Virus record (IMG/VR): IMGVR_UViG_3300036853_000446
Location: 186,001 to 250,000 of that record
Strand: one strand, 5' to 3'
Length of the DNA: 64,000 bases
Part shown: positions 1 to 64,000 of the stretch, one piece after another
Layout: each line of letters starts with the position of its first letter
How positions within the stretch are numbered: position 1 is the first letter of the stretch
The notes under the pieces: model-generated
Databases searched by the model: none
Seen by the model: only the letters and a program-made list of their open reading frames with translations
Told to the model about the DNA's origin: nothing
Position numbers and translations under genes: made by a program

Positions 1-7
1 TCCTGTT

Positions 8-478
8 TTGCAGCGACCCGTCTCGATGGCTGCCCTCGAATTTCTCTCGCGGGCGGTTCAGGCTCTCATTGGAAGCCTGCCGCGGGTTGCTCTCGAGCCG
101 CCTGGGTGGTTCCTCGCGCTGGACGAGCGAAATTACCCGTCCGTGGCAACCAAGTCGTTCCGCAGGAAGGAGAAGGGGGCGTGGCTTCGCGCCCGAGCCC
201 TCCTGCATCAGATGCTCACGCGCGAGCAGCGCTGGAGTCTTCGGGCCTCGGGCGGCTTCCAAGTCCAGGGGCAAGACGGGCGCACCTACGAGGTCAGCAA
301 GACCGCGGTGCGGCTCATCGTGGATGGGAAACCGCGCGTTTCCTACTGCATCCACCCTAAAGAGCGTTTGCCAGCCTATGACGTCATGCTGGCGCAGAAG
401 CTTTTACTCGAGAGCAACGTCCAGCATTTTCTCGCTACCGCCAACGCGCGCGACCTCGACGCCGCTCGAGCTGGATGA
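8..478 (+). CDS. Conserved phage-type hypothetical protein
   Basis: 156 aa ORF; C-terminal LPAYDVMLAQKLLLE..FLATAN motif resembles a recurrent phage hypothetical family; true start may lie before the window. Confidence 0.6.
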   Translation: MQRPVSMAALEFLSRAVQALIGSLPRVALEPPGWFLALDERNYPSVATKSFRRKEKGAWLRARALLHQMLTREQRWSLRASGGFQVQGQDGRTYEVSKTAVRLIVDGKPRVSYCIHPKERLPAYDVMLAQKLLLESNVQHFLATANARDLDAARAG

Positions 479-637
479 TGGCCCAGCATTTGCTTTAATG
501 ACTCCACGTTTGAATCACCGGCGCCCCTCGTCTTGATCAAGAAGGGTGAACCGCCCTATCTGATCGGCGGCAATACGCGGCTGATGGCGTCGCGCGCGTT
601 CGGAGCCAAGCCGAAGGTCTTAATGATTCGAGTCTAA
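479..637 (+). pseudogene. Start-less ParB/Srx-like C-terminal fragment
   Basis: Frame of ORF 8..478 continues after its TGA as ...FESPAPLVLIKKGEPPYLIGGNTRLMASRAFGAKPKVLMIRV*; GNTR resembles the ParB G-x-x-R motif. Confidence 0.35.
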
Positions 638-650
638 ACCTCATGAGCCC

Positions 651-1763
651 CTACTTCCTTTTGGTCGGCTCGGGCTTTTTGGCGTCGGCTTCCACAGCGA
701 GGGTTTCGGCAGCGGTCGAAATCGAAGCGGCGGCCTGTGCAATCGAATCGGCGGCCTGTGCAATAGACTCTGCCGCCTCGGTGCGGCCCGCTATATTGTC
801 CGCTCGAGGTGGCTTGTTCGCCTTGAGCTTGGCTGTAGCAGGGCCCACTTTCACTTTAGCGGGGCCCACTAAGGTTGGCTCCGCCCTTATGACGGACGTC
901 ACCGCGACAGGTTCCACTGTGATCGGCTTTACCACCTTGGCGGGCTCAGTCCTTATGGTCGGCGCCACTGCGGCGGGCGCCACTGCGACGGGCTCCACTG
1001 CGACGGGCTTGACCACCTTGGTGGGCTCTGCCCTTATGGTCGGCTCCACCACGGCGGGCTCCACTGCGACGGGCTCAACCACGGCGGGCTCCCGGGTCCA
1101 GCCTCCGGAAATCTGTAGCGAGGCATCTTCCTCGTTGTCCTGATTCCAACGACGGAGCACGGCGTTCGACAGCTTGACGGTTTCCGCGTGGATACTGTCC
1201 TCGACGTTCTGGGACCACGTGCCCAGGATGGCCAATCCAATGATGGACACGATTGCCGTGAACAAGCCGAACGCGGTGCAGTTCATGGCTTCGGAGATAC
1301 CCTCAGCGAGGATCCTCGATTTTTGCGTGTAGTCTACGCTCTCGGCACCCACGGAACCAAACGATTTTATGAGCCCCAGGATGGTCCCAAAGAGTCCGGA
1401 AAGCATTGCGAGATTCGCATAGAGGGCGAGGTACCGCACGCCCCGATGGATGAGCGGCAGCTCGTACAGCGCCACCTCGTCCATCCCCGCTTCGAAGGCT
1501 TTGATTCCGCGGGAGGCTCTCGCGAGTCCGCCGCGGGTGATGCGCCCAAGGGGCGTCTTGGCGGCTGCAGCAAGTCGAATGGCTCGGCTCCAGTCGCCGG
1601 CCTCGACGAGCTTCGTAATCGTTGCCGTAAAAACGTTGACCTCCTGATATGCCGAGAACAAGTAGAGGGTCTTCCAACAGAAGCCGTAAGCCACGGCGCC
1701 GAGCCAGAAAAGAATGGGCCACATCGCCCAGCCTCCCGCCCTGAAATGCTCGAGGAGGGTCAT
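651..1763 (-). CDS. MotA/TolQ/ExbB proton-channel protein with repetitive C-terminal tail
   Basis: GGWAMWPI N-terminal TM, GLFGTILGLIKSFG and GISEAMNCTAFGL TM motifs; about 150 aa Pro/Val/Ala/Glu tail. Confidence 0.9.
   Translation of the reverse strand: MTLLEHFRAGGWAMWPILFWLGAVAYGFCWKTLYLFSAYQEVNVFTATITKLVEAGDWSRAIRLAAAAKTPLGRITRGGLARASRGIKAFEAGMDEVALYELPLIHRGVRYLALYANLAMLSGLFGTILGLIKSFGSVGAESVDYTQKSRILAEGISEAMNCTAFGLFTAIVSIIGLAILGTWSQNVEDSIHAETVKLSNAVLRRWNQDNEEDASLQISGGWTREPAVVEPVAVEPAVVEPTIRAEPTKVVKPVAVEPVAVAPAAVAPTIRTEPAKVVKPITVEPVAVTSVIRAEPTLVGPAKVKVGPATAKLKANKPPRADNIAGRTEAAESIAQAADSIAQAAASISTAAETLAVEADAKKPEPTKRK
865..1092. repeat. Degenerate coding tandem repeats in the TolQ tail
   Basis: Recurring gcgggctccactgcgacgggc-like units encoding EPVAV / PTIRAEPTKVVKP. 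Confidence 0.8.
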
Positions 1764-2458
1764 ATCTCGAGAGCGTCCAGAAGCTCGCGGGCAAGATCCG
1801 CGTCGTCGACCGGCGAGGGCCGGGTATCGTAACCGCTTTCATGAAGCCGCGAGCCCACGGCGCCCCGGGCGTTGTCCCCCGTGTAGTGGCCCTCGTAGAG
1901 CAAGGGCTCTCCGACGATCGTGTGAAACCTGACCTGGCAGAAACGCATTTTCGGGAAGACCCGCACTGGGATCTGCGCCGTCACCTCCAGCGTGAACTGA
2001 CCGTTGAAGCCCGGGTCTCCGTAGCCCGCCGTGTGATGGATGAGAATGAAGCAGCGGCCAAGGCTCGATTTGCCGTCGACGATCGACACGTAGTGGTCGG
2101 TGTGTATGCGCTCGGCCGTGTGCATCAGATAGCAGATGCCGGGTTTGAGCACCCAGCCGATCGCGGGGTCGATCGTTCGCGTCACCGTCGGCCACGCCGC
2201 CCGCGTGTCCCAGATGACCTCGGGGTAGGTCACGACTCGACCCGACACCGCCCTGTATTCACGGCCATCAACCGAGGGCCGCTTGCAGTCACCTTCCTTG
2301 AAAGTCCCCTCGTAGAGGGTCACCCGATCCCCGAGCGTGAGATCGACGGACGCCGGGTTGACGCGCTTCGGGTTGAATGGATCAATCTCGATTCGCCCGG
2401 CGTCGATCTGTTTACGGATTTCAGGGCCCGTCAGGATGCCTTGAGCAGCAGGATTCAT
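1760..2458 (-). CDS. dcd: dCTP deaminase
   Basis: NPASVDLTLG, DGKSSLGR, TAGYGDPGFNGQFTLE, RFCQVRF motifs. Confidence 0.95.
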   Translation of the reverse strand: MNPAAQGILTGPEIRKQIDAGRIEIDPFNPKRVNPASVDLTLGDRVTLYEGTFKEGDCKRPSVDGREYRAVSGRVVTYPEVIWDTRAAWPTVTRTIDPAIGWVLKPGICYLMHTAERIHTDHYVSIVDGKSSLGRCFILIHHTAGYGDPGFNGQFTLEVTAQIPVRVFPKMRFCQVRFHTIVGEPLLYEGHYTGDNARGAVGSRLHESGYDTRPSPVDDADLARELLDALEI

Positions 2459-2470
2459 GATCCGTGTCTC

Positions 2471-2477
2471 TACACCG
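2471..2477 (-). promoter_or_regulatory. CGGTGTA motif 12 nt upstream of dcd ATG
   Basis: One of about 20 copies at 9-12 nt from start codons (see findings). Confidence 0.75.
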
Positions 2478-2497
2478 GAGGCTCACGCTGACGTTTA

Positions 2498-3880
2498 TCA
2501 GTGATTCCTGAACTGCCAATCTTGGACAATGGCACCCTCAGCCGGCAATGGCCTTTCTTTCCAATCGGCGATGAGCCTCTCGAGCGGTTTAATATCCGAG
2601 GCCATCGACTTGATCATGTCGGGAAACTTACGCTTTGCAGTTTCAACGCCCTTATTCCACCCGCGGTCACCAAGCCTGACGAGCGAGCGAACATCGCCGG
2701 GCACCACAAAAAGGATATCGAGAGTTCCAGCATCAATCTGAGCCAGTAACTCTCGAAGCTTCTCCTGTTGCAAGATGAGGACTTTCACGAGGTGCTTGGT
2801 CCCTTCGGGGGATAACTCAAACGGCGGAAAGCCCGCACTAATGCAGTTGCCCTGGATGCTTCCCCACCCCGGTCGGGTGAAGCCATGATTCACTACGGTC
2901 GGGAGACCTCCCGACGCTTTCAGCTTGACGTTACGGAAGCATCCTCCACATGACCCAGTGTTGTTCCTGGTCCGTTGTGCGCCCGGCTGATGCTCCTCCA
3001 TTCCGAGAGCATCGAGTACCTGTTTACTGAAGCTCGTCTCCTTTTTAAGCCAAGTGACGTAACCGAAGCTCCGAATAAACTTGGTAGCTGGCTTGGGTCC
3101 AAGCTTTGCCAAGTTACGGAAATCTCCTTGTTTGATCGACCGCCGCCACACATTATGCTCAGGTAGGACCTCGAATGTCTTGCCCTCAGGCGACGTTATT
3201 CTGAAGCCGGCGGCGCCGACCCACAACTTGAACTCGAATCCCGTCGCTTCGGGTCCCGCACCGGGAGCCGCACGAACGTCGGTGATATCCATGACGTAAA
3301 TTGCATCCGCGCGGGGCGAGACGGGCAGGCTCGCTACTTCATGCTTTCTCGCGTACGCATGCAATTCGGCCACTTCGGCAGCCACTTTTGACACAAAATC
3401 GGTTTCGTACAGAACATGTACGATTCCGATGCACGGTTCTATGTTCCAACCCCCGAGATGGTCGAGAACCTTCTTTAGCTTGCCGATGCTTTCGATCGGG
3501 GTCGTCACACCCTTACGGAGCTTCAGCAGGATGGCCTCCATGTCGTCGGCAGCCTGGATGTACTGCTCGGCGACGCGGGCCCCGATGAGATCGATGGACT
3601 TCTTGTTCATGGGCATCCAATTCGCACATTTCAGGTAGCGCACGGCGAGCCGTGTTGCGAGCGGAGCCCGTCGGATCTTGAAGAGGGCGATCGTCTTGGT
3701 CTTGTGGGGGCTCTTGTTGAGAGGCTGCAGCTCGACCAACGGGTTACCTCTACCATCGTCATGGAAGGCAACTATTTTTGCGGGCACATTGAGGAATTTG
3801 CCCATCATCACCAAATCCCCGACGTTGAAAAACGCGGCGGCGATGCCCCGGCCATTCTTTTGCTGCCTTGCAGTCCGCAT
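2498..3880 (-). CDS. Leader-bearing protein with two RVA-x-x-Y motifs and C-terminal Cys/His (Zn-binding-like) domain
   Basis: ATRLAVRYLKCA and GARVAEQYIQAA; GSCGGC...NHGFTRPGWG..GNC. Confidence 0.75.
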   Translation of the reverse strand: MRTARQQKNGRGIAAAFFNVGDLVMMGKFLNVPAKIVAFHDDGRGNPLVELQPLNKSPHKTKTIALFKIRRAPLATRLAVRYLKCANWMPMNKKSIDLIGARVAEQYIQAADDMEAILLKLRKGVTTPIESIGKLKKVLDHLGGWNIEPCIGIVHVLYETDFVSKVAAEVAELHAYARKHEVASLPVSPRADAIYVMDITDVRAAPGAGPEATGFEFKLWVGAAGFRITSPEGKTFEVLPEHNVWRRSIKQGDFRNLAKLGPKPATKFIRSFGYVTWLKKETSFSKQVLDALGMEEHQPGAQRTRNNTGSCGGCFRNVKLKASGGLPTVVNHGFTRPGWGSIQGNCISAGFPPFELSPEGTKHLVKVLILQQEKLRELLAQIDAGTLDILFVVPGDVRSLVRLGDRGWNKGVETAKRKFPDMIKSMASDIKPLERLIADWKERPLPAEGAIVQDWQFRNH

Positions 3881-3948
3881 TGCATTCGGGCCGGGCCAAA
3901 AGTAAATCCGCGAGAATGAGGCACTCGCGACCCCCAACGGTCGTCACC

Positions 3949-4290
3949 ATGCGAATGATCCAGAATCCCGACGTCTGGCGCGAAGCGAACATCTCGGCGC
4001 TCGACGGTGTCGATCCTGATGTCTACGACCGAATCCGGTCGACCCCCGGGGCCCACCCCGATGACCTCCTCGATCAACGAGGCGTTCACGTCAAAGCCGT
4101 CTTCGAAACGAAGCGCTACAGTTTTGTGCACTTCGGAGTCCTCATCAAATTCAGGGGCGCTCCGTTGCATTGGCGTACGCCGGGCTACGAAACGGTCGCC
4201 GACGAGGTCGTAGTCGTCTCGACCACGGATAAAGAGACCGTCTGGTTTGGCAGCGTCGAGCAGTACCTCGAGATGTGGTGCGCCGATTGA
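3949..4290 (+). CDS. Hypothetical protein
   Basis: Clean ORF divergent from 2498..3880. Confidence 0.6.
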   Translation: MRMIQNPDVWREANISALDGVDPDVYDRIRSTPGAHPDDLLDQRGVHVKAVFETKRYSFVHFGVLIKFRGAPLHWRTPGYETVADEVVVVSTTDKETVWFGSVEQYLEMWCAD

Positions 4291-4307
4291 CGGTGTAAGA
4301 GCGGACG

Positions 4308-4601
4308 GTGATGGGGTCCATCGTCGTCGTTCACCAACTCGAAGGTGGCTACCGCAGACGGTGGGTCTTCGAGTGGCACGGCCGAGACGTCGTCCTCTTG
4401 CGCTACCACCTCGAGCGTCGCGAGGGCAAAGGCCACCGACTCGTCGAATTCTTCGACGGCCAGGATGCCGGCGACTACGGCAACTGGAAATGGCTCGAGG
4501 AGTCCGAAGTGCCCTGGGACGAGGAGCTTCAGGGTGAGGTCGGACTGGCCATCATCAGCAGGCTACGGATCAGAAGGCCGAGCGAGAGCCGCGACGGCTA
4601 G
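4308..4601 (+). CDS. Hypothetical protein
   Basis: CGGTGTA at 4291-4297, 10 nt before the GTG. Confidence 0.65.
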   Translation: MMGSIVVVHQLEGGYRRRWVFEWHGRDVVLLRYHLERREGKGHRLVEFFDGQDAGDYGNWKWLEESEVPWDEELQGEVGLAIISRLRIRRPSESRDG

Positions 4602-4626
4602 AGTTCTTATCAAGGTCACCCATCGT

Positions 4627-5136
4627 ATGATCGACGCGCATGAAATAGTCCCGCTTCTCTGGCAAGGTTCAAAGCCCAAACCCGGGCGCGAGATAGCCGA
4701 TGCGGGCTTCGATGTCCTCGTGTTCTGCGCGCGAGATCACCAACCCTCGCCGGCCTCCTTCCCCGGGCTCGAGGTCATTCTCGCCCCGAACGATGATCAT
4801 ACTTTCCTCACGAAAGACGACTTGGCCGTGGCTGTCAGCACGGCGACTCGGGTGGCCAAGCGTCTCTTGTCGGGAAAAAAGATCCTCGTGACCTGTTACG
4901 CGGGGATCAACCGCTCCGGTCTCGTCGTCGCGCTGACGCTACACAAGGCCTTCGGCTACTCGGGACGGAGCTGCATCGAGCTGGTGAGGCAGCGTCGAAA
5001 GTTCGAAGATGGGGACGTGGCCCTCACCAACACGTTCTTTGTCGAGGCCTTGCTCAAACTACCGGGCCAAGATTTGGTCGTCACCCCAAATATTTGCATC
5101 TCGGATCACCGAGGTCACCGCGGGTTGATTGTGTGA
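4627..5136 (+). CDS. Dual-specificity/tyrosine phosphatase
   Basis: CX5R loop VTCYAGINRSG; EIVPLLWQGS N-terminus. Confidence 0.9.
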   Translation: MIDAHEIVPLLWQGSKPKPGREIADAGFDVLVFCARDHQPSPASFPGLEVILAPNDDHTFLTKDDLAVAVSTATRVAKRLLSGKKILVTCYAGINRSGLVVALTLHKAFGYSGRSCIELVRQRRKFEDGDVALTNTFFVEALLKLPGQDLVVTPNICISDHRGHRGLIV

Positions 5137-5218
5137 TTTCACGGGGTTCTCTCGAACCGATCTGTGGATAACCCGTTTCCACTAGATCAAACTTCACAGG
5201 TTTCGTAATAGGTGGATC

Positions 5219-5473
5219 ATGCGGAGCGCAGTCCAGACCCCTCGCATGTATCGATCCACCCTGCTCATGTCGATAGAGGACGCGATCGCCCACGTCGACG
5301 GCTGCGGCGCCCGTCACGTGGCGGGCGCGTGCGGTGGACTCTACGTTTGCAACTCGTGTGGCCGCACCATCGGGCGCTGCCACTCGGAGCCGGACATGCC
5401 GGCCGTTTGTGTCCTCTGCCGAGCCCGATACCTGAGAGCGTGGTCACTCAACGATGCGAAAATCACGGGCTAG
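5219..5473 (+). CDS. Small Cys-rich Zn-binding protein
   Basis: CNSC, CVLC and further Cys/His pairs. Confidence 0.6.
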   Translation: MRSAVQTPRMYRSTLLMSIEDAIAHVDGCGARHVAGACGGLYVCNSCGRTIGRCHSEPDMPAVCVLCRARYLRAWSLNDAKITG

Positions 5474-5608
5474 GTAGATAAAGTCCTCACCACTGTCGTC
5501 TACAATTCTGAGTCGACCTTCCGCCTCATGTTTAGGGTCCGGCAGCACCCGGTATTTCTTACCCTCTGTCAGGTCCACATCGTCCCCTAGTAAGCAGATG
5601 GCGTGCAG
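5444..5608 (-). CDS. Putative immunity/antitoxin for the upstream toxin
   Basis: AICL..DLTEGKKYRVLPD..LRIVDDSGEDFIYLARDF matches a small family I recall as paired with this toxin type; start uncertain (CTG). Confidence 0.6.
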   Translation of the reverse strand: MHAICLLGDDVDLTEGKKYRVLPDPKHEAEGRLRIVDDSGEDFIYLARDFRIVE

Positions 5609-5615
5609 TGCACTC

Positions 5616-5975
5616 TTATTTCTTGACCTTGAATTCGTATCGACCGCGGCCGGCCCATTCGATCCAGTGGACCTCTGCGGCGGTTTGCGTTTTGCCGTCG
5701 TCGTATCTGACGTTGGCATTGCCTTTCCATTTCGTCCATTCATTGGCTTCCCCACCGTACTTGGCAGCCTTCTACGCGGCGTCTCTAAAGGGCTTGATTT
5801 CTTCGCGATGAGTGACCTTGCTTGTGACGATAAAGCCTCTTGGTTTTCCGTGGGCAAGCTCGCCGCGATACTGCTTAGGTGGTTTGGGTCGCTTCGTTTT
5901 CGGGTCATCGGAGGGATCTTGCGCGGCGAGAAATCTCTTTGTAACGCGGTACGCGAGATTGTCATAACGTCTCAC
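5616..5975 (-). pseudogene. Leader-bearing putative nuclease toxin (MuF C-terminal type) interrupted by in-frame TAG at 5772-5774
   Basis: Reading through the TAG gives ...RVTKRFLAA...FRDAA*KAAKYGGEANEWTKWKG..AEVHWIEWAGRGRYEFKVKK*. Confidence 0.7.
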
Positions 5976-5983
5976 ACAACGGA

Positions 5984-5991
5984 CGCATCAA
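5984..5991 (-). promoter_or_regulatory. TTGATGCG motif upstream of leader-bearing gene
   Basis: Identical 8-mer at 53538-53545 and 56374-56381, also upstream of leader genes. Confidence 0.55.
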
Positions 5992-6099
5992 CAAACGCCT
6001 TATTGTAACACAAAACGGAGTGCAACGCCGCTTCCCGATCGCAACCTCGAAAACTATCGTAGCTCGTAACTTTCGCAACTATTCAGTAACGGCTTGGCA

Positions 6100-6606
6100 A
6101 TGACCATCCAGTACGTCGTGGGGGACGCGACCCGTCCGCAGGGGCCCGGACCCAAAGTTCTCGTCCACTGCGTGAACGACATCGGCAAGTTTGGCGCGGG
6201 TTTCGCTCTGGCCATCAACTCCCGCTGGTCTCGAGTTGCGGAGTCGTATCGGGAGTGGCATCGGACCGGTAGCTCTCCCCTGGTCCTGGGTTTGACGCCG
6301 AGCGCCGAGCCGACAACGGCCTTTCACCTTGGGGCCGTTCAATTCGTCGAGGTCGAACCGAGCCTCTGGGTCGCCAACCTCATCGGGCAGCACAAGACCA
6401 TCAGCGACGGCGAGAAGGTGCCGGTCCGCTACGAGGCACTGGAGATGGGCCTTCAGACGGTCGCGGTATTCTGTGACCGCCAGCAGGCCTCCGTCCACGC
6501 GCCGCGGCTCGGGGCGGGGCTCGCCGGAGGGCGTTGGGACAGGATCGAAGCCCTTCTGAAGCGCACGCTGCGAGGACGATCGGTGACGATTTACACGCTG
6601 CCCTGA
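6100..6606 (+). CDS. Macrodomain (Appr-1-p / ADP-ribose processing, TARG1/Poa1-like)
   Basis: YVVGDAT, VHCVNDIGKFGAGFA, APRLGAGLAGGRW. Confidence 0.9.
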   Translation: MTIQYVVGDATRPQGPGPKVLVHCVNDIGKFGAGFALAINSRWSRVAESYREWHRTGSSPLVLGLTPSAEPTTAFHLGAVQFVEVEPSLWVANLIGQHKTISDGEKVPVRYEALEMGLQTVAVFCDRQQASVHAPRLGAGLAGGRWDRIEALLKRTLRGRSVTIYTLP

Positions 6607-6677
6607 CCCGACCGTTGCATGAGAAATCTTCTAACCACAACCTTTGCAATCTCCTCGTCCACCTTCGCTAGGCGCAT
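6591..6677 (-). CDS. Leader-only micro-ORF
   Basis: MRLAKVDEEIAKVVVRRFLMQRSGQGSV; TCGATGAG upstream at 6717-6724. Confidence 0.35.
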   Translation of the reverse strand: MRLAKVDEEIAKVVVRRFLMQRSGQGSV

Positions 6678-6753
6678 CGCGGGTTTTCCATAGAGCGTAT
6701 GCTCTGAAGCCGAACGCTCATCGACTATGCGCCGTAGAGATCCGCAAACACCA

Positions 6754-7128
6754 TCACGCACTCTTCTTCGCGCGTTTCTTTGTTGCCGTGCGACTCGCCA
6801 TGGGTCCACGTTCCAGAGCTTCGGGCGTAGGACGGGTGAAGAGAAATTCTGCTACGATGACACGAAGTAGCGCGTGGAGCGTTATCATGCGATGAGAAGC
6901 CTCGGCTTCGAGTTGATCCCACACATCGTTGGTGAATCGGAGCGATCGAGTCGAGGTACCAATCGCCTTGTTTCCCTTCGGCGGCCGTCCACGGACTGCT
7001 CGTGTGAACGCCAGAGCGTTTGCACGGCCCTCAACCCCGTGCCCGAAGGTGCGCGTGGCGTCCCCTTCGTTATCGGCCTGCAACGCTTCTAGTCGCTTTG
7101 CGGTGGGATCCTTGTCATCAACCTTCAT
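6754..7128 (-). CDS. BrnA-like/RHH antitoxin
   Basis: RGRPPKG..TRSLRFTNDVW..L RHH-like C-terminus; overlaps the BrnT stop. Confidence 0.75.
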   Translation of the reverse strand: MKVDDKDPTAKRLEALQADNEGDATRTFGHGVEGRANALAFTRAVRGRPPKGNKAIGTSTRSLRFTNDVWDQLEAEASHRMITLHALLRVIVAEFLFTRPTPEALERGPMASRTATKKRAKKSA

Positions 7129-7384
7129 AACGTTTCCTTTGCGAGGGCGTGGCAACCCACGCGGTGATGATCTCAGCGTGTTCGTTGTCGACAATCTCGA
7201 CCGTGACGACATACAGCAGCCTTTCGTGGTCTGAGTACCCGATGAAGTTCATCCGCTCGGGGTGACGCAAATTTGGCTCGAAGTAGACGTCCGGATCGTT
7301 GTACGCGGTCTCGGCTTCCTCGAATGAAACGCCGTGCTTGCTGAGGTGCTCAGCCGCGTTCTGCTCATCCCAAGTAAACTTCAC
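7118..7384 (-). CDS. brnT: BrnT family toxin
   Basis: FTWDEQN..HLSKHGVSFEEA..ERMNFIGYS..LLYVVTVE..IITAW. Confidence 0.85.
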   Translation of the reverse strand: MKFTWDEQNAAEHLSKHGVSFEEAETAYNDPDVYFEPNLRHPERMNFIGYSDHERLLYVVTVEIVDNEHAEIITAWVATPSQRKRYEG

Positions 7385-7685
7385 ATTAAAGAGTAACACT
7401 AATTATCGTGGAGAGCAACGTCCGAAGCCAAACGGGCACGAACAGGCCGCCCGGGCCCGAGAGTCCGGTATGCAAGTGCTTGAAATCGTTATATAGAAAG
7501 CGGCAGAAAGGCATAGTCCGCTTCCGACGGGAGTTTCCGACATCTTGGGCCAAAGAGGCCCGTTGGCCTGATTGGGGCCATCGGGGGCCAACCCGAGCGC
7601 GGACGGTTTGGAAGCGACTGACGAACTCGTTGAAGGTCCGCGTTACTCAACTGTCCAATGGATCGACCCGGTGTATTCCCCGGGC

Positions 7686-8006
7686 ATGAAGAACTTCGAC
7701 CCAGCCACGATTCGTCCCCTCTGGAACCGCGTCCTCATCGAGGAAGACCCCAAGCCCACCGTGAGCGAGGGCGGAAGCATCATCCTCCCGTCCACGGCGC
7801 GCGACGCCAAATACTTCACGCCCGCGACCGTGCTCGCCGTCGGTCGGGGCAAGCTCCTGAAGAGCGGGAAGCTCGTCGAGATTCCCTTCAGGAAAGGTGA
7901 CCGCGTCGTACTCGGGAAGCGCCAAGGCGTCGAGGTTCATGGCGAGCGCATTCGGATGGTCGACGTCGATACCATCGAAGGTCTGTTAGAGGAAGAATCT
8001 GCGTGA
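7686..8006 (+). CDS. groES: Co-chaperonin GroES
   Basis: IRPLWNRVLI, GGSIILP, VLAVGRG, KGDRV; CGGTGTA 10 nt upstream. Confidence 0.9.
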   Translation: MKNFDPATIRPLWNRVLIEEDPKPTVSEGGSIILPSTARDAKYFTPATVLAVGRGKLLKSGKLVEIPFRKGDRVVLGKRQGVEVHGERIRMVDVDTIEGLLEEESA

Positions 8007-8275
8007 TTCACGCGGATCCGAAAGAGCTGCTCGAGAAGCTCGTCCTCGCACGCGAGATGGTTCAGGTGGGTGGCTCTTACCGCCACCGCATCACGGGCGC
8101 GTTGTATCGCGTGCATCTCATCGTCATGCGTGGGGAGAAACTGGAGCCCGCGGTCGTCTATTCTGCGGTGGACGGGCCCGCAATCCCTTGGGATCGAAAA
8201 CTCACGGTTTTCCTCGAGCGCTTTCACCTCGTCGAGTTCTCGGCGTTGCCTCCTATCGATCCACCCGAAGTCTAA
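8003..8275 (+). CDS. DUF1653-like protein
   Basis: GGSYRH..GALYRV..EPAVVY..WDRKLTVFLERF. Confidence 0.7.
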   Translation: MIHADPKELLEKLVLAREMVQVGGSYRHRITGALYRVHLIVMRGEKLEPAVVYSAVDGPAIPWDRKLTVFLERFHLVEFSALPPIDPPEV

Positions 8276-8279
8276 GATC

Positions 8280-8621
8280 ATGAGCGAGCCCTCTTCTCCG
8301 TGTCTCGTGAAATATAGGGCCTTGTGTCATCAACCAGCGCCGCCCGAGATTCGAGAGAGTACGTGGACGATCCTCGCGGCGTGGATCGGTGATCACGTGG
8401 CCCAAGATGCCCTCGTCGAGACTTATCGGGAAATGTTAAAGGAACTTGGCCCCATCTCGCAAGCAAAGGAGGGCACCCCCGCGGGACTCCTTGCCGAGGC
8501 CATCAGAGACGCCGCTGACGTCGTCTGGTATGCCTTGGACGAAGAGCATCTCGAGATGCTCGATGAAGTTGTGGCGGAGCTGGCCAAGCTGCCGGCAGAA
8601 AACAACCCGCAACCCGAGTGA
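8280..8621 (+). CDS. Hypothetical protein
   Basis: Co-directional ORF directly after DUF1653. Confidence 0.6.
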   Translation: MSEPSSPCLVKYRALCHQPAPPEIRESTWTILAAWIGDHVAQDALVETYREMLKELGPISQAKEGTPAGLLAEAIRDAADVVWYALDEEHLEMLDEVVAELAKLPAENNPQPE

Positions 8622-8656
8622 AAGTCGACATCGTTGATTCGCGCCGTAACGCCTGT

Positions 8657-9301
8657 CTAGCGCAGACCTAAATCTTGCGCGCGGTCGTGGTGGCCCTGCA
8701 CCGTCCACGACCGCGTGAGTGCGCCTTGGAGTAAGTGCCCGAGTTCGTGCTGAAGCGTCGTTTGCGACAAGGGCTCGACCGATCGCCGGTAGCTGACGAC
8801 CATCTTGTGTGAACGCGCCACGTCGAACCCGGGCAGCGGCATCTTCTCGCCCGCGCAGCAGCTCCCCGCGAGGTTCGGCTTCAGCCAGACCCAGAACATG
8901 GCGCCGTCCGCGAAGTCGCGAATCTGCGACCATCTGAAGGCCTTCTGCCAGCAGTCGAAGGTAAAGAAGAACTGGCCGATGACCACCTCGGGATCGAGAG
9001 CCCCCTTGTAGCTGCCCGGGTGGATCATGACCGAATAGAAAGGTCCCCGGATGTAAATGAACGGCTCGAGCAGTCGGCGTCTCCGCCAGAGAAGGTTCGC
9101 GTAGACGGCGGTCACGCCGAGCAGGAGGATCCCGAGCGTCCCTTGCACGCCGATCAATCCGGCGGGTAGTCCCCAGGCCTTGGCAGTGCTTTGGCATCTT
9201 GACGTTCCGGCGCACAGCAAGGCGATGAGGACGAGCGGGACGAGCGAGCCCGGGAACAGCAGGTCCTTCGAAGTCAGCCAACGCGGTCTGGACGGCGGCA
9301 T
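8657..9301 (-). CDS. Membrane-anchored zincin-like protein
   Basis: Two N-terminal hydrophobic segments; LQHELGHLL (HExxH). Confidence 0.6.
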   Translation of the reverse strand: MPPSRPRWLTSKDLLFPGSLVPLVLIALLCAGTSRCQSTAKAWGLPAGLIGVQGTLGILLLGVTAVYANLLWRRRRLLEPFIYIRGPFYSVMIHPGSYKGALDPEVVIGQFFFTFDCWQKAFRWSQIRDFADGAMFWVWLKPNLAGSCCAGEKMPLPGFDVARSHKMVVSYRRSVEPLSQTTLQHELGHLLQGALTRSWTVQGHHDRAQDLGLR

Positions 9302-9304
9302 GAC

Positions 9305-9712
9305 TCAGCCGCTCACACGCCCTGCGCGATAGAGAATTTCCCGTACGACGATCGCGGTTTCCTCGACGCGCATGATGCTCGCCATGTGAGCCGTGCCCTT
9401 GGAAAGGGTGTCCTCGAGCTTGAACGCGAGCCCGACATCGATGAAGCAGCCGTCTTGCTTGCAGGGATGCTCCGACCGGAGCATCCTGAGATTCCGTCGG
9501 ATGCCCGCCGCGGGCCATGGCCCGTCGAGCTTGGGGTTGACGGGGTAGGGGCGTACCTCGAAGCCGAGAATCTCTGCGGCGAAGCCTGCGATGATGTCAG
9601 CCCCACGAGCGCCCCCGTGCACGACGATTGTGCCCTCCGGGAACTCCTGAAGAACCGCCTGGATTGGCTTCTGATCGAGCCAGACGCGCGGGCCACAGAC
9701 GAGGACTTTCAT
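9305..9712 (-). CDS. SLOG/DUF2493 family protein
   Basis: MKVLVCGPR, VVHGGARGAD, AAGIRRNLRML. Confidence 0.85.
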   Translation of the reverse strand: MKVLVCGPRVWLDQKPIQAVLQEFPEGTIVVHGGARGADIIAGFAAEILGFEVRPYPVNPKLDGPWPAAGIRRNLRMLRSEHPCKQDGCFIDVGLAFKLEDTLSKGTAHMASIMRVEETAIVVREILYRAGRVSG

Positions 9713-9759
9713 CCCTGTCCGTACACCTACCACCCCGAAGCCGGTGTAGTCGGATGGCG

Positions 9760-11484
9760 ATGCCCGAACTTGGAGAGACGTGGTCTGTAGCACGGATGGG
9801 AGAAACCCGACTCGAGGCAGTCATCATCGCCACCGGACCTTCGATGATCCGGCTCGTCACGCGCGCTGGGAACCGAGTCACGCTTCCCACCAATAGCCTG
9901 AACCTCCTTGGGACTCTCGTGAGCCCCGCCCCGGCGCCGCATACCTGTAGTAATTGTCGCCAGGCCGCTTTCTTCCGTCACACTTTTGGCCCCGAGACCG
10001 TTTGGGTCTGTGAGGATCACCTGCCACACGGGGCCAGAGCCTATTTTCCCGGAGACGCGCTTGGGCCGTCCGGACTCGATGTCACGTGTCCGCGGTGCGA
10101 GTCGGCCCTCGTGACGGTCGACCTTCAGCTCGTGCCTCTCGCCAACGGCCGGGCGACGACCAAGTGGAGTTGCGACGACTGTCATTGCTGCTGGAGCATG
10201 CTCGTTGGCCGCGGCCTTGGAGACGACGGGGCGACGCTCGCCGGAGACCTTGCCCTGATGATTGAGAATGACCCCTCGATATCGGAAGCGTGGTTGGGCT
10301 TCGTCGCCTATCGAAACATCTGTCGTGCCATGGGCATGGGAGACGTGGCTCACATCCATGGGATCCCCCTCCAATCGAAATCAGGATTGGCAGATATGCT
10401 GACGCTGGTCTTGTCCGTCGCGAGCCCGGAGCAGACGATGAACATGATCGCCGGGGAGCAATCTCCCCTATTCGGGCTTCAATTCCCCACGCTCGACATC
10501 GGCATCGGCTCGAGTTGGAAACGACGTTCCTTCCCTCCTCAGCGGGAAACGTTTTGCACGATCTTCTCCGCCGATGCTGATCACGTCACGTTTGGTCTCA
10601 TCGGCGCTAACACCGAATACTTGAATTACTACGCCTTGCGCGCCCACGAGGCCGGCCCGCCCATGACGCTCAGCGTCCCGGCCTTCCTGCTTTATTGGAC
10701 CCCGAACGTCCTGTTGACGGAGCGCCCGAGGGAGTGGACGATCTGGCAACACGTCGAGACGCGAGAGATCGTTCAAGTCACCCCCGGAACTCGGACTCAA
10801 TCCTCCAACAATCAGGTCTCGTATTTCACTCCCGACGGCCGACGCGAGGCAACCCCGATCGTCACCTTCTACCGTCTTTACCGGGAATTACCGACGCCAC
10901 CCGAGCGCCACATCTGGCATCAGCACGGCCAACTCTTCACGGTCGAGCGCACGGAAAAGAGCCTCACCCTGCATCCCTACGCGGCGCACGAAGGGTCCTC
11001 TCGAGCCGGCGTGCGCGAGACGACGAGCGCAGATTTCTATGAGCTTTACGAGGCATTGGTCTTCGAAGATCAACTCGTAACGTTTCACGCCGACAAGGTG
11101 GTGCTGCGCAAGAACGCTCGATGGCATCTCAAATCAGACCCCGATCACTCCGTGACCATCGTCGACATTGGGCGCGTGGGCTCGGCCGACTACGTGCGCT
11201 TCACTGACACGGACTTGCGAGTCGAGGAGCTGACGCATTTTTTAGCCGAGTTCGTACACATCGGAATCGAACTTCCCTGTCGAGTTGGCGAGACTTGGGT
11301 TGGGCTCACCGAGCCCAGCCGTCAAGGCGTCATCCTCGAAGTGGACACCACCTTTGGCAGAGCGACGCTCAGGCTTGAAGACGGCTCAGAAGTAGCGATC
11401 TCCCGGGACACGCTCAGCTCGCAGTTTAGGAAACTAGACATTCGAAGTTACTGGGAAATCCTCGACTCAGATGATGGCACCTGA
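9760..11484 (+). CDS. Modular protein with Zn ribbons and repeated Trp-led beta modules
   Basis: CSNC/CEDH, CPRC/CDDC; modules GETWSV, GSSWKR, WTIWQH, RHIWHQ, ARWHL, GETWVG. Confidence 0.7.
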   Translation: MPELGETWSVARMGETRLEAVIIATGPSMIRLVTRAGNRVTLPTNSLNLLGTLVSPAPAPHTCSNCRQAAFFRHTFGPETVWVCEDHLPHGARAYFPGDALGPSGLDVTCPRCESALVTVDLQLVPLANGRATTKWSCDDCHCCWSMLVGRGLGDDGATLAGDLALMIENDPSISEAWLGFVAYRNICRAMGMGDVAHIHGIPLQSKSGLADMLTLVLSVASPEQTMNMIAGEQSPLFGLQFPTLDIGIGSSWKRRSFPPQRETFCTIFSADADHVTFGLIGANTEYLNYYALRAHEAGPPMTLSVPAFLLYWTPNVLLTERPREWTIWQHVETREIVQVTPGTRTQSSNNQVSYFTPDGRREATPIVTFYRLYRELPTPPERHIWHQHGQLFTVERTEKSLTLHPYAAHEGSSRAGVRETTSADFYELYEALVFEDQLVTFHADKVVLRKNARWHLKSDPDHSVTIVDIGRVGSADYVRFTDTDLRVEELTHFLAEFVHIGIELPCRVGETWVGLTEPSRQGVILEVDTTFGRATLRLEDGSEVAISRDTLSSQFRKLDIRSYWEILDSDDGT

Positions 11485-12055
11485 AAAAGAGGTACAAACG
11501 CCCCTAAAGTTGATGTTACCCTTCCGACCAGATATGGGGAACTTCGAGAGCGACCTCGATCAGCTTATCGAACAGAAAATAGTGCGCATACTGGCGCGCG
11601 TACTAGAGAAGCTCGGCGGCGCAGTAGGTTCCGACCGAACCGGCAGCAACACCGACGCTGTCGCGGCTCTCTCCGACGACACTCGTCGTACGACCACCCG
11701 CCGAGCTGGAAAAAAGAAGAAGCGGAAGGCGAAGAAGAAATCGACGGTCACGACCGCTAGAAAAAAGCGAAACAAGAGGGCGGTGGCAATGACTCTAGTG
11801 GGGGCAGCATCTCGGGATGCCATCGTCAACGTGCTCATGCAGAAAGGCCCACTGAAGGTAGCTCAGATCGAAAAGGCCATCGGCCTCACGCAAACCACCG
11901 TAAACCGGCACCTCAGAGATCTGAAGACAGCCAAGGTCGTGGCGACGGTCAGGGATGGGAAGCGGGTGCTCTACAAGGCCGTTCACGACGGACGAGCGGG
12001 ACGCAAGACCGAGCCACCGGTATCGGCAGTCAACGCCCCTGCGACCGCCGCCTGA
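11471..12055 (+). CDS. ArsR-type winged-HTH regulator with basic linker
   Basis: LKVAQIEKAIGLTQTTVNRHLRDLKTAKVV..RDGKRVLY. Confidence 0.8.
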   Translation: MMAPEKEVQTPLKLMLPFRPDMGNFESDLDQLIEQKIVRILARVLEKLGGAVGSDRTGSNTDAVAALSDDTRRTTTRRAGKKKKRKAKKKSTVTTARKKRNKRAVAMTLVGAASRDAIVNVLMQKGPLKVAQIEKAIGLTQTTVNRHLRDLKTAKVVATVRDGKRVLYKAVHDGRAGRKTEPPVSAVNAPATAA

Positions 12056-12064
12056 GGGCCCCAA

Positions 12065-12376
12065 ATGAAGGTGTGGAGGGTTGGAGCCGAGCCGCGCACG
12101 CTGCGCTGCGAAGATGAGGTCGTCGGCATGATGGACACGCCGGAGCTGGCAGCTTACCTCGTAGGCACTATCGAGGACTGCGAACGGTTGCAAACCGCCA
12201 GATCGTCCTCGCAGCACAACCTGGATACCGCCTTTGCCGAAATACTTCGGCTTCTCGACGTTCAGAGCAAAGCCTTCGAGCTGCTCCGGAAGGCTTCTTG
12301 TCCCGACGACCCCGAATGGGAGCGCCAGCGTCGAGAGCTTCTCGGGCTCCCCCTCGCCGATCCCGAAAAGACTTAG
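12065..12376 (+). CDS. Hypothetical protein
   Basis: Co-directional ORF. Confidence 0.6.
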   Translation: MKVWRVGAEPRTLRCEDEVVGMMDTPELAAYLVGTIEDCERLQTARSSSQHNLDTAFAEILRLLDVQSKAFELLRKASCPDDPEWERQRRELLGLPLADPEKT

Positions 12377-12407
12377 CCCAAACTCGGGCACGACAACCGC
12401 GTTGGGT

Positions 12408-12689
12408 TCAACGCGCGACGGTACGACCGTCTGCGGTCCCTTCCTGAATGAGAGCGTCGCCGACGACCCTACCCCAGTAGGTCTCCACCTTTGCGGCCGT
12501 GCGGATCCAGATCTTCTGGCCCGAGACACGAAAGTACGCCGCGATGCTCCGAGGTTGGACGTCGCTCGTGTGCCAGCCGGACACGCCCGTGTAGGCGTGA
12601 ACGTACCGGGCACCTCTGCATCGGGACGCCTTCAGAAGCGCTGTTGCAAGGTCGGGCTCGCCAGGGGGGATCACGTCGGGCTTGGTCAC
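12408..12689 (-). CDS. Hypothetical protein
   Basis: ORF in the minus-strand run. Confidence 0.5.
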   Translation of the reverse strand: MTKPDVIPPGEPDLATALLKASRCRGARYVHAYTGVSGWHTSDVQPRSIAAYFRVSGQKIWIRTAAKVETYWGRVVGDALIQEGTADGRTVAR

Positions 12690-12731
12690 CTTCCGAATAC
12701 GGGCGGACGTTCGATTTTGCAGCCCAACGAT

Positions 12732-12956
12732 TCAAAGTAACTCCCACAGCGTGCGTTGTCGAAACGGGCGGCCGAGAGGCTCGAATTCCAACAGGAATTT
12801 CTCTAGGTGCCAGGTGCGCCGCACCTTCGCAAACTGCGTTCGGTCGACCGTGACGGTGGGACAACCCGCGTTCCGAGTGTCGAGCACCTCGACTTCGTAG
12901 CCCCGCGTCTTGTGGCGCCAGCACTTATGCCGGATCTGCGGAGGTTCGTCGGTCAT
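12732..12956 (-). CDS. Small beta-module protein
   Basis: Ends RTLWELL, like RSYWEIL at the end of 9760..11484. Confidence 0.6.
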   Translation of the reverse strand: MTDEPPQIRHKCWRHKTRGYEVEVLDTRNAGCPTVTVDRTQFAKVRRTWHLEKFLLEFEPLGRPFRQRTLWELL

Positions 12957-13215
12957 CGGGATTCCTACCTACCCCGGTCCACCGGTTGCGCGGAGACTCC
13001 CTTGGAATCGTCCGCTCAGGCGTTCTCTCGTTCCCTGCGGGATCTATTCGAGTTTCTCGGCCGGCCTTTTCGGCCAAGACCCTTCTTTGCGCCCACGGTT
13101 CGGATGCGAAGCCGACGACAGTCGTTCTTCTGCACGAGGGCAAGCGTGTGGTTGCGGGCATCCATCAATTCCTCGATCTCGACCCAAACACTTTAGCCCA
13201 TGCCTACGCGGCGCG

Positions 13216-13437
13216 CTACTTCAGGCGAAAGGTGATCAGCCCATGCGACATGTCGTAGGGCGACACCGCAACGCGAACTCGATCGCCGGGGACGACCCGG
13301 ATGTAATTTCGCTTGAGGCGCCCAGACAGCTGACCCCGGACCACGTTCTCCTGCTCGTTGATTTGGATCTCGTATTGGCCGCCGCCAAGCGCGTTGACGA
13401 TGGTGCCATCAAGCTCGACCAGATCACCCTTGGGCAT
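13216..13437 (-). CDS. infA: Translation initiation factor IF-1 homolog
   Basis: LSGRLKRNYIRVVPGDRVRVAVSPYDMSHGLITFR. Confidence 0.95.
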   Translation of the reverse strand: MPKGDLVELDGTIVNALGGGQYEIQINEQENVVRGQLSGRLKRNYIRVVPGDRVRVAVSPYDMSHGLITFRLK

Positions 13438-13990
13438 GCACCTCGTCCTCGCCTTTGACCAAAGCCCTCATGGCCTGGACGTACCAGATACCGTCGATAC
13501 TCTCGTTCGAGATCTCGCGCAGCTGGTCTTCGGACTCGAGGACACCCCACCACGACTCGTAGCCGTAGACGACGCGCCACAAGCTCGGGATCCAGAGGGC
13601 GGGATTCTGCATCGAAAGGCTGAAGCTCAACACGCCCGACTCCGGATCGTAAGAGCACCCCACGGTGCGTGCGACGTCACCGAGATACAATCCGAGGTAC
13701 GTCTTGCCTCCAAAATCCTCACCACACGGACGAACCCGAACGAGCCGATTCACCTTCCGACTTCGACCGGGGGCGACGAGTTCTCCGTCGATATGAACGC
13801 CCGTGACGCTCACGGGATACTTGAATGGTTTGACCAAATCCGGCTCTGCCAGCAGCCTCGATAGAGAGTCCTCGCAGATCTTCTCGGCATCCGGAGCCAT
13901 GAGGCTTTCGGCGTAGATCGCTCGGCGCCTCTCCTCGAGTTGTTCGATCTGCTCGTCGATGCTCGCGAGTTCGTCTTTCAAGGTCGACAT
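13424..13990 (-). CDS. Conserved phage hypothetical protein
   Basis: VRVRPC..KTYLGLYLGD..NPALWIP..VYGYESWW. Confidence 0.7.
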   Translation of the reverse strand: MSTLKDELASIDEQIEQLEERRRAIYAESLMAPDAEKICEDSLSRLLAEPDLVKPFKYPVSVTGVHIDGELVAPGRSRKVNRLVRVRPCGEDFGGKTYLGLYLGDVARTVGCSYDPESGVLSFSLSMQNPALWIPSLWRVVYGYESWWGVLESEDQLREISNESIDGIWYVQAMRALVKGEDEVHAQG

Positions 13991-14069
13991 TTGGGTTCTC
14001 CACCATGGCGCGAATCAGGGACCGACTCTCTTTGGATTTGCACTCACGGTGTACTTCAAAGCAGATATT

Positions 14070-14957
14070 GTGGCGAGTCACATTTATTCGGTTGTGGCCA
14101 TCGTTACCGACGATGAGGGCCGTTACCTCGTCGTTTCGCGAAAGGGCGACCACGACGACCTCGGTTGGCCTGGTGGAAAGGTAAACCCGGGCGAAACCGC
14201 AGAACTGGCGATCATCCGCGAGTTGTTCGAAGAGACCGGGCTCCTCGTTTCTCAACGGTTTCTTCGTTCGACCTTCATCGCGGCCGATCAAGAGGGACGC
14301 CTCTGTATGGCGTTCGACATCCTGCAGTACAAGGGCGTCGCTTACTCGAGGAAAGGCGCGTGGGTTGGCTGGGTCAAAGCCGCGAGACTCGTTACCGAAC
14401 GAAATGCGTTTAGAGATTACAACATTGCCGTCTTCAATCAAAAAGGGATCGCCTTCGACGGACCCCCGGAACCTCCCCCGCCCCCTGAACCCTCCGTCGA
14501 AGAAAAGCTCCTCGAGCTGACGGGAACACGAGGGTTTCCACAACGTCACATCACCTTCTTGCACGGGCCGTCGGCTCTGTCGTTTTGCCCCGTGGTGAGC
14601 ATTCCCCAGCCGCGGCTGACCTTCGACCGCAAGTGTTTCGTCGGCCTCTCGAACGAGCCCGTTCTCGGGATACGGGCGCACCTCCAGAAGTCGCTGATCC
14701 CTCTCAACCTGCTTCGCTACATGCACAGCCTCGGGGATCGCTGCATCGCGGCCGTCGTGGCCGTTTGTCCGCATCGGCCCCCCGCCGATTGGGAAGCGGT
14801 GTCGTCGAACATCATCGAGTGCCAGCCCCTTCAGATCGAGGTGAAGCTGACGTTGACAAAGAATCGGGCAGCCACCACCCCCATCGGATCGTCCGTGATC
14901 GTCTCGAGGCCTGCGCGCTCCGAGACGACCACGTCATTTCACCAACCGTTGCCGTAG
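14070..14957 (+). CDS. Nudix hydrolase with C-terminal extension
   Basis: Nudix box PGGKVNPGETAELAIIRELFEETGL. Confidence 0.85.
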   Translation: MASHIYSVVAIVTDDEGRYLVVSRKGDHDDLGWPGGKVNPGETAELAIIRELFEETGLLVSQRFLRSTFIAADQEGRLCMAFDILQYKGVAYSRKGAWVGWVKAARLVTERNAFRDYNIAVFNQKGIAFDGPPEPPPPPEPSVEEKLLELTGTRGFPQRHITFLHGPSALSFCPVVSIPQPRLTFDRKCFVGLSNEPVLGIRAHLQKSLIPLNLLRYMHSLGDRCIAAVVAVCPHRPPADWEAVSSNIIECQPLQIEVKLTLTKNRAATTPIGSSVIVSRPARSETTTSFHQPLP

Positions 14958-16333
14958 TCGACCGTCAAGCTATTCCTTCGTGCCCACTCGATGATGACGC
15001 GATCCTCCTGCGGCTTCGTCCGCCGGTTATGGGCGCCGCGCGCCTGCACGATCGCTTTCGTCTTGTTATTGACCTCGAGCGTGATGAGCTTTTCCGAGGG
15101 CGTAAACTCGTCAGAGACCGAAAGGCTCCAGATCGACTTTTCTTTAGCCTCGATCTCCGATCGATACGAGTAGACGCAGTGATGCAGCGCCTTGCCTTCG
15201 GCGCGCAAATCTTCGGACGAGACAATTTCCTGGATCGTCCACACTACGACGTTGGCGAACCCGCGCTTGGCGAGCTTACCGTCTTCCTTCTCGACGCGGT
15301 AACTCCGAAACCCCGACCGTTCAAATTTGACGGACGGTCGATCGTCCACCTGCCAGGGGAAGCGGCGACCTCCTCCGGCCTGGTTCAGCTCTCGATGCCA
15401 TTCGTTCATCGCGCGCGTGAGCGCCGCCACCGTTCGGCCCTGCATCGAGAATGCGGGATTTTCCCTGAACCTCCGGAAGACGAAATCGCAGACGGGCGCG
15501 ATCTGCTCACGACTGAACATCGGATTGCGCGCGAAGAAGCGCAGCACACTGAGTCGGAATTCCTCCTCCGTAGCGGTGCCGATCATCTTGTTTCTCTCCA
15601 AGTTTCGCCAGACGCTGAACAATTGGTTGTCACCGCCTTCGGCTTTGACCTGCACGCGGCGCAGCGCGGAGACGATGCCAAACTCCGCCGGTGTCTCAAT
15701 AAACTCGAGGCACTGCGCCCGGGTGAGAGCCAACGGCAACCTTCCGCTCTTGCAGTATTGAAAGAGAGAGCCGCCACCAGCGACATGCACGACGAGCGGC
15801 ATGAGGAGCGCGGCATTCTGATCGTTTTCCGCGAATGCCGACCAGAGGAAGCGCGGCGTCGGATACTTCGCCAACAAGTGCTCGCAAAGACTGCGGAACA
15901 CGCTGCCGCGACCCTTGCCCTGTGGCTTCCAAGTCGCCAAGGGCCGAAGATGCTCGACCCTGGCGAGCCGACACAACGTGTCACGCTCCGAAGGCAAGAC
16001 GAGCTTTCGTCCCGCCGCCGGTCCCTCGAGTAGCTGGCGAATGAAGGAGCGAGGTCCGGGATCGAGACGCGCGATCACCCTGTCTTTCCAGAGCGTCCCT
16101 TGGTTCGCGAGTACCTGGAGAGCTGCCTCCGCGAGTTTGGTTTTCTTATCGTTTTCTACACGCTCGACTTCGCGAGCGTGTTGCTGCTGGCCCTCCGCAC
16201 GTGCACGGAAGGCCTCACGCTGACGCCTCTTCATTACTCGACCGCCCACTGGAAGCGCCGAAACGCCTTCCAGTTCTTCTGGAGGTTGCGGGAACGTCGA
16301 GAGTCCATGCACCGACGGCGATGCGTCAGGCAT
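14939..16333 (-). CDS. PcfJ-like protein
   Basis: LRAEGKALHHCVYSY..LITLEV..IVQARGAHNR. Confidence 0.85.
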   Translation of the reverse strand: MPDASPSVHGLSTFPQPPEELEGVSALPVGGRVMKRRQREAFRARAEGQQQHAREVERVENDKKTKLAEAALQVLANQGTLWKDRVIARLDPGPRSFIRQLLEGPAAGRKLVLPSERDTLCRLARVEHLRPLATWKPQGKGRGSVFRSLCEHLLAKYPTPRFLWSAFAENDQNAALLMPLVVHVAGGGSLFQYCKSGRLPLALTRAQCLEFIETPAEFGIVSALRRVQVKAEGGDNQLFSVWRNLERNKMIGTATEEEFRLSVLRFFARNPMFSREQIAPVCDFVFRRFRENPAFSMQGRTVAALTRAMNEWHRELNQAGGGRRFPWQVDDRPSVKFERSGFRSYRVEKEDGKLAKRGFANVVVWTIQEIVSSEDLRAEGKALHHCVYSYRSEIEAKEKSIWSLSVSDEFTPSEKLITLEVNNKTKAIVQARGAHNRRTKPQEDRVIIEWARRNSLTVDYGNGW

Positions 16334-16663
16334 CGGTCGCAGAGCCGCAGAACCCCGTCTTTTCGCAAGCGGAGTGCGCGGTATCGAAGTGCAGAGGAAA
16401 GCGGCCAACCACCAGGGTTGTGCCGTTCCTCATTCTCCAGCGACGATGCTGGATCGTCCGCTGCGCTCGAGGCGCAGCAACGCATGGACCCGAAAGTTGA
16501 CTTCGAGTTGTGGGGGAAGAGACGCATTCACTAGGCTCCTGTTCAGGATATCACTAGTGACCGGTCTCCTTTTTCGTCTGTGAGTTCAGCAGCATGACAG
16601 CGCCGGTGAGCATGACGCCGCCCCGAACGATGTCAAGTCGAGTCGCCGGTGTAGAGCCTTGGC

Positions 16664-17371
16664 ATGAGCGAACCCATCGACGTTCAGTTGATCGAGGCAG
16701 GCGTAACGTACCGCGACCGGCAAAAGAACCCAGACCCGCGGCGCGAGAATCCTCGTTACGCTGTAGAAATCGACCGAGGCTTTCAGGCGCCGGTCATCCT
16801 CGGGGAAGGAGCGTCGCCCGCGGAGGCCTTCGAGAGAGCAAAGGTCAAATGGCTGGAGCAGCCCAAGCCCCGCGCGCCCTCATACGCGGAGCTGGAGACA
16901 ACGGCGCAGACCTGGCAGCACATCGACCTCTTGCGGAAGTTGCTACGAATTGCTGCCGTCGAATTGCTCAAGCGGGGTGAGACCCATGATCGCTCGAAGT
17001 TCGACCGCGCCGAGGTCGACACGTTCACCGAGTTTACGCCGAAGCTGAAGACCTGCACCTATGGCTCGGACGAATACAAGGCGCATCTCGTCGAGATGAA
17101 GGTGGCCCTCGATCACCACTATGGGCACAACCGACATCACCCCGAGCACTTTGCGCGCTCCATCCACGGAATGAATCTAGTCGACGTATTCGAGATGCTT
17201 CTCGACTGGTGGGGTTCATCTCATCGCCACGCCGACGGTGACATTCGACGCAGCATCGAGATCAACCGCAAGCGCTTCGGCATGTCGGACGAACTCGTGG
17301 AGATCTTCCTCAACACGGTGCAGTACTTTGAACCCGCCGTGGCTGAAGCAATGGGCGGGACGAGGCCATGA
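16664..17371 (+). CDS. DUF5662-like HD-type protein
   Basis: HDRSKF, HHYGHNRHHPEHF, EMLLDW; CGGTGTA 10 nt upstream. Confidence 0.85.
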   Translation: MSEPIDVQLIEAGVTYRDRQKNPDPRRENPRYAVEIDRGFQAPVILGEGASPAEAFERAKVKWLEQPKPRAPSYAELETTAQTWQHIDLLRKLLRIAAVELLKRGETHDRSKFDRAEVDTFTEFTPKLKTCTYGSDEYKAHLVEMKVALDHHYGHNRHHPEHFARSIHGMNLVDVFEMLLDWWGSSHRHADGDIRRSIEINRKRFGMSDELVEIFLNTVQYFEPAVAEAMGGTRP

Positions 17372-17655
17372 CCGTAACGCATCTCGAGACGACCCTCCGG
17401 TTCTACTTCGACCGCTGGTCGCGGCACTTTCCAGCCGAACGCATCGACACCGACGAGCTGTTCCCGGCGGGGGACCGTGACAAGGCGATGCGGCACGCGA
17501 TGTGGATGTGCGAGGTCTCCCTCGGCTTCATTCGCGACGGTCAAGCCGGCAAGGCAGACCGCTGGCTCGGCTTCGTTCAGGGGGTTCTATGGGCTTGTGG
17601 CCACTACACGATCGACGAGATGCGAGTCCACAGCACCGAACCCACCGAACCCTAG
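17368..17655 (+). CDS. Conserved phage hypothetical protein
   Basis: KADRWLGFVQGVL motif; ATGA coupling with the upstream gene. Confidence 0.75.
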   Translation: MTVTHLETTLRFYFDRWSRHFPAERIDTDELFPAGDRDKAMRHAMWMCEVSLGFIRDGQAGKADRWLGFVQGVLWACGHYTIDEMRVHSTEPTEP

Positions 17656-17945
17656 GTATCGCTCAGGCGCTCGACCATACGCACGTGGAGTTGATCCATC
17701 TTCGTCTGCAGCGAGGGCCCCGTACCGCGACGTTCTTCGCACTTGCGGTCCTCGCGGTGCGGGTGGTGCCATAACTCGAGCACGGGACGACCCATGCCCG
17801 CGATTACAATGAACGCTCCACAGTTTTCGCAGATGTACTTGGATTGACCGAGATCAAATCCGTGGACCATCGTGAATTTGTGACCAGCAGCTTCCAGGTC
17901 ATCCCAGTCGATTTCCTGAACTTCCTCTTCGGTTGTTTGCGCCAT
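17652..17945 (-). CDS. Small Zn-ribbon protein
   Basis: CENCG; GAGG RBS. Confidence 0.6.
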   Translation of the reverse strand: MAQTTEEEVQEIDWDDLEAAGHKFTMVHGFDLGQSKYICENCGAFIVIAGMGRPVLELWHHPHREDRKCEERRGTGPSLQTKMDQLHVRMVERLSDT

Positions 17946-18162
17946 GGGTGGCTGCCTCGCCGTATCGAGAGTGTTGAGAATCCTCTTGTGTGTCGGCTGG
18001 TTGGGGCCCGTCGGAAGCAGTCATGATGGGCGGCCGTCCCGACAACGACGGGCCCCACCAAATAACCTAGGAGAGACATCGCCGGATCGCAAGCAGCACG
18101 GTGCACCGAGCACGGTGAGGGGACGATCAGGGGGAGGCTCCGGCGCGGTGTATGAGAACGTT

Positions 18163-18313
18163 GCCCAGGCCGGGCGACTAGAGTCGTGGGAGAACCGCGG
18201 ACACGTTCAAATTTGCGTCATTGAACACGCCTGGCCTGGGCACCTCTCTTTAGGATGGCTGCACCAGCTCGTACCATCGCTTAGAATGCCCCTTCGGGGC
18301 TCCCGACGAGCTG
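18163..18313 (+). ncRNA. Candidate structured non-coding RNA
   Basis: 15-bp closing stem 18162-18176/18228-18242 enclosing three hairpins; second domain 18265-18272/18306-18313; CGGTGTA at 18146-18152. Confidence 0.5.
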
Positions 18314-18352
18314 CCTCTTGAGTTCCGTCTGTCGAGGGGCTACGAGAGAGCG

Positions 18353-18826
18353 ATGGGGTTTGTGGGCCGATTCGCCGCGTCATGGAAAACCGGCGCTCGA
18401 AAGCTCACCGCGGCAATCGTTATATTTGGGCTCGCATGCTCCATCGAGCAGCTCGTCTCTGGCCCGGTCACGTTGACGGGCGAGTGGACGACCGTGACAC
18501 CCCCCGAGCCGCTTCGAGTCGCCGGCAAAGGGCAACAGGTGGTCTGCCTGCAGGTCGTTGGCACACTGAGCGATGTTGACTTTAAGAGAGGCGCCGCGCT
18601 CGTCAACGGACAGTGGCACGTGCTCGCGGGAGAAGCCGTGGACGCCGAGCAGACGAACTACCCCCTCCAGGTCGGAGATCAGGGCGGCAACACAACCTGC
18701 TTATACCGTGCCGGGGAGCATCCTCCCGGGCCCGACTTTCCCGGGGATATCGTCAAACTCCGCCTTCGCAGCGAACCGCCGCTTCAGCTCGAGGGGATCC
18801 GGTGGCATTCCTACGATCAAAAATGA
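18353..18826 (+). CDS. Secreted/lipoprotein-like hypothetical protein
   Basis: Hydrophobic signal ending GLAC, followed by a beta-rich domain. Confidence 0.6.
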   Translation: MGFVGRFAASWKTGARKLTAAIVIFGLACSIEQLVSGPVTLTGEWTTVTPPEPLRVAGKGQQVVCLQVVGTLSDVDFKRGAALVNGQWHVLAGEAVDAEQTNYPLQVGDQGGNTTCLYRAGEHPPGPDFPGDIVKLRLRSEPPLQLEGIRWHSYDQK

Positions 18827-18838
18827 GGCAACAGACCC

Positions 18839-19462
18839 ATGCTCATATCCGTTAATACGCTGCGCCCCGCCGACATCATTGTCAGTACGACGGATGCTAC
18901 AATTTCCGCCGTCATTCGTGCGGGCACGGGGTCTTCGGTCAGCCATTCGATGATTTACGTCGGAGGCTCGGCCGTTATCGAGGCCATCGAGAGAGGGGTG
19001 CTCAGACGATCGCTCACGGACGCTTTCGACGATGCCGTCCTTGCGATCGCGCTACGTCGCCGCAACCTCACCGAGAAGCAGCGTGCCGACGTCATCAAGT
19101 ACGCAACCCAGTTCATGTTTAGACCTTATGACGTTCTTGGCGCCGTGGGCTCCGGCACCAAGACGGGCAGGGGTGGTTTTCTCGCGGGGTTCGGTTGCTC
19201 GATCAGTCTGATGTTCTGCGCGGCTGGAACGGCGGAAATACGCGAAAACGCCAAGCCCGAGAACGCGGACAAATCTTTCTTCTGCTCTGAGCTGGTCGCC
19301 CGATGCTTCGAGCTGGCGGGAGCGCCCGTGGTCGATGGCTTGCCTTCGTTCACCGCGCCGCGACACCTTCGAGTCGCGAACACGCTCTATTATTTGGGCA
19401 AGCTCGTGGATACCCCCGTCCCCGAGCAGGAGGACGGGATTGCTCTCGGGTCGCCGATGTAA
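18839..19462 (+). CDS. Permuted papain-like (YiiX/YebB, NlpC/P60) amidase
   Basis: LRPADII, SHSMIY (His) before FCSELV (Cys). Confidence 0.85.
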   Translation: MLISVNTLRPADIIVSTTDATISAVIRAGTGSSVSHSMIYVGGSAVIEAIERGVLRRSLTDAFDDAVLAIALRRRNLTEKQRADVIKYATQFMFRPYDVLGAVGSGTKTGRGGFLAGFGCSISLMFCAAGTAEIRENAKPENADKSFFCSELVARCFELAGAPVVDGLPSFTAPRHLRVANTLYYLGKLVDTPVPEQEDGIALGSPM

Positions 19463-19522
19463 CCTTCCCTTCCCGACCTGCTGCGCGACGAACTTTATGC
19501 AGAGGCTCAACTCCCACCGCCG

Positions 19523-19708
19523 TCAATCCGAGCTGTCCGGTGGCCCGTCGTCCTCTATGCTCACCGAGCCCGTCAAGAATGAGTGCTCGACTGAAGCCTC
19601 GCATTTTTCGCAGACATAGGTGATCGAGGTGACCCGCGGGACGTCGAGCTTGACCTCGTGTCCACACTTCGGGCAAACGAGTTGAGCGGGCCGCAACGAG
19701 TCGCTCAC
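19523..19708 (-). CDS. Zn-ribbon protein
   Basis: CPKCG..CEKC. Confidence 0.6.
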   Translation of the reverse strand: MSDSLRPAQLVCPKCGHEVKLDVPRVTSITYVCEKCEASVEHSFLTGSVSIEDDGPPDSSD

Positions 19709-20856
19709 AGAATGGCCTCGAGCATCGCAACCTGGTCGTCCGGCAAGAGGTCCTCGCAGTAATATGCGATCATCTCGGCGAAGTTCTCTTCGGGAGTCGT
19801 TGCGGCGTACGGCGAAACGAAGACGCTGGTTTCCGGATGCTTCTGCCCAATGAAGGCACCGAGATCCATATGCGCGCCGCGGCTGGGGTCAGCCTCCCGC
19901 GCCAGCTCTACGACGGGGCTCTTTCCCTTGTAGCTCACGCCCTTGACGACGTAGGTAACACCGTTCTCCGTGATGGTTTCGCCCCCACTAGGCCATTTGC
20001 TTCGATCCTTCAGCAGGTCGAGGTCTGCCCTCTGCTTCTTATGCGCCAACTGGCTATAAAGGCCGTGGATCTCGCTATTCTTGCTCTGAAGGAACTTCTT
20101 GTGGAGGCGATGACCCAGTTCGTGCGTCACGCTCAGCACTGCCGGTCCCTGCTTGCCCTTCAGGTTGGCCCGGATGTAGAGGGTGTCGTCGCTTGGCCGG
20201 TAGAAGGCCAGCACGCGCGTCGATCTGCCCACCGAGTTGGTAACCTGGATGCTACCGTAGCAGATACGGGCGAGTCCCTTGCTATGCAGCAGCTTGACGG
20301 ATTTCTCGACAACTTTGGCGACGTCTGCCATCGCCGCAGGAGCGAAGCCGCCGGTATTGATCAGCTGGAAGGGTCCCGCCTCGAGGACCGTGTCTCCGCC
20401 CTCTTCAGAGTGTTTGCTCCCACTCGTCAAAACGCGACGGACGGTCGCCGCGAAAAGTCTATATTCATCGAGCGTCTTGATGAAGACCTCGACCGCCTTG
20501 TCCTCCTTGATGCGGTTGACCTTTGATTTGGCAAATGTCTTGGCGGCACGCTCGACAATCTTGCGATCCTTCGGAACCATCGCGTACTCGCGAAGAACGT
20601 CCAAGAACATTTCGTAAGCGCCATGCCTCCGCATGTAGTCGAACACACCTTGAATGACGGCCCCAAGTCTGAGGCGGTCGTACACGTCCTTGGGATCCCG
20701 GGCCCTCTCTTCGTGCTTCGCTAAGCCTTCGACAAAGGCTTCGAACTGACGGAGAAGCTGCAGCGTATCGCCCGCCACTTTGTGGCGGCGGTCATAGTCA
20801 TAGACGGGCTGACGACGTTCATAGCTCCAAGGCACCACGTCCAAGGCCGCTGACAA
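19705..20856 (-). CDS. Leader-bearing zincin metallopeptidase
   Basis: WSYERR..YDYDRRHKVAG leader; THELGHRLH and SPYAATTPEENFAEM. Confidence 0.8.
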   Translation of the reverse strand: MSAALDVVPWSYERRQPVYDYDRRHKVAGDTLQLLRQFEAFVEGLAKHEERARDPKDVYDRLRLGAVIQGVFDYMRRHGAYEMFLDVLREYAMVPKDRKIVERAAKTFAKSKVNRIKEDKAVEVFIKTLDEYRLFAATVRRVLTSGSKHSEEGGDTVLEAGPFQLINTGGFAPAAMADVAKVVEKSVKLLHSKGLARICYGSIQVTNSVGRSTRVLAFYRPSDDTLYIRANLKGKQGPAVLSVTHELGHRLHKKFLQSKNSEIHGLYSQLAHKKQRADLDLLKDRSKWPSGGETITENGVTYVVKGVSYKGKSPVVELAREADPSRGAHMDLGAFIGQKHPETSVFVSPYAATTPEENFAEMIAYYCEDLLPDDQVAMLEAIL

Positions 20857-21040
20857 GAGGAACCGTCAGTCGATCGTCGATGCAGCGCCCGAGATCTCCT
20901 TCGGAATCCAACGGACCGCAAATCCAAACAAACAGACCAACACCGCGTCGGCACACGAGAACAAATGAGGGACGTCTTTTCGGAGTTTAGTGTCGAGGCC
21001 CACGCGAGCGCCGCCTAGAGTCGGTGTACTTGCCAATCGC

Positions 21041-21523
21041 ATGGCATTTTCCGTTCACCCAGCCGCCCACACTTCCGATTATGTGACCTGGCGAAAGATG
21101 GTCGCGCGCTGCGGGGACCCTTACAACCGGCGTTGGTCCAGATACGGTGGCGCTGGAATCAACGTTTGCGAACGGTGGCGAACCTTCGACGTTTTTCGAC
21201 GCGACATGGGGCCTCGTCCCAATGGACATGTCTTGGCCAGGCGAGACCGGACGGGGGGTTACACGCCGGAGAACTGTTTTTGGGAACCCCGCGAAGAGTC
21301 TGCTCGCCGGTGTCGGTCGACCATGACCGTGACCTATATGGGAGAGACTTTGCTTCTCGCCGAGTGGGCTCGGCGCACGGGGCTGCGAAAGAGGACCATT
21401 CGCAGTCGGATTCTGATCTTACGTTGGTCCGTGGGTCAAGCCTTGGGGTTCGAACCCCGAACGGTCTCGTTGTGCCTCAGTCGGCGGCCGAATGAGCTTT
21501 CACCGACGGCAAGTGCCCGGTAG
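21041..21523 (+). CDS. Degenerate HNH-endonuclease-like protein
   Basis: RYGGAGINVCERW..DMGPRP..YTPENCFW; CGGTGTA 12 nt upstream. Confidence 0.8.
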   Translation: MAFSVHPAAHTSDYVTWRKMVARCGDPYNRRWSRYGGAGINVCERWRTFDVFRRDMGPRPNGHVLARRDRTGGYTPENCFWEPREESARRCRSTMTVTYMGETLLLAEWARRTGLRKRTIRSRILILRWSVGQALGFEPRTVSLCLSRRPNELSPTASAR

Positions 21524-21544
21524 CTTTACCAACCGAGGTAGGTA

Positions 21545-22120
21545 ATGACACAGAACTATATGGACGTCCTCCGGCGTTTCTTTCCGGGCTCCGCCCACAT
21601 TGATGACCTCGACCCTAACGATCCTGACGCATACGAAGCGAAAAGTCTCGAGGTCATGTTTACCACTATCGTGGCAGCCTTGACGAAACACGGGAACCGG
21701 AAGATCGCAATACTCGGTCAGCACCTTTGGGAGGTGATTAACCAGCGGCTCGTTCATGTAGCGCGTGACGCGCGTCCGCCCACGCTGAGCTTTCTCGTCG
21801 CGACCACCGGTGGGGTCGTGCAAGGGATCATCCTCGTGCCCGTGGGTTGGCTCGCGATGATCCAGGTCGACCCGGCGATGGAGGTAGGCGCGATCGTTTA
21901 TGTGGGGTCGCAGGCCGTCGACTTCTTCAATGGCCGTCTGAAGTTCGATTCGAGCGATCGTATCCGCGCTCGAGCCGCGGCTTACGAGGCAGAGTTCCTG
22001 AAGACCCTACCCCGTTCCACTCTCAACGCCTACCAGCAAGAAATCCTTGGAAAGTTTTCAAACGGCTTCGATGAGCAGTTCAGCTATGCCTACAGGAGCG
22101 TTGCCGCGAGTCGCACGTGA
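21545..22120 (+). CDS. Hypothetical protein
   Basis: 191 aa ORF with GAGGT RBS. Confidence 0.65.
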   Translation: MTQNYMDVLRRFFPGSAHIDDLDPNDPDAYEAKSLEVMFTTIVAALTKHGNRKIAILGQHLWEVINQRLVHVARDARPPTLSFLVATTGGVVQGIILVPVGWLAMIQVDPAMEVGAIVYVGSQAVDFFNGRLKFDSSDRIRARAAAYEAEFLKTLPRSTLNAYQQEILGKFSNGFDEQFSYAYRSVAASRT

Positions 22121-22129
22121 AACCCGCGC

Positions 22130-23661
22130 TCAGTCGGTCCCTTTGATCGAGCACACGGGGTAGAGACGGTTCGCGACGCGCGCGATCCCGCACTGCTCGA
22201 GCACGGATAAAACCTCGTCGAGGTCCTTGTAAACGTGGGCGCACTCGTCGAGTGGGGTCTTCTTGTAATTGCCAACGATACCCTCGACCGTGACGCCCGC
22301 GAAGGTTCTTTTGACCGTCGCCATTTCGTTGTCGATGCGGGCCTGCTTGTGCTCAAATTTGTTCTTAGCCTTGCCCCGCGCCATGAGTCGGCCCGAGCCA
22401 TGATTCACGGAGCAGCCCGCGCCGTACGCCCCGGCGAGCGGGAACAGGATCGCGGCGCCCGTGTACATCGAGCCCGGGATGAGGCAGGGGTGGCCCGTGG
22501 TTTCCCATCGGGACCCCGCGAGGTCGGGATGCCCGGCGGGGAAGGCACGTGTCGCCCCTTTCCGATGGACGAAGCCCTTCTTCGTCGTGCCGTCGGGCAG
22601 CACCAGGGTTTCCTGCTGCACGAGGTTGTGACTGATCTCGTAGTAGACCTCGCCCTGGACGTCGAAGACTTCCTCGAGCGCCTCTTGAATCCCTTGCACG
22701 ATGATGTGCCGGTTGGCGATCGCGTAGTTGGCGGCCGAGTTGTGGTACGCCCAGTATTCCTTGCCGAGGGGCTCGTCGGCGCGAAGCCACGAGTCCTCGC
22801 GGCGCTTCATCGGGAGCCCACGGAGGCGGGCACCTTCGATGAAGAAATGATCGGCGATCTGGTGACCGTAACCGCGCGACCCGCAATGCACCATGACCCA
22901 GACCTCTCCCGTGTCACGGTCGCACTGAAGCTCGACGAAATGGTTACCCCCGCCGACGGACCGAGCTGAGGCAGGGCTCGTTTGCGTGCAGTCTCGACCT
23001 TGTCGAGGTCTAGCCCGTCTTGAATGGGTATGTACTGCCGCTCGCAAACGTCCGCCTTGACGCCCAGCGGCTTGGCGCCGTAGCGCAGGATCTCGTCGAG
23101 CTGCGTGTCGTTGAAAGTCTGCATCATCTCTACGCGGTGCGAGCCGACGCCGGTTGCGATGCGCTTCTCGACCTCGCTGATCCAGCGCCCGCGGCGCTCT
23201 TTGCTCTGGACCTTCTTTGCCGAAAGTCCGGGCACCTTTAGGGACAAGATCCCGCAGTTCACGTCGTACCCTGAGCCCGCCTGAATGAGCGTGTCGTCGG
23301 TGACGATCACGCTGCCCACCGGGACGCCAAAGCCAACATGAGTGTCAGGCATCAGGTACGCGCCAGTAACTCCTTCATAGGAAGCTCCGTTTGCGATCTG
23401 CTGCCAGAGCCCTTCGTCCGACGCCGCATAGAGCGCGTCCGACAAGAATGCGTGGACCTCGGTCTTCATCGAGGCCACCTTGGGCAGGACGTAGTGATTC
23501 TCGCCGGTCTTCACCGCGGTGTATTTGAAGGACATGAGCGCGCGAGGTGTATACTCCAAAGATTCGTGGACTACCACTGTCGGCGCCCGCTCCTCCTGAG
23601 TTTGGCGCCCCACGAATCGCTCGACCGCGTGTTTCGTAATGATCGGTTGGGAATCATGCAT
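22130..23661 (-). pseudogene. rtcB: RtcB RNA ligase split by a 1-nt frameshift near 22960
   Basis: MPDTHVGFGVPVG, GYDVNCG, GGGNHF, HCGSRG, HRKGATRA, NHGSGR, DECAHVYKD spread over two frames. Confidence 0.9.
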
Positions 23662-23741
23662 CGGAGATTCGCTTACACCGGTAAATCTCCTCGAGCGTCG
23701 CGTCCGGATCAAAACCCGTGTGTGGCCCGTATTCGGCATTG

Positions 23742-24623
23742 ATGATGAAGGATTATGCAATCCAGCGCCCGGGCAAAGAACAGAAGGGGCGATCGTTCCG
23801 AGCCACCTGTGTTGCCGTTGCGACGGCCAACAGCCTTTGGGATGAGGGGGGCAAGGATGGCGCGATCCGGCCCGTCTGGGCGATGTTTGCGGGGACCGAA
23901 CAAGAGCTGCGCCCATTTGTGGCCAACCTCAAATCGGGGCGTAAAGCCGAACCCGCCGAGCAATTTTGGAGGGGCGGCGACAATGAGCGCTTCGAGTTTC
24001 TGCGCTCCGTCGGATTCGTCGCGTCCTGGCAGCGGGAAGCCGAGGGCTCCCTCGTGACGCTGTTTCATCCGGAACTCTTTCGACTCGATCCGGGGCTCAT
24101 CGAACCCTCCACTATTCGTTTCCTCCTGTTCGTTCCATCGGATTGGTCGGACGCGCAGCGGGTCGACGTCGCTAGTGCCGTTCGACACGTGCAACCGTTG
24201 GCGCCAAAGCTCGAGGAAGGTTACCTTTCCAGTCTGGTCCCGACGGCCTACCTCTTTGCTGCCTATCTCGACCGGCGCACGCGCGCGCCTCTGGTGGCCG
24301 ACGGCCGCTTCTACCTGCAGCTACTCCTGTCGGCTCTCGACCAGGGGCTCGCGTCTCTCCCGGGGAGAGACATCAAATACAACCGTTCCTCCCGTGACCA
24401 GTGGGGATTTCACAATGGTCACGGCTTCGATTTCGAGATGGGTGGCTCGAGCTGGAGTCCGCTCGGAATCGACTCCATCGGGCTCGCGCACGTGATCTCT
24501 TTCAACTCGACGCACACCGTTTTCGAACAGTTCCTCGCCGAGCAAGTGACCCAATATTTCGCCCGCGTGAAGGGCAAGACGCGGCGCGGGAAGATTGACC
24601 TTTCCGCCTTTGCCGCCGGTTGA
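23742..24623 (+). CDS. Hypothetical protein upstream of the MTase-helicase
   Basis: 293 aa ORF divergent from rtcB. Confidence 0.7.
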   Translation: MMKDYAIQRPGKEQKGRSFRATCVAVATANSLWDEGGKDGAIRPVWAMFAGTEQELRPFVANLKSGRKAEPAEQFWRGGDNERFEFLRSVGFVASWQREAEGSLVTLFHPELFRLDPGLIEPSTIRFLLFVPSDWSDAQRVDVASAVRHVQPLAPKLEEGYLSSLVPTAYLFAAYLDRRTRAPLVADGRFYLQLLLSALDQGLASLPGRDIKYNRSSRDQWGFHNGHGFDFEMGGSSWSPLGIDSIGLAHVISFNSTHTVFEQFLAEQVTQYFARVKGKTRRGKIDLSAFAAG

Positions 24624-24663
24624 TTCCGGATCAAATCCCAACTCTGACCCGTACTACTTTCAA

Positions 24664-27600
24664 ATGGCGAGACCAGAATCGATCGCGGTGGGAGGATTTT
24701 TTCCGACCCCCTCACATCTCATCCCCCTGATCGCTCGACACCTTTCGGTGGGCGATGGGGGCCGCATCTACTACGCCGACCCGTGCGCGGGCGACGGCGC
24801 TGCCATCTACGGCTTACATGAGGCGATGGGTAGTTCCGCGGAGGTCTTCTCGTGCGAGATGGAGGCCGAGCGCCATACGGGTCTCCTGGCTCGCGCCAAC
24901 CTCGACGGTTACAATGCGGCGCAGCGGACGTTGCACGGCGACGCCTTCCGGATCGAGATGTCCGCGGCCATCGGCTGCCTGCTCCTGAATCCCCCCTACG
25001 ACCTCGACTCGGTGCACGGTCGGCTCGAGCAGCGCTTTCTGGAGCGCTTCACGACCGCGCTTTGTGACGGCGGCGTGGTCGTCTTCATCGTTCCCCACTA
25101 TGCGCTCGCGGCATCGGCCAAGACTCTCGCGACCACGTTCGACAACGTCGAATGCTTCCGCTTCCCGAAAGAGGATTTCGCGGCCTTCAAGCAGGTCGTC
25201 GTGTTCGCGTCGAAAACCAAACCGCGACTGTCGCCTGACGCGCTCATCTTGGCGCGAGTCAACGGCTGGGCCAAGACTGTCGCCCGGTGCCCGATCCTGG
25301 GCTCGAAAGAAGACACGCACGAGCTTCACGGCACACACAGCACGCTGACCTGGCAGCTGCGCGAATTTGACCTGAAGGGCCTCATCAGCAAGGCTCGCCC
25401 GTGGCGCGAGTCCCGGTCCAAAGGGGTGGCCGGTGTCCTCACGGTGGTCCCCCACATCCTGCCCGAGATCCCGGTCGAAGACCTGCTGTTCCGTACCTAT
25501 CGGGTTGCAACGGCACCCCGCCCGGCGCACATCGCCGCCGGTATCGCGAGCGGCCTCTTCAACGGACGCGAAGTCTCGAGCGCGACGCCGGGCATGCCGA
25601 ACCTGCTCGTCAAGGGCGTGTTCACTCGCGAGTACGTCACGATCCAGGAGAACGTCAACAGCAAGGGCGAAATCACGGGCGTCACGCAAGTACAGCAACC
25701 CAAGCTCGAAACGACCGTGCTCGACCTTTCGACGAAACGCTACTCGCTGCTCAAACCCGCGGGTTCGGCGACGACATCCGGGATCGACGGGATGGGTATC
25801 GAGGGCCTGCTCGAGCACTACGGGCCGAGCCTCATGAACGTGATGGCGGAGCAGTGCCCGGTCACCTACGACCCGAAGCGCGACGCGACCGGGCTCAGGC
25901 TGGCTCCTGTCGGCCGCCCCCTGTTCCGGGCTCACGAGCACGCAGCCAAGGCCCTGCTGATGTTGCTCGGGGGTCAGGACCTCACCCCGAGCGAACGCAA
26001 AGGCAAGGCCGCCATTCTTCTCGGCGAGATTGGATCGGGGAAGACGGCCACGGTGCTCGCCCTCGGTCAGACGATCGCCAAATGCATCCTGGTGCTCTGC
26101 CCGCCCCACCTACTCGACTCGTGGAAGAACGAGACGAGGGTCGTGCTGCCCGGTGCGGACGTGCGGATCCTGAGTGACCTGAACGACGTCGACGCCCTGG
26201 CCCGTGACCTGGAGCTGCCGAGCGATCGGACCGTCATCGCGGTCCTCTCTCGTGAGGACGGCAAGCTCGGCCACGGCATGGCGGCCGTCGAATACCTGGG
26301 CTGTTGTCCGAAATGCGGCGCGCCCCTGCCCGAAGGAGACCTCGCCAAGAAGCGCGCTCATTGCGACGCCAAGCCCCTGACCTTGGCAGACGACCTGGCA
26401 CGGGCGGCCTTCACGCTCGCTCTCCACGTGGCCCCTCAGGCCCCAGAGGACGGCAACGTCCGGGCCCTTCTCGCCGGGCGTCACCTCGGCCGGTATCTCG
26501 TGAGCCTCGAGGGCCAAAAGAAACGCGCCAAGTGGTCGGGGTTCGATCCCCATTGGGTCCTCACGACGATCGCCACCGTCGTCCAGCGCCTGACGAGCCG
26601 CTTCGATAAGGGCCACGCCGAGTTGCTCGGCGCGCTACTGATGGCCGACTACGACCCGGAGCAGATCGCCACTCTCGCCCGCAAATTCTCCGGCAGCACG
26701 AGCTACGAGCAGCAGGGCCTCGCGCGGGCCCTCACGTGTCTTCTCCCGTTCGGTGGCGAGCTACAAAACGAAGTCCAAAAAGAAACCTACGCGAGCAACG
26801 GCGGCTTCTCTCATTACAAATTCGCGTCGGACGCCGAAACTTTGCGGGAGAAGGGTTTGAGTACGACGATTGGAACGATCGCGCTCGGGGGCGGCCAACT
26901 CCGCCTCAACGACGCCGCGCACGGGTCGGCCAAACTCGCCCTTGGCATTCTGACCCAGCTCGCGGTTCTCGGAAGCTTTCCGCGGGCTAAAGAAGAGTGC
27001 GGCGAAGCACTGTACCAAGCCACCCCGCGGCCTCGTCGGTACCCACTGGCGAAATACATCGCGCGGCGACACCCGAACCTTTTCGACCTCCTCTTGATCG
27101 ACGAGGCCCATGAAAACCAGAACGCCGATTCGGCCCAAAGTAATAGTGCGCACCGTCTGACGGGGCTTGGAATCCCATTCGTGCTCATGACGGGCTCGCT
27201 CATGAACGGCTATGCCGAGTCACTCTTCACGAACATTTGGGCGGTCTCGCCTGACTTCCGCGACGAGTTTAGGCACGACGAAAAGCAGAGATTCAACGAG
27301 CGCTACGGCTACAGCAAACGGATCCTCACGGACAAGGACCGCGAGACCAAAAAAATTGTCTCGTTCGGCACCCAATCCGACCGAGTCGAGCGCGGCGCGA
27401 AGACCGCGGGCAAAGCTCCGGGCCTCCTACCTCTCTTTCTTTTCCGCCACCTGCTCGCGTACGCCGTCACCCTACATAAGGCCGACCTCGCGCTCGATCT
27501 TCCCAAGTGCGCGCACTTTCGACACGAAATCGAGCCGAACGCGACGCAGACCAAAAACTACAAGAGCCTGTTGCGTGCACTGAAGGCGCGGATCAGCCAG

Positions 27601-28359
27601 GACCGCTACTCGACGGAAGGCCTCGCGGGAAAGCTCTTCGGGGCGCTCGCCGAGCTGCCGAGCTACCTCGACCGAGCGACGGGCGACACCGGCAATCAAG
27701 ACGACGGTTCGTACGGGATCTATTACCCGAAAAACGATGGTGGCAAGCTGGTCGCCAAAGCCGAGCCAATGAGTGCCAAGACGATCCTGCCGAAAGAGCA
27801 GTGGATGCTCGACACGGTGCGGGCCGAAATTGCCGAGGGTCGCAACGTGATGGTGTTCTGCTGGCACGTGAACCTACTGCCGCGGCTCGCGCGTCTCTTG
27901 AAAGAGGCGTTGGGAATCGAGTTCCCGGTGCTGCACGCGGACAAGGTTCCGCCCCACAAGCGCGAGGCCTGGATCAACAAGAACGTTCGCGACGTTGGCG
28001 CGCGTGGCATGATCGCCAATCCCGTCGGGATTCAGACGGGTTTGAACAACCTCGTCTATTTCGCTACCGAGATCTGGATGGAGGACCCTGCGTCCAACCC
28101 GACGATCTTCCGTCAGGCCACGGGTCGCGTCGATCGCGTGGGTCAAAAGCTCGAGACCCGCATTCACACGCCGGTCTACGCCGGAACCCTTCAGGTTCAG
28201 CTGCATGACCTGCTGCTCCGAAAGGTGGCCGTCTCGACGGCGACCGACGGGCTCGACAACGAGAGCATGCTCCTGGCGGCCGGCGCCGCGGAGGACGCGA
28301 TGCTGACCGGGCTCTCCATCGGTCGCCAGCTGTGGGACATGATGATGGACGTGAACTGA
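24664..28359 (+). CDS. DNA methyltransferase-SF2 helicase fusion (DUF6094/SNF2-like)
   Basis: DPCAGDG and NPPY; GEIGSGKT, DEAH, MTGS, QATGRVDRVGQ. Confidence 0.9.
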   Translation: MARPESIAVGGFFPTPSHLIPLIARHLSVGDGGRIYYADPCAGDGAAIYGLHEAMGSSAEVFSCEMEAERHTGLLARANLDGYNAAQRTLHGDAFRIEMSAAIGCLLLNPPYDLDSVHGRLEQRFLERFTTALCDGGVVVFIVPHYALAASAKTLATTFDNVECFRFPKEDFAAFKQVVVFASKTKPRLSPDALILARVNGWAKTVARCPILGSKEDTHELHGTHSTLTWQLREFDLKGLISKARPWRESRSKGVAGVLTVVPHILPEIPVEDLLFRTYRVATAPRPAHIAAGIASGLFNGREVSSATPGMPNLLVKGVFTREYVTIQENVNSKGEITGVTQVQQPKLETTVLDLSTKRYSLLKPAGSATTSGIDGMGIEGLLEHYGPSLMNVMAEQCPVTYDPKRDATGLRLAPVGRPLFRAHEHAAKALLMLLGGQDLTPSERKGKAAILLGEIGSGKTATVLALGQTIAKCILVLCPPHLLDSWKNETRVVLPGADVRILSDLNDVDALARDLELPSDRTVIAVLSREDGKLGHGMAAVEYLGCCPKCGAPLPEGDLAKKRAHCDAKPLTLADDLARAAFTLALHVAPQAPEDGNVRALLAGRHLGRYLVSLEGQKKRAKWSGFDPHWVLTTIATVVQRLTSRFDKGHAELLGALLMADYDPEQIATLARKFSGSTSYEQQGLARALTCLLPFGGELQNEVQKETYASNGGFSHYKFASDAETLREKGLSTTIGTIALGGGQLRLNDAAHGSAKLALGILTQLAVLGSFPRAKEECGEALYQATPRPRRYPLAKYIARRHPNLFDLLLIDEAHENQNADSAQSNSAHRLTGLGIPFVLMTGSLMNGYAESLFTNIWAVSPDFRDEFRHDEKQRFNERYGYSKRILTDKDRETKKIVSFGTQSDRVERGAKTAGKAPGLLPLFLFRHLLAYAVTLHKADLALDLPKCAHFRHEIEPNATQTKNYKSLLRALKARISQDRYSTEGLAGKLFGALAELPSYLDRATGDTGNQDDGSYGIYYPKNDGGKLVAKAEPMSAKTILPKEQWMLDTVRAEIAEGRNVMVFCWHVNLLPRLARLLKEALGIEFPVLHADKVPPHKREAWINKNVRDVGARGMIANPVGIQTGLNNLVYFATEIWMEDPASNPTIFRQATGRVDRVGQKLETRIHTPVYAGTLQVQLHDLLLRKVAVSTATDGLDNESMLLAAGAAEDAMLTGLSIGRQLWDMMMDVN

Positions 28360-28408
28360 CAGAGGGCTAGGTCTCCTCGGTGTAGAGGCTATCGAGGAGA
28401 CCCAGCCC

Positions 28409-28606
28409 ATGCGTGACATTTGGCAACTGAGCAAGATTTCGAAGAGCCACCCCCAGGACGCCAACCCCCCTCGAGAGATGACGGTCGCGGATTTCAGGGT
28501 CCCCTTCCGTCACACCCTCGCGCTGTGGTTCGCGAAATGGGAAGTTCCCATCGTGGTCACCCTCGCGGGGCTCGCGATCCTCGCGACCTTCTGGTGGCTT
28601 CCGTAG
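28409..28606 (+). CDS. Small membrane protein
   Basis: C-terminal TM helix. Confidence 0.55.
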   Translation: MRDIWQLSKISKSHPQDANPPREMTVADFRVPFRHTLALWFAKWEVPIVVTLAGLAILATFWWLP

Positions 28607-28622
28607 CGGAGACGTGAAGACG

Positions 28623-28895
28623 TCAGCACGTGACCACGATGGCCACCTTGGGCGGCCACTCTAAATCGGCGGCCGCCATGGCAGCCTCGGGCGTGCCAAA
28701 GCGTCGAGGCCAAGTAACGTTCGAGTTCCGTCGACCCTGCTTCAGACACCGATCGTGGGGCTCCGGGGACCAGGCCGTCCACATGCGGGCATTGGGGAGA
28801 CATGGGTTCGCGTAAGGCGTGCGATCGTCCCAAATGACCACCGCTCCGTCAGAGCGCTCCCATCGGCGCTCGTGAACCTTCTGCCAAGGATTCAC
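28623..28895 (-). CDS. Hypothetical protein
   Basis: Trp-rich 90 aa ORF. Confidence 0.55.
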   Translation of the reverse strand: MNPWQKVHERRWERSDGAVVIWDDRTPYANPCLPNARMWTAWSPEPHDRCLKQGRRNSNVTWPRRFGTPEAAMAAADLEWPPKVAIVVTC

Positions 28896-28899
28896 GCCG

Positions 28900-29286
28900 C
28901 TACCATGGCTGCTGGGGCGACGTCCGCTCGATCAGCGCGTCGACGCCCCCGCGCAACAGGTCAGGCCAATCCGCCCTCGGCACTCCCTCGATAGCCTTTT
29001 GCAAAACGTTCGCCACGAATGCCCGATCCATGCCCTCGTTATCGCAGGTGGCTCCGTCCGCAGTCTCCGCGAATCGAAGCGTCCCGAAGCCAGCGCTGCG
29101 CGTCTCCCACTCGAGCCAGAGAACCCGAGAATTCGTTCTCACCGTCTGAACGTCGACGATCATGAAGTCCAGGCGTACCTTCGCGATCCCCTTCAACGGC
29201 GGGGACCTTACCACCGACAGATTCGCAGTCATTGCGACCTCCCCGTGTGAAATGGCAACCCTACAAAGCCCCTGGGGCAAAAGCAA
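28900..29286 (-). CDS. Hypothetical protein
   Basis: ORF; internal ATG with GGAGG RBS is the likely start. Confidence 0.55.
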   Translation of the reverse strand: MLLPQGLCRVAISHGEVAMTANLSVVRSPPLKGIAKVRLDFMIVDVQTVRTNSRVLWLEWETRSAGFGTLRFAETADGATCDNEGMDRAFVANVLQKAIEGVPRADWPDLLRGGVDALIERTSPQQPW

Positions 29287-29436
29287 GATCCCCTGGAGTT
29301 TGGATCAACGGCAGACAAAGGAGAAGCCATGGTCTAAACCTGTGGATCTCAGTCAACATCGCGGCACCCATGCGACGCGAATACCAATGTAGGTTTTTGG
29401 AGTCTATTGACGCCATCGATCGCGATTATGTCAAAG

Positions 29437-29724
29437 CTACGGACGATTCAGTGGTTCTCCGATGATCGCCAAGAGGGCTGTCAAATTGATCTTCGCACCT
29501 GCCTCCGGAGCGATCAGGTGGCCATCCTCGAACCTCCACCTCGACTCCCTGTGCGTCGAGTCTTTGATGTTGGGACGATCGTCGACCTCTGCCCTAAGAA
29601 TGGTGACGTGCTTGGGGGCACTAATGGCAAGCTTGACCCCACCTCGGTGAGTCTCAACGACGACGATCTCGATGTCGTCCCCGATTAAAACGCGCTCCAT
29701 CTTTTTGCGGTAGAAGACCAGCAT
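29437..29724 (-). CDS. csrA: CsrA/RsmA homolog with C-terminal extension
   Basis: [46 protein letters not shown]. Confidence 0.9.
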
Positions 29725-30252
29725 CCTATCCGTTGTCACTTTACAGGGCCGCCCGCCAGCATCAGGGACACCCATTTGATGGTTTTGTCTACGTTTCGAA
29801 AATCCATGCACTCCCCCACCCCAGCCCGCGGTCTCTGCACTTCCGATTTCACCGACATCTCACACGATTGATAACCCAGCGCGGTCTTCGCGCGCGGTGT
29901 CACAGGGTCGTATTGGGGGTTATCCACCCACCCTCAATTCGATTTCAAAGGGTCGTCAAACAGCTCGTCGAAGGTGACCTCTCCCTCTTTGCCGAGATCA
30001 GTCAGGACGTCGCGTTCGTCCCGTCTTCCGTCGTCGCCGGAGACCTATTCGTTGCCAGCAACGGAACCGCCAGTTGCAATTGGTACGAGGTCATCGAACC
30101 GGCGCTAGATGACCTCGTCTTCGTTCGACTCTTTTCTTGGGCGTTTCGGCAGGGCGAGTACGACCATGTGGAGCTGGACCACCTGGCAGCGCGTGTCACA
30201 CGTCGCCTTTTCGAGCGCGCGAGGGCGAACGGGTTTCGATCGGTGCGGCTCT

Positions 30253-30495
30253 TCAATTGACGCGGGTTCGTCGCGGCTTGGCGGCGGCGTCCACGATGCC
30301 GAGCAAGGCTTCGCCAGCAACTGCCGGGGTATCCTGAAGTCGAGAGGCTGATATCTCGACGACCCTCAGGAGAGCTGACAGGTTCTTGCCGAGAGAGCCT
30401 TGCCCGCCCCTCTTGCAGAGGTATCGGCAGTGGTGAAGGAAATCAAACAGTTCGCTTCTTTCCGTCTTCGGGAGGCTTCCGAGAAATTTATCCAT
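30253..30495 (-). CDS. Hypothetical protein
   Basis: 80 aa ORF divergent from 30512. Confidence 0.5.
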   Translation of the reverse strand: MDKFLGSLPKTERSELFDFLHHCRYLCKRGGQGSLGKNLSALLRVVEISASRLQDTPAVAGEALLGIVDAAAKPRRTRVN

Positions 30496-30511
30496 TTGGT
30501 ATCGTGTCAGT

Positions 30512-30991
30512 ATGACTCGATCGAAAGAACATGCCGCTCATAACGACGAGCCTGTAAAGCCCTTGAACGAGATGCCGCCACCCGGCTCGGAAGATCTTCG
30601 CCGGATAACCATTCGACTCAACATCGCAAGCGCGGGCAACGGTCTGCCCTCGAGGACTCTCGAGGAACTCACCGCGATCGCCCGTCGCGGCACGCCCGTC
30701 GATATCTACACGGAGGCGGGCGGCGTCGATCGCCCCGTTGGTCGTGCCCTCCGTTACGAAATGTCAGGCGACGATCTGTGGGCCATTTGCGACCTGGATG
30801 TCGGGGCCCAAAGGGCACGAGCGGCAGCAGTCTTGGCGCGGCAACCGGACGGGATTCTGAAGTTGGCCGCGGTGTGGCTCACCGATCTGGAGCGGCCGAT
30901 GATCGAAACCGTCGGCGCGGGCCTCACGTATCCAGAAGCCCAGCAATACGCGCTCGGGCGCTCAGCGTGGAAGCGACGGGGCACGTCGTGA
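30512..30991 (+). CDS. Hypothetical protein
   Basis: 159 aa ORF. Confidence 0.6.
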   Translation: MTRSKEHAAHNDEPVKPLNEMPPPGSEDLRRITIRLNIASAGNGLPSRTLEELTAIARRGTPVDIYTEAGGVDRPVGRALRYEMSGDDLWAICDLDVGAQRARAAAVLARQPDGILKLAAVWLTDLERPMIETVGAGLTYPEAQQYALGRSAWKRRGTS

Positions 30992-31022
30992 CCCTTAGGA
31001 GTATTCTGGCGACCCGCGCCAC

Positions 31023-31265
31023 TCAGGGGAAGACGGGCAGAGAGTCCCGGTTCCCCTCCACCATCGCGAGCCCGTGGATGCGTAGCAGCAGGGCTTCCAG
31101 CTCGTCCCGCTTGTCCTGGTAGGACACCTTCATGCAGCGGAGCCGGGCGCCGATCTCGTGCCGTTGCAGCTCCTCGATGCGCTCGAGGATGATCGTCTCG
31201 ATTTGGCTCTGGTCCATTTCTACCCCTTCCTGGAAACCACCTACAAACTGGGTTGCGAAGAGCAC
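31023..31265 (-). CDS. Hypothetical coiled-coil protein
   Basis: ORF; internal ATG with RBS is the likely start. Confidence 0.5.
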   Translation of the reverse strand: MLFATQFVGGFQEGVEMDQSQIETIILERIEELQRHEIGARLRCMKVSYQDKRDELEALLLRIHGLAMVEGNRDSLPVFP

Positions 31266-31325
31266 ACCCTAAAGTCAGATCTCAAATCGGTGTCGCGCGG
31301 GTTAGACCGAGCGCCGGTCGCAGTA

Positions 31326-31595
31326 TCAAGGCAGGCCGACACCGTGCGGCGCGAGACTCGCCTTCAGCCGGTCGTATTTCGCCTGCAAGGCCATCAGATT
31401 CTTTGAGGAGCGGTCATTGTCCGCGTTGCTGCCCAAGTCGTCAACGGACTGTAAGGCAGTGAGCCCGTCACGCAGCGTTTCGACTTGTTTGCGGGTCTCC
31501 TCGAGGGTTTGAGGCTCTCCCAATGCGAGTGCCTCATCCCCTTTCTTAAGGCGCAAAATATCCCGCGCGCTGGGTCCGGTGCGTCGGTGTTCCAT
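31326..31595 (-). CDS. Hypothetical coiled-coil protein
   Basis: CGGTGTA at 31606-31612, 10 nt upstream. Confidence 0.65.
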   Translation of the reverse strand: MEHRRTGPSARDILRLKKGDEALALGEPQTLEETRKQVETLRDGLTALQSVDDLGSNADNDRSSKNLMALQAKYDRLKASLAPHGVGLP

Positions 31596-31827
31596 GGTTG
31601 GCCCCTACACCGGCTGATTCGTGGTACCGTGACTTGGGCCTGTGCGACGCCGTTTGGCCGCATTACTCCGAGGCAAAAAAAATAGAGGTTCTACCACACC
31701 CCTCGCCCATACATAAGTCGTAACACCGTCATGGACCCGCCTAAACAGGAGTAGTACGGGTAACGCACGGGAACTGGTTGACGGTGACCGTCTGAACCGA
31801 AAGCCTTCCCGAGTTAGGGGTCCTGCG

Positions 31828-32202
31828 GTGCCGAAGAAATACTCGACTGCCAAGAAGACCGCCCTCCTGAAGAAACTGGAGGTGCAAGATCCAACAACCG
31901 TGGCCAGGACGAGCGGCGTGCATATTGGCACCTTGAGGCGTCTTGCCAGCGACGCCGGCTTGACCTTGGTCGACGGGCGCCGAAAGCCTTCTGCTCAGAA
32001 GGAGAAAGTGCCCTCCGTAAAGAAGCCGTCCCTCACTAATGGACACCGTACGACGTCAGCCGTCTCCGCCTCGCTCACCCAGAATGGCCTAAAGATCGCC
32101 ATCCATGGGCTCGAGGAATACATTCGCAAGTGCGTGCGGGAAGAGGTCGGCTCGGTCCTGCGCTCGGAGATAATGGCCATGGCCGCTAGTTTGAAACGCT
32201 GA
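31828..32202 (+). CDS. Putative HTH DNA-binding protein
   Basis: TTVARTSGVHIGTLRRL; basic. Confidence 0.55.
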   Translation: MPKKYSTAKKTALLKKLEVQDPTTVARTSGVHIGTLRRLASDAGLTLVDGRRKPSAQKEKVPSVKKPSLTNGHRTTSAVSASLTQNGLKIAIHGLEEYIRKCVREEVGSVLRSEIMAMAASLKR

Positions 32203-32273
32203 CCGCCAAGGCTTCAATGGCTGGGTGAGCCTACTCCTCTGCGACGCCGCGAGATGACGGCGATGAAGCCAGT

Positions 32274-32468
32274 TTATAGCCAGCCGCGGAACCAGGTAAG
32301 CTGAATATCGAAATACCGAATTACCGTATCGAGCGCGACGCCCACGGAGAACAATACGAGGGCCAGAAACCAAAAGAAGCGGTCCGAGTTGACCCAACGC
32401 CAGGCCCGCTCCCAGAACGGAGAACGGAACGTGGACTCGTCAGCATGATCATCGTCTGAGGGCGGCAT
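32274..32468 (-). CDS. Small membrane protein
   Basis: TM helix; CGGTGTA 9 nt upstream. Confidence 0.65.
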   Translation of the reverse strand: MPPSDDDHADESTFRSPFWERAWRWVNSDRFFWFLALVLFSVGVALDTVIRYFDIQLTWFRGWL

Positions 32469-32487
32469 CCCCTGCCGTACACCGCGA

Positions 32488-33537
32488 TCAGCCGGCCTTC
32501 TCTGGCAGATGCTCGAGCCGCTTGTACGGGAGGATTTGGATTGGCTTCCGCAAGCTGAGCCCGGGACCGTAGGCTTGGTTCTTCCAGTGTCCTTTGACCA
32601 GCTGCTGAAAGTCGGGGCTTTTCCGATCACCGGCGAGGAAGGCCCGGACGTAGGGGCGCGCGTCGATGTCGATCTCGGTTGGGTCGAGGAACACATTGAA
32701 GCTCGGACCACCCTTGGCGGCCTTCTTACCCGCCCTGGCCGTTGGCTCGAGCTTCCGCTTCGAGGTCTTGCCCGAGGCGAGATCAAGGCACAGAGATACG
32801 ATGAGCCGCGTGACGAGACGGCGGACCCGCAAGTCGTGGTCGTCCATCTCCCAGCCGATCCCAAAATATTCGTCCTCGGGAATGACCGTGCCCGCGATGA
32901 GTTCGTCAACATGGCGGTTCATCTCCCACAACATCAGATCCGCTCGCGTCATGCAGATCCAGCGCCAGTACTCGCCCGGGGGCAGCGCCGCATCTGCGCC
33001 GTCGCGCTCGGGCGTCACGTTGACAACGTGCACGAAGACGCCGATGGCAGGCCGAAGCTTGCCCTCTGCATTCGTGATCTCGATGAGGCCGTCGGGCAGC
33101 TCGATATAGAAGGCACGAAACGGAGGCTTCACGTGTTCGGCCATGTCGACCGAAACGTTGGTGGCCATGAACGCGGCGGTGCGCTTATGACCGAGGCGGT
33201 AGACGGGCAAGCCCTCGCCAAACCAACGGGCGCCGCCCAACATGAGGATGACTGCGTCCGCGAGCTTCATCTGCTCCGACATGACGAAATGCCGCTCGGG
33301 TTCGTTTCGGAGACTCTCGACGTAATCGACCCAGTTGTCTCGCGCGGCTTCGTCGGACGACGTCGTCCGGTAGGTGTGGCTCCACATGGCCTCGCCAATC
33401 TGGGCGATCGTGGACTTGCTGATACCCTCGACCTTGGCATCACGCACCTGGGAGGAATACTGGCGGAGGCGAGCCTGAGCCACGAGTTGCTCTTGCTTCG
33501 TGACGAAGCGGACGGGCAGTTCGCTGGCTTTCGTCAT
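32488..33537 (-). CDS. Hypothetical protein
   Basis: 349 aa; C-terminal VKGHWKNQAYGPG motif seen in phage proteins. Confidence 0.75.
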   Translation of the reverse strand: MTKASELPVRFVTKQEQLVAQARLRQYSSQVRDAKVEGISKSTIAQIGEAMWSHTYRTTSSDEAARDNWVDYVESLRNEPERHFVMSEQMKLADAVILMLGGARWFGEGLPVYRLGHKRTAAFMATNVSVDMAEHVKPPFRAFYIELPDGLIEITNAEGKLRPAIGVFVHVVNVTPERDGADAALPPGEYWRWICMTRADLMLWEMNRHVDELIAGTVIPEDEYFGIGWEMDDHDLRVRRLVTRLIVSLCLDLASGKTSKRKLEPTARAGKKAAKGGPSFNVFLDPTEIDIDARPYVRAFLAGDRKSPDFQQLVKGHWKNQAYGPGLSLRKPIQILPYKRLEHLPEKAG

Positions 33538-33627
33538 GACTTCCGGAAGTCCCTCGAGGGAAGATTACCGTGAGATCAGCGCCACCGGGAGACCCAAAGT
33601 AAGCGTGTAGGGCTCGGGCGCCGCGCT

Positions 33628-33846
33628 TCAATATCTTCTGGAAGTCCGTTCACCAACCAAGCCACCGGGGGATTCGACCAGCACGTGCCATTCGCCCTCG
33701 AGCCACAGCATGGGCACTCGTTTCGGCACCGACCAACGGTTGACGTGCATGCCACGCCACGAAGACTGTCCCTCGGTCTGAACCCAATGTTCATCGCGAT
33801 GCCACCCTTCACCCAACCCCACGTCAGCGCGCACCCATCTGGCCAT
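33628..33846 (-). CDS. Hypothetical protein
   Basis: CGGTGTA 10 nt upstream. Confidence 0.6.
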   Translation of the reverse strand: MARWVRADVGLGEGWHRDEHWVQTEGQSSWRGMHVNRWSVPKRVPMLWLEGEWHVLVESPGGLVGERTSRRY

Positions 33847-33931
33847 GCTCGGTGGTTACACCGGCGCCGGATCAAAGGGCGGGATCAAAAAGCCTACCCT
33901 AAGGACCGCCGGTGGGGGTTATCATTGCGCC

Positions 33932-34165
33932 ATGCAAAGGAACGAGCCAACGCACGCCTGGTTCGGCGCCTCTTGGGGCGCGCCGATCAACGAGATCCAA
34001 CCGCACGTCGAGACGCCCGTCGCTGAGGATTGCTTCTTCTGCCACGAGCCCATCGCCCCGAATGATCAAGGGTATATGATGCCGTTTCACGACGACGGCG
34101 AGGGGTTCAAGCGGGTCTTCGCGCACAAGCGGTGTCAGCACCGCTCGCTTGGGATCAAGAGCTAG
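33932..34165 (+). CDS. Small Zn-binding protein
   Basis: CFFC..HKRC. Confidence 0.6.
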   Translation: MQRNEPTHAWFGASWGAPINEIQPHVETPVAEDCFFCHEPIAPNDQGYMMPFHDDGEGFKRVFAHKRCQHRSLGIKS

Positions 34166-34362
34166 GGCAGCCTCCGGACGGGCAGCGCCACGGTCTGGTC
34201 GAGGGCGAACGGGACTCCGATCTCTTCAGGGCAAACGGTGAGGCCGTCCGCGTCGTCGTCAAACCACCAGATCCAGTGCGTGAAATCGTCGGTGCGCTCG
34301 GTCTCGATGACCTTGCCGCGTAGTTCGGAGTTTTCCGGAGCGACGACTTCGTAGCGAATCAA
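34162..34362 (-). CDS. Hypothetical protein
   Basis: Directly follows dam. Confidence 0.5.
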   Translation of the reverse strand: MIRYEVVAPENSELRGKVIETERTDDFTHWIWWFDDDADGLTVCPEEIGVPFALDQTVALPVRRLP

Positions 34363-34365
34363 AAG

Positions 34366-35238
34366 TTACTCCTCGAACATCAAGTGAATGGGCGGGCGTC
34401 GGTAGCGCTCGGCCTCGGGCACGGAAGAGACTCGATAGAGCCGCTCGGTGCGTGGTCCCTTCGTCCCGCCGCTCACTTTGAGCGTCGCCGGGGCACTCCA
34501 GATACAAGCACCAAGCGGGAAATCATACTCGGACACGAAGACGTCCGTGTGGCGCGACCACTCGGCGACACGAGCCCGAAAGGCGTCCTGATCGAAGGAT
34601 GGCACGCCATCATAGCCCGTCGTGCCGGCGTACGGCGGATCACAGTAGATGAGTGATTCGATCGGGCGCGGGGCGACGGCGAGAAAGTCGACGACGGCGA
34701 ACGTCATCGAACGATCCGTTGCTCGCCGATCCAGCATCCGGAGGGACGAAACCACGGCGTTCATGATTGTACCTCCGTGATGCGTCGCCGTCTTCGGTGA
34801 CGAGCGAGGGCCCGCGTAGCCGCCGAACCACTTGCCGCCGAAAGAGCAGCCGAAGCCGCAGAAGGCCTTCAGAGGGTCGCTGTCGGGCAGGACCTTGGCA
34901 GCGGTCCAGGTCTCCCTGCTGACGACGTCAGGGGGCTGCCAGCCGCCCTGCACGGCGGCGTAGAGGGAAATGAGGGCGGCGTTGACGTCCGTGGCGTAGA
35001 CGGGCCCATCCTCCTCGAGCGCCGCGGCCACCGACAGGCCCCCGCAGAAGGCGTCCCAAACCTCCTGCCCTGGCCGGCGGTAGTCGAGCATCACGGCCGC
35101 GAGCTGCTTGGCGACGAGCGTTTTGCCACCGAGGTACTGCATCTCGGAGCGAGGTACACCGTTCCTCAGGAATGACCGGTTTGAGGGCTGATCGTCAAAG
35201 GTGTCGCGAGCTGCCCGCGGCTTCAGGGTCAGAGGCAT
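34366..35238 (-). CDS. Dam/D12-class DNA adenine methyltransferase
   Basis: MQYLGGK, DAFCGGLSV, YCDPPY. Confidence 0.9.
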   Translation of the reverse strand: MPLTLKPRAARDTFDDQPSNRSFLRNGVPRSEMQYLGGKTLVAKQLAAVMLDYRRPGQEVWDAFCGGLSVAAALEEDGPVYATDVNAALISLYAAVQGGWQPPDVVSRETWTAAKVLPDSDPLKAFCGFGCSFGGKWFGGYAGPRSSPKTATHHGGTIMNAVVSSLRMLDRRATDRSMTFAVVDFLAVAPRPIESLIYCDPPYAGTTGYDGVPSFDQDAFRARVAEWSRHTDVFVSEYDFPLGACIWSAPATLKVSGGTKGPRTERLYRVSSVPEAERYRRPPIHLMFEE

Positions 35239-35345
35239 CGGGAAGAGATTACGCCCCTGAGCCACGGGAAAATGCCGTGGACTAAATTCCCGGCTTCGGG
35301 GAATCTGCGAAGGCCGTTCAGCGGAGGCGTAAAGGAGGGGGCACG

Positions 35346-35714
35346 ATGATTCAGAAAATCGGACGCAACGACCCGTGTAGCTGCCATTCTGGTCTCAAGT
35401 ATAAGAAGTGCTGTGGCAAGGCCGCGCCCTTCGACGAAGACGGTTATACGTACGCCGGACATATCGCTCTCACCGACGCAAACGAGCCCGAGGTGGGCGC
35501 CAGAGAGGGATTCATCATCGTCAAGGTTCAGACGGCGTTGGACGACCCTACGAGCGCCGCCCTGATTTACGATCGAGGTCGTACCTTCAAGCGCTTCGTG
35601 GACGTCGAGCAGGTCAGCGAGCGCATGGCGGGCAGGATCAAGGCGTTCTTCTATGCCAAGCTGAGCTTTGGGCAGCTCGTCCTGGGCGACGAGGCCCCGG
35701 AGCAAAGGTGGTGA
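35346..35714 (+). CDS. SEC-C motif protein with C-terminal beta domain
   Basis: [21 protein letters not shown]. Confidence 0.85.
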
Positions 35715-35849
35715 ATGCCGTGAGCGGGATTGCTCGGTAACCGCGACTCGATCGCACACCGATTGATCGAATAAAGAGCCTCTCTCGAGGCGACCCGAAA
35801 ATTTCCCGGCCCACGTAGCCCCACAACGGGGCGGTGTACTTCCGGGACC

Positions 35850-36197
35850 ATGAACCGTCGATCCCTCTTCCAAGCCCTCAGCGCCTTCGCCCTGGCGCTC
35901 GTTCTGCCCCCGGTACGCGCAGCAAAGGCAAGCCTCCGGCGCCTCGTAAACCCCTCCTGGTACGATGGGAGACGGCCTTGGGAGCATCTGGCCGTGCCGG
36001 AACACATGCCTGCGTCGTCCGAACTCTACGGTGGCCGCCGGGTTTGCCGCATGCTCAATCCCGTCAAGGCGCCCCGGGCGAATATTGCGGACTCGGAAGC
36101 GTACCTCCGCATCCTTCTCGAAAGCGGGGGCTCTTCTCATTCTTGGCTGCTCGAGGAGGAACTCCCTCGAACGAAACGGGAATCCGGCGAGACATGA
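35850..36197 (+). CDS. Tat-signal-like hypothetical protein
   Basis: MNRRSLFQALSAFALA; CGGTGTA 11 nt upstream. Confidence 0.6.
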   Translation: MNRRSLFQALSAFALALVLPPVRAAKASLRRLVNPSWYDGRRPWEHLAVPEHMPASSELYGGRRVCRMLNPVKAPRANIADSEAYLRILLESGGSSHSWLLEEELPRTKRESGET

Positions 36198-36412
36198 GCA
36201 AGCCAAAGCCCGGCGTCTGCGGTCGATGCGGATGTGCCGTCGTGCGGTCCCTGCGTGAGCCCGTGGACGGTGAGAAGAACGGCCACGCTTACTGGGACGG
36301 GCAGCTCGTTCGGACGCGCTGCAAGGACCATGGGGGTCGGAACTTCACGGCCCGGCCAGACGACGACATCATCGGCGATGATTTCGGATGGGATGAAATG
36401 CCCACGATCTAA
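36194..36412 (+). CDS. Zn-ribbon protein
   Basis: CGRCG..RCKDH. Confidence 0.55.
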   Translation: MSKPKPGVCGRCGCAVVRSLREPVDGEKNGHAYWDGQLVRTRCKDHGGRNFTARPDDDIIGDDFGWDEMPTI

Positions 36413-36447
36413 CACGGGCAAAAGAATGACGAGGGGCGCCTTTTTGC

Positions 36448-36750
36448 CTAGGGACCACGACGGAGCCTCAAGGCGCTCACGATGCGGTCGCGGTCGCGAT
36501 TGAAGAGCGTGCTTCCACAGCCGCCCCCGAACGCGGGAACCATTTCCCAACCCGGCTGCGTCCGAATGAATTCGTAGCGGCCACATCGGTAGCGCGGTAC
36601 ATCGAGATCATCGCCCTCCCATGGGACGAGGTGGATGCACCAGCCACTCGACGGGTCTTGCGAGCCATAGGGGCAAGGGGCTTCCTTGCAACAGAAGCCG
36701 GAGCCCACGCAGGGCCGCGTTGGCAGGTCATTCGGCACGGTGAAGCCCAT
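36448..36750 (-). CDS. Cys-cluster (Fe-S/Zn) protein
   Basis: CVGSGFCCKEAPC..C..CGRYE. Confidence 0.65.
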   Translation of the reverse strand: MGFTVPNDLPTRPCVGSGFCCKEAPCPYGSQDPSSGWCIHLVPWEGDDLDVPRYRCGRYEFIRTQPGWEMVPAFGGGCGSTLFNRDRDRIVSALRLRRGP

Positions 36751-36845
36751 ACCACAAAGCGCGTGACGACGGCGAGATCGAAGCGGCAGAAGTCATCGAG
36801 CAGCTCGAGCGCACCCCGGAACTTTTTATCGCCCGAGAGCTTATT

Positions 36846-37163
36846 ATGAGTTACTCGTACGATCGCACGGCCGCTCGCGGGACACAGGCTCTCGACTACC
36901 TCAACCTCCCGACCGCAGCCAGTAACGCCCTCTGGGCTCTCGATGAGAAGTTCATCGGGACCGAAAACTACATGGGCGTAGCGTACTTCTGGAGCCTCGA
37001 GTACAAGTGGTGGCTGCGCGATGCGTCGCCGAAGGTGCGCCGAGCGGTCCACGAAGCGTTCCGCAAGGCACGGCTGTCGCCCGAGGACGACAGCGCCGAG
37101 CACGCGGCAATCGTCGCGAAGTTCTTTCCGGACGCCAAGGTCTTTTATGACCGTGGTGTGTAG
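36846..37163 (+). CDS. Leader-bearing small protein
   Basis: MSYSYDRTAA leader. Confidence 0.7.
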   Translation: MSYSYDRTAARGTQALDYLNLPTAASNALWALDEKFIGTENYMGVAYFWSLEYKWWLRDASPKVRRAVHEAFRKARLSPEDDSAEHAAIVAKFFPDAKVFYDRGV

Positions 37164-37427
37164 CTCCCAGAACGAACCCGGGCGACTCGTCAGCTCATTA
37201 TCTCGCGTCTCTTTCATCCCGTCTCAGAGGGAGGGTCCATTTGCAGGATCGCGTGCTGCAGCGCCTCGAGATCCTCCGCGGACAATTCGGAAGAGGCTTG
37301 GCCGATCGTGGTCGGCGCGGAGTGGGACGGCCTTAGCGCGCTAGGGCGAGCGGCACGCGCCGAAACCACTTGGAAAGACGCTTCTCCGGATCAAAAACTA
37401 CCGGAGCATCCGTACTGATTAGCAAAC

Positions 37428-37793
37428 ATGGCCAAATCGAAAGTGGTACTACAGACTGACCATAAGGATCTCTGGCGCATCTACTGGCTCGTAGACGGTT
37501 GGGAGGGCGGCGACGACGAAGCCGGCGGGTGCCTTGGCGAACTCAAGTCCTGGAAAGAAGAGGCGCCCACGGCCGACGACCGCGAAGCCTGGGAAACTTG
37601 GGCCGTCGAGACGGCCCTGCACGAGAGAGGGTGCGAAAGCGATCCGACCGGGTTCTTTTGGGAGTCCATGGACGAGGGGAAGAAGGCCCTCGCGATCGTA
37701 AAGGAAGTCCTGAAGCAGGAGCGTCCCCTACCCGATTGGGCCAAAAAAGCCCTGGCAGCAGGCTGGAAGCCGCCAAAGGGCTGGAAAGCGTAG
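37428..37793 (+). CDS. Hypothetical acidic Trp-rich protein
   Basis: Ends WAKKALAAGWKPP. Confidence 0.7.
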   Translation: MAKSKVVLQTDHKDLWRIYWLVDGWEGGDDEAGGCLGELKSWKEEAPTADDREAWETWAVETALHERGCESDPTGFFWESMDEGKKALAIVKEVLKQERPLPDWAKKALAAGWKPPKGWKA

Positions 37794-37812
37794 GCGGCTC
37801 GTGTGCCGGTCC

Positions 37813-38160
37813 ATGAGCGACTTCATCGAATGGCGAGGCCTTCAGCTCGAGCGGCGGAAAGAATACCCACACGAGCGGTACGACTACGTCGTCGAGGGCG
37901 GCGCGTTTTGGATCGTCGAGCGGCTGGACGTGTCCAAGAGATGGATCGCGTGGCTCATCGTTGGCGACCGTGTGCGGTTCATGAGCCCGGCGGAGACCCC
38001 GAACGAAGCGCTCGAGGGAGCCTACGTCGACGCGCTCAAGCTCGACGAGCAGCTCCGGGGCGCCATCGCAGAGGTCCGCAACGCGACCTTTGACCGCTGG
38101 CTCGATCGGCACTCACTCGACGACACCGGTTACAACGACCCGGAGGGGCACGCCGCATGA
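37813..38160 (+). CDS. Hypothetical protein
   Basis: Co-directional ORF. Confidence 0.6.
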   Translation: MSDFIEWRGLQLERRKEYPHERYDYVVEGGAFWIVERLDVSKRWIAWLIVGDRVRFMSPAETPNEALEGAYVDALKLDEQLRGAIAEVRNATFDRWLDRHSLDDTGYNDPEGHAA

Positions 38161-38232
38161 AAGACAGCGTGGCCGCGCGGCCGAATAGGCGGGCTGCGCA
38201 GCGAGACACCCTATGGTATCCTTTATCGGCTG

Positions 38233-38424
38233 ATGCCTAAAGACCGCACGGAGCTGACGGAAGCTGGGGATTCTCGACCATCGATCGATGAGGCGGGCGT
38301 TGACCTCACATTGATCCGTCTGTACCTCGCACTCACGCCAATCGAGCGCTTACGCTCGCTACAGAACGCCGTGCGAGCGATCGAGAAATTCCGGCCCATC
38401 AAGAACGTGGCCCAGTCGAAATGA
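38233..38424 (+). CDS. Small partner of the nucleotidyltransferase (TA-like)
   Basis: GVDLTLIRLYLALTPIERLR; ATGA coupling. Confidence 0.7.
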   Translation: MPKDRTELTEAGDSRPSIDEAGVDLTLIRLYLALTPIERLRSLQNAVRAIEKFRPIKNVAQSK

Positions 38425-38897
38425 CTTTTGACCTGGAGGCAATGTTGCGAGCCCTTCGCGACGTCGAGTTTATCCTGGTCGGTGGCGTTGCGGCTGCGGT
38501 CCAGGGCGCACCCATCGTGACTCAGGACGCGGACATCCTCTATCGTATCGAGCCGTCGAATCTCGTGCGACTCGAGGCAGCGCTGCTCGACTTGGACGCC
38601 GTCGTACGCGACGACCCCCGTCGCCTGCGTTTCCGGATCAGCCACCTGGAAACCAAGGGCCACAAGCTGACCAGTACTCGGGCCGGCGCGCTCGACGTGC
38701 TCGGCTCCATCAACGCGGAGGAGTTGGTGTTTGAAGACATCCTCCCGCACACCGACCTAATGGACTTCGACGGGCAAGAAATCCGTGTTTTGCGGCTCGG
38801 CAAGCTGATTGAGCTGAAACGGCGCCTCGGGCGTCCCAAAGACTTGGCAGCTCTACCAGTCCTCGAAGCGACGCAGCGAGAACGTGAGCGATCATGA
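38421..38897 (+). CDS. Minimal nucleotidyltransferase
   Basis: LVGGVAA..TQDAD, GRPKDL. Confidence 0.85.
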   Translation: MTFDLEAMLRALRDVEFILVGGVAAAVQGAPIVTQDADILYRIEPSNLVRLEAALLDLDAVVRDDPRRLRFRISHLETKGHKLTSTRAGALDVLGSINAEELVFEDILPHTDLMDFDGQEIRVLRLGKLIELKRRLGRPKDLAALPVLEATQRERERS

Positions 38898-39133
38898 CCT
38901 ACGAAGACGTCATTCCCGCGCTCCGGTGGCGGTGCCGAAAGCTTCCGGATCTCGCTACCGCCGAAGCCCTCGTGGCCGCGCTGACGGTCGAGCAGCTGCG
39001 ATACACGGAGATCCCGGCAAAAATCTGGCCGAGCGTGCGCGCCTTCCGCCGGCTACGTTCCGACGTTCGCCTGAATGTGGCCGTCAAATATCTACGGGGA
39101 AAGAAGGGGGCGGGTGTAGACTCCCGCCCGTGA
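38894..39133 (+). CDS. Hypothetical protein
   Basis: Translationally coupled to the NTase gene. Confidence 0.55.
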   Translation: MTYEDVIPALRWRCRKLPDLATAEALVAALTVEQLRYTEIPAKIWPSVRAFRRLRSDVRLNVAVKYLRGKKGAGVDSRP

Positions 39134-39492
39134 AAAAGGCGACCAAAGCGAAGCCGGGCATGCGCAAGAAGCGAAAGCTCGGGGCGGGGCGCCCTGCAGT
39201 GCTCGGCGTTCCGCGGGACAAGACTCTGACATTGAAGATGAGCGCGGCGGAACTCGAAAGCGTGACTCGACTTGCGGGAGAGCTTGGCCTCGAGCGAAGC
39301 GAACTTGTTCGGCGCGCGATCGAGATCGTTGTCGCGAATCCCAAACTCCTCCGTCCCGTCGAGACGCTCAGGCCCGAGCGCTATGCTCAGATCTATGAGT
39401 CGGTCCTCCATCAGATGGCGGCTGCAGGCCCGAACCCAGAGGAGGACTTCAGCGGCATCGGTACGGGCGACCTCTTCGACCTCGGTGAGTAG
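39130..39492 (+). CDS. CopG/RHH DNA-binding protein
   Basis: LTLKMSAAEL..LAGELGLERSELVRRAIE. Confidence 0.7.
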   Translation: MKKATKAKPGMRKKRKLGAGRPAVLGVPRDKTLTLKMSAAELESVTRLAGELGLERSELVRRAIEIVVANPKLLRPVETLRPERYAQIYESVLHQMAAAGPNPEEDFSGIGTGDLFDLGE

Positions 39493-39574
39493 AGACTGGC
39501 TACCCCGTTGCGATGGAGCCTCACGCCGGTGTAAGCCCTCGGTATGAGTAGAGCCTCGGAAGTCGAGACGAACG

Positions 39575-39703
39575 ATGTGTGACCTCATCCAGGCACTCAA
39601 CGGGCTGACGTGGCCCGCCGCGTTTGCGATTGCCGTCATCGCGATTGCATGTGCGTTCATAGGCTATTCGTATTTTCGGAGCTTCTGGTTTCGGAGCTTC
39701 TGA
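39575..39703 (+). CDS. Small membrane protein (not in ORF track)
   Basis: MCDLIQALNGLTWPAAFAIAVIAIACAFIGYSYFRSFWFRSF. Confidence 0.5.
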   Translation: MCDLIQALNGLTWPAAFAIAVIAIACAFIGYSYFRSFWFRSF

Positions 39704-39741
39704 TGAACGTCAAAAAGAAGCCGCGGTGTACCTCCGTAGCC

Positions 39742-40086
39742 ATGATCTACGAATACTATGCGACGCTCGACCGGGTGGTGGACGGCGACACGGTCTGGTT
39801 GCACGTCGATTTGGGGTTCCGGTCGAGCCTCCGGGTCGACTTTCGCCTCTACGGCATCAACGCGCCGGAGATGGTTGGGGCGACCCGAACGGCCGCGATC
39901 GCGTCGAAGACGGAACTCGAGCGGCTCCTCGGGCTCGGACCCATCAGCATTACGACACATAAGGCGGACGCTACGGACAAATACGGGCGCTGGCTCGCCA
40001 CGATCTACGTGCACACGAAAACGGGCCCGGTGAGCGTGAACGACGCCCTCCTGAGCGGGAGTTTCGCCGTGAAGTATCCCGCTTGA
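39742..40086 (+). CDS. Thermonuclease (SNase-like)
   Basis: RVVDGDT, RLYGINAPE, DKYGRWLA. Confidence 0.9.
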   Translation: MIYEYYATLDRVVDGDTVWLHVDLGFRSSLRVDFRLYGINAPEMVGATRTAAIASKTELERLLGLGPISITTHKADATDKYGRWLATIYVHTKTGPVSVNDALLSGSFAVKYPA

Positions 40087-40150
40087 CGCCTGAACCGAAA
40101 AATAGGGCGCGCGCCGGTGTAGTTATCCCCCGAAGGAGGCTGGAAAGCAT

Positions 40151-40474
40151 ATGGGAGACTGGGCAGACGCAGTTCTGGAGGGCGAGTTCTGTGAAGGGTG
40201 TGGAACGGAGATGGAAATCGGGGTGGGTTACCCGCAGCGATGCAAGGCCTGTTCGGAAGCTGGAGACACGGATGATTCTCTGCTCGACGACGGCGCCGAA
40301 AAGGCCGAGTTACTCATGAGAGAGATCCGAATGTTCGACGCCTTGGAGCTTGACCGCTTTCTCTCGGAGCTTCGGGCTTGGCTCACCAGGTCCATCATCA
40401 TCCACTCGGAGGAGGGACAGCCGATTGCGATCGAGTCCACGATCGATCCGACACCCTATTACCCGCCGCGCTAA
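40151..40474 (+). CDS. Hypothetical protein
   Basis: MGDWADAVLEGEFCEGCG; AAGGAGG RBS. Confidence 0.7.
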   Translation: MGDWADAVLEGEFCEGCGTEMEIGVGYPQRCKACSEAGDTDDSLLDDGAEKAELLMREIRMFDALELDRFLSELRAWLTRSIIIHSEEGQPIAIESTIDPTPYYPPR

Positions 40475-40530
40475 AGCCGAGCCCGAGGTATGACTCGAGA
40501 TCGAGCAGGAACGACGGTTACCCTGGGCTC

Positions 40531-42165
40531 TCAGCGTTCGAAAACCGACGCGAACGACTCGAGCTGATCGCGCGTGATGTCGAACTCGAGGACGTAGTGG
40601 GCAAACGCTTCGGCGAAAGCCTCGTCGATGTTGGTTTTGCCGTAGGCGGAGACGGGAACGACGGGGGCGGGATTGTCGACGTAGGAACTGAGCCACTCGG
40701 GGCCGCCCTCGAGCCCCGATAGCTGCTCGTCGGCGACGGCGTTGAAGGCTTTGGCGGCGGCGTCGACCCAGGCGTGCGCCGCCGTGACGACGTCTATCGC
40801 GCCCTGATCGATTGCCGCGCGATCCTGACGGTCGATCGCCTTTCCGAGTTGGCGTTCCGCCTGGCCGAGTGGCAGGTCGTATTCGTTGTGGAGATCGATC
40901 GCCGGTCCGCTCAAAACCTTCGTGTCGTCGACGAGCGAGGTGAAGCGCCGGAGATCCTTCGTCAGACCCTCGAGCGCCGCAGCCATGGCGCGGAGGAGCC
41001 CGGCAGGGTTCGAGGAGGACTCGAGCTTGTCGATGAGGGGATGAAAGCGGTCGGCGAAGCGGTCGACCGCGTGGTGGCCGCTCGCAATGTCCCGGTTGGT
41101 GAAATGCATGACCTTCAAGTGCCGCGGGGCGCCCTCGGGTTGATGCACGGTGTGGACCTTGACGAGGGTCGAAAAGCGCCCGCGCTGCTCCTGGGACATG
41201 CTTTTGAACCAGTACCGGTGCCCTAACTCGTGGATGATCGCGTAGACGGCGCGCGCGCTCGGCTTCGTGTAGAGCCGGACCGTATCGGGGCCCATACGAT
41301 AGGCCCCACCGGCGCCTTTATCGCAGTCCCGACAGATGAAGAGGATGCCGTACCAGGCGGTCTTCAGGTGCTTCTGAGCGAGCGCGCGGTAGGCCTCGAG
41401 CACGTTCTTCATGTAGGGTTCGATGTCCTTTTCCGCCGTTGCGCTCTCGAAGACGACGCGGAGCCCGGCAACGTCAAAAGTAGTGAAGGGCTCCGGCGCC
41501 CACGCACGCGAGAGTGACTCGAAAATCGTGTCGACCCAACCGACGGGGCTCCAGGTCCCTTTGGCTTTGACGACGGCCTTCGGGGCCACGGCCTTGACTG
41601 TCGTCACGAGGTCACGGGGGGAATCGGTGGGCCTCGCCTTCTCGAGGACCTTCTCGGCGGCGCGCGTCACGACGTCGTCAGCGACCGAGTACGTCGTTTT
41701 AAAGAGATCGCCGACCGTCTTGACCGAGGTTTCAACACGATAGACGCAAGCCCAGCCGGCGGCGTGACGGAGCTGTTCGGCGACGCCCCTCGAGTCGGGG
41801 TCGAAAATGTAACGGTTGCGGAAGGACTCGAGGTTCCACCAGGGGATGAGCGAGAGGCGGAGGCTCCGCTTGGCTTCACGGACCGCCGGGGCGACGGCGT
41901 CCGCGTGAGTTGGAGCGACCTTGGCAAAATCGCGCTCAAAGTCGTCGAAGAACGCGGTCAAGGAGGCTTCGACCTTGCCACTCCAGAACTGGAGGCCGCC
42001 GTCGAGGGGCTCTTTCAGGATCGCCCGTAGCTCGCCGGCCTTGGCCTTGAACCATTTTGCCGGGATTGAGGCAGCGATCCGCGTTCGGCGGAGCGCGAGC
42101 CGGATGAAATACCGAAGAGCCACCTGCTCGGACGTGTGGACGATCGATCTCCGCGAGGTTCTCAT
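40531..42165 (-). CDS. Leader-bearing zincin metallopeptidase
   Basis: EQVALRYF..RIAA leader; IHELGHRYW and SAYGKTNIDEAFAEAF. Confidence 0.8.
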   Translation of the reverse strand: MRTSRRSIVHTSEQVALRYFIRLALRRTRIAASIPAKWFKAKAGELRAILKEPLDGGLQFWSGKVEASLTAFFDDFERDFAKVAPTHADAVAPAVREAKRSLRLSLIPWWNLESFRNRYIFDPDSRGVAEQLRHAAGWACVYRVETSVKTVGDLFKTTYSVADDVVTRAAEKVLEKARPTDSPRDLVTTVKAVAPKAVVKAKGTWSPVGWVDTIFESLSRAWAPEPFTTFDVAGLRVVFESATAEKDIEPYMKNVLEAYRALAQKHLKTAWYGILFICRDCDKGAGGAYRMGPDTVRLYTKPSARAVYAIIHELGHRYWFKSMSQEQRGRFSTLVKVHTVHQPEGAPRHLKVMHFTNRDIASGHHAVDRFADRFHPLIDKLESSSNPAGLLRAMAAALEGLTKDLRRFTSLVDDTKVLSGPAIDLHNEYDLPLGQAERQLGKAIDRQDRAAIDQGAIDVVTAAHAWVDAAAKAFNAVADEQLSGLEGGPEWLSSYVDNPAPVVPVSAYGKTNIDEAFAEAFAHYVLEFDITRDQLESFASVFER

Positions 42166-42221
42166 TTGGCCTACCCTTAGCCGCGAATCGATGAAAAGCG
42201 ACCGTGGGGGCCTCGGGCGCC

Positions 42222-42578
42222 TTACTGCATGAGCCGCCTAGCTTCAGGGCACCGTTGGGAGTCCTCCAGACACCGCCCTTGGTGCTCGGCCAATTGTTGA
42301 TCTCGTCTCCGCCGCTCGAGTTCGAACCGGGTCAAGCTCTCAAAGAACGTCAAGAAACGAGCGTCGTCGGTGGGGAGATCCCATTCGATTTCCTCGAAAC
42401 AAGTCCGAAGAAGCTGAGCAATCACGGATGACAGGCCTTGTGTCTGACCGATGACACGCCTGATGAGCCCCTCGCGCGCGGCGGGATCGGGGCTGCCCCA
42501 CTGCTCTGAAATCGCGCTAAGGGCCATTTCTAGTGCAGCAGCTTCATTGGACACGGAGTCAGAGCGTTGGTTGGTCAC
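42222..42578 (-). CDS. Hypothetical protein
   Basis: AGGTGTA 11 nt upstream. Confidence 0.6.
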   Translation of the reverse strand: MTNQRSDSVSNEAAALEMALSAISEQWGSPDPAAREGLIRRVIGQTQGLSSVIAQLLRTCFEEIEWDLPTDDARFLTFFESLTRFELERRRRDQQLAEHQGRCLEDSQRCPEARRLMQ

Positions 42579-42712
42579 TCAGGGGATGTTACACCTGAGG
42601 CGTCGCAGGGCAGATTGGAAGACGAGTTCTGGCCCCGGTTTGGTCAGGTGACCGACAAGGGTCGTGTTCACATATTCGTAGTTTAAAGAATGCATGCTAG
42701 GATCTAAAAACG

Positions 42713-42913
42713 ATGAGAGTCCTGAAGCGGACCCCTGCCACCCTAATGAACGATGAGAATTCCGAGCTGAAGGTCAGCGGTGATCTCGGTCCCGAGTGGG
42801 AGGCTGAAATCCAGCGACGGGTTGCAAGGCTCGACGCTGGCCTAGCCGAACTCATCCCAGCCGAAGAAGTCTTCGAAGAGTTGGCCCAGAAATTTGGCTT
42901 TCGGCTTCGATAA
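42713..42913 (+). CDS. Orphan addiction-module antitoxin (TIGR02574-like)
   Basis: WEAEIQRRVARLDAG..IPAEEVFEEL. Confidence 0.7.
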   Translation: MRVLKRTPATLMNDENSELKVSGDLGPEWEAEIQRRVARLDAGLAELIPAEEVFEELAQKFGFRLR

Positions 42914-42949
42914 AGAGCGGTCCAGATTTTATTGTTCGTCAGCGAGAGT

Positions 42950-42982
42950 ATGTCTCTCGCACATCGGGTTGCTGCCCGTAGG
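42950..42982 (+). pseudogene. Leader stub MSLAHRVAARR colliding with the 3' end of the opposite-strand ART gene
   Basis: ATG at 42950 after TTTTATTG; frame runs antisense into 42985..43773 and stops at 43093. Confidence 0.5.
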
Positions 42983-42984
42983 AC

Positions 42985-43773
42985 TCAGGTCTTTGCTTTC
43001 AGGTCGACCTTGACCGACTCCCATGAGCCATCGTCCCAGTATTTGCACCATTCGATGAGCTGGACCCGCACGACCTCATGCTTGTTTAGGTAAAGCTCCC
43101 GCTCCTCTTCGTACTCGGGCAGTACCATGAACTGAGCCGGTATATAGTTGCGCCGCTGATCGTCGCGCCGAATCACGCCGCTCAGGATGATGGGCAGTTG
43201 ATTACCCTCAGGCGCATGCGAACCTCCGGCGTATGCCCGAAGCGTGGTGCGGTTGTCAGGGCTGGTCCAGCTTGCCCCCAACCCCTGTCGCGTGATGACC
43301 TTCCAGATGGCAGCCCCGAGGGCGCTCGGCTTGTCTCGTAACTCGGCGAGATTCGGAACCTCGATGCGCATACCCCGGGCGATGGCTCGGGGCGTCGGCT
43401 GACAGACATGAGCCCCCGAGACCCAATCGTCCTTTTCGATGAGCCCATTGATGCTCGGAGCATCGGACACGAAGAAAAGCTTCAGCCGGGGATCTTCATC
43501 GAGCGTCCAGGTGCGGCCACGAGGCGTCGACCTGATGACGAACTTCTTGTCACATTTTACGCATTTGGTGATCCACCCGGGGTCACTCTTGTTGACCTTC
43601 CACTGGATGAGGTCGTGACCACGGGCTTCCGCGTCCCCGTGCCACCGCTTGGCTAAGGCTTCGATGTCAGGAGACGGAAAGCCATTTCTCGGACCTTTGA
43701 AGCTCGCGATGACCAAGGCTCCTTGTCGGGTGCTCGAATAACGGGCGGCGACTCGGCGTGCAATGCGGCTCAC
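42985..43773 (-). CDS. Leader-bearing ADP-ribosyltransferase-like protein
   Basis: MSRIARRVAARY leader; IARG, GLGASWTS, YEEERE (R-S-E pattern). Confidence 0.6.
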   Translation of the reverse strand: MSRIARRVAARYSSTRQGALVIASFKGPRNGFPSPDIEALAKRWHGDAEARGHDLIQWKVNKSDPGWITKCVKCDKKFVIRSTPRGRTWTLDEDPRLKLFFVSDAPSINGLIEKDDWVSGAHVCQPTPRAIARGMRIEVPNLAELRDKPSALGAAIWKVITRQGLGASWTSPDNRTTLRAYAGGSHAPEGNQLPIILSGVIRRDDQRRNYIPAQFMVLPEYEEERELYLNKHEVVRVQLIEWCKYWDDGSWESVKVDLKAKT

Positions 43774-44025
43774 GACAAGGTCGTAGCAGCAAAGGATTCG
43801 CCTTCAATCGCGGACGCGGCTTTGCCAAAAATTGCCCGGGCAATAAATTTTGGAAATCGCACCCTTTCCGGCTGCTGGTGGACCACCTTCAAAGTCGACT
43901 ATAGGGAATTCGAGAGCGCTCGGGCGCCGATATTACGGAAAATGACGACGATTGGGTCATTTACGGACGCCGTGCAAGACGACTGAACCGTGGTGGTGGT
44001 AGGCCGGCGATTGAGGTTCCCCACG

Positions 44026-44355
44026 ATGAAGAAAACAAAGAAGGCCGCCAAGGCCACCGCCAAGCCGAAAGCGCAGCCCAAGGCCAAGGCGACGATCAAG
44101 GCCAAGGCCAAGGCCGTCTCGAAGAAGAGAAGGCCGGCAAAGGTCGCCAAGAAGCTTCCGGAGGTGCTTGTGAGGAGCCCTACGATGGGCCCCGTGAGGT
44201 TCTGGGCCCCTCCGGGGTCGAGGTCCGCGCACGTCCAAAACCTGTTTTCGCTCGCTGAGCTGCTGCACGACGAGAGCGAGGCGGATGAAGACGGCTTCAT
44301 CAAGGGCGCCGGGTTCGATCGCTATGGCGGGTTCGAAGGCGACGGCCTTTCATGA
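44026..44355 (+). CDS. Histone H1-like Lys/Ala-rich protein
   Basis: KKTKKAAKATAKPKAQPKAKATIKAKAK N-terminus, acidic C-terminus. Confidence 0.7.
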   Translation: MKKTKKAAKATAKPKAQPKAKATIKAKAKAVSKKRRPAKVAKKLPEVLVRSPTMGPVRFWAPPGSRSAHVQNLFSLAELLHDESEADEDGFIKGAGFDRYGGFEGDGLS

Positions 44356-44536
44356 CGGCATCCGGGTGTAACTCCGCGAAGGTCGCCTTCCTCGAGTGGC
44401 TGCGCGGGCGGATGAAAGCGGAGGACCTACGCGGATCTAGCGAATCCCCATTGATTCAAGTGTCGGGAATCGATGGGTATTGTCGGTGTTTTGGAATTGA
44501 CCTCCATGATATGCTTAGTCTAGCCCCTCGGTTGCA

Positions 44537-44812
44537 ATGACGAATCAACGATCCATCCGCCGCAAGCCGTCCAAAGCCCCCCGACCCAGTCCGACAAACG
44601 GTCGAGCATCTCAGCCGGCGGTCAATCCGCGAAATCTCGAGGCCTATACTCGGCACATCGCGGACAACATCGTCGCGAACATCGATCCCAACGTCGGCTT
44701 CGTGCTCATCACGGCCATGAAGGACCACGCAACATGTGAGCACACCGTGATTCACAACTTCACGTCCGAGATGGCCGTCCACCTGCTCGAGAGCGCCGTC
44801 GACCACGTTTGA
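44537..44812 (+). CDS. Hypothetical protein
   Basis: 91 aa ORF. Confidence 0.55.
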   Translation: MTNQRSIRRKPSKAPRPSPTNGRASQPAVNPRNLEAYTRHIADNIVANIDPNVGFVLITAMKDHATCEHTVIHNFTSEMAVHLLESAVDHV

Positions 44813-44853
44813 TTTGATCACCGTGGTGCCTCTGCCGGGGCCCAGATGACAGC

Positions 44854-45018
44854 CTAGGGCTCCCCTGCCGACCAGAGCGTGTAAGGCCAGAAGAGCGGCA
44901 TGCAGATCTTCTCGAGTAGGGTGGGCGCGCGGTCATCGACCGTCTTGCCCACCACGACGTTGGTCACGATGGCGCCGCCGAGATAGATTCCGACGAGGAG
45001 GCCGAGTAGAAAGGTCAT
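44854..45018 (-). CDS. Small membrane protein (not in ORF track)
   Basis: MTFLLGLLVGIYLGGAIV..LFWPYTLW; TGGTGTA 10 nt upstream. Confidence 0.6.
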   Translation of the reverse strand: MTFLLGLLVGIYLGGAIVTNVVVGKTVDDRAPTLLEKICMPLFWPYTLWSAGEP

Positions 45019-45659
45019 GCCGGGTAGCTACACCACGGGACTCCGCACGGCACCACCCCATGACGCCGACTTTCGGTCAATGCAGCGTCTCGCGGAGCCC
45101 GTAGAGGTCGAGGCAGTCCTCCCGAGACTCCTTCGCGAGGGTCGCATCGTGGAAGCGCACGGCGTAGTATCGGGTCCCGTCGGGCCCGCTGACGGTCAAG
45201 AGCAGGTCCGCGGTGCCCTCCTTCAGCAGCTCGTAGACCCGCTCGGGGGACTCGACCAGCGTCTGCGAGCAGCCCTCGGGGTTGAGGGCCTGGATGATGC
45301 GGAGCTTCAGGTCCGATCGCCGCTGCTCGCGTGCTTCCTTGCGCCAAAAAATGACCCGGGCCCAAATTTCGAAGATTCCCTTCACTGCGCACCTTGGTCG
45401 GCTTGTAAGCGGTTTGACGAGATTGCGAGCGCGGTTTTCTGGAAATGAAGAGGGGGAGGACATTGGCCCTGTCTCCCGTCATCCGGCATGGAGCCCGGTG
45501 CCGCCCGGTCACTGCCCCGTCTGCAAAGCCAAGCCGGGCGAGGCTTGCGACGCGGGGCTGCACTCGTGAGTCTGGCCCTTCGGTTTCGTGCGTCGCGATG
45601 ACCTCGTGATGCTTCAAAGGGGGACGCTGCAAGAAGAGCTGGGTGTAAGACTCCCAGCC

Positions 45660-45827
45660 ATGGTGATGGTCACGTTCCGGTGCCCCCTGACGGGCGAGAC
45701 TCAGACGGAAGTCCTGTGCGAGGGGTGCGCCGAAGCGCTCGAGCCTCTTCCGCCGGACGTGAGGGAAGCGGACGCCGACGTCGAGTGCACGACGTGTCCC
45801 CGGTTAAACGAGCCCGCCGGGGGATGA
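45660..45827 (+). CDS. Small Zn-binding protein
   Basis: CEGC..CTTC; GGGTGTA 12 nt upstream. Confidence 0.55.
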   Translation: MVMVTFRCPLTGETQTEVLCEGCAEALEPLPPDVREADADVECTTCPRLNEPAGG

Positions 45828-45837
45828 ATGACCCACG

Positions 45838-46188
45838 TCACAAGTTCGGAGTGGGCTCGTCCACCCAAACCCGGATCCCCTCCTCCGTGCGCTGAAGCGT
45901 GACCGCAAGGCCCCGGTCGAGAAGGTCCCCGGCGATGCGGAGGGCGTCCTCTAGCGTGCCGTGAAGGGCGGGCGACCCGACGTAAGACGTCTCCGCCAAA
46001 AGGCGCCCACGGCCCCCGTCGGCGACCGTGATGGCCATCCGCGGCGCCGCGTCGCGCTCCCGTCTGATAGAGCGAGCGAACGAGGCGAGCCGATCGCAGC
46101 CCATGAGCGTGGCGCTGATCTCCTCGAGGAGACGGGAGAGTAGGAGTCCGGAGTGAGGGCCGCCGGGGAGCGAGGGTTGTTGGGCCAC
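45838..46188 (-). CDS. Hypothetical protein
   Basis: CGGTGTA 11 nt upstream of the GTG. Confidence 0.55.
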   Translation of the reverse strand: MAQQPSLPGGPHSGLLLSRLLEEISATLMGCDRLASFARSIRRERDAAPRMAITVADGGRGRLLAETSYVGSPALHGTLEDALRIAGDLLDRGLAVTLQRTEEGIRVWVDEPTPNL

Positions 46189-46639
46189 GAAGAGAAGGGT
46201 ACACCGGTGGCCGGCGTCCACGAAGACCGCTCGCCGTCGAAGCTGGCGTCCACAGGGGGCAAAATCGGGCGTGAGACCCTCCGAGGACCGCGCCTAAGCC
46301 ATTGAAATAGGCAGCGATTTGGAAAGTTCGTCGAACGGACGCTTTCGGGCGTCGGCGCGATGGGGGAGAGCCGAAATACCCCATAAATGCCGTATTTTCG
46401 GACCCGCCGCGAGAGCCGTTTTGGACCTGCGTGGAATGAATCGCGAGTCATGGCCTGCTGGCACTCTAAATCACGGTAAGAGCGGACGATTTTGACCACC
46501 GGAGCCCAAATTTGGACCCCAAGGACCACGAAATGGGTCCCCTTTTGGTGGGGTGAGGGGGTGCGAAACGGAAAATGCCCCGGCGAGCGGCAACCACAAA
46601 GGCAAACCCTCAACACCGGATTCTCCATACAATGGACCC

Positions 46640-46897
46640 ATGCCGGAGCTGCCATCACTCAAAGGACGCTATTTCATCGTCGGTCTCTGCTGTGACTGTT
46701 GGGACCGGTGCAACGCCGACCGCAAACTCGACCCCGAGCGCCGCGCCGCTATCGAGGAGCAAGTCGCCGAGCAGACGCGGAATTTCGACAAGGACGACCT
46801 GGCAGACAACCGCTGTCCCGTTTGCGACGAAAACATCAACGCCGGCATCTACGTCCGGGTCACGCCCGAGACGCTGCGCAAGATGCGGCCTATTTGA
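46640..46897 (+). CDS. Zn-binding hypothetical protein
   Basis: CCDC..CPVC. Confidence 0.6.
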   Translation: MPELPSLKGRYFIVGLCCDCWDRCNADRKLDPERRAAIEEQVAEQTRNFDKDDLADNRCPVCDENINAGIYVRVTPETLRKMRPI

Positions 46898-47028
46898 CCC
46901 TGAGGGATCGGACGCCCATAGGCCCGAGATCCGCGGGGGCGAGAATTGAAAAAGACTACCGGGGCCAAATTTCGAGACTTCGGGCGAATCGGGAAGGACT
47001 TCAGCAAGGCCCGGGGGTGGACGCCTCA

Positions 47029-47109
47029 GAGGCCCGGCGAAGCCTGGCGTTGGGAGGGAGGAACAGGACCATCCGAGGGCACCTGAGGCCCGGCGGAGCC
47101 TGGCGTTGG
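47029..47109. repeat. 25-nt direct repeat, 56-nt period, in a GGA-rich non-coding tract
   Basis: gaggcccggcg(a/g)agcctggcgttgg at 47029-47053 and 47085-47109. Confidence 0.85.
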
Positions 47110-47345
47110 ACGGAGGACAGGGGGATCCGAGGGCGTTGACGGGGGATCCGAGGACGTCTCAGGATCTGAAATCCGGCCCAGATGCCGGAGAGCACGGGGC
47201 AGAATTTGGGGATCCGGAGGGAGCACGAATCCACTTACCATCGACCCATGTATTGAATACGCCCCTCCAGGGTACCCGGCCACCTGGCCAAGATAATCGA
47301 CCGGATTTAAGTCAAGCACTATTTTACGGCGGGCGGTCGATTTAT

Positions 47346-47397
47346 GTACCGGCAGCTGTAACACTTCCGGCTCGCCGGTTGTTACAGCTGCCGGTAC
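47346..47397. repeat. Perfect 18-bp inverted repeat
   Basis: gtaccggcagctgtaaca (47346-47363) / tgttacagctgccggtac (47380-47397). Confidence 0.9.
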
Positions 47398-47419
47398 GTT
47401 CCTGAGTACCAATGGGGGA

Positions 47420-47668
47420 ATGAGCGGACGTCAACCCATTGTTGAAGATTCAACGACGGGTGTCACTGTTGGCTTCATGGAGGAGACCCAGGGGATGGCA
47501 CGTTACCGCGAGCTGGTGGCTAAGTGGATGGCAGTGCGTGAGAGCGCCGGGGTGCCGCTCACGCAGGCAGAGGAAGTCCGCTGGGCGGGCGAGGTCGACC
47601 GCATCTGGGTGGCGCTGACCGAGGACGAGCAAGACACGCTCGAGCTGGAGCGACGTCTCCGCGGGTGA
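47420..47668 (+). CDS. Hypothetical protein
   Basis: 82 aa helical ORF. Confidence 0.55.
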   Translation: MSGRQPIVEDSTTGVTVGFMEETQGMARYRELVAKWMAVRESAGVPLTQAEEVRWAGEVDRIWVALTEDEQDTLELERRLRG

Positions 47669-47821
47669 GTGATCGGTCGTGCGGGGGAAGTCCCCACCCT
47701 CCACTCCCTGAGTACGGGTCGGAGGGGCAGCTTTGATCCTATGAAATTCAGATGGATCAAACCTGGGGCTTCAACTCGTACTCGAGGGAGTGGTGGGTGG
47801 GAACCGGTGTAGTGAGGGGGG

Positions 47822-48109
47822 ATGTTGGACGACGATCTGGAGCTTAGCGCCCTGAGGGCACTCAACGCGCGCCTCGAGGCCCTGTACGCGCGCCTCGGGG
47901 AAGGCGGGGACTGCCCGAAGCCCGTGCTCGAGATCGCTATTGACGCCCTCGAGAGGGAGGTCGTGTTGCTGATCCAGGCTCGGTGTGATGCGCGGCTCAG
48001 CTCGGGACGCCGACCCTCTGGGGTGTCTCAAACCGGGGGACTGAACGAGCAAAATTCCGTGTCGTTACCGGATACTGAACTGTCCCGTTGCGCCGGCTCG
48101 GGGCACTGA
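47822..48109 (+). CDS. Hypothetical protein
   Basis: CGGTGTA 10 nt upstream. Confidence 0.55.
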   Translation: MLDDDLELSALRALNARLEALYARLGEGGDCPKPVLEIAIDALEREVVLLIQARCDARLSSGRRPSGVSQTGGLNEQNSVSLPDTELSRCAGSGH

Positions 48110-48173
48110 ACTAGGGTTTTGCGCCGGAATGGGAGACTGAACGGCGCCGAATCCGCCTTCGGAGCGCATCGCG

Positions 48174-48395
48174 ATGGGCTTTTTCTCACGCTGGTTTGGG
48201 CCCCGTCCGGGCGGATCCGAGCGTCCCGAGCCCGTCGCAACCCTCCCAGCGCCGCCACCCGCGCCGTGGTGTCCGAGCTGCGGGCGCTCGGAAGGGGTTC
48301 TCAGCTCGACCCGGGATGCCTACGGGCGCTACTGCACTCGGTGTGGGCACGGGTGGCAGGTTGACGGCGTCGTTCCCGAGGGGCTCGAGCCGTGA
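48174..48395 (+). CDS. Zn-ribbon protein
   Basis: MGFFSRWFG; CPSC..CTRCG. Confidence 0.6.
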   Translation: MGFFSRWFGPRPGGSERPEPVATLPAPPPAPWCPSCGRSEGVLSSTRDAYGRYCTRCGHGWQVDGVVPEGLEP

Positions 48396-49069
48396 CGTCC
48401 GCGACGCGACACCCGAGCACCCCGCCGCTGACGCCCTGAGGGGCCTCCTCGAGCGCCCGCGGGCGTCGGGTGCACCGAGCGACGGGAGGGGCGCTCGGTG
48501 CCTGTAAACGGGCTGTGGGAGCCTCCGGGGCGATGGGCGCGGCGGAGGTCCCTTGGGCGCCCGCGTTTCTCTTGGGAATACGTCGCTTTCTGTAAAAACC
48601 GCGCCGTTGTTTCGTCTCGTGCCGGCCCATTTTAGGTTACTCTCACTCGTTTCGGCGCACGGGCGGGGTCATCTCGTTTCTGACTGAGACACCCAGCTCG
48701 GTGCCGCCGCCCTCAGCGAAGCTCGACTCCCCGGCAGCGAGCGGCTCAAAAGGTCCGCGCGCGCCCTTCCAAGATGGGAGTTAACGGCGCGCCACCAGAA
48801 AACAGCGGCGGATTGGATACTCTGGTCACCCCTCAGGTACCGCTTGTTAATGCGCTCCGGGCTCAGTCGTTTTCGATTGACATTCGACAAATAGCGCTCC
48901 CCCCGGCGCCCCTTCTTACTGGACGCGCAATCGGCCCAACGGCCATGAAAAGAATGAGCAAATCGGCCGGTCGAAACTGGCCTTAACGCAGCCCTAACTG
49001 AGACTTGGCCGACCCGCCGGTTTGATCATTCCTGCCTCCCCCCTCCGACCCGGCCTTCGGCCCTGGTCT

Positions 49070-49175
49070 TTAGGGTCGAGGCGTCGACCCTCCCGCTGTC
49101 TCGTTAGGGGTCGAGGCGTCGACCCTCCGGATCCCTGTCTTGAGCCGTCGCCGGCCTTAGGGTCGAGGCGTCGAC
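49070..49175. repeat. Three copies of palindromic unit TTAGGGTCGAGGCGTCGAC(CCTCC)
   Basis: 49070-49093, 49104-49128, 49157-49175. Confidence 0.85.
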
Positions 49176-50041
49176 TTGTTTCGGATCGAATCGAGCCGGG
49201 TGCTCAATTCGACGATCTGCTTGGCGGCTGCGCCTTTGGGGAGCGTGGCGTTAAAGGACTCTCCGGCTTTTTTGCACAGGTGCTCGAGGTATTCCGCCTG
49301 CCGCTCCGTCATGGGCTCATCCTTGCTGAGCCACAAATCTGGATTCTCGCGACGCGCCTCTTGGCATCGCGCCACCAGGGCGTCGATGAGTTCGGTGGCC
49401 ACGGGTTTAGAAAGACTCCCATCAAAGACCTCACCCGTCTGCTCGCAAAGCGACTTCAAGAGTGCCGCCTGCTTCTCCGTCATTTTGGGCGGCTTGCGAG
49501 GTTTGTTCGGCTTGTCGGGCGGGAGCGCTTTCAACAGGGCGATGACTTCGAAGGCCCACAGCCGCTGGACCCTGTCGGACGGAGGCGGTTCGCTGTTTTT
49601 TGGAGGAAACGCCGAGGACCATCCATCCTGCCCGAGCGGGCGTTCGTGATAGAGCCCCTTCGCGGAGCCCGTCGGTACGTCTTTGCCGTTGACGCGCTGG
49701 AGGAGCCCGGCGTGTCGGAGGAGTTTCGCAACGCTCGAGGGGGCCAGGGAAGGCGGGCCAAGGTTCACCCCGATAGTGGTCACGTTCAGCCACTCCGTCT
49801 GGGGATCGGTTACGGGCGGCTCTGGTGACTCGCGGCTCGGTAGTCCCGAGAGAATCGTCCAGAGCCTGCCGGGATCGCATCGCACGCACAGCCCCCCGTG
49901 AGCGTCCCGAAACCAGTCGAGACCCGTGGCGGCGAGTCGCTCCTCCGGGTCGTCGGGTTGTCCTTCGATAGGCCGCCAATACCGACGGATTTTCGTCCCC
50001 GTAAATTGCGTCAAACCCGTCTGATCGTCGTAGCCAGACAT
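49157..50041 (-). CDS. KilAC/antirepressor-like domain plus two DUF3072-like repeats
   Basis: TTIGVNLG..VAKLLRHAGLL..VPT; MTEKQAALLKSL and EPMTERQAEYLEHL. Confidence 0.7.
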   Translation of the reverse strand: MSGYDDQTGLTQFTGTKIRRYWRPIEGQPDDPEERLAATGLDWFRDAHGGLCVRCDPGRLWTILSGLPSRESPEPPVTDPQTEWLNVTTIGVNLGPPSLAPSSVAKLLRHAGLLQRVNGKDVPTGSAKGLYHERPLGQDGWSSAFPPKNSEPPPSDRVQRLWAFEVIALLKALPPDKPNKPRKPPKMTEKQAALLKSLCEQTGEVFDGSLSKPVATELIDALVARCQEARRENPDLWLSKDEPMTERQAEYLEHLCKKAGESFNATLPKGAAAKQIVELSTRLDSIRNKSTPRP

Positions 50042-50413
50042 TGTCGTCGTTCACCGTGACGCCGCGAGAGCTGATTGCAGGGGAGCTTAAAGGCGATCCG
50101 CCGTGCGCGAAAGGGGCACGTCACTCGGGACGGTCACCCTATTCCGGGCTCGCTCACCGCTATGTGCCGACAGCCACCGACGTTCCCCGTCCGGTCTCGT
50201 TCCGTTGATTCGGGCAGGGGTTACGACTTGCACCACGGGTTACGCGGTTGGGTCTACTCGCGCCACGTCGTCTTCTACGTGCCCGCCGAATGGGGCGTCG
50301 AGGTCATTCGCATCCCTCCACTCCCGCCGCGACATCGGACTCGCCGTTATTACTGGTATCGCAGGGCATCCGGCCAACTTGACCTTTCCTCAAGTTCTGC
50401 TAGTCTATTGGGT

Positions 50414-50683
50414 GTGCCACCGAACACCCCTGCCGCTGTCCTGGCCGAGTGCCACGCAGGCGGGCGCACTGGGATCTTCATGCTCGGGGAGCACGGGGCA
50501 GACAGCGCTCGCAAGCGGAACATCGACATCCACGATATCAAGCATGCACTGGTAGGGTCTACCAAAGCGTTCCTCCAACCCAATGGTCGATGGAATGTCT
50601 CCGGTGGTTCAGACCTCGAAGGCGATCCCGTCACTCTCATCGTCAATGTCGAACGTGGCCTGCTGATCGTGACCCTCTATTGA
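50414..50683 (+). CDS. DUF4258-like toxin
   Basis: EHGADSARKRNIDIHDIKHAL..RWNVSG.DLEG; promoter TTGACC(50379)-N16-TAGTCT(50401). Confidence 0.75.
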   Translation: MPPNTPAAVLAECHAGGRTGIFMLGEHGADSARKRNIDIHDIKHALVGSTKAFLQPNGRWNVSGGSDLEGDPVTLIVNVERGLLIVTLY

Positions 50684-51090
50684 TGGGAGAACCTATGAAA
50701 CGCGAACACAAGATCACCGTCGGCCGCTACACGCTGATCGGCACGTACGAGGCGGTCGAACTCGAGGACGGCACGTTCGCCATGTCGAGCGCCGATTTCG
50801 GCCGTCTCGGACTGCAGGCGGCGATCGCCGTCTTCAAGAAGGCCGAGAGCATCAACGGTGACGAGTTGCGCTTCGCTCGTAAGACCATGGGCCTCCGTCA
50901 ACCGGACCTTGGCGCCCTGCTCGACGTCGCTACCGAGACGGTGTCACGTTGGGAGACGGGAGCCGATCCGATTCGTCGGCAGACTCAACTCGCCGTTCTC
51001 TTGTTCCTCGAGTATACGCAACAGTATGGTTCGCCCGTGCCACTCGCTCCGGCGAACGATCAAACTCTCCCCGTCCGCATCGTCGCCTGA
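50683..51090 (+). CDS. MqsA-like HTH antitoxin
   Basis: ELRFARKTMGLRQPDLGALLDVATETVSRWETG; TGATG coupling. Confidence 0.8.
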   Translation: MGEPMKREHKITVGRYTLIGTYEAVELEDGTFAMSSADFGRLGLQAAIAVFKKAESINGDELRFARKTMGLRQPDLGALLDVATETVSRWETGADPIRRQTQLAVLLFLEYTQQYGSPVPLAPANDQTLPVRIVA

Positions 51091-51168
51091 CTTTCCCTTG
51101 GCGCGCGATCAAAGGTCGTTCGTCGTCAGCTCTCCCGCTTTCTTCCGTTACCCTTTGGGAATGCCGTC

Positions 51169-51546
51169 ATGACTGCCGAATCGGTTTCTCGCGCGTTCGA
51201 GTCCCTCACGACGCTTCCCGCTCTCGAAGGGGGCTTCCTCCGCCATCTCCTATTTCAGGCGATCGACGACCCCGCGTTGGCGCTCGACCCCGCGCTCGCC
51301 ACCCATTTGTACCTCGTCCCTTTGGTCGTCCGCGTCTTGCCCTCGTCATTCGTTCGCAGCATCCTGGCCAGCCCGAGCGTACGGTTCATGGCAGCGAACA
51401 CCCTCGACGACGCCGCTCGCAACGTCGCCGTTGGCCGTGACGACATCTCAGCCGAGACGCTCGTGAAGCTTTCTCGTATCGCGCTCCACGACCCCGCCTT
51501 CCTCGCTTATTTCCTCGACAATCGCCCCCCGAGCCCGTTCCTGTGA
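51169..51546 (+). CDS. Hypothetical protein
   Basis: 125 aa ORF. Confidence 0.55.
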   Translation: MTAESVSRAFESLTTLPALEGGFLRHLLFQAIDDPALALDPALATHLYLVPLVVRVLPSSFVRSILASPSVRFMAANTLDDAARNVAVGRDDISAETLVKLSRIALHDPAFLAYFLDNRPPSPFL

Positions 51547-51555
51547 ACCGCCAAC

Positions 51556-51759
51556 ATGTACCATCTACGCATCCTCGCTCATGACGCCGTGTGGTATCGC
51601 CCCTGGCCGAGGATCCCCGAGCTTTACGACACGCTCATGCTGGGCGGCCGCTATACCGTCGATGCGGTCGAACATGAAGCGGGCACGGAAGCGGGCAACC
51701 GATGGGACGTGACCGTTCGGGTGAGGCGTCTCCCGGATCCTTTGGCGGGCACTTCCTAG
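51556..51759 (+). CDS. Hypothetical protein
   Basis: 67 aa ORF. Confidence 0.55.
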   Translation: MYHLRILAHDAVWYRPWPRIPELYDTLMLGGRYTVDAVEHEAGTEAGNRWDVTVRVRRLPDPLAGTS

Positions 51760-51975
51760 GTCCGGCTCCAGCGTCTCTCCGGGCCCCCTGACAGCCCGCC
51801 AGTGCCCGCCGTCGAGTCGCCCCTTCCTCCGCACGCCCGAGCCGCCGGGGCTTCTCAGAGGGCCCACTGAGCGTTCCTGCGGGGCCGTCCAGGTCGAATC
51901 CCCCGGTCACGTTCGCTTTCTTCACCCCGCGGACAGCTTGGATAGCCTCCAATTCGTCACCAAGGTGCGGTAGGT

Positions 51976-52377
51976 GTGCACATGTCTTCCAAAACGAAAC
52001 CATTGCCCGAGCGTCCCGATCCCGCCCTCATCGAACCGGGCCAGACCACACAGGATCTCGCCCACCTCCTGAAGGGCCTCGAAGACGCCAGACTGTGGAG
52101 TCATTTTGCCCCGCACTCTGCGGGTGGCATGGCGACCGCAGACATGGTCTCCGAACGGCTCGGGGCCGTCGATACCATGCTCGAAGCGCTCGTGAGGATC
52201 GTGAGCGGGCTCGCGCACGAGGTACGGGTCTCCGAGGTCCAAGCGCGGAACGGCATCACGTATTTGGAAGCCTCGCAACTCGTGTCGGCCGAGAAAGCCT
52301 GGCTCGACGCTGAGGAGCGTGAGAAACCGCAAGACGCTCGAACCCATCTTCGGGCACCTTCGCTGTCCCTCCGCTAG
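51976..52377 (+). CDS. Hypothetical protein
   Basis: 133 aa ORF. Confidence 0.55.
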   Translation: MHMSSKTKPLPERPDPALIEPGQTTQDLAHLLKGLEDARLWSHFAPHSAGGMATADMVSERLGAVDTMLEALVRIVSGLAHEVRVSEVQARNGITYLEASQLVSAEKAWLDAEEREKPQDARTHLRAPSLSLR

Positions 52378-52486
52378 GCCCGGGCGACGTGGGAACAACG
52401 ACTCTGCCGCTTTCCCGTCGACCGTCTCTCGCTTTCAAACATTCTCGCTCTCCCTGCTTCTGGCAGAGCAAACGCGGAACTAAAAC

Positions 52487-52693
52487 ATGACCATCAAACT
52501 CATCGACGGCACCGAATGGTCAGACGGTGACCTGCACGCCCAACGAGCTAAAGAATGGGGAATGACCCGCGTAGCCGCCAAGGCTAGGGGCTTTATGCTC
52601 GATTACTGCACGCCAGGCCAATCGCTCAATGCGCTCATTGGAAGGAAGGACCTCATTGAAAAGAAGGACGAGAAGCAAACAAAACCCAAATAA
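52487..52693 (+). CDS. Hypothetical protein
   Basis: 68 aa ORF. Confidence 0.55.
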   Translation: MTIKLIDGTEWSDGDLHAQRAKEWGMTRVAAKARGFMLDYCTPGQSLNALIGRKDLIEKKDEKQTKPK

Positions 52694-52760
52694 TCTCTCA
52701 GCGGGCGCAATGTCCTTGATTCTTTCGGGGGGATACTTCCCCTCTCCCGACGCGGGTTAG

Positions 52761-53507
52761 CTAGCCACGATCTCGATCCGACTTCGCTTCTTCCTTACGG
52801 TATTTGTCTCGATCCTTCTCGTAACGCTCCTGCGCCTTGTCTCTCGCGTCCTCGAGCGCATCCGTGTGGACGTGCTTTGCACCTTGGGAAGTCATATGTG
52901 CCGCGAAGTCAGCCATGTCCGGGCCCCCGGATTTGAACTCCACTTCAAAGACATCGTCACCCGATTGGCAGCTCATGACGCCGTTGCCGCTGGTATCCGT
53001 GTTTAGGTTGAACTTCATCTTCGATATGGGCTTCTTCTTGTCCGTGCCTTGGGTATGCAGCAGCCGCTCCACGTCCTTTTCACTGATTTTCGAGGCATCC
53101 CCGCCGCGCGCCAAAGCACGATTGACCCCTTCGTGGTCCTGCTTGTCGCGAAGCTTGTTCAGCTCGGCTTTCGTGGCCTTCTGACCCCCCGGCTTGGCTT
53201 CATCCTTCGGCTTCTTCTTACCCTCATCCTTGCCGTCGCCCTTCTCCCCCTTGGGCGCGTCCCCCTTCGTCTCCTTCGTCTTGACCTTGTGCTTCGAGTG
53301 GTCCGCTTTCGGATGTTCGTGAAGGTATTTCTCGAGCGCTTCCGGTGAGGAATGCTCCATGGACGTCACGGAACGCCGTGCAACGCGCTCGGCCAGGTCA
53401 TTCAGAGCCGACGCGACCCGCACTCGAGAAGGGGCCTCGCTTCGCGCGTAGGCTAGGAGAGCCCGAAGCTCGTGTCGTAGATCTCGAGGGGAAGCGATCT
53501 TGTTCAT
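52761..53507 (-). CDS. Leader-bearing charged protein (KIAS family)
   Basis: MNKIASPRDLRHELRALLAYARSEAPSRVRVASALNDLAERVA. Confidence 0.75.
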   Translation of the reverse strand: MNKIASPRDLRHELRALLAYARSEAPSRVRVASALNDLAERVARRSVTSMEHSSPEALEKYLHEHPKADHSKHKVKTKETKGDAPKGEKGDGKDEGKKKPKDEAKPGGQKATKAELNKLRDKQDHEGVNRALARGGDASKISEKDVERLLHTQGTDKKKPISKMKFNLNTDTSGNGVMSCQSGDDVFEVEFKSGGPDMADFAAHMTSQGAKHVHTDALEDARDKAQERYEKDRDKYRKEEAKSDRDRG

Positions 53508-53609
53508 GGTGGGGAAGTCCTTTTCTCGTACAACCGGCGCATCAATGGATTTGGCAACGCGATCCAGAGCTAACCAGGGCACGGATCAAACCGTTGGGCT
53601 CGCCCGTAC

Positions 53610-53969
53610 TTGGCTTTGCCCCCTATGAAAACCCCCCTCATCACGGTTCGCTCTGCCGGCTCCACGCGCCCCGGCTTTGCCCAAATCACGTTACAGGTCT
53701 CGACGGTTAGCGACCCCGCCACCAGCCACGACGAGTGGATCACGGGGCTTCGCGAGCGGCGCGCCCTCACCGCCGCCGTCTATTGCGTGGCCGCCCGTCT
53801 CGAGCAGATCGCTAGCACGGAGGCCCTCGAGTTAGAAGTCAGCGTCGGCCAAATCCGGCTCGGCGTCATCGACGTCGACACCCGCAAGGACGCCCTCGAC
53901 GACGACATCATCACCGAAATCGTCATCGAAGCCTGCGTCGATTGCGGCTTCACGCTCGCCGATCAGTAA
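53610..53969 (+). CDS. Hypothetical protein
   Basis: 119 aa ORF. Confidence 0.55.
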   Translation: MALPPMKTPLITVRSAGSTRPGFAQITLQVSTVSDPATSHDEWITGLRERRALTAAVYCVAARLEQIASTEALELEVSVGQIRLGVIDVDTRKDALDDDIITEIVIEACVDCGFTLADQ

Positions 53970-54076
53970 TCCCCCATTTCGCTGAAACATCGTTATCCGA
54001 GCATCTCTTTTGAAACGGCCCGATTAGGGCCCGTTGCTCGGTTAACGAACGTAAAGCAAACTAGTCATCTCCCAGC

Positions 54077-54553
54077 ATGCCAACCCTAATCGCGATTGCC
54101 GCCGCGCTACTCCTATTTCTCATCTTCGCCGAGCACGGCGGACTGCGCTGGCTAGGGTCCGTTCTTCGTCTGGCTTTCGCCCCGCAGCTCGCCTGGGTCT
54201 CGTGGGCCGTCGCTTACCTCGTCGAGACTCTAGTGGTTTCACCCCGGCGTTGGGTGCATCGACGGGTCGAAGCTCGATTCGGCAAGCGGGTTGCCGACGA
54301 GTATCATTGGCGCCTCGTGCTCGTCGCCATATTCGGTTTCTTCGCAGTGTACGACTTCCGTATGTTCATCTCCGGCATAGTCGCCTCCATCGTCCTCGGC
54401 GTGGGTCTCACGCTTGCCTTTCTGGCCCTCGTATCCGTGTTCGGGATCGTCAGTCTGTTCATCTACTACGGCGTCATAGTCCTCAGCCACGTCCGCCGCT
54501 GGTTTCGCTGGTTGACGACGGCATATCTCCGGGAGGCCCCGAGCGGCTCGTGA
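54077..54553 (+). CDS. Integral membrane protein
   Basis: Several TM helices. Confidence 0.7.
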   Translation: MPTLIAIAAALLLFLIFAEHGGLRWLGSVLRLAFAPQLAWVSWAVAYLVETLVVSPRRWVHRRVEARFGKRVADEYHWRLVLVAIFGFFAVYDFRMFISGIVASIVLGVGLTLAFLALVSVFGIVSLFIYYGVIVLSHVRRWFRWLTTAYLREAPSGS

Positions 54554-54722
54554 CCGGTAGCCCGCCTTACCGTCAGGGCGCCCCGTGGTGAGGCGACGGG
54601 ACCTCCAACGCTCTCGCTGGTCGTCCCCTCCCTCGGGGGCGCTCTCAGAGCCCGCCGTAGCGCTCCCTCACGGGCCCTTCTCGACCCTGGCTCCGTTATA
54701 ACGAATGTGCTAAACCGTTAGC

Positions 54723-54953
54723 ATGGCACCAAAAAAGCCCATCGTAGCGGGCAACTCCCTCGCCGTCGTTCTCGACAAGGCCGTCCTCGAGGCGACGGGC
54801 ATCACGCGGGAGACCGTCCTCGAGGTCTCGACCGACGGTGACGTCGTCGTGCTCTCCCCCGTGCGCTCACCGGCGCGGTCCGCCCGTCTGGCAGCCATCG
54901 CCGACGGCGTTTTCACACGTCATGCGGGGGCGTTCCGCAAGCTCGCCGAATGA
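54723..54953 (+). CDS. AbrB/MazE-type antitoxin
   Basis: GNSLAVVLDK..LEVSTDGDVVVLSPV. Confidence 0.85.
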   Translation: MAPKKPIVAGNSLAVVLDKAVLEATGITRETVLEVSTDGDVVVLSPVRSPARSARLAAIADGVFTRHAGAFRKLAE

Positions 54954-55372
54954 CCGAGTTCCTCACCCTCGATGAGGTCCTCGCTTTGCACTCGGGATCG
55001 ATCGCGCGCTTCGGAGGCGACCCTGGGATCAAGGACATCGGTCTCCTCGAGTCCGCTCTCGCCATGCCTCAGGCTTCTTTCGACGGCGTCGATCTCCACG
55101 AGACGCTCTCCGAGAAGGCCGCCGCGTATCTCTTCCATGTCGTCAAAAACCACGCCTTCGTTGACGGCAACAAGCGCACGGGGCTCGCCGTTGCGCTCGT
55201 CTTCCTCGAGCTAAACGGCTTCCGCTGGGAGGCTTCCGACTCCGATCTCATCGCCCTCACGCTCTCGGTAGCGTCGGGCGCCCGTAGTAAGGCCGCCGTG
55301 GCGGTAACGATCGCCGAAGGGCTCGTCCCGCTCCCGCCCCCCTTTCCCCCTAGGACCACAACCCCAAAATGA
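54950..55372 (+). CDS. doc: Doc/Fic toxin
   Basis: KNHAFVDGNKRTG. Confidence 0.9.
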   Translation: MTEFLTLDEVLALHSGSIARFGGDPGIKDIGLLESALAMPQASFDGVDLHETLSEKAAAYLFHVVKNHAFVDGNKRTGLAVALVFLELNGFRWEASDSDLIALTLSVASGARSKAAVAVTIAEGLVPLPPPFPPRTTTPK

Positions 55373-55728
55373 CCGACTCCAACCCCTTTGCCGTCAACCA
55401 ATTCGGTTCGCATCCCGATCTCGGCAACGACGACTGCCAGAGCGGCGCCGAATTTGACTCTCTCTCGGACGCCGAAGCGGCCTTCTCTGCGCCCGTCACC
55501 GATCCCTACGTCGCGTTCGTCGAGCTTCTAGGGCCCTCCGGTCTCCGTAAAGTCCGTGCGAACCCCGCCTACGACGCGGCATTTGTCGCTCGGGAGCGAG
55601 CCCCGGACGACGCCGAATGGCGTCAGGAGCGCGCCATGCAGGCCGGCATGGGGCTCGGCATCGACGCCTACAACGAAGCGATGGGCTACGAAATCGAGGA
55701 CTACAACGAAGCGATGGGCCACGAATGA
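55369..55728 (+). CDS. Hypothetical protein with C-terminal 11-aa duplication
   Basis: YNEAMGYEIED YNEAMGHE; DNA repeat 55668-55692/55701-55725. Confidence 0.65.
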   Translation: MTDSNPFAVNQFGSHPDLGNDDCQSGAEFDSLSDAEAAFSAPVTDPYVAFVELLGPSGLRKVRANPAYDAAFVARERAPDDAEWRQERAMQAGMGLGIDAYNEAMGYEIEDYNEAMGHE

Positions 55729-55937
55729 CCGCGATCACGCCGGACGCTTTCTCCAAGGCAGCGCTCGAAGCCATCGAAGAAACGGGCATCAGCCCCGTCG
55801 AAGATCTCGAACGTCTTCTCAGCCGCAACGTCACGCCCGCCGAGCTTCTCGAGGAATGTCTCCAGGGCTCCGACGGTGACCGCGAGCAAGGATGGCAAGA
55901 CTACGTCAGCGCGCTCGAGTCGCTCGCGAGCCTCTAG
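55725..55937 (+). CDS. Hypothetical protein
   Basis: ATGA-coupled to the upstream gene. Confidence 0.6.
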   Translation: MTAITPDAFSKAALEAIEETGISPVEDLERLLSRNVTPAELLEECLQGSDGDREQGWQDYVSALESLASL

Positions 55938-55965
55938 CTCCCTCATTCCCGTCGCAGCCCCCTAG

Positions 55966-56346
55966 TCAAATCAAACGCAAGTCCCTTTCAATCATGAATC
56001 CGAAATGAAGGACGGTGTCTTGGACATGACGTCGGTGCTTGGCCCATTGTCTCTCCAAATCCCTGTCACCACCCTTGGCCTTGGCGGCATTCTCGAGTTC
56101 CTTTACCAATACCTCAGCTTTTGTGGCAGCGTCCAAGGCTGATTTCAGGTGCTTCTTCAGCGCACTCAGCTGGGCCTTGTTCTCGGAATCAAAAGCCCCA
56201 GCCTCCTTGACGAGCCCTAACCCTTCGCTCAAGGTCTGAAGCTCACTTGCAATCCGTACACGTGATGGGCGCCCACCCTCCGTGTAGGCAATGAGACGCC
56301 GAAGCTCATGCTGTAGCTCTTGGGGGGACGCGATCTTGTTCATCAT
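55966..56346 (-). CDS. Leader-bearing small protein (KIAS family)
   Basis: MNKIASPQELQHELRRLIAYTEGGRPSRVRIASEL..VKEAG. Confidence 0.75.
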   Translation of the reverse strand: MMNKIASPQELQHELRRLIAYTEGGRPSRVRIASELQTLSEGLGLVKEAGAFDSENKAQLSALKKHLKSALDAATKAEVLVKELENAAKAKGGDRDLERQWAKHRRHVQDTVLHFGFMIERDLRLI

Positions 56347-56456
56347 GGGTGAAGGCCTTTCGCCTCACGTCGGCGCATCAACGGATTCTTGGGTGTGGGC
56401 CCCGTGGAATCGCGCAGTCCCGCACTCGCTCCCACGGGCTCGGTGTAGCTCATGAC

Positions 56457-57254
56457 GTGACGCCCGAAAGAAGAGCTTGGCTTAGCATGTTCGATCGCTG
56501 TCGGACCATGCCCGACTATGCCCACGTGAAGATCGCTCGCCGTTGGGCGTCGTTTGAAGCGTTTCTCGCGGACGTTGGCCCGAAGCCCTCCCCTCACCAT
56601 CTGTTCTGTCGCATCGACAATGGCGGCCATTACATGCCCCGTAACGTCCGATGGATGACCCGGACCGAGCAGCTCCGGAGTCGCACGAACACCATCCGTT
56701 TGACCTATCACGGGGTCACGGACACGCTCCCGGCATGGGCAGAGCGCCGAAAGCTTCCCCGCAAAAATATCGTCAACCGGCTCAATTACGGATGGTCCGT
56801 CGGTCAGGCTTTGGGCTTCCAACCCCCTCCGGATCGCATCATAGCCCGCGCCCGCAAACGCCAGGCGAGCGGCAAGAGCCGGGATAAAGAATACCGTAGC
56901 TGGCGCTACATGCTGCGTAGCAGCCTCTCCGTGCATCCCCCGTGGCGGCAGCTCGATCGCTTCCTTTCCGACATGGGCCCGTGTCCAGCCAAGCACCAAC
57001 TCGGGCGGCTCGACACCGCGTTGGGGTACGACCCGTCCAATTGCCTTTGGATGACCCGGTCCCGAGTCATGCGGCTCAGCCGAGCGGCTCACGTGCTCGA
57101 CTATGCTGGCGAAAGCCATCCCGTCGTGGTTTGGAGCGATCAGACCGGGCTCAGCGTGGCCACGATCCATTGCCGCCTTCAGCGCGGCTGGAGTGTGGGG
57201 GAGGCACTCGGTCTCGCGGCTAGGTCTCGAGGCTCACGTGCGTCGGCCAAATGA
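56457..57254 (+). CDS. Tandem degenerate HNH-like protein
   Basis: Two units each ending GWSVG(Q/E)ALG; CGGTGTA 9 nt upstream of the GTG. Confidence 0.8.
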   Translation: MTPERRAWLSMFDRCRTMPDYAHVKIARRWASFEAFLADVGPKPSPHHLFCRIDNGGHYMPRNVRWMTRTEQLRSRTNTIRLTYHGVTDTLPAWAERRKLPRKNIVNRLNYGWSVGQALGFQPPPDRIIARARKRQASGKSRDKEYRSWRYMLRSSLSVHPPWRQLDRFLSDMGPCPAKHQLGRLDTALGYDPSNCLWMTRSRVMRLSRAAHVLDYAGESHPVVVWSDQTGLSVATIHCRLQRGWSVGEALGLAARSRGSRASAK

Positions 57255-57290
57255 TCCCCATCGTAGGCTTCCGTAAGCCACACTCGACGT

Positions 57291-57809
57291 TCACCCAGCC
57301 CCGGTGCCATTGACAGGCCTCCGAGAGGGCTCCGGGTGAATCACCCCCTCCCGGTCATACTCCGGCTCCCCCGGGCTCTGAGAGGGCTCCTGAGGCTCAG
57401 GGCGCTCCCCCATTACCCCCACGACGTACCGCCTCCGCTCGCGCATCTCGCGAGCAAAATCCTCCATCATCTCCTGCATGTCGCTGGCGGATTCCTCATC
57501 CCTCGGTGGCAGGATCCCTTCCGCTCTCAGCCGGGCGACGCGCTCCCGGTAGCCCCCGAGAATGTCCGCGATTTCCTCCCCGAGTTCGCAGAGGGCGATC
57601 CGCCTTCCCGCGTCCCCGGTCTCGTCGCTCTCTTCCTCCCATGCCGTCGGCAGCTCGTCGATCCGATCGAGCTTGCCCACGCAGAAATGCAGTTCGTTCT
57701 CGAACCGCCGAATCCGCACGTCCCGAGCGTTGATCATGCGCAGCGCCTTCGGCAGGACCTTGTTGAGCGTTTCGCATTCCTCGTCCGTGAGTTCTTCCCT
57801 CTCCCTCAT
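57291..57809 (-). CDS. Hypothetical acidic protein
   Basis: 172 aa ORF. Confidence 0.55.
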   Translation of the reverse strand: MREREELTDEECETLNKVLPKALRMINARDVRIRRFENELHFCVGKLDRIDELPTAWEEESDETGDAGRRIALCELGEEIADILGGYRERVARLRAEGILPPRDEESASDMQEMMEDFAREMRERRRYVVGVMGERPEPQEPSQSPGEPEYDREGVIHPEPSRRPVNGTGAG

Positions 57810-58074
57810 CCGGGTAGGATCGCACGCCTCCGCGACGACGAATAGGGCTTCTGCCGATCAGCCTTGTCCCAAGGGCGGCCCCTCGTACCGTTCGAGCGTT
57901 GGCCTTGGGCAACACGAGCTGAGAGGTCATGCCCCTCAGTTGGTCAAACCGATGAATTTCATCGTTCGCGAGATGGGGGACGCCTGCCGAGGCCTTGGGG
58001 TGTGTCACTCTGATTCAGTCTAACAAGATCAGATGACCCTTGACGGTCTCTCAGGATCGTATAGAGTGCGTCCC

Positions 58075-58485
58075 ATGACCGTCCAATACGTCTTCAACCC
58101 CGACCGCGCCCTCGAGCTGGGCATCATCACCATCCTCGTTCCCCCCGACTCGTCTTCCAGCGCCGCCGCTGGGAACGACGTCTCCGACGCGCTCTACCAG
58201 AAGTTCCTGAGCTACCTCCCACGGGGGGAAACGGACATCGGTCAGCGTCACGTCGCGCAATTCATCAAAGAGAGCCTCGACGGCGTGACCATGTCGGCCA
58301 TCAGCTCCCATTTCGGGATCACGCCAAACAGCGCCTCGGGCATCATCAACGGCGGCTTGCAAGCCAACATCAAAAAGGCCGGCTTTGCCACGGTCGATCC
58401 CATCCTGAAGATCGAGAAACGGGGCCGCCAGTGGCACTACTCCCCCGGCGAGGTCCTCTGCCGGCAGCCGCCCATCCCTTTGTAA
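58075..58485 (+). CDS. Putative winged-HTH protein
   Basis: GVTMSAISSHFGITPNSASG; TTGACG-N16-TAGAGT promoter at 58040-58067. Confidence 0.6.
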   Translation: MTVQYVFNPDRALELGIITILVPPDSSSSAAAGNDVSDALYQKFLSYLPRGETDIGQRHVAQFIKESLDGVTMSAISSHFGITPNSASGIINGGLQANIKKAGFATVDPILKIEKRGRQWHYSPGEVLCRQPPIPL

Positions 58486-58629
58486 GCGCGTCGCTCGCCA
58501 CCTTCAGGTTCCCACACGCCACTCCGGCTCGCACCACGCACTCGTCGCAATCGAATGGCTCGCTAAGGATCGCGATTTACAAAAACTCGCTAGAGAAGGC
58601 CGACACTGCAAGTAGAGACCCCGCATATT

Positions 58630-58986
58630 TTACAACCGCGCTAGCGAAGCCTTGAGAATCGTTTTGGCTGCGGCCTCGGCTTGTGCCTTGGCGTCATCTC
58701 GACTCTTCGCTTCGCCATCCTTTAGGGCTTTTACCGTCGTTCCCCCTTTTGCCTCTACGCCATACACCACCCACGCATCATCGTGTGCAACCAGTGAGAG
58801 CGAACCCAGATTCGCGACATCTTTTGCCTTTAGCACGGGTTCCCATATCGACGTGGCGGCGACCCGGCGACTGAGTTCGAGAAGGCTTCGGCTCAGAGCA
58901 ACTCGCGAGGGTTGGTGACCTCCCGCGTGATCGAGCAGCTGAAGCAGCTCATGCTGAAGGTCGTTGGTCGTTGCGATTTTGCGCAT
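58630..58986 (-). CDS. Leader-bearing small protein (KIAS family)
   Basis: MRKIATTNDLQHELLQLLDHAGGHQPSRVALSRSLLELSRRVAA. Confidence 0.75.
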   Translation of the reverse strand: MRKIATTNDLQHELLQLLDHAGGHQPSRVALSRSLLELSRRVAATSIWEPVLKAKDVANLGSLSLVAHDDAWVVYGVEAKGGTTVKALKDGEAKSRDDAKAQAEAAAKTILKASLARL

Positions 58987-59102
58987 GTTTACCTCTGCGT
59001 AGGGCGTCGATAAGAACAAAACCGTAAACGCTCGTCGGATGGTGCGTCAGACGAAGCAACAAGCGGCAACGGCGCACGCCCCTCCGGTGTAGAATCGTAG
59101 CC

Positions 59103-59399
59103 ATGGCAGATAAGCTTTGCTCGTGCACGGAGAAGGACCCGCCGACGGACGGCGCGATCGAGGAGTCTCACGCCGAGCGGCGCTTACGACTTCGGCCGCT
59201 CTTGTCGAGCCTCGAGAACCGAAAAGGCGGCAGCGCGTTCCTCGACCTCTGTGAGATGCTCCTCATGCTCTCCGACGATATCGACGGAAGCATCGAATGG
59301 GATCACCCGCGGGTCCTCGTAAAGATTCGGCAGATCGCGAACGCAAATCGCATCGCGAAGAAACGCGCCGCCGAGTGGAAGGGCAGGCGCACCGGATGA
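59103..59399 (+). CDS. Hypothetical protein
   Basis: CGGTGTA 11 nt upstream. Confidence 0.6.
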   Translation: MADKLCSCTEKDPPTDGAIEESHAERRLRLRPLLSSLENRKGGSAFLDLCEMLLMLSDDIDGSIEWDHPRVLVKIRQIANANRIAKKRAAEWKGRRTG

Positions 59400-59420
59400 G
59401 CTTTTCCATAAAACAACGTC

Positions 59421-59687
59421 TCATCGCGAGCCCTCGCCCGAGTTGCTCCCGAGGGTTTCGCGCAGGAGCCCGATCACTGCTTCGGCCTCCGAGCGCCGGA
59501 TCGTGATGGTCGGTGAGTCGCGTGAGGGCGGGCAAAACTCGCCGTTAGCTGCATTCAGCCAGAACACGCGGAAGGAGACGAACCGCCTGCCTTTGACTTC
59601 TATCAGCTGGATCTTGAGTTGCTCGGGTTTGCCGGAGCGAGATGCACGGGAAAACGAGATCTCACGAATCGTCCGAAAGTCCGCCAT
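59421..59687 (-). CDS. PC4/YdbC-like ssDNA-binding protein
   Basis: LKIQLIEVKGRRFVSFRVFW..ITIR. Confidence 0.65.
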   Translation of the reverse strand: MADFRTIREISFSRASRSGKPEQLKIQLIEVKGRRFVSFRVFWLNAANGEFCPPSRDSPTITIRRSEAEAVIGLLRETLGSNSGEGSR

Positions 59688-59853
59688 AGTAAATCGAGGG
59701 ATAGGTAAATGTTGATAATCATTGATGCTTATTCCCTCGTACGGTCAGGTTTGGCAATGTCCGAACGATGGTCAGTGGACAACTGAGCTTAGATCGGATC
59801 ACGGCCGCTCGTACACGGCCCTCGTACTTTTATAAACCAGGCGCGGCATCGAT

Positions 59854-60639
59854 TCAGACGAGCCGCTTCATCGCCTCGTATTTTTCGGGCGCGCGACGTT
59901 TCAGATCGGCGGGCTCCTCCACATAGGAGCGAAAGGTTTCGGCGAAATCTTCGATGTTCGGCCTAAACTCGGCGTAGTCGGAAATGAATGGCGGCTGTCC
60001 CCAGGGCGGTGCGAACAGGTCGACGTGGTGCTTCTCTTCGAGCGCATGTCCTAGCTCATGCGTGACAGTACTCACGAGAATAGAGACCGAGGGCGGCTTA
60101 CGGTCGTGCACCGATAGGCTCAGGACGCCGCCTAGGTCCCACGAGGCATCTTCGGTTCCCCGCGGTGGTTGCAAGTTGATCGTCCGGGCTTCCCCTTGGA
60201 AGATGGCCTTCGCAACCGGTTTGAGCTTCCCGAACGCTTTCTTCCACGCTTCGACGTACGCTCCCCCGTGTTCGAGCAATTCGAGGGACCCTCTGTACAC
60301 GACGTTCTTACCGGTTGCCGCCCGTAACGCGAGACAAGTCTCCTCGAACGATGCGGAGGGTTTCTTCCTCACCACACGCGCGGGTTTGACCGCATCGATC
60401 TTGTCCAAATCCTCGTCGAACACGCCGCGCGCTTGGAGCCAGGCCCGAAGCTCCGCCACTGGAAAGGGCAGCATACTCCCGATATCGAGTGCGCCACGCA
60501 GGCGCTTCAGCACAGAGAGACCGTTCGTGCTCCACTCCCGTACCTTCAATAACCGATCGACATATTCGATCGTGACCAGGGCGTCAGCGGCTCCTTCGAG
60601 GTATCGGGCAGCAACACGGAGGGCGAGGCGACGGTCCAC
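59854..60639 (-). CDS. Leader-bearing zincin metallopeptidase
   Basis: LALRVAARYLEGAA leader; THELGHALE and SDYAEFRPNIEDFAETF. Confidence 0.8.
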   Translation of the reverse strand: MDRRLALRVAARYLEGAADALVTIEYVDRLLKVREWSTNGLSVLKRLRGALDIGSMLPFPVAELRAWLQARGVFDEDLDKIDAVKPARVVRKKPSASFEETCLALRAATGKNVVYRGSLELLEHGGAYVEAWKKAFGKLKPVAKAIFQGEARTINLQPPRGTEDASWDLGGVLSLSVHDRKPPSVSILVSTVTHELGHALEEKHHVDLFAPPWGQPPFISDYAEFRPNIEDFAETFRSYVEEPADLKRRAPEKYEAMKRLV

Positions 60640-60949
60640 CTCCGACCGGAGCCCATGAATGAATTACCGTCGGGCAAGGCAGCAGCACCCCTGGTCGCCC
60701 CGTGGTGAGGCGTGGCCCTTCCCACGTCCCGAGCGACCTTCCACTAACCCGGGGCCCTCTCTAGCCCGTGCAGAGCCCGTCCTGTTGCAGACCGGCGGTC
60801 GTCCCTCGGATCAAACGTGCCGCGCCGCCCGTACTCTCGGTTGACTTTGAGCTTTCCTCAAGTCAGTTTAGGAGCGACAAGATGGCTCGCGTCATCCACT
60901 CCTGCTCCCCCAAAACCAATTCCCCTCGAACCGCGGTACACTCACCCAC

Positions 60950-61201
60950 ATGGCGCAATCCTCCAAAGCCTCGCTCCCGGTCGACCTTCTCGAGAAGGCT
61001 CTCGGTCTCTCTCCCGATGCGCGCTTGGCGCTGGCCACCGAGCTATTGGACAGCGTCGAAGGGTCCGACCCCGCTTGGGAGCAGGCTTGGAGTCGCGAAC
61101 TCGATCGCCGTGCCGCCGAGGCCGACGCTCATCCCGAGCAGGGAATTCCGTGGTCCGTGGCGCGCGCCCAACTCGAAGCCCTCGTCAGCCCGAAACCGTG
61201 A
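60950..61201 (+). CDS. Addiction-module antitoxin (TIGR02574-like); partner toxin truncated
   Basis: ALGLSPDARLALATELLDS..AWSRELDRR..IPWSV. Confidence 0.85.
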   Translation: MAQSSKASLPVDLLEKALGLSPDARLALATELLDSVEGSDPAWEQAWSRELDRRAAEADAHPEQGIPWSVARAQLEALVSPKP

Positions 61202-61271
61202 AGCCCATCGTTTGATGGCTTTGAGTAGGTCTCGGATAACGGGAACCTTCTTGTGCGTGGCCAATTTGAAG

Positions 61272-61697
61272 ATGGAGTACTCATACGACCGACGCATGCA
61301 CGCTGCAAACTCCGGCGACGACGCTGAAGACGACGCCGACAAGCTCACCGACTTGCAGGGGCTGATCGCGGACGCATTGACAGCGGCTCGAGCGACGGCG
61401 GATGAGCTGGACAAGAGCACAGATTCCGATGCTCTGGACGCACCGCTCAAGCTCGCGAAAGAGCTATGCAGTGACTTCAGCTCGGCGGAAACGTGCGAAA
61501 CAGTCGCCGACTATCTGGCCAATATTCGGGCTGCGAAAACCAATGTCGGGAAGCTCGAGGCTGCGCTGAAGTTGGCCAAGAAGAGCGCCAAACGAGAAGA
61601 CGACGCCGAAGCGCTCGAAGCGCTCGAGGATGCCAGCGACGAGCTGAAAACCGTAAAGCGCGAGCTGCATGACATCGAGGGCGAGATCGATGGCTAG
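61272..61697 (+). CDS. Leader-bearing acidic helical protein
   Basis: MEYSYDRRMHAA leader. Confidence 0.7.
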   Translation: MEYSYDRRMHAANSGDDAEDDADKLTDLQGLIADALTAARATADELDKSTDSDALDAPLKLAKELCSDFSSAETCETVADYLANIRAAKTNVGKLEAALKLAKKSAKREDDAEALEALEDASDELKTVKRELHDIEGEIDG

Positions 61698-61712
61698 CCT
61701 CCTGAAAGAACC

Positions 61713-61964
61713 ATGAAGATTCAGATCCGCGATCGGACGGGAGGGCGGCTAGTCGAGCCGATTGGCGCGCTCGGCGACACGGTTCTCCAGTGCACGCTCG
61801 AGGACGCCTCGAGGGTCGCGGGCAGCCTCTACGCCAGGGGCCTCGACGTCACGCTCGAACACGCGAGAGAAAGCGACAACGTGGACGCCGTGTTGTGGGT
61901 TGGCGATCCCCGGTACCCCAAGGCCGTAGCTAGAAGGTGGGTTAACTCATGGCCAAACCACTAG
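61713..61964 (+). CDS. Hypothetical protein
   Basis: 83 aa ORF. Confidence 0.55.
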   Translation: MKIQIRDRTGGRLVEPIGALGDTVLQCTLEDASRVAGSLYARGLDVTLEHARESDNVDAVLWVGDPRYPKAVARRWVNSWPNH

Positions 61965-62290
61965 ACCCAAAGGTCGCGATCCCAATACTGCAAGGCGTCA
62001 ATGCGACCCTCGAGGCGCTCTGCAACGAAAAGCACGGCGAGCTGACCGACGACATCCTAAAGCCTCTCGAGCAGGCGATCAGGGCCATTCGGGAGGCCAC
62101 CGCCGCCATCCTGCTTGCCACTCCCGACGAGTCACTCGCTGGGCTCATCTCGACGCTCGAAGCCCAGACGGTGCCCGGGGGAACCGTTCCCCCGTTCGCT
62201 CCCGCCACGCTCGGCCCTAACCAGGTTTTCATCTCTCGCTACCCGACCCCCGAAGACCTCATCGAAAAGCCGGAGAAGCGTCGACCCTGA
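61949..62290 (+). CDS. Hypothetical protein
   Basis: 113 aa ORF. Confidence 0.6.
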   Translation: MAKPLDPKVAIPILQGVNATLEALCNEKHGELTDDILKPLEQAIRAIREATAAILLATPDESLAGLISTLEAQTVPGGTVPPFAPATLGPNQVFISRYPTPEDLIEKPEKRRP

Positions 62291-62350
62291 ATCTCCTTGA
62301 CCCCGATCCGACAAAGCTTCGCCTCGGCTCGGGCGGTGTACCCGGTCGGG

Positions 62351-62665
62351 ATGCGCAAACCACTCACCTACCGCGACCTCCTCCGGCTGCTACGCGCCCA
62401 CGACTCTCGGTTCGACATCCGCCCCGGCAAGGGCAGCGAACGGGTTCTCTGCCTCCAGGGCCGCCCGGTCACCTGCTGCCTGCCGCACCACGGCGACGGG
62501 CACACGATTGGCGTCGGCCTGCTGACTCGCATCGAACGCGCCTTCAAACTGCCCCGGGGCTTCTTCGACCGGCGGGACAAGCGGAAGGCCGCGGTCGAGA
62601 TTCGGGGCGCAGACGTCGTAGGCGCCGGCCGTCCCTCCTCGGCCACCTGGGAATCCCCAGCCTAA
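62351..62665 (+). CDS. HicA-like mRNA interferase (orphan)
   Basis: LTYRDLLRLLRAH..GKGSERV..LPHHG..IGVGLLTRI; CGGTGTA 10 nt upstream. Confidence 0.7.
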   Translation: MRKPLTYRDLLRLLRAHDSRFDIRPGKGSERVLCLQGRPVTCCLPHHGDGHTIGVGLLTRIERAFKLPRGFFDRRDKRKAAVEIRGADVVGAGRPSSATWESPA

Positions 62666-63024
62666 TCCTAGTTTTCTCGCCGACTTCCTCGAACGGACCG
62701 ACCGACCGTGACATCGTCGGTCTCTCGCCGATTTGTCGACGTGCCGCCCACTCCTTTCTCGCGGTTCAAACCGCCGGGCTCGCCCGTACTTCCGGCAGAA
62801 TGTCACTCACCGAATCCAAGAAGGCTCTCGCCAGCTCCGACCCCGTCATTTTCGCGCGCAGGCCCGATTACTGGTTGAAGCCGGCGTTCCGCGGACTTCC
62901 GATCTAGGTCACTTTGGTCCGGGCTGGAGACGGCCGTCATGAGAACCCCTTGCCGATCCTAGGGGTTGGGGGCGAGTTTGAATTTTTAGGGAACGAAATC
63001 GGCGGCTGGCGTCGTCATGGTCTT

Positions 63025-64000
63025 ATGATGACGACGAGCATGCAGCGGCACGAAACCAAGGCCGAACGACTGAGTCCTCTGGCGCCTGACCACGAGCGCA
63101 ACGCCGAAAATTATCCGAGCTGTTCGAACATCTCCGCTGGTCTCATCGGCTGGCAATTCACTCTCGTCCCAGAACGGCCGTCAGGTCCACCCGAGTACGT
63201 CCACGTCCCCGTCACCAGACCCTTCTCGTGGGGAGATGAGGAAGCGCTCAAAGTTCACCTCTTCGCGACTCGCTGGAATGCCGCCTGGGAAGCGGGACAC
63301 CTGCGATCGCAGATGTTCAATGAGAGCGATGTCCCTCGAACCCTGAAGTGGCTCGGAGATTATGACGATGTGGACTTACGCCTGATCGTCGCCGGCCGGG
63401 ACAATCCGTACCTTGCTTACGAGCCCCTGTACCATCTCCTGACTCTCGACACGTTGCACCACTGCGGACTGCCGCCTCTCAGGCGTGGCATATGGCCGTC
63501 GCTCGGCCCGATTGGAAATGCCCGTATGGGCGGCTACCTTCCGAGCGATTTCTCCCACCGACTGCAATCTGGCTTCTCCCGGCAGCTCTGGCCTCATCTC
63601 GAACGCCGACATCGAGGCTCGTATTCACCTCACGAGCCACTGGTCATGCTCTCGAACTGCCTGGATTTTTGGCTACCATACCTCGATCGAGTCGCGCAGA
63701 CCAGGCTCGGCGAATTCGAACGAGTTGCCCACGACGAAGAGTCGCTGGAGGCGCTCGAACATATCCCGGCAAACGTGAGAAAAAAGATCCGGCGTCCTCT
63801 AAAGGGCGGTGACATTTGGCACGGTGAGTTGGACGCGCAAGACGCCATGACTGAGATGGTGGAAGCCGCAGACGAGCGCGGCCGTCTGCGTGGAATTGTG
63901 GACGCCATACGGTCGAACAGGGTCGAGGACGACTTTTCAGCGCGATGGTCGAAAGCCAAGGCAGACTTCGAGCGTCGCCTCTATCACAAGCGCACTCACG
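63025..64000 (+). CDS. Long ORF running off the window end (function unknown)
   Basis: 325 open codons from ATG 63025 (MMTTSMQRHE...FERRLYHKRTH); absent from the track because there is no stop. Confidence 0.75.
   Translation, partial: MMTTSMQRHETKAERLSPLAPDHERNAENYPSCSNISAGLIGWQFTLVPERPSGPPEYVHVPVTRPFSWGDEEALKVHLFATRWNAAWEAGHLRSQMFNESDVPRTLKWLGDYDDVDLRLIVAGRDNPYLAYEPLYHLLTLDTLHHCGLPPLRRGIWPSLGPIGNARMGGYLPSDFSHRLQSGFSRQLWPHLERRHRGSYSPHEPLVMLSNCLDFWLPYLDRVAQTRLGEFERVAHDEESLEALEHIPANVRKKIRRPLKGGDIWHGELDAQDAMTEMVEAADERGRLRGIVDAIRSNRVEDDFSARWSKAKADFERRLYHKRTH

What the first reader, a model, noticed from the sequence alone, without database searches (positions are those of the whole stretch)
651..1763. 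Stand-alone myxobacterial-type TolQ/AglR motor subunit with an added repeat tail
Seen: an intact three-TM proton-channel subunit with no ExbD/TolR partner nearby, plus an acquired ~150 aa repeat tail. As I recall, the SEAMNCTAFGL signature matches Myxococcota TolQ/AglR paralogs (AglR powers gliding). Inference: a dominant-negative or rewiring subunit that blocks Tol/TonB-dependent superinfection or alters host motility. It is also the best clue to the host.
Basis: partly seen in the sequence, partly recalled or inferred. Interest (0 to 1): 0.6.

Follow-up and report, generated by a model that had tools for sequence, protein, structure and literature searches.

The report
Phage-borne gliding-motor subunit, partnerless, with tail
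A 407-kb soil phage carries a copy of the ring-forming subunit of a myxobacterial proton-driven gliding-type motor (AglR/TolQ/ExbB family) but none of the motor's other parts, which suggests these huge phages take over the motor of their Polyangiaceae hosts; the extra tail is real but occurs only in this one phage.

Summary
Window 651-1763 (-) is an intact 370-aa ORF. Residues 1-212 are a full TolQ/ExbB-fold channel subunit, and residues 213-370 are a repeat-bearing tail found in no relative. The window lies in a 407,634-bp tailed-phage record (terminase, portal and protease found) with no ExbD/TolR gene anywhere.

The gene is not a one-off. About 35 orthologs (50-79% identity, all ~210 aa, no tail) sit in syntenic huge-phage contigs, next to dCTP deaminase, under purifying selection (dN/dS about 0.12-0.2).

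Their nearest cellular relatives are exclusively Polyangiaceae. They are orthologs of the Sorangium gene that Luciano et al. 2011 assigned as an AglR homolog (sce2994-type), which in hosts heads an ExbB-ExbD-ExbD operon. So the origin is AglR-type, not TolQ of Tol-Pal or ExbB of TonB.

Phage copies keep the membrane core (71% identity to host) but not the cytoplasmic face (31-41%), which hosts conserve at 89-94%.

Best reading, by inference: the subunit assembles around host AglQ/AglS-type partners and uncouples the motor from host cytoplasmic control.

The tail is a disordered Pro-rich linker plus a 40-residue helix. It was partly copied from another gene of the same phage and its function is unknown.

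The parts
651..1763 (-). Whole ORF, 370 aa (P0001): phage AglR/TolQ/ExbB-family subunit with a C-terminal tail; the stop codon is 651-653
1128..1763 (-). Channel core, residues 1-212: TM1 (~12-34), cytoplasmic loop (39-104), TM2 (~108-135), periplasmic loop, TM3 (~152-180), post-TM3 cytoplasmic helix
   Evidence: Pfam PF01618; AF2 pLDDT about 90; Foldseek TolQ TM-score 0.74-0.75; invariant G126, T127, E158, T163
1452..1649 (-). Cytoplasmic TM1-TM2 loop (residues 39-104), holding 14 of the 19 positions that separate phage copies from host copies
   Evidence: host-host identity 0.94, phage-host 0.41
1224..1449 (-). TM2-periplasmic loop-TM3 (residues 105-180), almost unchanged from the host; carries GLFGT and GISEAMNCTAFGL
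   Evidence: phage-host identity 0.71 against phage-phage 0.73
654..1127 (-). C-terminal tail, residues 213-370, absent from all relatives; cytoplasmic by TolQ/ExbB topology
   Evidence: coding frame supported by GC position pattern and codon score; assembly confirmed
893..1090 (-). Tandem 81-nt (27-aa) Pro/Val/Glu-rich repeats, 2.4 copies (residues ~225-291), within the disordered linker 239-321
   Evidence: TRF; AF2 pLDDT below 50
681..800 (-). Terminal helix, residues 322-361, containing the 21-nt (7-aa) AESIAQA-type heptad repeats (720-778)
   Evidence: TRF; AF2 helix at pLDDT about 75
693..941 (-). Module (residues 275-357) shared with a second gene of the same phage (genome 347787-348542, minus strand; L125:4785-5543)
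   Evidence: tblastn 53% identity over 83 aa, E=3e-10
1760..2458 (-). dCTP deaminase. Its stop codon overlaps the AglR-like start by 4 nt (ATGA). The dcd-exbB pair is adjacent in all five related phage contigs examined, with a 4-nt overlap in four of them.
643..1143 (+). Antisense 166-aa ORF over the tail; most likely not a gene
   Evidence: GC1/2/3 of 0.52/0.68/0.71 is atypical and its codon score is lower than the sense frame

Best explanation
This is a host-derived AglR-type stator subunit, the pentamer-forming 'wheel' of a 5:2 proton-driven motor. An ancestor of a clade of ~400-kb soil phages captured it from a Polyangiaceae lineage, and the clade has kept it under selection ever since. 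The phage encodes no TolR/ExbD-type axle, and that axle carries the proton-accepting Asp. The protein can therefore work only by assembling in the infected cell's inner membrane around the host's own AglQ/AglS-type subunits. The phage copies retain the membrane core that encloses those subunits. They have replaced the cytoplasmic face, which is almost invariant in hosts. The hybrid unit would thus be disconnected from the host's cytoplasmic partners. The net effect is capture of the host's Agl-type motor parts, either silencing that machine or putting it to phage use. The gene is translationally coupled to dCTP deaminase, so it is probably made with the nucleotide-metabolism genes and is not a virion part. 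In this one phage the cytoplasmic C-terminus was extended by about 158 residues. Part of that extension was copied from another phage gene, and 27-aa repeats were then amplified in tandem. The result is a disordered linker ending in a 40-residue helix on each of the five subunits, whose role is unknown. Shown here: identity, origin, absence of a partner, purifying selection, the region-specific divergence, and the tail's anatomy and origin. Inferred: assembly with host AglQ/S, the uncoupling, and the benefit to the phage.
For: Family and fold. Phage record: terminase, portal and protease. No ExbD in 407 kb. Conserved dcd-exbB pair in five other phage contigs of 18.8-433 kb. Phage clade monophyletic (SH-aLRT 99) inside the sce2994-type orthogroup (SH-aLRT 100). 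All 80 best cellular relatives are Polyangiaceae/Polyangiales or unclassified MAGs grouping with them. Host orthologs lie in ExbB-ExbD-ExbD operons with no adjacent TonB_C. Luciano et al. list sce2991-2996 as the AglRQS homologs of Sorangium, with matching layout and sizes. dN/dS is 0.12-0.2 with saturated dS. Pore residues T127, E158 and T163 are invariant. All 19 clade-discriminating positions are cytoplasmic. Region identities: cytoplasmic loop host-host 0.94 against phage-host 0.41; membrane core phage-host 0.71 against phage-phage 0.73. In the published AglR5QS-GltG model an FHA domain of GltG binds the cytoplasmic part of the AglR ring (PMC11761067), which gives the host-conserved face a plausible partner.
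Against: No experiment or expression data exist; the only run holding this DNA is a soil DNA metagenome. The pentamer-plus-ExbD prediction could not be run. The record is 86% complete, so a partner in the missing 14% is not excluded. The host is inferred only from this gene's phylogeny. M. xanthus AglR itself was not in my tree; the AglR assignment rests on Luciano's table plus synteny. It is unknown which of the two Sorangium AglR-type motors powers gliding. The sequence pattern does not tell whether the phage subunit silences the host motor or drives something new.
Confidence: 0.5

Rival explanations
1. Maintenance gene (AMG-like). The phage supplies extra copies of the ring subunit to keep the host's own Agl motor, and hence gliding or envelope function, running normally during infection.
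For: The proton-path residues and membrane core are conserved and under purifying selection. The pentamer subunit is needed at 2.5 times the level of the axle (5:2 stoichiometry; PMC9389320).
Against: A drop-in replacement should keep the cytoplasmic face that hosts conserve at 89-94%. Phage copies share only 31-41% with it and carry 19 fixed differences there.
Confidence: 0.15
2. One reading: a TolQ/ExbB mimic that poisons Tol-Pal or TonB systems to block superinfection by phages or bacteriocins that depend on them.
For: Cross-talk between TolQR and ExbBD is known in E. coli (general knowledge, not tested here). Orphan ring subunits could in principle titrate any TolR/ExbD.
Against: The protein is not in the TonB-linked or single-ExbD paralog groups of Myxococcota. 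NCBIfam tolQ and exbB scores are far below cut-off. The TM3 motif differs from the TonB-linked paralogs (GIAEAL..).
Confidence: 0.1
3. Autonomous membrane-active protein: a ring without its axle that leaks ions and depolarises the cell, giving viroporin- or holin-like timing of lysis or shut-off.
For: There is no partner gene. A central pore exists in ExbB/TolQ pentamers and is plugged by the axle helices in solved complexes (structures listed).
Against: The gene is coupled to dCTP deaminase in a nucleotide-metabolism region, not a lysis cassette. Near-identity of the pore-lining region to the host version is what partner binding predicts and is not required for a leak.
Confidence: 0.1
4. The tail is not protein. 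It would be either a read-through or assembly artefact, or the antisense ORF 643..1143 would be the real gene, leaving an ordinary ~210-aa protein.
For: All relatives stop at about residue 210, and small opposite-strand genes follow exbB in related phages. The antisense frame is open. The test on the two paralogous copies cannot separate the sense frame from one antisense frame.
Against: No stop occurs in frame. The GC1/2/3 pattern and codon score favour the sense frame. An independent contig confirms the sequence across the junction. The shared module in the second gene lies in the sense frame inside a PHROG-matched region (phrog_3281, residues 168-251).
Confidence: 0.1

Closest known systems
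AglR of the AglRQS gliding motor (Myxococcus xanthus MXAN_6862) and its Sorangium homologs sce2993/sce2994 (Luciano et al. 2011, PMC3169522)
   Same: Same family. The phage protein's cellular orthologs are the sce2994-type genes that Luciano et al. place among the closest AglR homologs. They have the same ~220-aa size and three-TM layout, and host copies head an ExbB-ExbD-ExbD operon like aglR-aglQ-aglS.
   Different: It is encoded by a phage, without AglQ/AglS. Its cytoplasmic face has diverged (31-41% identity to host). This copy carries a 158-aa tail.
E. coli TolQ in TolQR/TolQRA complexes (PDB 8ODT, 9DDM, 9DDN, 9KPZ)
   Same: Best structural match (TM-score 0.74-0.75). Shares the TM2 Thr and the TM3 Glu/Thr motif.
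   Different: About 20% identity. Fails the NCBIfam tolQ cut-off (46 vs 221 bits). No Tol-Pal genes are nearby. Belongs to a different paralog group.
ExbB of the TonB system (PDB 5SV0, 6TYI, 9DDO)
   Same: Same fold (TM-score 0.65-0.71) and same family.
   Different: Fails the exbB cut-off (32 vs 206 bits). The host orthologs have no adjacent TonB, unlike the TonB-ExbB-ExbD-ExbD clusters of the same genomes.
Ring subunits with long cytoplasmic tails: GldL of Bacteroidota gliding/T9SS and ZorA of Zorya defence
   Same: A 5:2-motor ring subunit with a cytoplasmic C-terminal extension. GldL's tail has been proposed as an anchor to a cytoplasmic partner (PMC9389320).
   Different: No sequence relationship: there are no PADLOC (Zorya) matches. 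The tail here is a disordered Pro-rich linker plus one short helix and occurs in a single phage.
tolQ-annotated genes in deposited phage records (Acinetobacter phage MD-2021a, 'tolQ_4')
   Same: MotA/TolQ/ExbB-family genes in records filed as phage.
   Different: Only 27% identity over half the protein, so unrelated lineages. No PHROG family matches the protein studied here.

Membership tests
[quoted passage not shown] | Profile match above the curated cut-off | tested here: met
   66.2 bits against 22.9, E=3e-18, residues 68-190
[quoted passage not shown] | TolQ/ExbB three-TM helical fold | tested here: met
   AF2 core pLDDT about 90; Foldseek TM-score 0.74-0.75 to E. coli TolQ and 0.65-0.71 to ExbB
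[quoted passage not shown] | Conserved TM2 Thr and TM3 Glu/Thr lining the pore | tested here: met
   T127, E158 and T163 are invariant in alignments A1 and A2 and align with the TolQ GLFGT / GIAEAL..T motifs
[quoted passage not shown] | Pentamer enclosing two TolR/ExbD-type helices | not testable with these tools
AglR clade (ring subunit of the Agl/Glt-type motors, Luciano et al. 2011) | Orthology with genes assigned as closest AglR homologs | tested here: met
   The phage clade falls in the orthogroup of the 219-220-aa gene of the divergent ExbD-ExbD-ExbB<>ExbB-ExbD-ExbD locus (SH-aLRT 100). That locus matches sce2991-2996 in layout and sizes.
AglR clade (ring subunit of the Agl/Glt-type motors, Luciano et al. 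2011) | Groups directly with M. xanthus AglR (MXAN_6862) in a tree | not tested
The sister group lies in a Glt-core-like TPR-TPR-ExbB-ExbD-ExbD cluster.
AglR clade (ring subunit of the Agl/Glt-type motors, Luciano et al. 2011) | Encoded with two TolR/ExbD-type partners (aglQ, aglS) | tested here: not met
   Host orthologs have them. The phage has none in 407 kb.
AglR clade (ring subunit of the Agl/Glt-type motors, Luciano et al. 2011) | Powers gliding motility | not testable with these tools
   Needs genetics in a Polyangiaceae host
TolQ of Tol-Pal (NCBIfam TIGR02796) | Equivalog score above cut-off; Tol-Pal gene neighbourhood | tested here: not met
   46.1 bits against 221; belongs to a different paralog group
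ExbB of TonB systems (NCBIfam TIGR02797) | Equivalog score above cut-off; adjacent TonB | tested here: not met
   31.7 bits against 206.2; no TonB_C next to the host orthologs
ZorA (Zorya anti-phage defence) | Match to ZorA models | tested here: not met
   No PADLOC family at E<=0.01

The most novel reading that the evidence does not exclude
A whole clade of ~400-kb soil phages of Polyangiaceae encodes an orphan ring subunit of the host's gliding-type 5:2 motor. They use it to commandeer the host's AglQ/AglS axle and so control the motility or envelope mechanics of the infected cell. This would be the first viral component of a 5:2 rotary motor. In this phage, five flexible tails per ring would additionally tether the hybrid motor to a phage or host cytoplasmic structure through the helix module shared with a second phage protein, which has a weak Rho_N/HeH-like C-terminus.
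Probability: 0.25. Interest if true: 0.75.

Novelty: new variant of a known kind. Interest (0 to 1): 0.55.

Why it matters
Three reasons. First, 5:2 proton-driven motors (MotAB, ExbBD, TolQR, AglRQS, GldLM, ZorAB) are a current focus of bacterial cell biology, and I found no report of a virus carrying one of their subunits. The jumbo-phage comparative overview does not mention the family, and no PHROG family matches this protein. Second, an orphan ring subunit that is conserved under selection, keeps the axle-binding membrane core and changes the cytoplasmic face is a natural experiment in motor hijacking. It gives a testable handle on how phages manipulate gliding or envelope machines in myxobacteria.

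Tried and rejected
- Scans of IMG/VR viral contigs with the protein and with an alignment found no relatives. The window's own record is excluded from those scans.
- Pfam hallmark searches of the record (Terminase_6N, Terminase_6C, Phage_sheath_1, Phage_capsid) found nothing. PHROG scans of large ORFs then found terminase, portal and protease.
- The related metagenome contigs could not be searched as whole records for ExbD.
It failed: the candidates all carried ~217-aa L107-type genes. G159 turned out to be Microvenator marinus and G150 an unnamed MAG.
- A sense-versus-antisense test on the two copies of the tail module was indecisive, because the two frames share wobble positions.
I did not pursue it further.
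- Complex prediction of the tail helix with the paralogous helix of the second phage protein gave no verdict (ipSAE 0.03). This is not evidence either way.
- A word search with the tail alone returned only the protein itself.
- Pfam on the tail gave only a sub-threshold DUF4253 match (19 bits against 27), which I disregarded.
- The promoter/terminator scan showed nothing above the shuffled expectation.
- The AU test did not reject a tree with all cellular orthologs as one clade (p=0.34). I therefore do not claim that the phage clade is nested within Polyangiaceae, only that it belongs to that orthogroup.
Full report
**Observation.** Window 651..1763 (minus strand) is an intact 370-aa ORF.

- Residues 68-190 match Pfam MotA_ExbB (PF01618, E=3e-18, 66 bits against a cut-off of 22.9).
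- NCBIfam puts tolQ and exbB models on top, but far below their equivalog cut-offs (46 vs 221 bits and 32 vs 206 bits).
- No PHROG family and no PADLOC family matches.
- An AlphaFold2 model built on 20 sequences gives a confident helical core (residues 1-219, pLDDT about 90), a disordered stretch (239-321, pLDDT below 50) and a terminal helix (322-361, pLDDT about 75).
- Foldseek's best matches are E. coli TolQ chains from TolQR/TolQRA complexes (TM-score 0.74-0.75), then ExbB (0.65-0.71). MotA/PomA are much weaker.
- The TM2 motif GLFGT and the TM3 motif GISEAMNCTAFGL align with TolQ GLFGT and GIAEALIATAIGLF. T127, E158 and T163 are invariant in all relatives aligned.
- By TolQ/ExbB topology (established knowledge: N-terminus periplasmic, C-terminus cytoplasmic), the tail is cytoplasmic.

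**Where it lies.** The window is bases 186001-250000 of a 407,634-bp IMG/VR virus record, linear, estimated 86% complete.

- Generic Pfam hallmark models did not hit.
- PHROG scans of large ORFs found a terminase large subunit (phrog_2, E=2.5e-24), a portal (phrog_16240, E=1.3e-24), a head maturation protease, ribonucleotide reductase and an ExoV/Dda-type helicase. It is therefore a genuine tailed huge phage.
- The only public run that holds this DNA is a soil metagenome.
- The gene sits in a nucleotide-metabolism and replication region. dCTP deaminase lies directly upstream with a 4-nt ATGA overlap. Nearby are a dual-specificity phosphatase, Cpn10, a NUDIX protein, an RtcB-like protein and a large helicase.

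**No partner.**

- PF02472 (ExbD) finds nothing in the whole record, and PF01618 finds only this gene.
- I built an HMM from 119 ExbD-type neighbours of the Polyangiaceae orthologs and ran it at maximum sensitivity over every open frame of 40 aa or more in six frames. It gave nothing better than E=0.08, while it recovered the ExbD genes of control loci.
- The absence is limited by the 86% completeness estimate.

**The gene is conserved in a phage clade.** The word search with residues 1-215 returned 2219 relatives. The closest (59-79% identity) are all 203-223 aa.

- Five were looked up: P0007 on a 107-kb contig, P0002 on 27 kb, P0025 on 90 kb, P0029 on 18.8 kb and P0100 on a 433-kb contig.
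- All five lie in the same setting. dCTP deaminase is immediately upstream, overlapping by 4 nt in four of the five. DSPc, Cpn10 and/or an N6/N4 methyltransferase are nearby, along with many ORFs without Pfam hits. No ExbD occurs within 6-10 kb where the contig extends that far.
- Between these phage orthologs dN/dS is 0.12-0.2 with synonymous sites at or near saturation, so the gene is under purifying selection in phages.
- No isolated phage in the INPHARED collection has a close relative. Only 27% matches to 'tolQ_4' of Acinetobacter phage MD-2021a were found. The neighbouring dcd has only ~33% matches, mostly to haloviruses.

**Cellular origin.** A scan of one genome per species (about 185,000 species) found 535 relatives. 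The best 80 (47-54% identity) are all titled Polyangiaceae, Polyangiales, Sorangium or Polyangium, or are unclassified MAGs that group with them.

- In a maximum-likelihood tree of 101 sequences, the phage proteins form one clade of 36 rows (SH-aLRT 99). That clade lies inside an orthogroup of 75 rows (SH-aLRT 100) whose cellular members are these Polyangiaceae genes.
- The tree nests the phage clade among uncultured Polyangiaceae. However, an AU test does not reject a tree with all cellular orthologs together (p=0.34). 'Nested' versus 'sister' is therefore open, while membership of the orthogroup is firm.

**Which paralog.** Sorangium So ceGT47 has six MotA/ExbB genes.

- Mapping ExbD and TonB_C hits shows two TonB-ExbB-ExbD-ExbD clusters, one ExbB-ExbD-TonB_C cluster, one ExbB-ExbD pair, and a divergent pair of ExbB-ExbD-ExbD operons without TonB.
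- The phage gene's ortholog is the 219-aa gene of that divergent pair. A Polyangiaceae MAG shows the same locus with sizes 195/185/224 <> 219/187/190.
- Luciano et al. 2011 (PMC3169522, supplementary table) list sce2991-2996 as the closest AglRQS homologs of S. cellulosum So ce56. The sizes are 202/187/225 and 220/189/169, and both ring genes are annotated 'adventurous gliding motility protein R'. This is the same layout and the same sizes.
- The next group out in my tree (L107, L114) lies in a TPR-TPR-ExbB-ExbD-ExbD-unknown-beta-barrel cluster. That resembles the Glt/Agl 'core complex' those authors describe.
- The protein is therefore AglR-type. It is not TolQ of Tol-Pal or ExbB of TonB.
- I could not obtain M. 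xanthus AglR itself, so direct grouping with it is untested.
Among the paralogs I examined, GISEAMNCTAFGL occurs exactly only in this orthogroup and the phage clade. The divergent partner has GIAEAMYNTAFGL and the TonB-linked paralogs have GIAEAL...

**What changed in the phage.** I compared 36 phage copies with 80 Polyangiaceae copies.

- All 19 positions that are fixed differently in the two sets lie on the cytoplasmic side. Fourteen are in the TM1-TM2 loop (residues 40-93) and five are in the post-TM3 helix (residues 183-201).
- Mean identities by region are shown below.

| Region (residues) | Host-host | Phage-phage | Phage-host |
|---|---|---|---|
| TM1 (1-38) | 0.66 | 0.58 | 0.50 |
| Cytoplasmic loop (39-104) | 0.94 | 0.59 | 0.41 |
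| TM2-loop-TM3 (105-180) | 0.83 | 0.73 | 0.71 |
| Post-TM3 helix (181-205) | 0.89 | 0.50 | 0.31 |

- The part that surrounds the axle helices is kept. The part that hosts conserve most strongly is the part the phage copies have replaced.
- In the published AglR5QS-GltG model, the FHA domain of GltG binds the cytoplasmic part of the ring (PMC11761067). That offers a plausible reason for the host constraint.

**Mechanism (inference).** In this family the proton-accepting Asp sits on the TolR/ExbD/AglQ-S helix, not on the ring (established knowledge; also PMC9389320).

- A ring subunit without a phage-encoded axle can act only through host axles.
- I therefore read the protein as a captured ring subunit that assembles around host AglQ/AglS-type proteins and produces units uncoupled from the host's cytoplasmic partners.
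- Whether the outcome is silencing of the host machine (decoy) or a phage-directed output cannot be decided from sequence.
- A plain 'spare part' role is unlikely because the host-conserved face is not kept.
- A Tol/TonB poison is unlikely because of the paralog assignment.
- An autonomous leak is possible but not favoured, given the genomic setting and the partner-type conservation.

**The tail (residues 213-370).**

- It contains 81-nt repeats at 2.4 copies (893-1090), 15-nt sub-repeats, and 21-nt repeats at 2.8 copies (720-778).
- None of the relatives has it, and a word search with the tail alone finds only the protein itself.
- The sense frame has genome-typical GC1/2/3 (0.69/0.53/0.70 against a genome mean of 0.66/0.46/0.71) and the better codon score. 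The antisense ORF 643..1143 has an atypical pattern.
- An independent Logan contig covers 300-1301 without any difference. The run may be the source sample, so this excludes an assembler artefact but not sequencing-level issues.
- Residues 275-357 are 53% identical (E=3e-10) to part of a second gene of the same phage (genome 347787-348542, minus strand, 252 aa). That protein's residues 168-251 match phrog_3281 (E=3e-9), and its C-terminus is weakly Rho_N/HeH-like.
- The tail thus arose by copying a module within the genome, followed by tandem amplification of a 27-aa Pro/Val/Glu-rich unit.
- Its function is unknown. A prediction of the tail helix with the paralogous helix gave no verdict.

- The main interest is not the tail, which is a single-phage oddity. 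It is that a deep clade of huge Polyangiaceae phages conserves an orphan AglR-type ring subunit with a host-like membrane core and a remodelled cytoplasmic face.
- I rate it a new variant of a known kind, with interest 0.55.

Noticed in passing
G000 347787-348542 (minus strand) = L125:4785-5543 (outside the window): A 252-aa phage protein shares the tail's distal module (EPxSVEP repeats, EPTLVGP, RTEAAESIAxAADSIA... heptads). It ends in a weak Rho_N/HeH-like motif, and its residues 168-251 match phrog_3281.
   Followed up: partly
window 7118-7399 (-) and 6754-7212 (-): A BrnT-family ribonuclease toxin (PF04365, E=6e-14) is encoded in the phage. An overlapping 152-aa ORF follows that could be its antitoxin, but it has no Pfam match.
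   Followed up: partly
window 4345-5136 (+), 7572-8006 (+), 11471-12055 (+): A dual-specificity phosphatase (DSPc), a Cpn10/GroES homolog and an ArsR-type HTH protein. DSPc and Cpn10 are syntenic with the dcd-exbB pair in most of the related phage contigs examined.
   Followed up: partly
window 2498-3937 (-): A 479-aa ORF upstream of dcd has no Pfam match and only a weak match to phrog_28271 (unknown function).
   Followed up: no
window 1266-1301: Logan's assembly breaks here into two long contigs with two ~35-nt side pieces, one of which has one differing letter. This suggests a strain-level variant inside the channel-coding region.
   Followed up: no
window 22807-23916 (-), 24595-28359 (+), 13959-14957 (+): An RtcB-like tRNA-splicing-ligase match (phrog_1075), a 1254-aa helicase (phrog_62) and a NUDIX hydrolase. 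No tRNA genes occur in the 64-kb window.
   Followed up: no
L107 (G150:C1:71000-81000) and L114 (Microvenator marinus): A conserved TPR-TPR-ExbB-ExbD-ExbD-(~460 aa, no Pfam)-(~199 aa)-beta-barrel cluster. In both, the first ExbD appears to lack the transmembrane Asp and the second keeps it (read by eye from the ORF starts printed, not aligned).
   Followed up: no
G000 1-146000: A long run of large minus-strand ORFs (up to 2149 aa) that includes portal, protease and terminase; probably the structural module of the phage.
   Followed up: partly

What the first reader, a model, noticed from the sequence alone, without database searches (positions are those of the whole stretch)
2471..62340. GGTGTA motif 9-12 nt before about 20 start codons: a leaderless-mRNA regulon
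Seen: CGGTGTA with spacer to start at 2471(-,12), 4291(10), 7669(10), 9742(11), 16647(10), 21022(12), 23674(-,12), 31606(-,10), 32478(-,9), 33857(-,10), 35832(11), 39527(10, mini-ORF), 39724(11), 46200(-,11), 47805(10), 56441(9), 59085(11), 62334(10). Variants: AGGTGTA 9722(-,9) and 42590(-,11), TGGTGTA 45029(-,10), GGGTGTA 45641(12). These genes mostly lack a Shine-Dalgarno. If TA is the -12/-11 of a -10 element, +1 falls on or next to the start codon. The other -10 positions and a -35 are not conserved, which suggests an element-specific sigma factor, RNAP or activator. Nearly every small accessory gene has its own promoter.
Basis: partly seen in the sequence, partly recalled or inferred. 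Interest (0 to 1): 0.75.

Follow-up and report, generated by a model that had tools for sequence, protein, structure and literature searches.

The report
Start-codon-adjacent promoter motif in huge phage
A 407-kb soil phage and its relatives carry a strictly conserved 7-base motif (CGGTGTA) about ten bases in front of roughly a fifth of their genes, which most likely is a phage-clade promoter that starts the mRNA at the start codon; this is a new variant of leaderless expression, a known strategy.

Summary
In the whole 407-kb phage record, 77 GGTGTA copies lie 8-14 nt (mode 9-10) before an ATG or GTG that opens an ORF of at least 50 codons.

No -35 element and no other -10 position is conserved. 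The motif is the top start-anchored hexamer in three related huge phages and is retained before orthologous genes while the spacers diverge. More distant relatives use GGCGTAA in the same place.

Motif genes lack a Shine-Dalgarno sequence and never start with TTG. Intergenic copies far from a start codon are often followed by SD plus ATG. Divergent gene pairs leave only 47-90 nt between start codons.

A second, clearly bipartite promoter class (GGATCAAA-N12/13-CCCGTAYT, about 6 nt before ATG) has the same geometry. In one relative this class precedes a phage FliA/WhiG-like sigma gene.

No phage RNA polymerase, full-length sigma or gp55 homologue was found in this genome. No RNA data were listed, so transcription starts remain inferred. 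About one gene in three has such a promoter, not nearly every gene.

Verdict: probably a phage-clade promoter giving leaderless mRNAs; the factor that reads it is unknown.

The parts
2471..2477 (-). class-1 motif CGGTGTA; 12 nt to ATG at 2458; ORF 1760-2458 (232 aa)
   Evidence: The orthologue in relative G001 also has the motif, and the N-termini align.
4291..4297 (+). class-1 motif; 10 nt to GTG 4308 (in-frame ATG at 4311); ORF to 4601
7669..7675 (+). class-1 motif; 10 nt to ATG 7686; ORF to 8006
9722..9748 (.). back-to-back divergent pair: AGGTGTA (-, 9722-9728, ATG 9712) and CGGTGTA (+, 9742-9748, ATG 9760); only 47 nt between the two start codons
   Evidence: The minus-strand gene's orthologue in G001 keeps the motif, with N-termini MKVLV.. 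and VKVLV...
16647..16653 (+). class-1 motif; 10 nt to ATG 16664; ORF to 17371 (235 aa)
21022..21028 (+). class-1 motif; 12 nt to ATG 21041; ORF to 21523
   Evidence: low coding score in my crude model
23674..23680 (-). class-1 motif; 12 nt to ATG 23661; ORF 22807-23661 (RtcB-like N-terminal part)
23706..23733 (+). class-2 promoter (GGATCAAA ... CCCGTATT); 8 nt to ATG 23742 (293 aa). It is divergent from the class-1 site at 23674, with 80 nt between start codons.
24628..24655 (+). class-2 promoter; 8 nt to ATG 24664 of the 1231-aa methyltransferase-helicase gene
28378..28384 (+). CGGTGTA inside a hairpin after the helicase gene, followed by AGGAG and ATG 28409 at 24 nt: a possible copy with a leader, or a chance match
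31606..31612 (-). class-1 motif; 10 nt to ATG 31595; ORF 31326-31595
32478..32484 (-). class-1 motif; 9 nt to ATG 32468; ORF 32274-32468
33857..33863 (-). class-1 motif; 10 nt to ATG 33846; ORF 33628-33846
35832..35838 (+). class-1 motif; 11 nt to ATG 35850; ORF to 36197
37388..37416 (+). class-2 promoter; 11 nt to ATG 37428 (121 aa)
39527..39533 (+). class-1 motif; 10 nt to an ATG opening only a 12-codon mini-ORF
39724..39730 (+). class-1 motif; 11 nt to ATG 39742; ORF to 40086
40115..40153 (+). class-1 motif with a leader: CGGTGTA, then 29 nt containing GGAGG, then ATG 40151 (107 aa)
42590..42596 (-). class-1 variant AGGTGTA; 11 nt to GTG 42578; ORF 42222-42578
45029..45035 (-). class-1 variant TGGTGTA; 10 nt to ATG 45018 (54 aa)
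45641..45647 (+). class-1 variant GGGTGTA; 12 nt to ATG 45660 (55 aa)
46200..46206 (-). class-1 motif; 11 nt to GTG 46188; ORF 45838-46188
47711..47739 (-). class-2 promoter; 6 nt to GTG 47704 (84 aa); divergent from the next part
47754..47824 (+). tandem promoters before one gene: class 2 (47754-47782), then class-1 CGGTGTA (47805-47811), then 10 nt (GTGAGGGGGG) to ATG 47822
53583..53610 (+). class-2 promoter; the next good ATG is at 53625 (14 nt), so a short leader is likely
56441..56447 (+). class-1 motif; 9 nt to GTG 56457; ORF to 57254 (265 aa)
59085..59091 (+). class-1 motif; 11 nt to ATG 59103; ORF to 59399
60808..60835 (+). class-2 promoter; the start codon of the downstream gene is uncertain (TTG 60841 or a later start)
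62334..62340 (+). class-1 motif; 10 nt to ATG 62351; ORF to 62665

Best explanation
YGGTGTA ('class 1') is the core, and apparently the only conserved, element of a promoter class specific to one clade of roughly 400-kb soil phages. It lies where a -10 region would lie if the RNA began at the A or G of the start codon. The host RNA polymerase, directed by a factor not yet identified, would start transcription about 10 nt downstream. That gives mRNAs with no leader, or a leader of 0-4 nt, which ribosomes would translate without a Shine-Dalgarno sequence. A minority of copies sit 24-42 nt from the start codon and then use an SD. The phage also has a second, bipartite promoter class (GGATCA-N16/17-CGTAYT, about 6 nt before ATG) with the same leaderless geometry. 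Shown here: positional enrichment, conservation, lack of SD, start-codon bias, genomic context, and absence of a phage RNA polymerase. Inferred: the transcription start, leaderless translation, and the identity of the factor.
For: 1. Position. 77 sites have ATG or GTG at 8-14 nt (mode 9-10), against about 19 expected from other distances. GTGTA is the most enriched 5-mer upstream of independent gene calls.
2. Conservation. GGTGTA is the top start-anchored hexamer in G000, G001 (127 sites) and G002 (63 sites). The pattern count against a reversed control is 47/5, 31/7, 41/0 and 12/3 in four relatives.
3. Orthologues. They keep the motif: 8/19 against 11/145, p=2.5e-4; and 7/18 against 4/152, p=1e-5. 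Protein alignments begin at the motif-defined start while the spacers differ completely.
4. Drift. More distant relatives carry GGCGTAA(G) at the same place, so signal and reader appear to have drifted together.
5. No SD. SD cores were found in 0/57, 6/90 and 2/38 motif genes, against an 8-10% background and 13-26% at other first start codons.
6. Start codons. 61 ATG, 16 GTG and 0 TTG. This matches the ATG-or-GTG rule for leaderless initiation in mycobacteria (PMC4633059).
7. Copies away from a start codon. 20 of 41 are intergenic, and at least six of those are followed at 24-42 nt by an SD core and ATG, with a few more by looser G-rich stretches.
8. Divergent pairs have 47, 68, 80 and 89 nt between start codons, and canonical sigma70 promoters are not enriched (4 against 3.5 expected).
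9. Class 2 has two boxes at promoter spacing and ends about 6 nt before ATG, so promoters that abut start codons do exist in this phage.
10. The motif is about 28 times denser here (105 per Mb) than in 39 bacterial genomes of one candidate host phylum (3.7 per Mb; control 2.0).
Against: - No RNA 5' ends: no RNA run was listed, and only soil DNA runs hold the sequence.
- The motif is not a sigma70-type hexamer: T at -7 is absent (13/77), and in this genome the would-be melting region is G+C-rich.
- No reader was found. Missing are a multisubunit or T7-like RNA polymerase, a full sigma and a gp55-like protein.
- The only sigma-related core gene has region-4-type HTH domains alone. It is also present in relatives that lack GGTGTA.
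- 22 of the 77 ORFs score poorly in my crude coding model, and roughly 10-19 sites may be chance matches.
- The contig is only 86% complete by CheckV.
Confidence: 0.65

Rival explanations
1. The motif acts in the RNA. It would be a phage-specific translation-initiation signal that substitutes for the SD or recruits a modified ribosome, or the binding site of a translational regulator or processing nuclease (in the manner of T4 RegA or RegB) lying 9-13 nt before the start codon. Transcription would begin further upstream.
For: The strict coupling to start codons, the 5-nt spacing tolerance typical of ribosome-binding signals, and the presence of the motif before genes packed tightly behind an upstream stop codon (for example 4291) would all fit. 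GGTG is complementary to part of the usual anti-SD tail (established knowledge). No sigma or RNA polymerase was found to read it as DNA.
Against: - GGTG ends 11-15 nt before the start codon, about 8-10 nt too far for SD pairing.
- Intergenic copies away from a start codon are followed by an ordinary SD plus ATG, which a ribosome signal would not need.
- Divergent pairs with 47-90 nt between start codons leave no room for upstream promoters, and sigma70-like promoters are not enriched.
- TTG starts are absent, although leadered initiation accepts TTG (PMC4633059).
- The class-2 promoters show the same start-adjacent geometry.
Confidence: 0.12
2. The motif is a promoter element, but it is read by a host alternative sigma factor with no phage-encoded specificity factor. 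A group-3 sigma whose -10 element resembles GGGTAT would be one candidate. The phage clade would simply have adopted a host regulon signal.
For: No phage sigma with a region 2 is found in G000, G003 or G004. GTGTAT in relative G001 resembles the GGGTAT -10 element of SigB/SigF-type promoters (recalled from memory, not tested). The same motif is kept across phages of 48-60% G+C.
Against: Those host promoters need a -35 box, and none is present here. The pattern is near background in 39 genomes of the one phylum that could be sampled. The motif changes to GGCGTAA in the sister sub-clade. The host is unknown, so this rival cannot be excluded.
Confidence: 0.2
3. The motif is an operator. A phage DNA-binding regulator, for instance the conserved protein with two sigma-region-4-type HTH domains, would bind it to repress or activate promoters whose real core elements are too degenerate to see.
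For: A conserved two-HTH, zinc-ribbon protein exists in every relative. The motif is short, sharp and strand-specific.
Against: A single asymmetric 7-mer without a dyad or repeat is unusual for an operator. The fixed distance to the start codon, rather than to any other detectable promoter element, then has no explanation. That protein also occurs in relatives lacking GGTGTA. A complex prediction could not be run.
Confidence: 0.08

Closest known systems
-10 motif adjacent to ORFs that drives leaderless genes in Deinococcus-Thermus and Actinobacteria (TANNNT; PMC12340547, PMC4633059, PMC3898074; 'leaderless' genome class of GeneMarkS-2, PMC6028130)
   Same: A promoter -10-type element lies a few bases before the start codon. 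There is no SD. Start codons are ATG or GTG only. A second set of genes uses SD.
   Different: The element here is YGGTGTA, not TANNNT, and T at -7 is not conserved. It is specific to a phage clade and near background in the bacterial genomes sampled. It marks about 15-20% of phage genes.
Phage T4 late promoters (TATAAATA at -10, no -35 box, read by gp55 with gp33 and the gp45 clamp; annotation seen, the rest from established knowledge)
   Same: One short, nearly invariant element without a -35 box, used many times across a large phage genome alongside another, bipartite promoter class.
   Different: No gp55 homologue (phrog_234 and phrog_12791 absent). The sequence is G+C-rich. T4 late mRNAs have leaders and SDs, whereas here the element abuts the start codon.
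Leaderless middle and late transcripts of Thermus phages phiYS40 and P23-45
   Same: Phage promoters that lack a -35 box and sit immediately before start codons, giving leaderless mRNAs.
   Different: Those elements are, as I recall, sigma-A-type extended -10 sequences in an A+T-rich phage. The motif here is unrelated, and its host is unknown.
FliA/WhiG (sigma-28) and ECF-type bipartite promoters, often autoregulatory (PMC7776599)
   Same: Class 2 has two near-consensus boxes 16-17 nt apart. In relative G001 it precedes a phage FliA/WhiG-like sigma gene.
   Different: The -35 box differs between phages (GGATCA against CTTAAG). No cognate sigma was found on this contig. The promoter is placed for a leaderless start.
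Short promoters of jumbo-phage non-virion RNA polymerases (phiKZ, AR9; PMC4666361, PMC5312081, PMC7598289)
   Same: A very large phage with short, idiosyncratic promoter motifs near the transcription start.
   Different: No multisubunit phage RNA polymerase here: Pfam beta and beta' domains are absent, and there is no DFDGD motif in six frames.

Membership tests
sigma70-type -10 element of leaderless genes (TANNNT) | T at -12, A at -11 and T at -7 conserved | tested here: not met
   TA is invariant, but the position that would be -7 is T in only 13 of 77 sites. It is weakly A/T in relatives G001 and G002.
sigma70-type -10 element of leaderless genes (TANNNT) | element ends 5-8 nt before the start codon; no SD in between | tested here: met
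   The spacer after TA is 9-10 nt at the mode, so a hexamer would end 5-6 nt before ATG. An SD core was found in 0/57 motif genes.
sigma70-type -10 element of leaderless genes (TANNNT) | transcription start coincides with the start codon | not testable with these tools
   No RNA run was listed; the only holders are soil DNA runs kept as contigs.
T4-type late promoter system | single conserved -10 element, no -35 box | tested here: met
T4-type late promoter system | gp55-family sigma encoded by the phage | tested here: not met
   phrog_234 and phrog_12791 give no match at E<=1 in G000-G003 and G005. A very divergent analogue cannot be excluded.
Bipartite alternative-sigma promoter (FliA/WhiG or ECF type), applied to class 2 | -35 and -10 boxes separated by 16-18 nt, near consensus in every copy | tested here: met
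   GGATCA-N16/17-CGTAYT at about 31 sites in G000; CTTAAG-N17-CGTAYT at about 38 sites in G001.
Bipartite alternative-sigma promoter (FliA/WhiG or ECF type), applied to class 2 | cognate sigma factor present, often behind its own promoter | tested here: inconclusive
   G001 has a FliA/WhiG-like sigma (E 2e-37) behind a class-2 promoter. No orthologue is on the G000 contig, which is 86% complete.
Shine-Dalgarno ribosome-binding site | complementarity to the 16S 3' tail at 5-10 nt from the start codon | tested here: not met
   Only GGTG could pair, and it ends 11-15 nt before the start codon. The host's 16S sequence is unknown.
Jumbo-phage RNA polymerase promoters | phage-encoded multisubunit or single-subunit RNA polymerase | tested here: not met
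   PF00623, PF00562 and PF00940 are absent, and there is no DFDGD motif. The PF00940 search had no positive control.

The most novel reading that the evidence does not exclude
The motif is read by a factor with no detectable similarity to sigma70-family or gp55 proteins, which co-evolves with it (GGTGTA in one sub-clade, GGCGTAA in the other). Alternatively, it works in the RNA as an SD-independent, phage-specific ribosome-recruitment signal. Either way a whole family of huge soil phages would carry its own private gene-expression code, coupling transcription start and translation start for a fifth of its genes.
Probability: 0.15. Interest if true: 0.85.

Novelty: new variant of a known kind. 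Interest (0 to 1): 0.6.

Why it matters
Huge phages known only from metagenomes are largely unannotated, and nothing is known about how they are transcribed. A 7-base signal that marks true start codons and transcription units in a whole clade improves gene calling at once, including small ORFs and the choice between ATG and GTG. It also divides the genome into promoter classes that probably reflect timing of expression.

The signal gives a host clue: the host should translate leaderless ATG and GTG mRNAs well, as actinobacteria and Deinococcus-Thermus do. It also defines a concrete biochemical target, the unknown reader of GGTGTA. The drift of the motif between sub-clades, and the swap of the -35 box in class 2, offer a natural data set on how promoter and factor evolve together.

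Tried and rejected
- RNA evidence: no RNA run was listed for a 6-kb motif-dense stretch. The 'any' search found only two soil DNA runs kept as contigs.
- Phage RNA polymerase: none found. Pfam beta and beta' gave nothing, a T7-like search had no positive control, and a six-frame scan for DFDGD was empty.
- Sigma hunt:
  - PF04542 gave only a spurious weak hit inside a gene on the other strand.
- TIGR02937 found only a protein with two region-4-type HTH domains.
  - The gp55 families are absent.
  - Sigma genes of G001 and G002 have no orthologue in G000 by BLAST, phmmer or HMM.
  - Ten class-2-driven ORFs and ten conserved core ORFs gave no sigma-like domain.
  - The neighbouring 342-aa protein is uninformative.
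- Complex prediction of the HTH protein with motif DNA was not folded by the tool: no evidence either way.
- Host identification:
  - Atlas taxa for the MotA/ExbB-like protein are mixed.
  - TerL relatives occur in MAGs named Lysinibacter, Actinomycetota and Parcubacteria. In the Lysinibacter MAG the motif hits lie on large phage-like contigs, so this looks like a binning artefact and is only a weak lead.
- Upstream element for class 1: the only enriched words are the reverse complement of the motif itself, from divergent partner promoters.
- tRNA genes (30 in one array) are not preceded by the motif, so they give no translation-independent test.
- Rfam found nothing in the window.
- A literature search for GGTGTA as a promoter found nothing relevant.

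Full report
**What the sequence is.** The window is bases 186,001-250,000 of a single 407,634-bp IMG/VR virus record. The record is linear, 86% complete by CheckV and 60.5% G+C. It is a tailed phage with a large terminase, a portal and a head protease. It carries about 30 tRNA genes in one array. Only soil metagenome DNA runs hold the sequence. Bases 0-180 kb and 355-407 kb carry large genes, almost all on the minus strand. Bases 180-355 kb, which include the window, carry small genes on both strands.

- GGTGTA occurs 32 times in the window against 8.8 expected, and CGGTGTA 24 times against 3.1.
- In the whole genome, 61 of 101 CGGTGTA copies have a start codon opening an ORF of at least 50 codons at a spacer of 9-13 nt. 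Other distances give 1-3 per position.
- Counting all GGTGTA, there are 77 such sites, with modal spacers of 9 and 10 nt.
- The signal appears without prior knowledge. Upstream of 457 genes called by a simple coding model, GTGTA is the most enriched 5-mer (34 against 3.7). An EM motif search returns C-G-G-T-G-T-A with no information in the flanks.
- One-base variants of the hexamer are essentially not enriched at that distance.
- No -35 box exists at fixed or variable distance. The only enriched upstream words are the motif's own reverse complement, from divergent partner sites.

Following the next enriched words (CCGTA, GTACT) led to about 31 copies of GGATCAAA-N12/13-CCCGTAYT. These lie 4-12 nt (mode 6) before a start codon, which is ATG in 23 of 27 cases. 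Seven copies are in the window, one of them before the 1231-aa methyltransferase-helicase gene.
- Written as GGATCA-N16/17-CGTAYT, this is an ordinary two-box promoter architecture of the alternative-sigma kind. Such promoters are near-consensus and have 16-18-nt spacers (PMC7776599).
- With six bases between the -10 box and ATG there is no room for a leader.
- So this phage has promoters that abut start codons, which makes the same reading of GGTGTA much more credible.

**Relatives.** Large-terminase searches found related huge-phage contigs at 48-59% identity.
- The pattern CGGTGTA-N9-13-ATG, counted against its reversed control, gives 47/5, 31/7, 41/0 and 12/3 in four relatives. It gives 31/2 and 13/1 in two further fragments.
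- After fetching two relatives, a start-anchored hexamer scan again puts GGTGTA first: 127 sites in G001 (52% G+C) and 63 in G002 (48% G+C). Only YGGTGTA is conserved, with weak A/T richness just downstream.
- Orthologues of motif genes keep the motif far more often than other genes do: 8/19 against 11/145, p=2.5e-4; and 7/18 against 4/152, p=1e-5.
- In those pairs the protein alignment starts at, or within a few residues of, the motif-defined start codon. One genome may use ATG and the other GTG, while the spacer sequences are unrelated. The adjacent start codons are therefore real, and the motif itself is under selection.
- The two most distant relatives (terminase 48-49%) and GenBank LR745208.1 lack the enrichment. 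The first two instead have GGCGTAA(G) 7-9 nt before ATG or GTG.
- Class 2 also varies. G001 has CTTAAG-N17-CGTAYT, the same -10 box with a different -35 box.

**DNA signal or RNA signal?** There are no RNA data, so the argument is indirect.
1. Motif genes have no SD core: 0/57, 6/90 and 2/38 in three genomes. The background is 8-10%, and other first start codons show 13-26%.
2. Start codons are 61 ATG, 16 GTG and no TTG. In mycobacteria, ATG or GTG at the 5' end is necessary and sufficient for leaderless initiation, TTG fails there, and TTG works only with a leader (PMC4633059).
3. Of the 41 CGGTGTA copies not next to a start codon, 20 are intergenic, although only about 19% of the genome is intergenic. 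At least six of those are followed at 24-42 nt by an SD core and an ATG, with a few more by looser G-rich stretches. One example is window 40115, followed by GGAGG and ATG 40151. A promoter explains both arrangements; a ribosome signal does not.
4. Divergent gene pairs have 47, 68, 80 and 89 nt between their start codons, and these gaps hold two back-to-back motifs and nothing else recognisable. Canonical sigma70 promoters are not enriched (4 against 3.5 expected).
5. GGTG ends 11-15 nt before the start codon, too far for SD pairing.

Against the promoter reading: T at -7 is not conserved, the would-be melting region is G+C-rich in this genome, and no reader has been found.

**Who reads it?**
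- There is no phage RNA polymerase, so the host enzyme must be used.
- This contig has no sigma factor with a region 2 and no gp55-like protein.
- The only sigma-related conserved gene encodes 238 aa with two region-4-type HTH domains and a zinc ribbon (genome 107864-108577). It lies next to a gene fusing a NusG/RfaH-like domain to a 5'-3' exonuclease.
- That protein belongs to a widespread viral HTH family and is also present where GGTGTA is absent. It is a candidate only.
- In relative G001 a FliA/WhiG-like sigma (E 2e-37) lies directly behind a class-2 promoter. This is the autoregulatory layout typical of alternative sigmas, so class 2 is probably a phage-sigma regulon there. The orthologue may lie in the missing 14% of this genome.
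- The pattern CGGTGTA-N9-11-ATG occurs 105 times per Mb in the phage. In 39 genomes of the phylum of one MAG that carries related phage contigs, it occurs 3.7 times per Mb, against 2.0 for the control.
- That speaks against a common host signal, but the host is unknown and the MAG link looks like a binning artefact.

**Assessment.**
- The leaderless-promoter interpretation is the best-supported one (about 0.65), but it rests on sequence logic only.
- 'Element-specific sigma or RNA polymerase' is half right at most: there is no polymerase, and a specificity factor is plausible but unidentified.
- 'Nearly every small gene has its own promoter' is too strong. About 30 promoter-like sites serve about 92 genes in the window.
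- Relative to what is known, this is a new variant. Comparators are -10 elements adjacent to ORFs in Deinococcus-Thermus and actinobacteria (PMC12340547, PMC4633059), T4's late promoters without a -35 box, and the leaderless transcripts of Thermus phages (recalled).
- What differs is an unrelated, G+C-rich, nearly invariant 7-mer private to a family of uncultivated huge phages, with evidence that the signal drifts between sub-clades.

Noticed in passing
window 23706-23733, 24628-24655, 37388-37416, 47711-47739(-), 47754-47782, 53583-53610, 60808-60835; about 31 sites genome-wide, densest at genome 253-325 kb: A second, bipartite promoter-like motif, GGATCAAA-N12/13-CCCGTAYT, about 6 nt before ATG. 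Relative G001 has the same -10 box with a different -35 box (CTTAAG).
   Followed up: yes
window 47754-47824: A class-2 promoter and a class-1 motif lie in tandem before one gene. The spacer before ATG 47822 is GTGAGGGGGG, so the gene could be made with a leader and SD from class 2, and leaderless from class 1.
   Followed up: partly
window 39527-39582: A class-1 motif followed by an ATG that opens only a 12-codon mini-ORF, about 200 nt before the next motif-bearing gene. This could be a small leaderless peptide or a non-coding transcript.
   Followed up: no
genome 140,248-164,650 (outside the window; loci L009-L011): An array of 30 tRNA genes on the minus strand covering most amino acids. None is preceded by the class-1 motif.
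   Followed up: partly
genome 107,864-110,434 (locus L038): A conserved 238-aa protein with two sigma-region-4-type HTH domains and a zinc ribbon. It lies next to a gene fusing a NusG/RfaH-like domain to a 5'-3' flap exonuclease. Both are core genes of the phage family.
   Followed up: partly
genome 323,197-324,042 (locus L017:3197-4042): A tyrosine recombinase (Phage_integrase, E 1e-27) behind a class-2 promoter, in a phage otherwise resembling a lytic huge phage.
   Followed up: no
relative G002, C1:326330-326935: The orthologue of the HTH protein is read through two TAG codons, so this 48% G+C relative may recode TAG.
   Followed up: no
relatives G005 and G052 (loci L090-L109): More distant relatives (63% G+C) lack GGTGTA enrichment. 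They have GGCGTAA(G) 7-9 nt before ATG or GTG at about 20 and 12 sites respectively.
   Followed up: partly
Genome contigs record JBBAQX010000004.1 and other contigs of the same MAG (G006): A MAG named Lysinibacter sp. contains several large contigs that carry the phage terminase and many motif sites (18 on its contig 1). These are probably huge-phage contigs binned into a bacterial MAG.
   Followed up: partly
window 24664-28359: A 1231-aa fusion of a DUF6094-type methyltransferase with an SNF2/helicase C-terminal region. Its nearest relative in the phage collection is in LR745208.1 (40% identity).
   Followed up: partly
whole genome: TCGA-containing hexamers (CTCGAG, TCTCGA, CGTCGA) are the most over-represented words, 4-4.6 times the mononucleotide expectation.
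   Followed up: no

What the first reader, a model, noticed from the sequence alone, without database searches (positions are those of the whole stretch)
2498..61697. Dispersed family of effector genes sharing short N-terminal leaders: candidate virion-cargo addressing system
Seen: 11 scattered genes with unrelated bodies begin with one of three leaders. (A) RVA-x-R-[YF]..AA: 2498..3880 (ATRLAVRYLKCA, ARVAEQYIQAA), 5616..5975 (AYRVTKRFLAA), 40531..42165 (EQVALRYF..RIAA), 42985..43773 (ARRVAARY), 59854..60639 (ALRVAARYLEGAA). (B) KIAS-P-x-[DE]-L-x-HEL...PSRV: 52761..53507, 55966..56346, 58630..58986. (C) Y[SD]YDR..A[AG]: 19705..20856, 36846..37163, 61272..61697. Leaders typically end in AA/AG/CA. 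Nine of the 11 are on the minus strand and several look more A/T-rich than their neighbours. Cargo: three zincins, an ART-like domain, a nuclease-type toxin and unknowns. Known precedent: T4 internal proteins and Alt carry N-terminal capsid-targeting sequences removed by the prohead protease. Inference: these are interchangeable head-packaged, injected effectors addressed by short tags, a polymorphic-toxin-like system whose trafficking domain is only a 10-45 aa peptide.
Basis: partly seen in the sequence, partly recalled or inferred. Interest (0 to 1): 0.85.

Follow-up and report, generated by a model that had tools for sequence, protein, structure and literature searches.

The report
Portable terminal tags on phage effectors
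A 407-kb uncultured huge phage, and several other uncultured phage contigs, attach the same short helical peptides to the ends of otherwise unrelated enzymes, mostly zinc peptidases; these look like an addressing system, but its destination (probably the phage head) is still unproven.

Summary
The motifs are real and not due to chance. Classes A (RVAxR[YF]L..AA) and C (YxY[DN]R..AA) recur in orthologues and in unrelated proteins of at least six other metagenomic phage contigs. One of these is a complete 485-kb huge-phage genome.

They are not strictly N-terminal leaders. The same peptide is found at N-termini, at C-termini, in tandem, and between the domains of multi-domain ("polyvalent"-type) proteins. 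Within one cargo family the tag sits at either end, and one zincin family carries class C in the window but class A in a relative. AlphaFold models the tags as low-confidence helices beside confident domains.

Cargo is mainly zincin peptidases, plus a C39-like peptidase, InPase, topoisomerase IB, DUF3072, a large fold-unknown family and small proteins. The ART and nuclease labels are not supported.

Class B is different. It is a 45-residue N-terminal domain shared by three neighbouring paralogues, and I found no relatives elsewhere.

Best reading: these are portable docking helices that recruit effector modules to a common phage receptor, most plausibly the procapsid. Neither packaging nor cleavage could be tested. 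None of the tagged proteins matched a known head or tail family.

The parts
60586..60627 (-). Class A tag (LALRVAARYLEGAA), 7 residues after the GTG start of the 261-aa zincin 59854..60639
   Evidence: It is the best PSSM score in the window, 32.4 bits.
59854..60639 (-). Zincin peptidase cargo (HELGH at 60034-60060, followed by EDFAE)
43732..43764 (-). Class A tag (IARRVAARYSS) at the N-terminus of the 262-aa protein 42985..43773, whose function is unknown
   Evidence: Orthologues P0173 (two tandem tags) and P0174 keep the tag. The public gene call P0172 starts after the tag.
42070..42132 (-). Class A tag plus a second degenerate element (QVALRYF...RIAA) at the N-terminus of the 544-aa zincin 40531..42165
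   Evidence: all 11 homologues keep RV[AV]xR[YF], and some carry it twice. In the AF2 model the helix at residues 12-23 has pLDDT below 50, while the body scores 80-95.
40531..42165 (-). Zincin peptidase cargo (HELGHRYWF at 41206-41232; EAFAEAF near the C-terminus)
5922..5957 (-). Class A tag (LAYRVTKRFLAA) at the start of the ORF 5616..5975, which is broken by a TAG at 5772-5774
   Evidence: Neither piece has a Pfam hit.
3623..3658 (-). Class A tag copy 1 (ATRLAVRYLKCA). It is internal, following the N-terminal barrel of the 2498..3880 protein.
   Evidence: In the AF2 model the helix at residues 74-87 has pLDDT 46-73.
3548..3583 (-). Class A tag copy 2 (GARVAEQYIQAA), immediately before the body of the 2498..3880 protein
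   Evidence: In the AF2 model the helix at residues 93-110 has pLDDT 65-67.
3674..3832 (-). Tudor/KOW-like beta-barrel ('FNVGD' domain) that is fused directly to a tag in three genomes
   Evidence: alignment with L005 6079-6378 and L006 5020-5334. AF2 strands at residues 23-65 have pLDDT 87-92. Foldseek matches Tudor, chromo-barrel and KOW domains at E 0.02-0.1.
2498..3547 (-). Body of a large fold-unknown family (LLKLRKG...; C-x2-C...HG-x-x-RPG-x-G; WK-x-RPLP)
   Evidence: 908 relatives at E<=1e-3. pLDDT is above 90, and there is no PDB match for the body. PHROG 28271, function unknown.
20770..20829 (-). Two tandem class C motifs (WSYERR, then YDYDRR..AG) at the N-terminus of the 383-aa zincin 19705..20856
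   Evidence: The homologous zincin in LR745208.1 carries two class A tags instead.
36846..36875 (+). Class C tag (MSYSYDRTAA) on the 105-aa protein 36846..37163
61272..61307 (+). Class C tag (MEYSYDRRMHAA) on the 141-aa acidic helical protein 61272..61697
53373..53507 (-). Class B N-terminal domain (45 aa) of 52761..53507. It ends in an A-like ERVARR element (PSSM 13.8).
56218..56346 (-). Class B N-terminal domain of 55966..56346
   Evidence: No homologue other than itself was found.
58852..58986 (-). Class B N-terminal domain of 58630..58986
   Evidence: The pattern scan of IMG/VR finds only these three copies.

Best explanation
Classes A and C are portable docking peptides. Each is a 10-15-residue amphipathic helix with conserved Arg and aromatic positions, followed by Ala-Ala, and it sits directly against the boundary of a folded module. 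Its role is to recruit that module, usually a zincin peptidase or another polyvalent-protein-type enzyme, to a common phage-encoded receptor. It works from either end of the protein, and copies in tandem would add avidity.

The most likely receptor is an internal component of the procapsid (scaffold/core, capsid interior or portal). On that reading the tagged enzymes are co-packaged and injected with the DNA. This would be the multi-gene equivalent of a polyvalent protein.

Shown: the tags exist, are selected as peptides, are position-independent, swap between cargo families and between classes, and lie outside the folded domains.

Inferred: that they bind a common receptor, that the receptor is in the head, and whether they are ever removed.

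Class B is a separate matter. It is a small local paralogue family that shares a 45-aa helical N-domain.
For: Recurrence:
- All homologues of the 544-aa zincin keep the tag.
- The orthologues of 42985..43773 keep it.
- Unrelated proteins in L005, L006, L011, L012 and LR745208.1 carry tag A or C.

Position independence:
- Among the 150 best relatives of the 2498 protein, strict tag density is 3.87 per 1000 aa in the first 50 residues, 1.71 in the last 35, and 0.26 elsewhere.
- All 11 of the internal hits lie at domain junctions.
- P0082 and P0087 carry tags at both ends.
- L012 6814-8730 has three tags in tandem.
- The L006 polyvalent protein reads zincin, tag-like, zincin, tag, topoisomerase IB, tag.

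Class swap: the window zincin 19705 carries class C, while its LR745208.1 homologue carries two class A tags.

Structure: the tags are modelled as helices of pLDDT below 50 to 73, next to domains above 90.

Cargo: the repertoire (MPTase-like zincins, C39, InPase PF18823, ParB-like, topoisomerase IB) matches the polyvalent proteins that Iyer et al. propose are delivered with the DNA (PMC5512222).

Precedents for peptide-directed head packaging: the T4 CTS and the 30 N-terminal residues of P1 DarB (PMC9024508).

Context: related contigs are phages, with baseplate, DNA polymerase and a terminase-like hit.
Against: - There is no direct evidence of packaging.
- None of the 8 tagged proteins of the complete genome LR745208.1 hits a head or packaging family, and no recognisable protease, scaffold or capsid protein carries the tag.
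- Tagged genes sit in accessory or replication-proximal regions, not in structural modules.
- The receptor is unidentified. A BLAST comparison of the window with six other tag-bearing loci found no conserved untagged partner.
- The DarB-like 1254-aa protein of the window is untagged.
- No cultured phage with tags was found, so no virion proteome can be consulted.
Confidence: 0.4

Rival explanations
1. The tags are processing or recognition sites. They would mark module boundaries that the co-encoded zincin or C39 peptidases, or a prohead protease, recognise and cut. This would release domains from polyvalent precursors and trim stand-alone proteins.
For: - In multi-domain proteins the tags lie exactly at domain junctions.
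- Peptidases are the commonest tagged cargo, as expected if a protease is flanked by its own sites.
- Iyer et al. propose autoprocessing of polyvalent proteins by their MPTase domains.
- The conserved Ala-Ala after the motif could be a scissile site.
Against: - A pure cleavage site has no reason to be conserved at the extreme end of single-domain proteins, yet it is conserved there in orthologues at 37-72% identity.
- The motif is long and helical, unlike the 3-residue sites of the T4 and phiKZ proteases.
- Tandem copies are not needed for cutting.
Confidence: 0.2
2. The tags dock to a hub that has nothing to do with the virion. Possibilities are tag-tag or tag-barrel association that assembles separate modules into a non-covalent 'polyvalent' complex, or recruitment to a chaperone, an AAA+ unfoldase/protease, or an intracellular phage compartment.
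For: - The motif is position-independent, multivalent and amphipathic.
- A Tudor/KOW-like barrel, a peptide-binding fold, is fused directly to a tag in three genomes, and also in P0015, P0018, P0156 and P0157.
- No structural protein is tagged.
Against: - No conserved candidate hub was found.
- The barrel is absent from several tag-bearing loci.
- The cargo is of the effector or counter-defence type, not replication machinery, which argues against a replication-compartment import signal.
Confidence: 0.2
3. The elements are conjugative plasmids or ICEs, and the tags are type IV secretion translocation signals.
For: The neighbourhoods contain PcfJ, DUF932, DUF3072 and DUF6094-SNF2, all of which are common on conjugative elements.
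Against: - The window contig is a 407-kb IMG/VR viral contig.
- Related tag-bearing contigs encode baseplate wedge/J, DNA polymerase, homing endonucleases and a terminase-like protein.
- There is no plasmid match.
- No T4SS genes were seen.
Confidence: 0.04
4. The conserved peptides are by-products of conserved DNA, such as recombination junctions for cassette exchange, or shared promoter and 5' regions.
For: - The genes are mosaic and lower in G+C.
- Three of them share an upstream CCNTTGATGCGYC.
Against: - Tag codons differ at most third positions, so the DNA lacks the long identical runs that recombination would need.
- Upstream regions share no motif across the set.
- The tags are conserved across genomes of 54-65% G+C.
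Confidence: 0.03
5. The tags are Tat- or Sec-type export signals. The core xRF[LI] resembles the Tat S/T-R-R-x-F-L-K motif.
For: Some copies read RR[VI]AxRF.
Against: - No hydrophobic h-region follows the motif.
- Many copies are C-terminal or internal.
- The two arginines are normally four residues apart.
Confidence: 0.01

Closest known systems
[quoted passage not shown]
   Same: Both are short peptides that are sufficient to address unrelated proteins. The cargo consists of injected counter-defence or host-modifying enzymes (PMC9024508; PMC5512222).
   Different: - The T4 and P1 signals are strictly N-terminal.
- The T4 signal is removed by the prohead protease.
- P1 Dar proteins share no consensus.
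- Here the motif is sequence-defined, shared across distant genomes, works at N-terminal, C-terminal and internal positions, and is often tandem.
- Packaging is unproven here.
Encapsulin cargo-loading peptides and bacterial-microcompartment encapsulation peptides
   Same: They are terminal, about 10-20 residues long, and placed on unrelated cargo beside a folded domain. They occur at either terminus or between domains and are sometimes repeated. Encapsulin shells are HK97-fold capsid relatives (my own knowledge of the field).
   Different: - The consensus is different.
- No shell gene has been linked to the tags.
- The context is a lytic-type huge phage rather than a cellular compartment operon.
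Polyvalent proteins of phages and conjugative elements (Iyer, Burroughs, Anand, de Souza, Aravind 2017)
   Same: The domain repertoire is the same: zincin MPTases, papain-like or C39 peptidases, InPase, ParB-like domains and a methylase-helicase neighbour. Some tag-bearing proteins are true polyvalent fusions (L006 6558-9620, P0009, P0087).
   Different: In the window the modules are separate genes, each with its own tag. The passages of that paper I text-searched for motif, cleavage and packaging terms mention no boundary motif; I did not read the whole paper.
Polymorphic toxin systems (pre-toxin boundary motifs such as VENN or DPxGL)
   Same: A conserved short motif demarcates exchangeable modules.
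   Different: - There is no large trafficking or repeat domain and no adjacent immunity genes.
- The motif is not conserved at the DNA level.
- It is found at both ends of the modules.

Membership tests
T4-type capsid targeting sequence | Located at the extreme N-terminus of the precursor | tested here: not met
   The tags also occur at C-termini, in tandem and between domains.
T4-type capsid targeting sequence | Removed by the prohead protease at a defined site | not testable with these tools
   The conserved Ala-Ala after the motif is compatible with a cleavage site, but there are no proteomic data.
T4-type capsid targeting sequence | Cargo is present in virions and injected | not testable with these tools
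   No cultured phage with tags was found.
Encapsulin / BMC-type cargo-loading peptide | Short terminal peptide on unrelated cargo, lying outside the folded domain | tested here: met
   Terminal densities of 3.87 and 1.71 per 1000 aa against 0.26 internally. The helices are modelled at low pLDDT beside confident domains.
Encapsulin / BMC-type cargo-loading peptide | Genetic linkage of the cargo to the shell gene whose interior binds the peptide | tested here: not met
   No capsid-like or shell gene lies next to tagged genes in the window, L005, L006, L011, L012 or LR745208.1.
Polyvalent-protein effector repertoire (Iyer et al. 2017) | Domains such as zincin MPTase, InPase, ParB-like and peptidases, encoded by phages or conjugative elements | tested here: met
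   HExxH...ExFAE zincins. InPase PF18823 in P0078 at 32.5 bits (cutoff 26.8) and in P0082 at 25.6 bits, just below cutoff. A C39-like peptidase at E 4e-4, below cutoff. A zincin-zincin-topoisomerase IB fusion.
Polyvalent-protein effector repertoire (Iyer et al. 2017) | Two to fifteen effector domains in one polypeptide | tested here: not met
   The window proteins are single-module, except 2498..3880 (barrel plus body). Only some relatives are fused.
Tat signal peptide | Twin-arginine motif followed by a hydrophobic h-region and an AxA site, N-terminal only | tested here: not met
   There is no h-region, and there are C-terminal and internal copies.
Polymorphic toxin system | A large N-terminal trafficking region, a variable C-terminal toxin and an adjacent immunity gene | tested here: not met
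   There is no trafficking domain, no toxin domain is recognised, and no immunity pairing is seen.
Class B as a member of the same tag system | Recurrence on unrelated cargo in other genomes | tested here: not met
   Only three adjacent paralogues carry it. There are no other copies in IMG/VR or in 5.8 billion proteins.

The most novel reading that the evidence does not exclude
A clade-spanning, sequence-defined cargo address code exists in huge phages. Two interchangeable terminal helices (RVAxRFLxAA and YxYDRxAA) would load any protein carrying them, at either end, into the capsid for injection. Separate small genes would then replace giant polyvalent proteins. If true, the injected effector set of uncultured huge phages could be read directly from sequence.
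Probability: 0.3. Interest if true: 0.85.

Novelty: new variant of a known kind. Interest (0 to 1): 0.72.

Why it matters
If the tags are address labels, they give a sequence rule for listing the delivered or co-assembled effector proteins of uncultured huge phages. Most of that cargo, including a family of about 900 members with no known fold, has no annotation at present.

They would also be a ready-made short tag that works at either terminus, useful for loading foreign proteins into large capsids.

Even if the destination is not the head, the finding is still informative. A conserved motif that marks the module boundaries of polyvalent-type proteins makes it possible to test how those proteins are assembled, processed or delivered.

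Tried and rejected
1. A megablast of 10 kb against GenBank phages and a tblastn against plasmids found nothing. The origin was instead found through IMG/VR.
It returned mostly out-of-frame matches and an unrelated family of about 410 aa, with only one plausible new tag (L105). It is not useful for estimating prevalence.
3. A tblastn with a triple tag against phages gave only chance-level hits.
4. The cultured-phage relatives of the 2498 family that I inspected (RsoM2USA, Mx1) carry no tags, so no virion proteome is available. The other hits (Serratia phages, Gurke, Rctr197k) were not inspected.
5. Walking the 93.9-kb phage contig from the baseplate outwards reached fibre-like genes and then metabolic genes, not the head module.
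6. Pfam, PHROGs, ESM Atlas and Foldseek gave no function for 42985, the B proteins, the C proteins or the 2498 body.
7. No promoter is shared by the eleven genes. TTGATGCGCC is not enriched.
8. The chance explanation is rejected. The DNA-repeat explanation is rejected.
9. A search for a conserved untagged partner across tag-bearing loci found none.

Full report
**Origin and setting.**
The window is part of IMGVR_UViG_3300036853_000446, a 407,634-bp viral contig. It covers about positions 186,004-250,003 in the same orientation. It has 61% G+C and small genes on both strands.

It carries the accessory repertoire typical of huge phages: IF-1, GroES, CsrA, dCTP deaminase, RtcB, NUDIX, Dam, PcfJ, Doc, BrnT, MotA/ExbB, DUF3072, and a 1254-aa DUF6094 methylase plus SNF2 helicase of the P1 DarB type. 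There are no structural genes and no tRNA genes in the window.

There is no near match in GenBank phages or in plasmids.

**The observation.**

Classes C and B have 3 hits each, all at ORF starts.
- Shuffling residues within the 106 called proteins gives expectations of 0.52 (A), 0.07 (strict A), 0.007 (C) and 0 (B), against 6, 4, 3 and 3 observed.
- Because the regexes were fitted to the hits, I rely on independent recurrence in other genomes (next section).
- Codons in the tags differ at most synonymous positions, so the peptide is what is conserved, not the DNA.
- The tagged genes are lower in G+C (0.585 against 0.615, p=0.002). Nine of the eleven are on the minus strand (p=0.03).

- In 2498..3880 the two A motifs sit at residues about 75-110, behind an N-terminal barrel.
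- 5616..5975 is broken by a TAG at 5772-5774.
- 19705..20856 has two tandem C motifs.
- The ART-like and nuclease-toxin labels find no support.

**Recurrence elsewhere.**
- The 544-aa zincin has 11 homologues at 26-72% identity in other metagenomic contigs. Every one of them keeps RV[AV]xR[YF] near its N-terminus, and some carry it twice.
- Two paralogues elsewhere on the same contig (L002) also end in a similar motif.
- Orthologues of 42985..43773 keep the tag. One of them has two copies.
- In L006 (a 117-kb contig) class A is at the N-terminus of a 104-aa barrel protein and at the C-terminus of a 418-aa DUF3072 protein. It also lies between the second zincin and the topoisomerase IB domain, and at the C-terminus, of a 1020-aa zincin-zincin-topoisomerase IB protein. 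Class C starts a 119-aa protein there.
- In L005, which holds a 72%-identical zincin orthologue, class C starts two small proteins.
- In L011 class C starts a 92-aa protein, and class A both starts and divides a body-topoisomerase IB fusion. In L012 a 638-aa protein has three tags in tandem, and P0087 has tags at both ends.

**The large family as a natural experiment.**
An exhaustive search with the 2498..3880 protein found 908 relatives, 83 of them below 1e-30. I examined the 150 best.

- The strict motif R[VI][AV]xR[YFW] occurs 29 times in the first 50 residues, 9 times in the last 35, and 11 times elsewhere. That is 3.87, 1.71 and 0.26 per 1000 residues.
- All 11 internal copies lie at junctions with an extra domain (DUF3072, barrel, InPase, topoisomerase IB or unknown).
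- Class C variants occur at N-termini (P0046, P0157) and at the very C-terminus (P0114).
- Members of one cargo family therefore wear the tag at either end, or not at all.
- The window zincin 19705 (class C) is homologous to a zincin of LR745208.1 that carries two class A tags. The two classes are therefore exchangeable.

The consensus from 48 distinct copies is [LI]-A-x-R-V-A-x-R-[FY]-[LA]-A-A. This is an amphipathic helix.

**Structure.**
- The AlphaFold2 model of the zincin (14-sequence alignment, mean pLDDT 78) puts the tag in a helix at residues 12-23 with pLDDT below 50, ahead of a confident helical bundle and catalytic domain. Foldseek gives only weak gluzincin matches.
- The model of the 2498 protein (68 sequences, mean pLDDT 88) shows a beta-barrel at residues 23-65, two tag helices at 74-87 and 93-110 with pLDDT 46-73, and a body above 90.
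- The barrel matches Tudor, chromo-barrel and KOW folds. The body matches nothing in the PDB.
- The barrel is fused directly to a tag in three genomes and in further family members.

**A complete related genome.**
LR745208.1 is a 485,034-bp uncultured phage. It shares the zincin family, the 2498 family and the DarB-like gene. It also shares gene order with the L012 phage: replicative helicase, methylases, DNA polymerase, tagged protein, homing endonucleases, baseplate.

I read the whole genome and scanned it.

- The generalised core [VIL][AV]xR[FYW][LIVM] has 20 hits in ORFs of 100 aa or more. Eight of them are within 30 residues of the first start.
- The eight tagged proteins are three zincin-like peptidases, a C39-like peptidase with a C-terminal tag, a 454-aa protein with two tags, and three small proteins.
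- None of the eight matches a PHROG of any category, head and tail included.
- In the related 93.9-kb phage, the baseplate and fibre proteins have no terminal tags.

**Class B.**
The three proteins share a 45-residue N-terminal helical domain (17 invariant columns in the whole-protein alignment, 15 of them in this domain) and little else. They lie within 6.3 kb of each other. No other copy was found in IMG/VR or in 5.8 billion proteins. The domain of 52761 ends in an A-like ERVARR element (PSSM 13.8), but this is weak. I treat B as a local paralogue family.

**Interpretation.**
A leader in the T4 sense is N-terminal and is cut off. P1 DarB likewise uses its first 30 residues.

Here the same peptide works from either end, is repeated, and persists between fused domains. 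That anatomy fits docking peptides such as encapsulin or microcompartment cargo tags. It also overlaps with what a processing-site motif would look like.

The cargo list is that of polyvalent proteins, which Iyer et al. argue are delivered with the DNA and perhaps self-processed by their zincins.

My weighting is as follows:
- Docking tags that recruit effector modules to a common receptor, most likely inside the procapsid: about 0.4 for the full statement, and about 0.75 for the docking-tag part alone.
- Processing sites: 0.2.
- A hub that is not in the virion, including tag-barrel or tag-tag assembly: 0.2.
- Conjugation signals, DNA junctions and Tat signals are minor or rejected.

**Limits.**
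- Only about 100 kb of the 407-kb contig could be read.
- The head module of no tag-bearing phage was identified.
- No cultured phage with tags was found.
- Contact maps from the models are not available, so I could not test whether a tag packs on the barrel.

Noticed in passing
window 5616..5975 (-), stop at 5772-5774: The tagged ORF is interrupted by an in-frame TAG. The window has no tRNA genes, and neither piece has a Pfam match. It is either a pseudogene or two short ORFs. Recoding was not tested.
   Followed up: partly
window 23718..24623 (+) and 24595..28359 (+): A DarB-like DUF6094 methylase plus SNF2 helicase (1254 aa) has a conserved 301-aa upstream partner. The pair is also present in LR745208.1 (about 110,987-118,940) and in L008. 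Neither protein carries a tag, although P1 DarB is a head-packaged protein.
   Followed up: partly
window 53536-53545, 56372-56381, 5982-5991 (-): CCNTTGATGCG(C/T)C lies 25-40 nt upstream of the starts of B1, B2 and the 5616..5975 gene. The 10-mer is not enriched in the window overall (8 hits with one mismatch against 5.7 expected).
   Followed up: partly
window 42985..43773 (-): The public gene call for this protein (P0172, 243 aa) starts at an internal TTG after the tag. Conservation of the tag in orthologues P0173 and P0174 supports the upstream GTG start at 43773.
   Followed up: yes
window 2498..3880 (-) versus L006 5020-5334 and 5315-6571: The window protein is a fusion of two genes that are adjacent and separate in L006: a tagged barrel protein, then a DUF3072-plus-body protein with a C-terminal tag. 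The tags sit at the fusion point.
   Followed up: yes
window: tagged genes overall: The tagged genes are lower in G+C than their neighbours: 9 of 11 are below their 3-kb flanks, and 55966..56346 and 5616..5975 are in the lowest 1-2% of genes. This suggests recent acquisition or fast turnover.
   Followed up: partly
L105 338-871 (-) and 1736-2347 (+): An unrelated IMG/VR contig has a 203-aa protein starting MEARMSKHTNRVAARYIKRAAS, a plausible class A tag, next to a GroEL gene. A neighbouring protein starts MDLKSELVRLAHEVPETRKHILPLL, a helix-Pro-helix N-terminus reminiscent of class B.
   Followed up: no
window 7118..7399 (-), 54950..55372 (+); L005 6932-7327, 14801-15136: Toxin-antitoxin-type genes (BrnT, Fic/Doc, PemK) are scattered among the tagged genes, both in the window and in its close relative.
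   Followed up: no
LR745208.1 276345-277997 (L145 26345-27997, -): The N-terminal four-helix bundle of the tagged zincin gives a sub-threshold Pfam hit to the encapsulin IMEF cargo Flp family (E 0.013, 15.7 bits against a cutoff of 27). This is probably chance.
   Followed up: no
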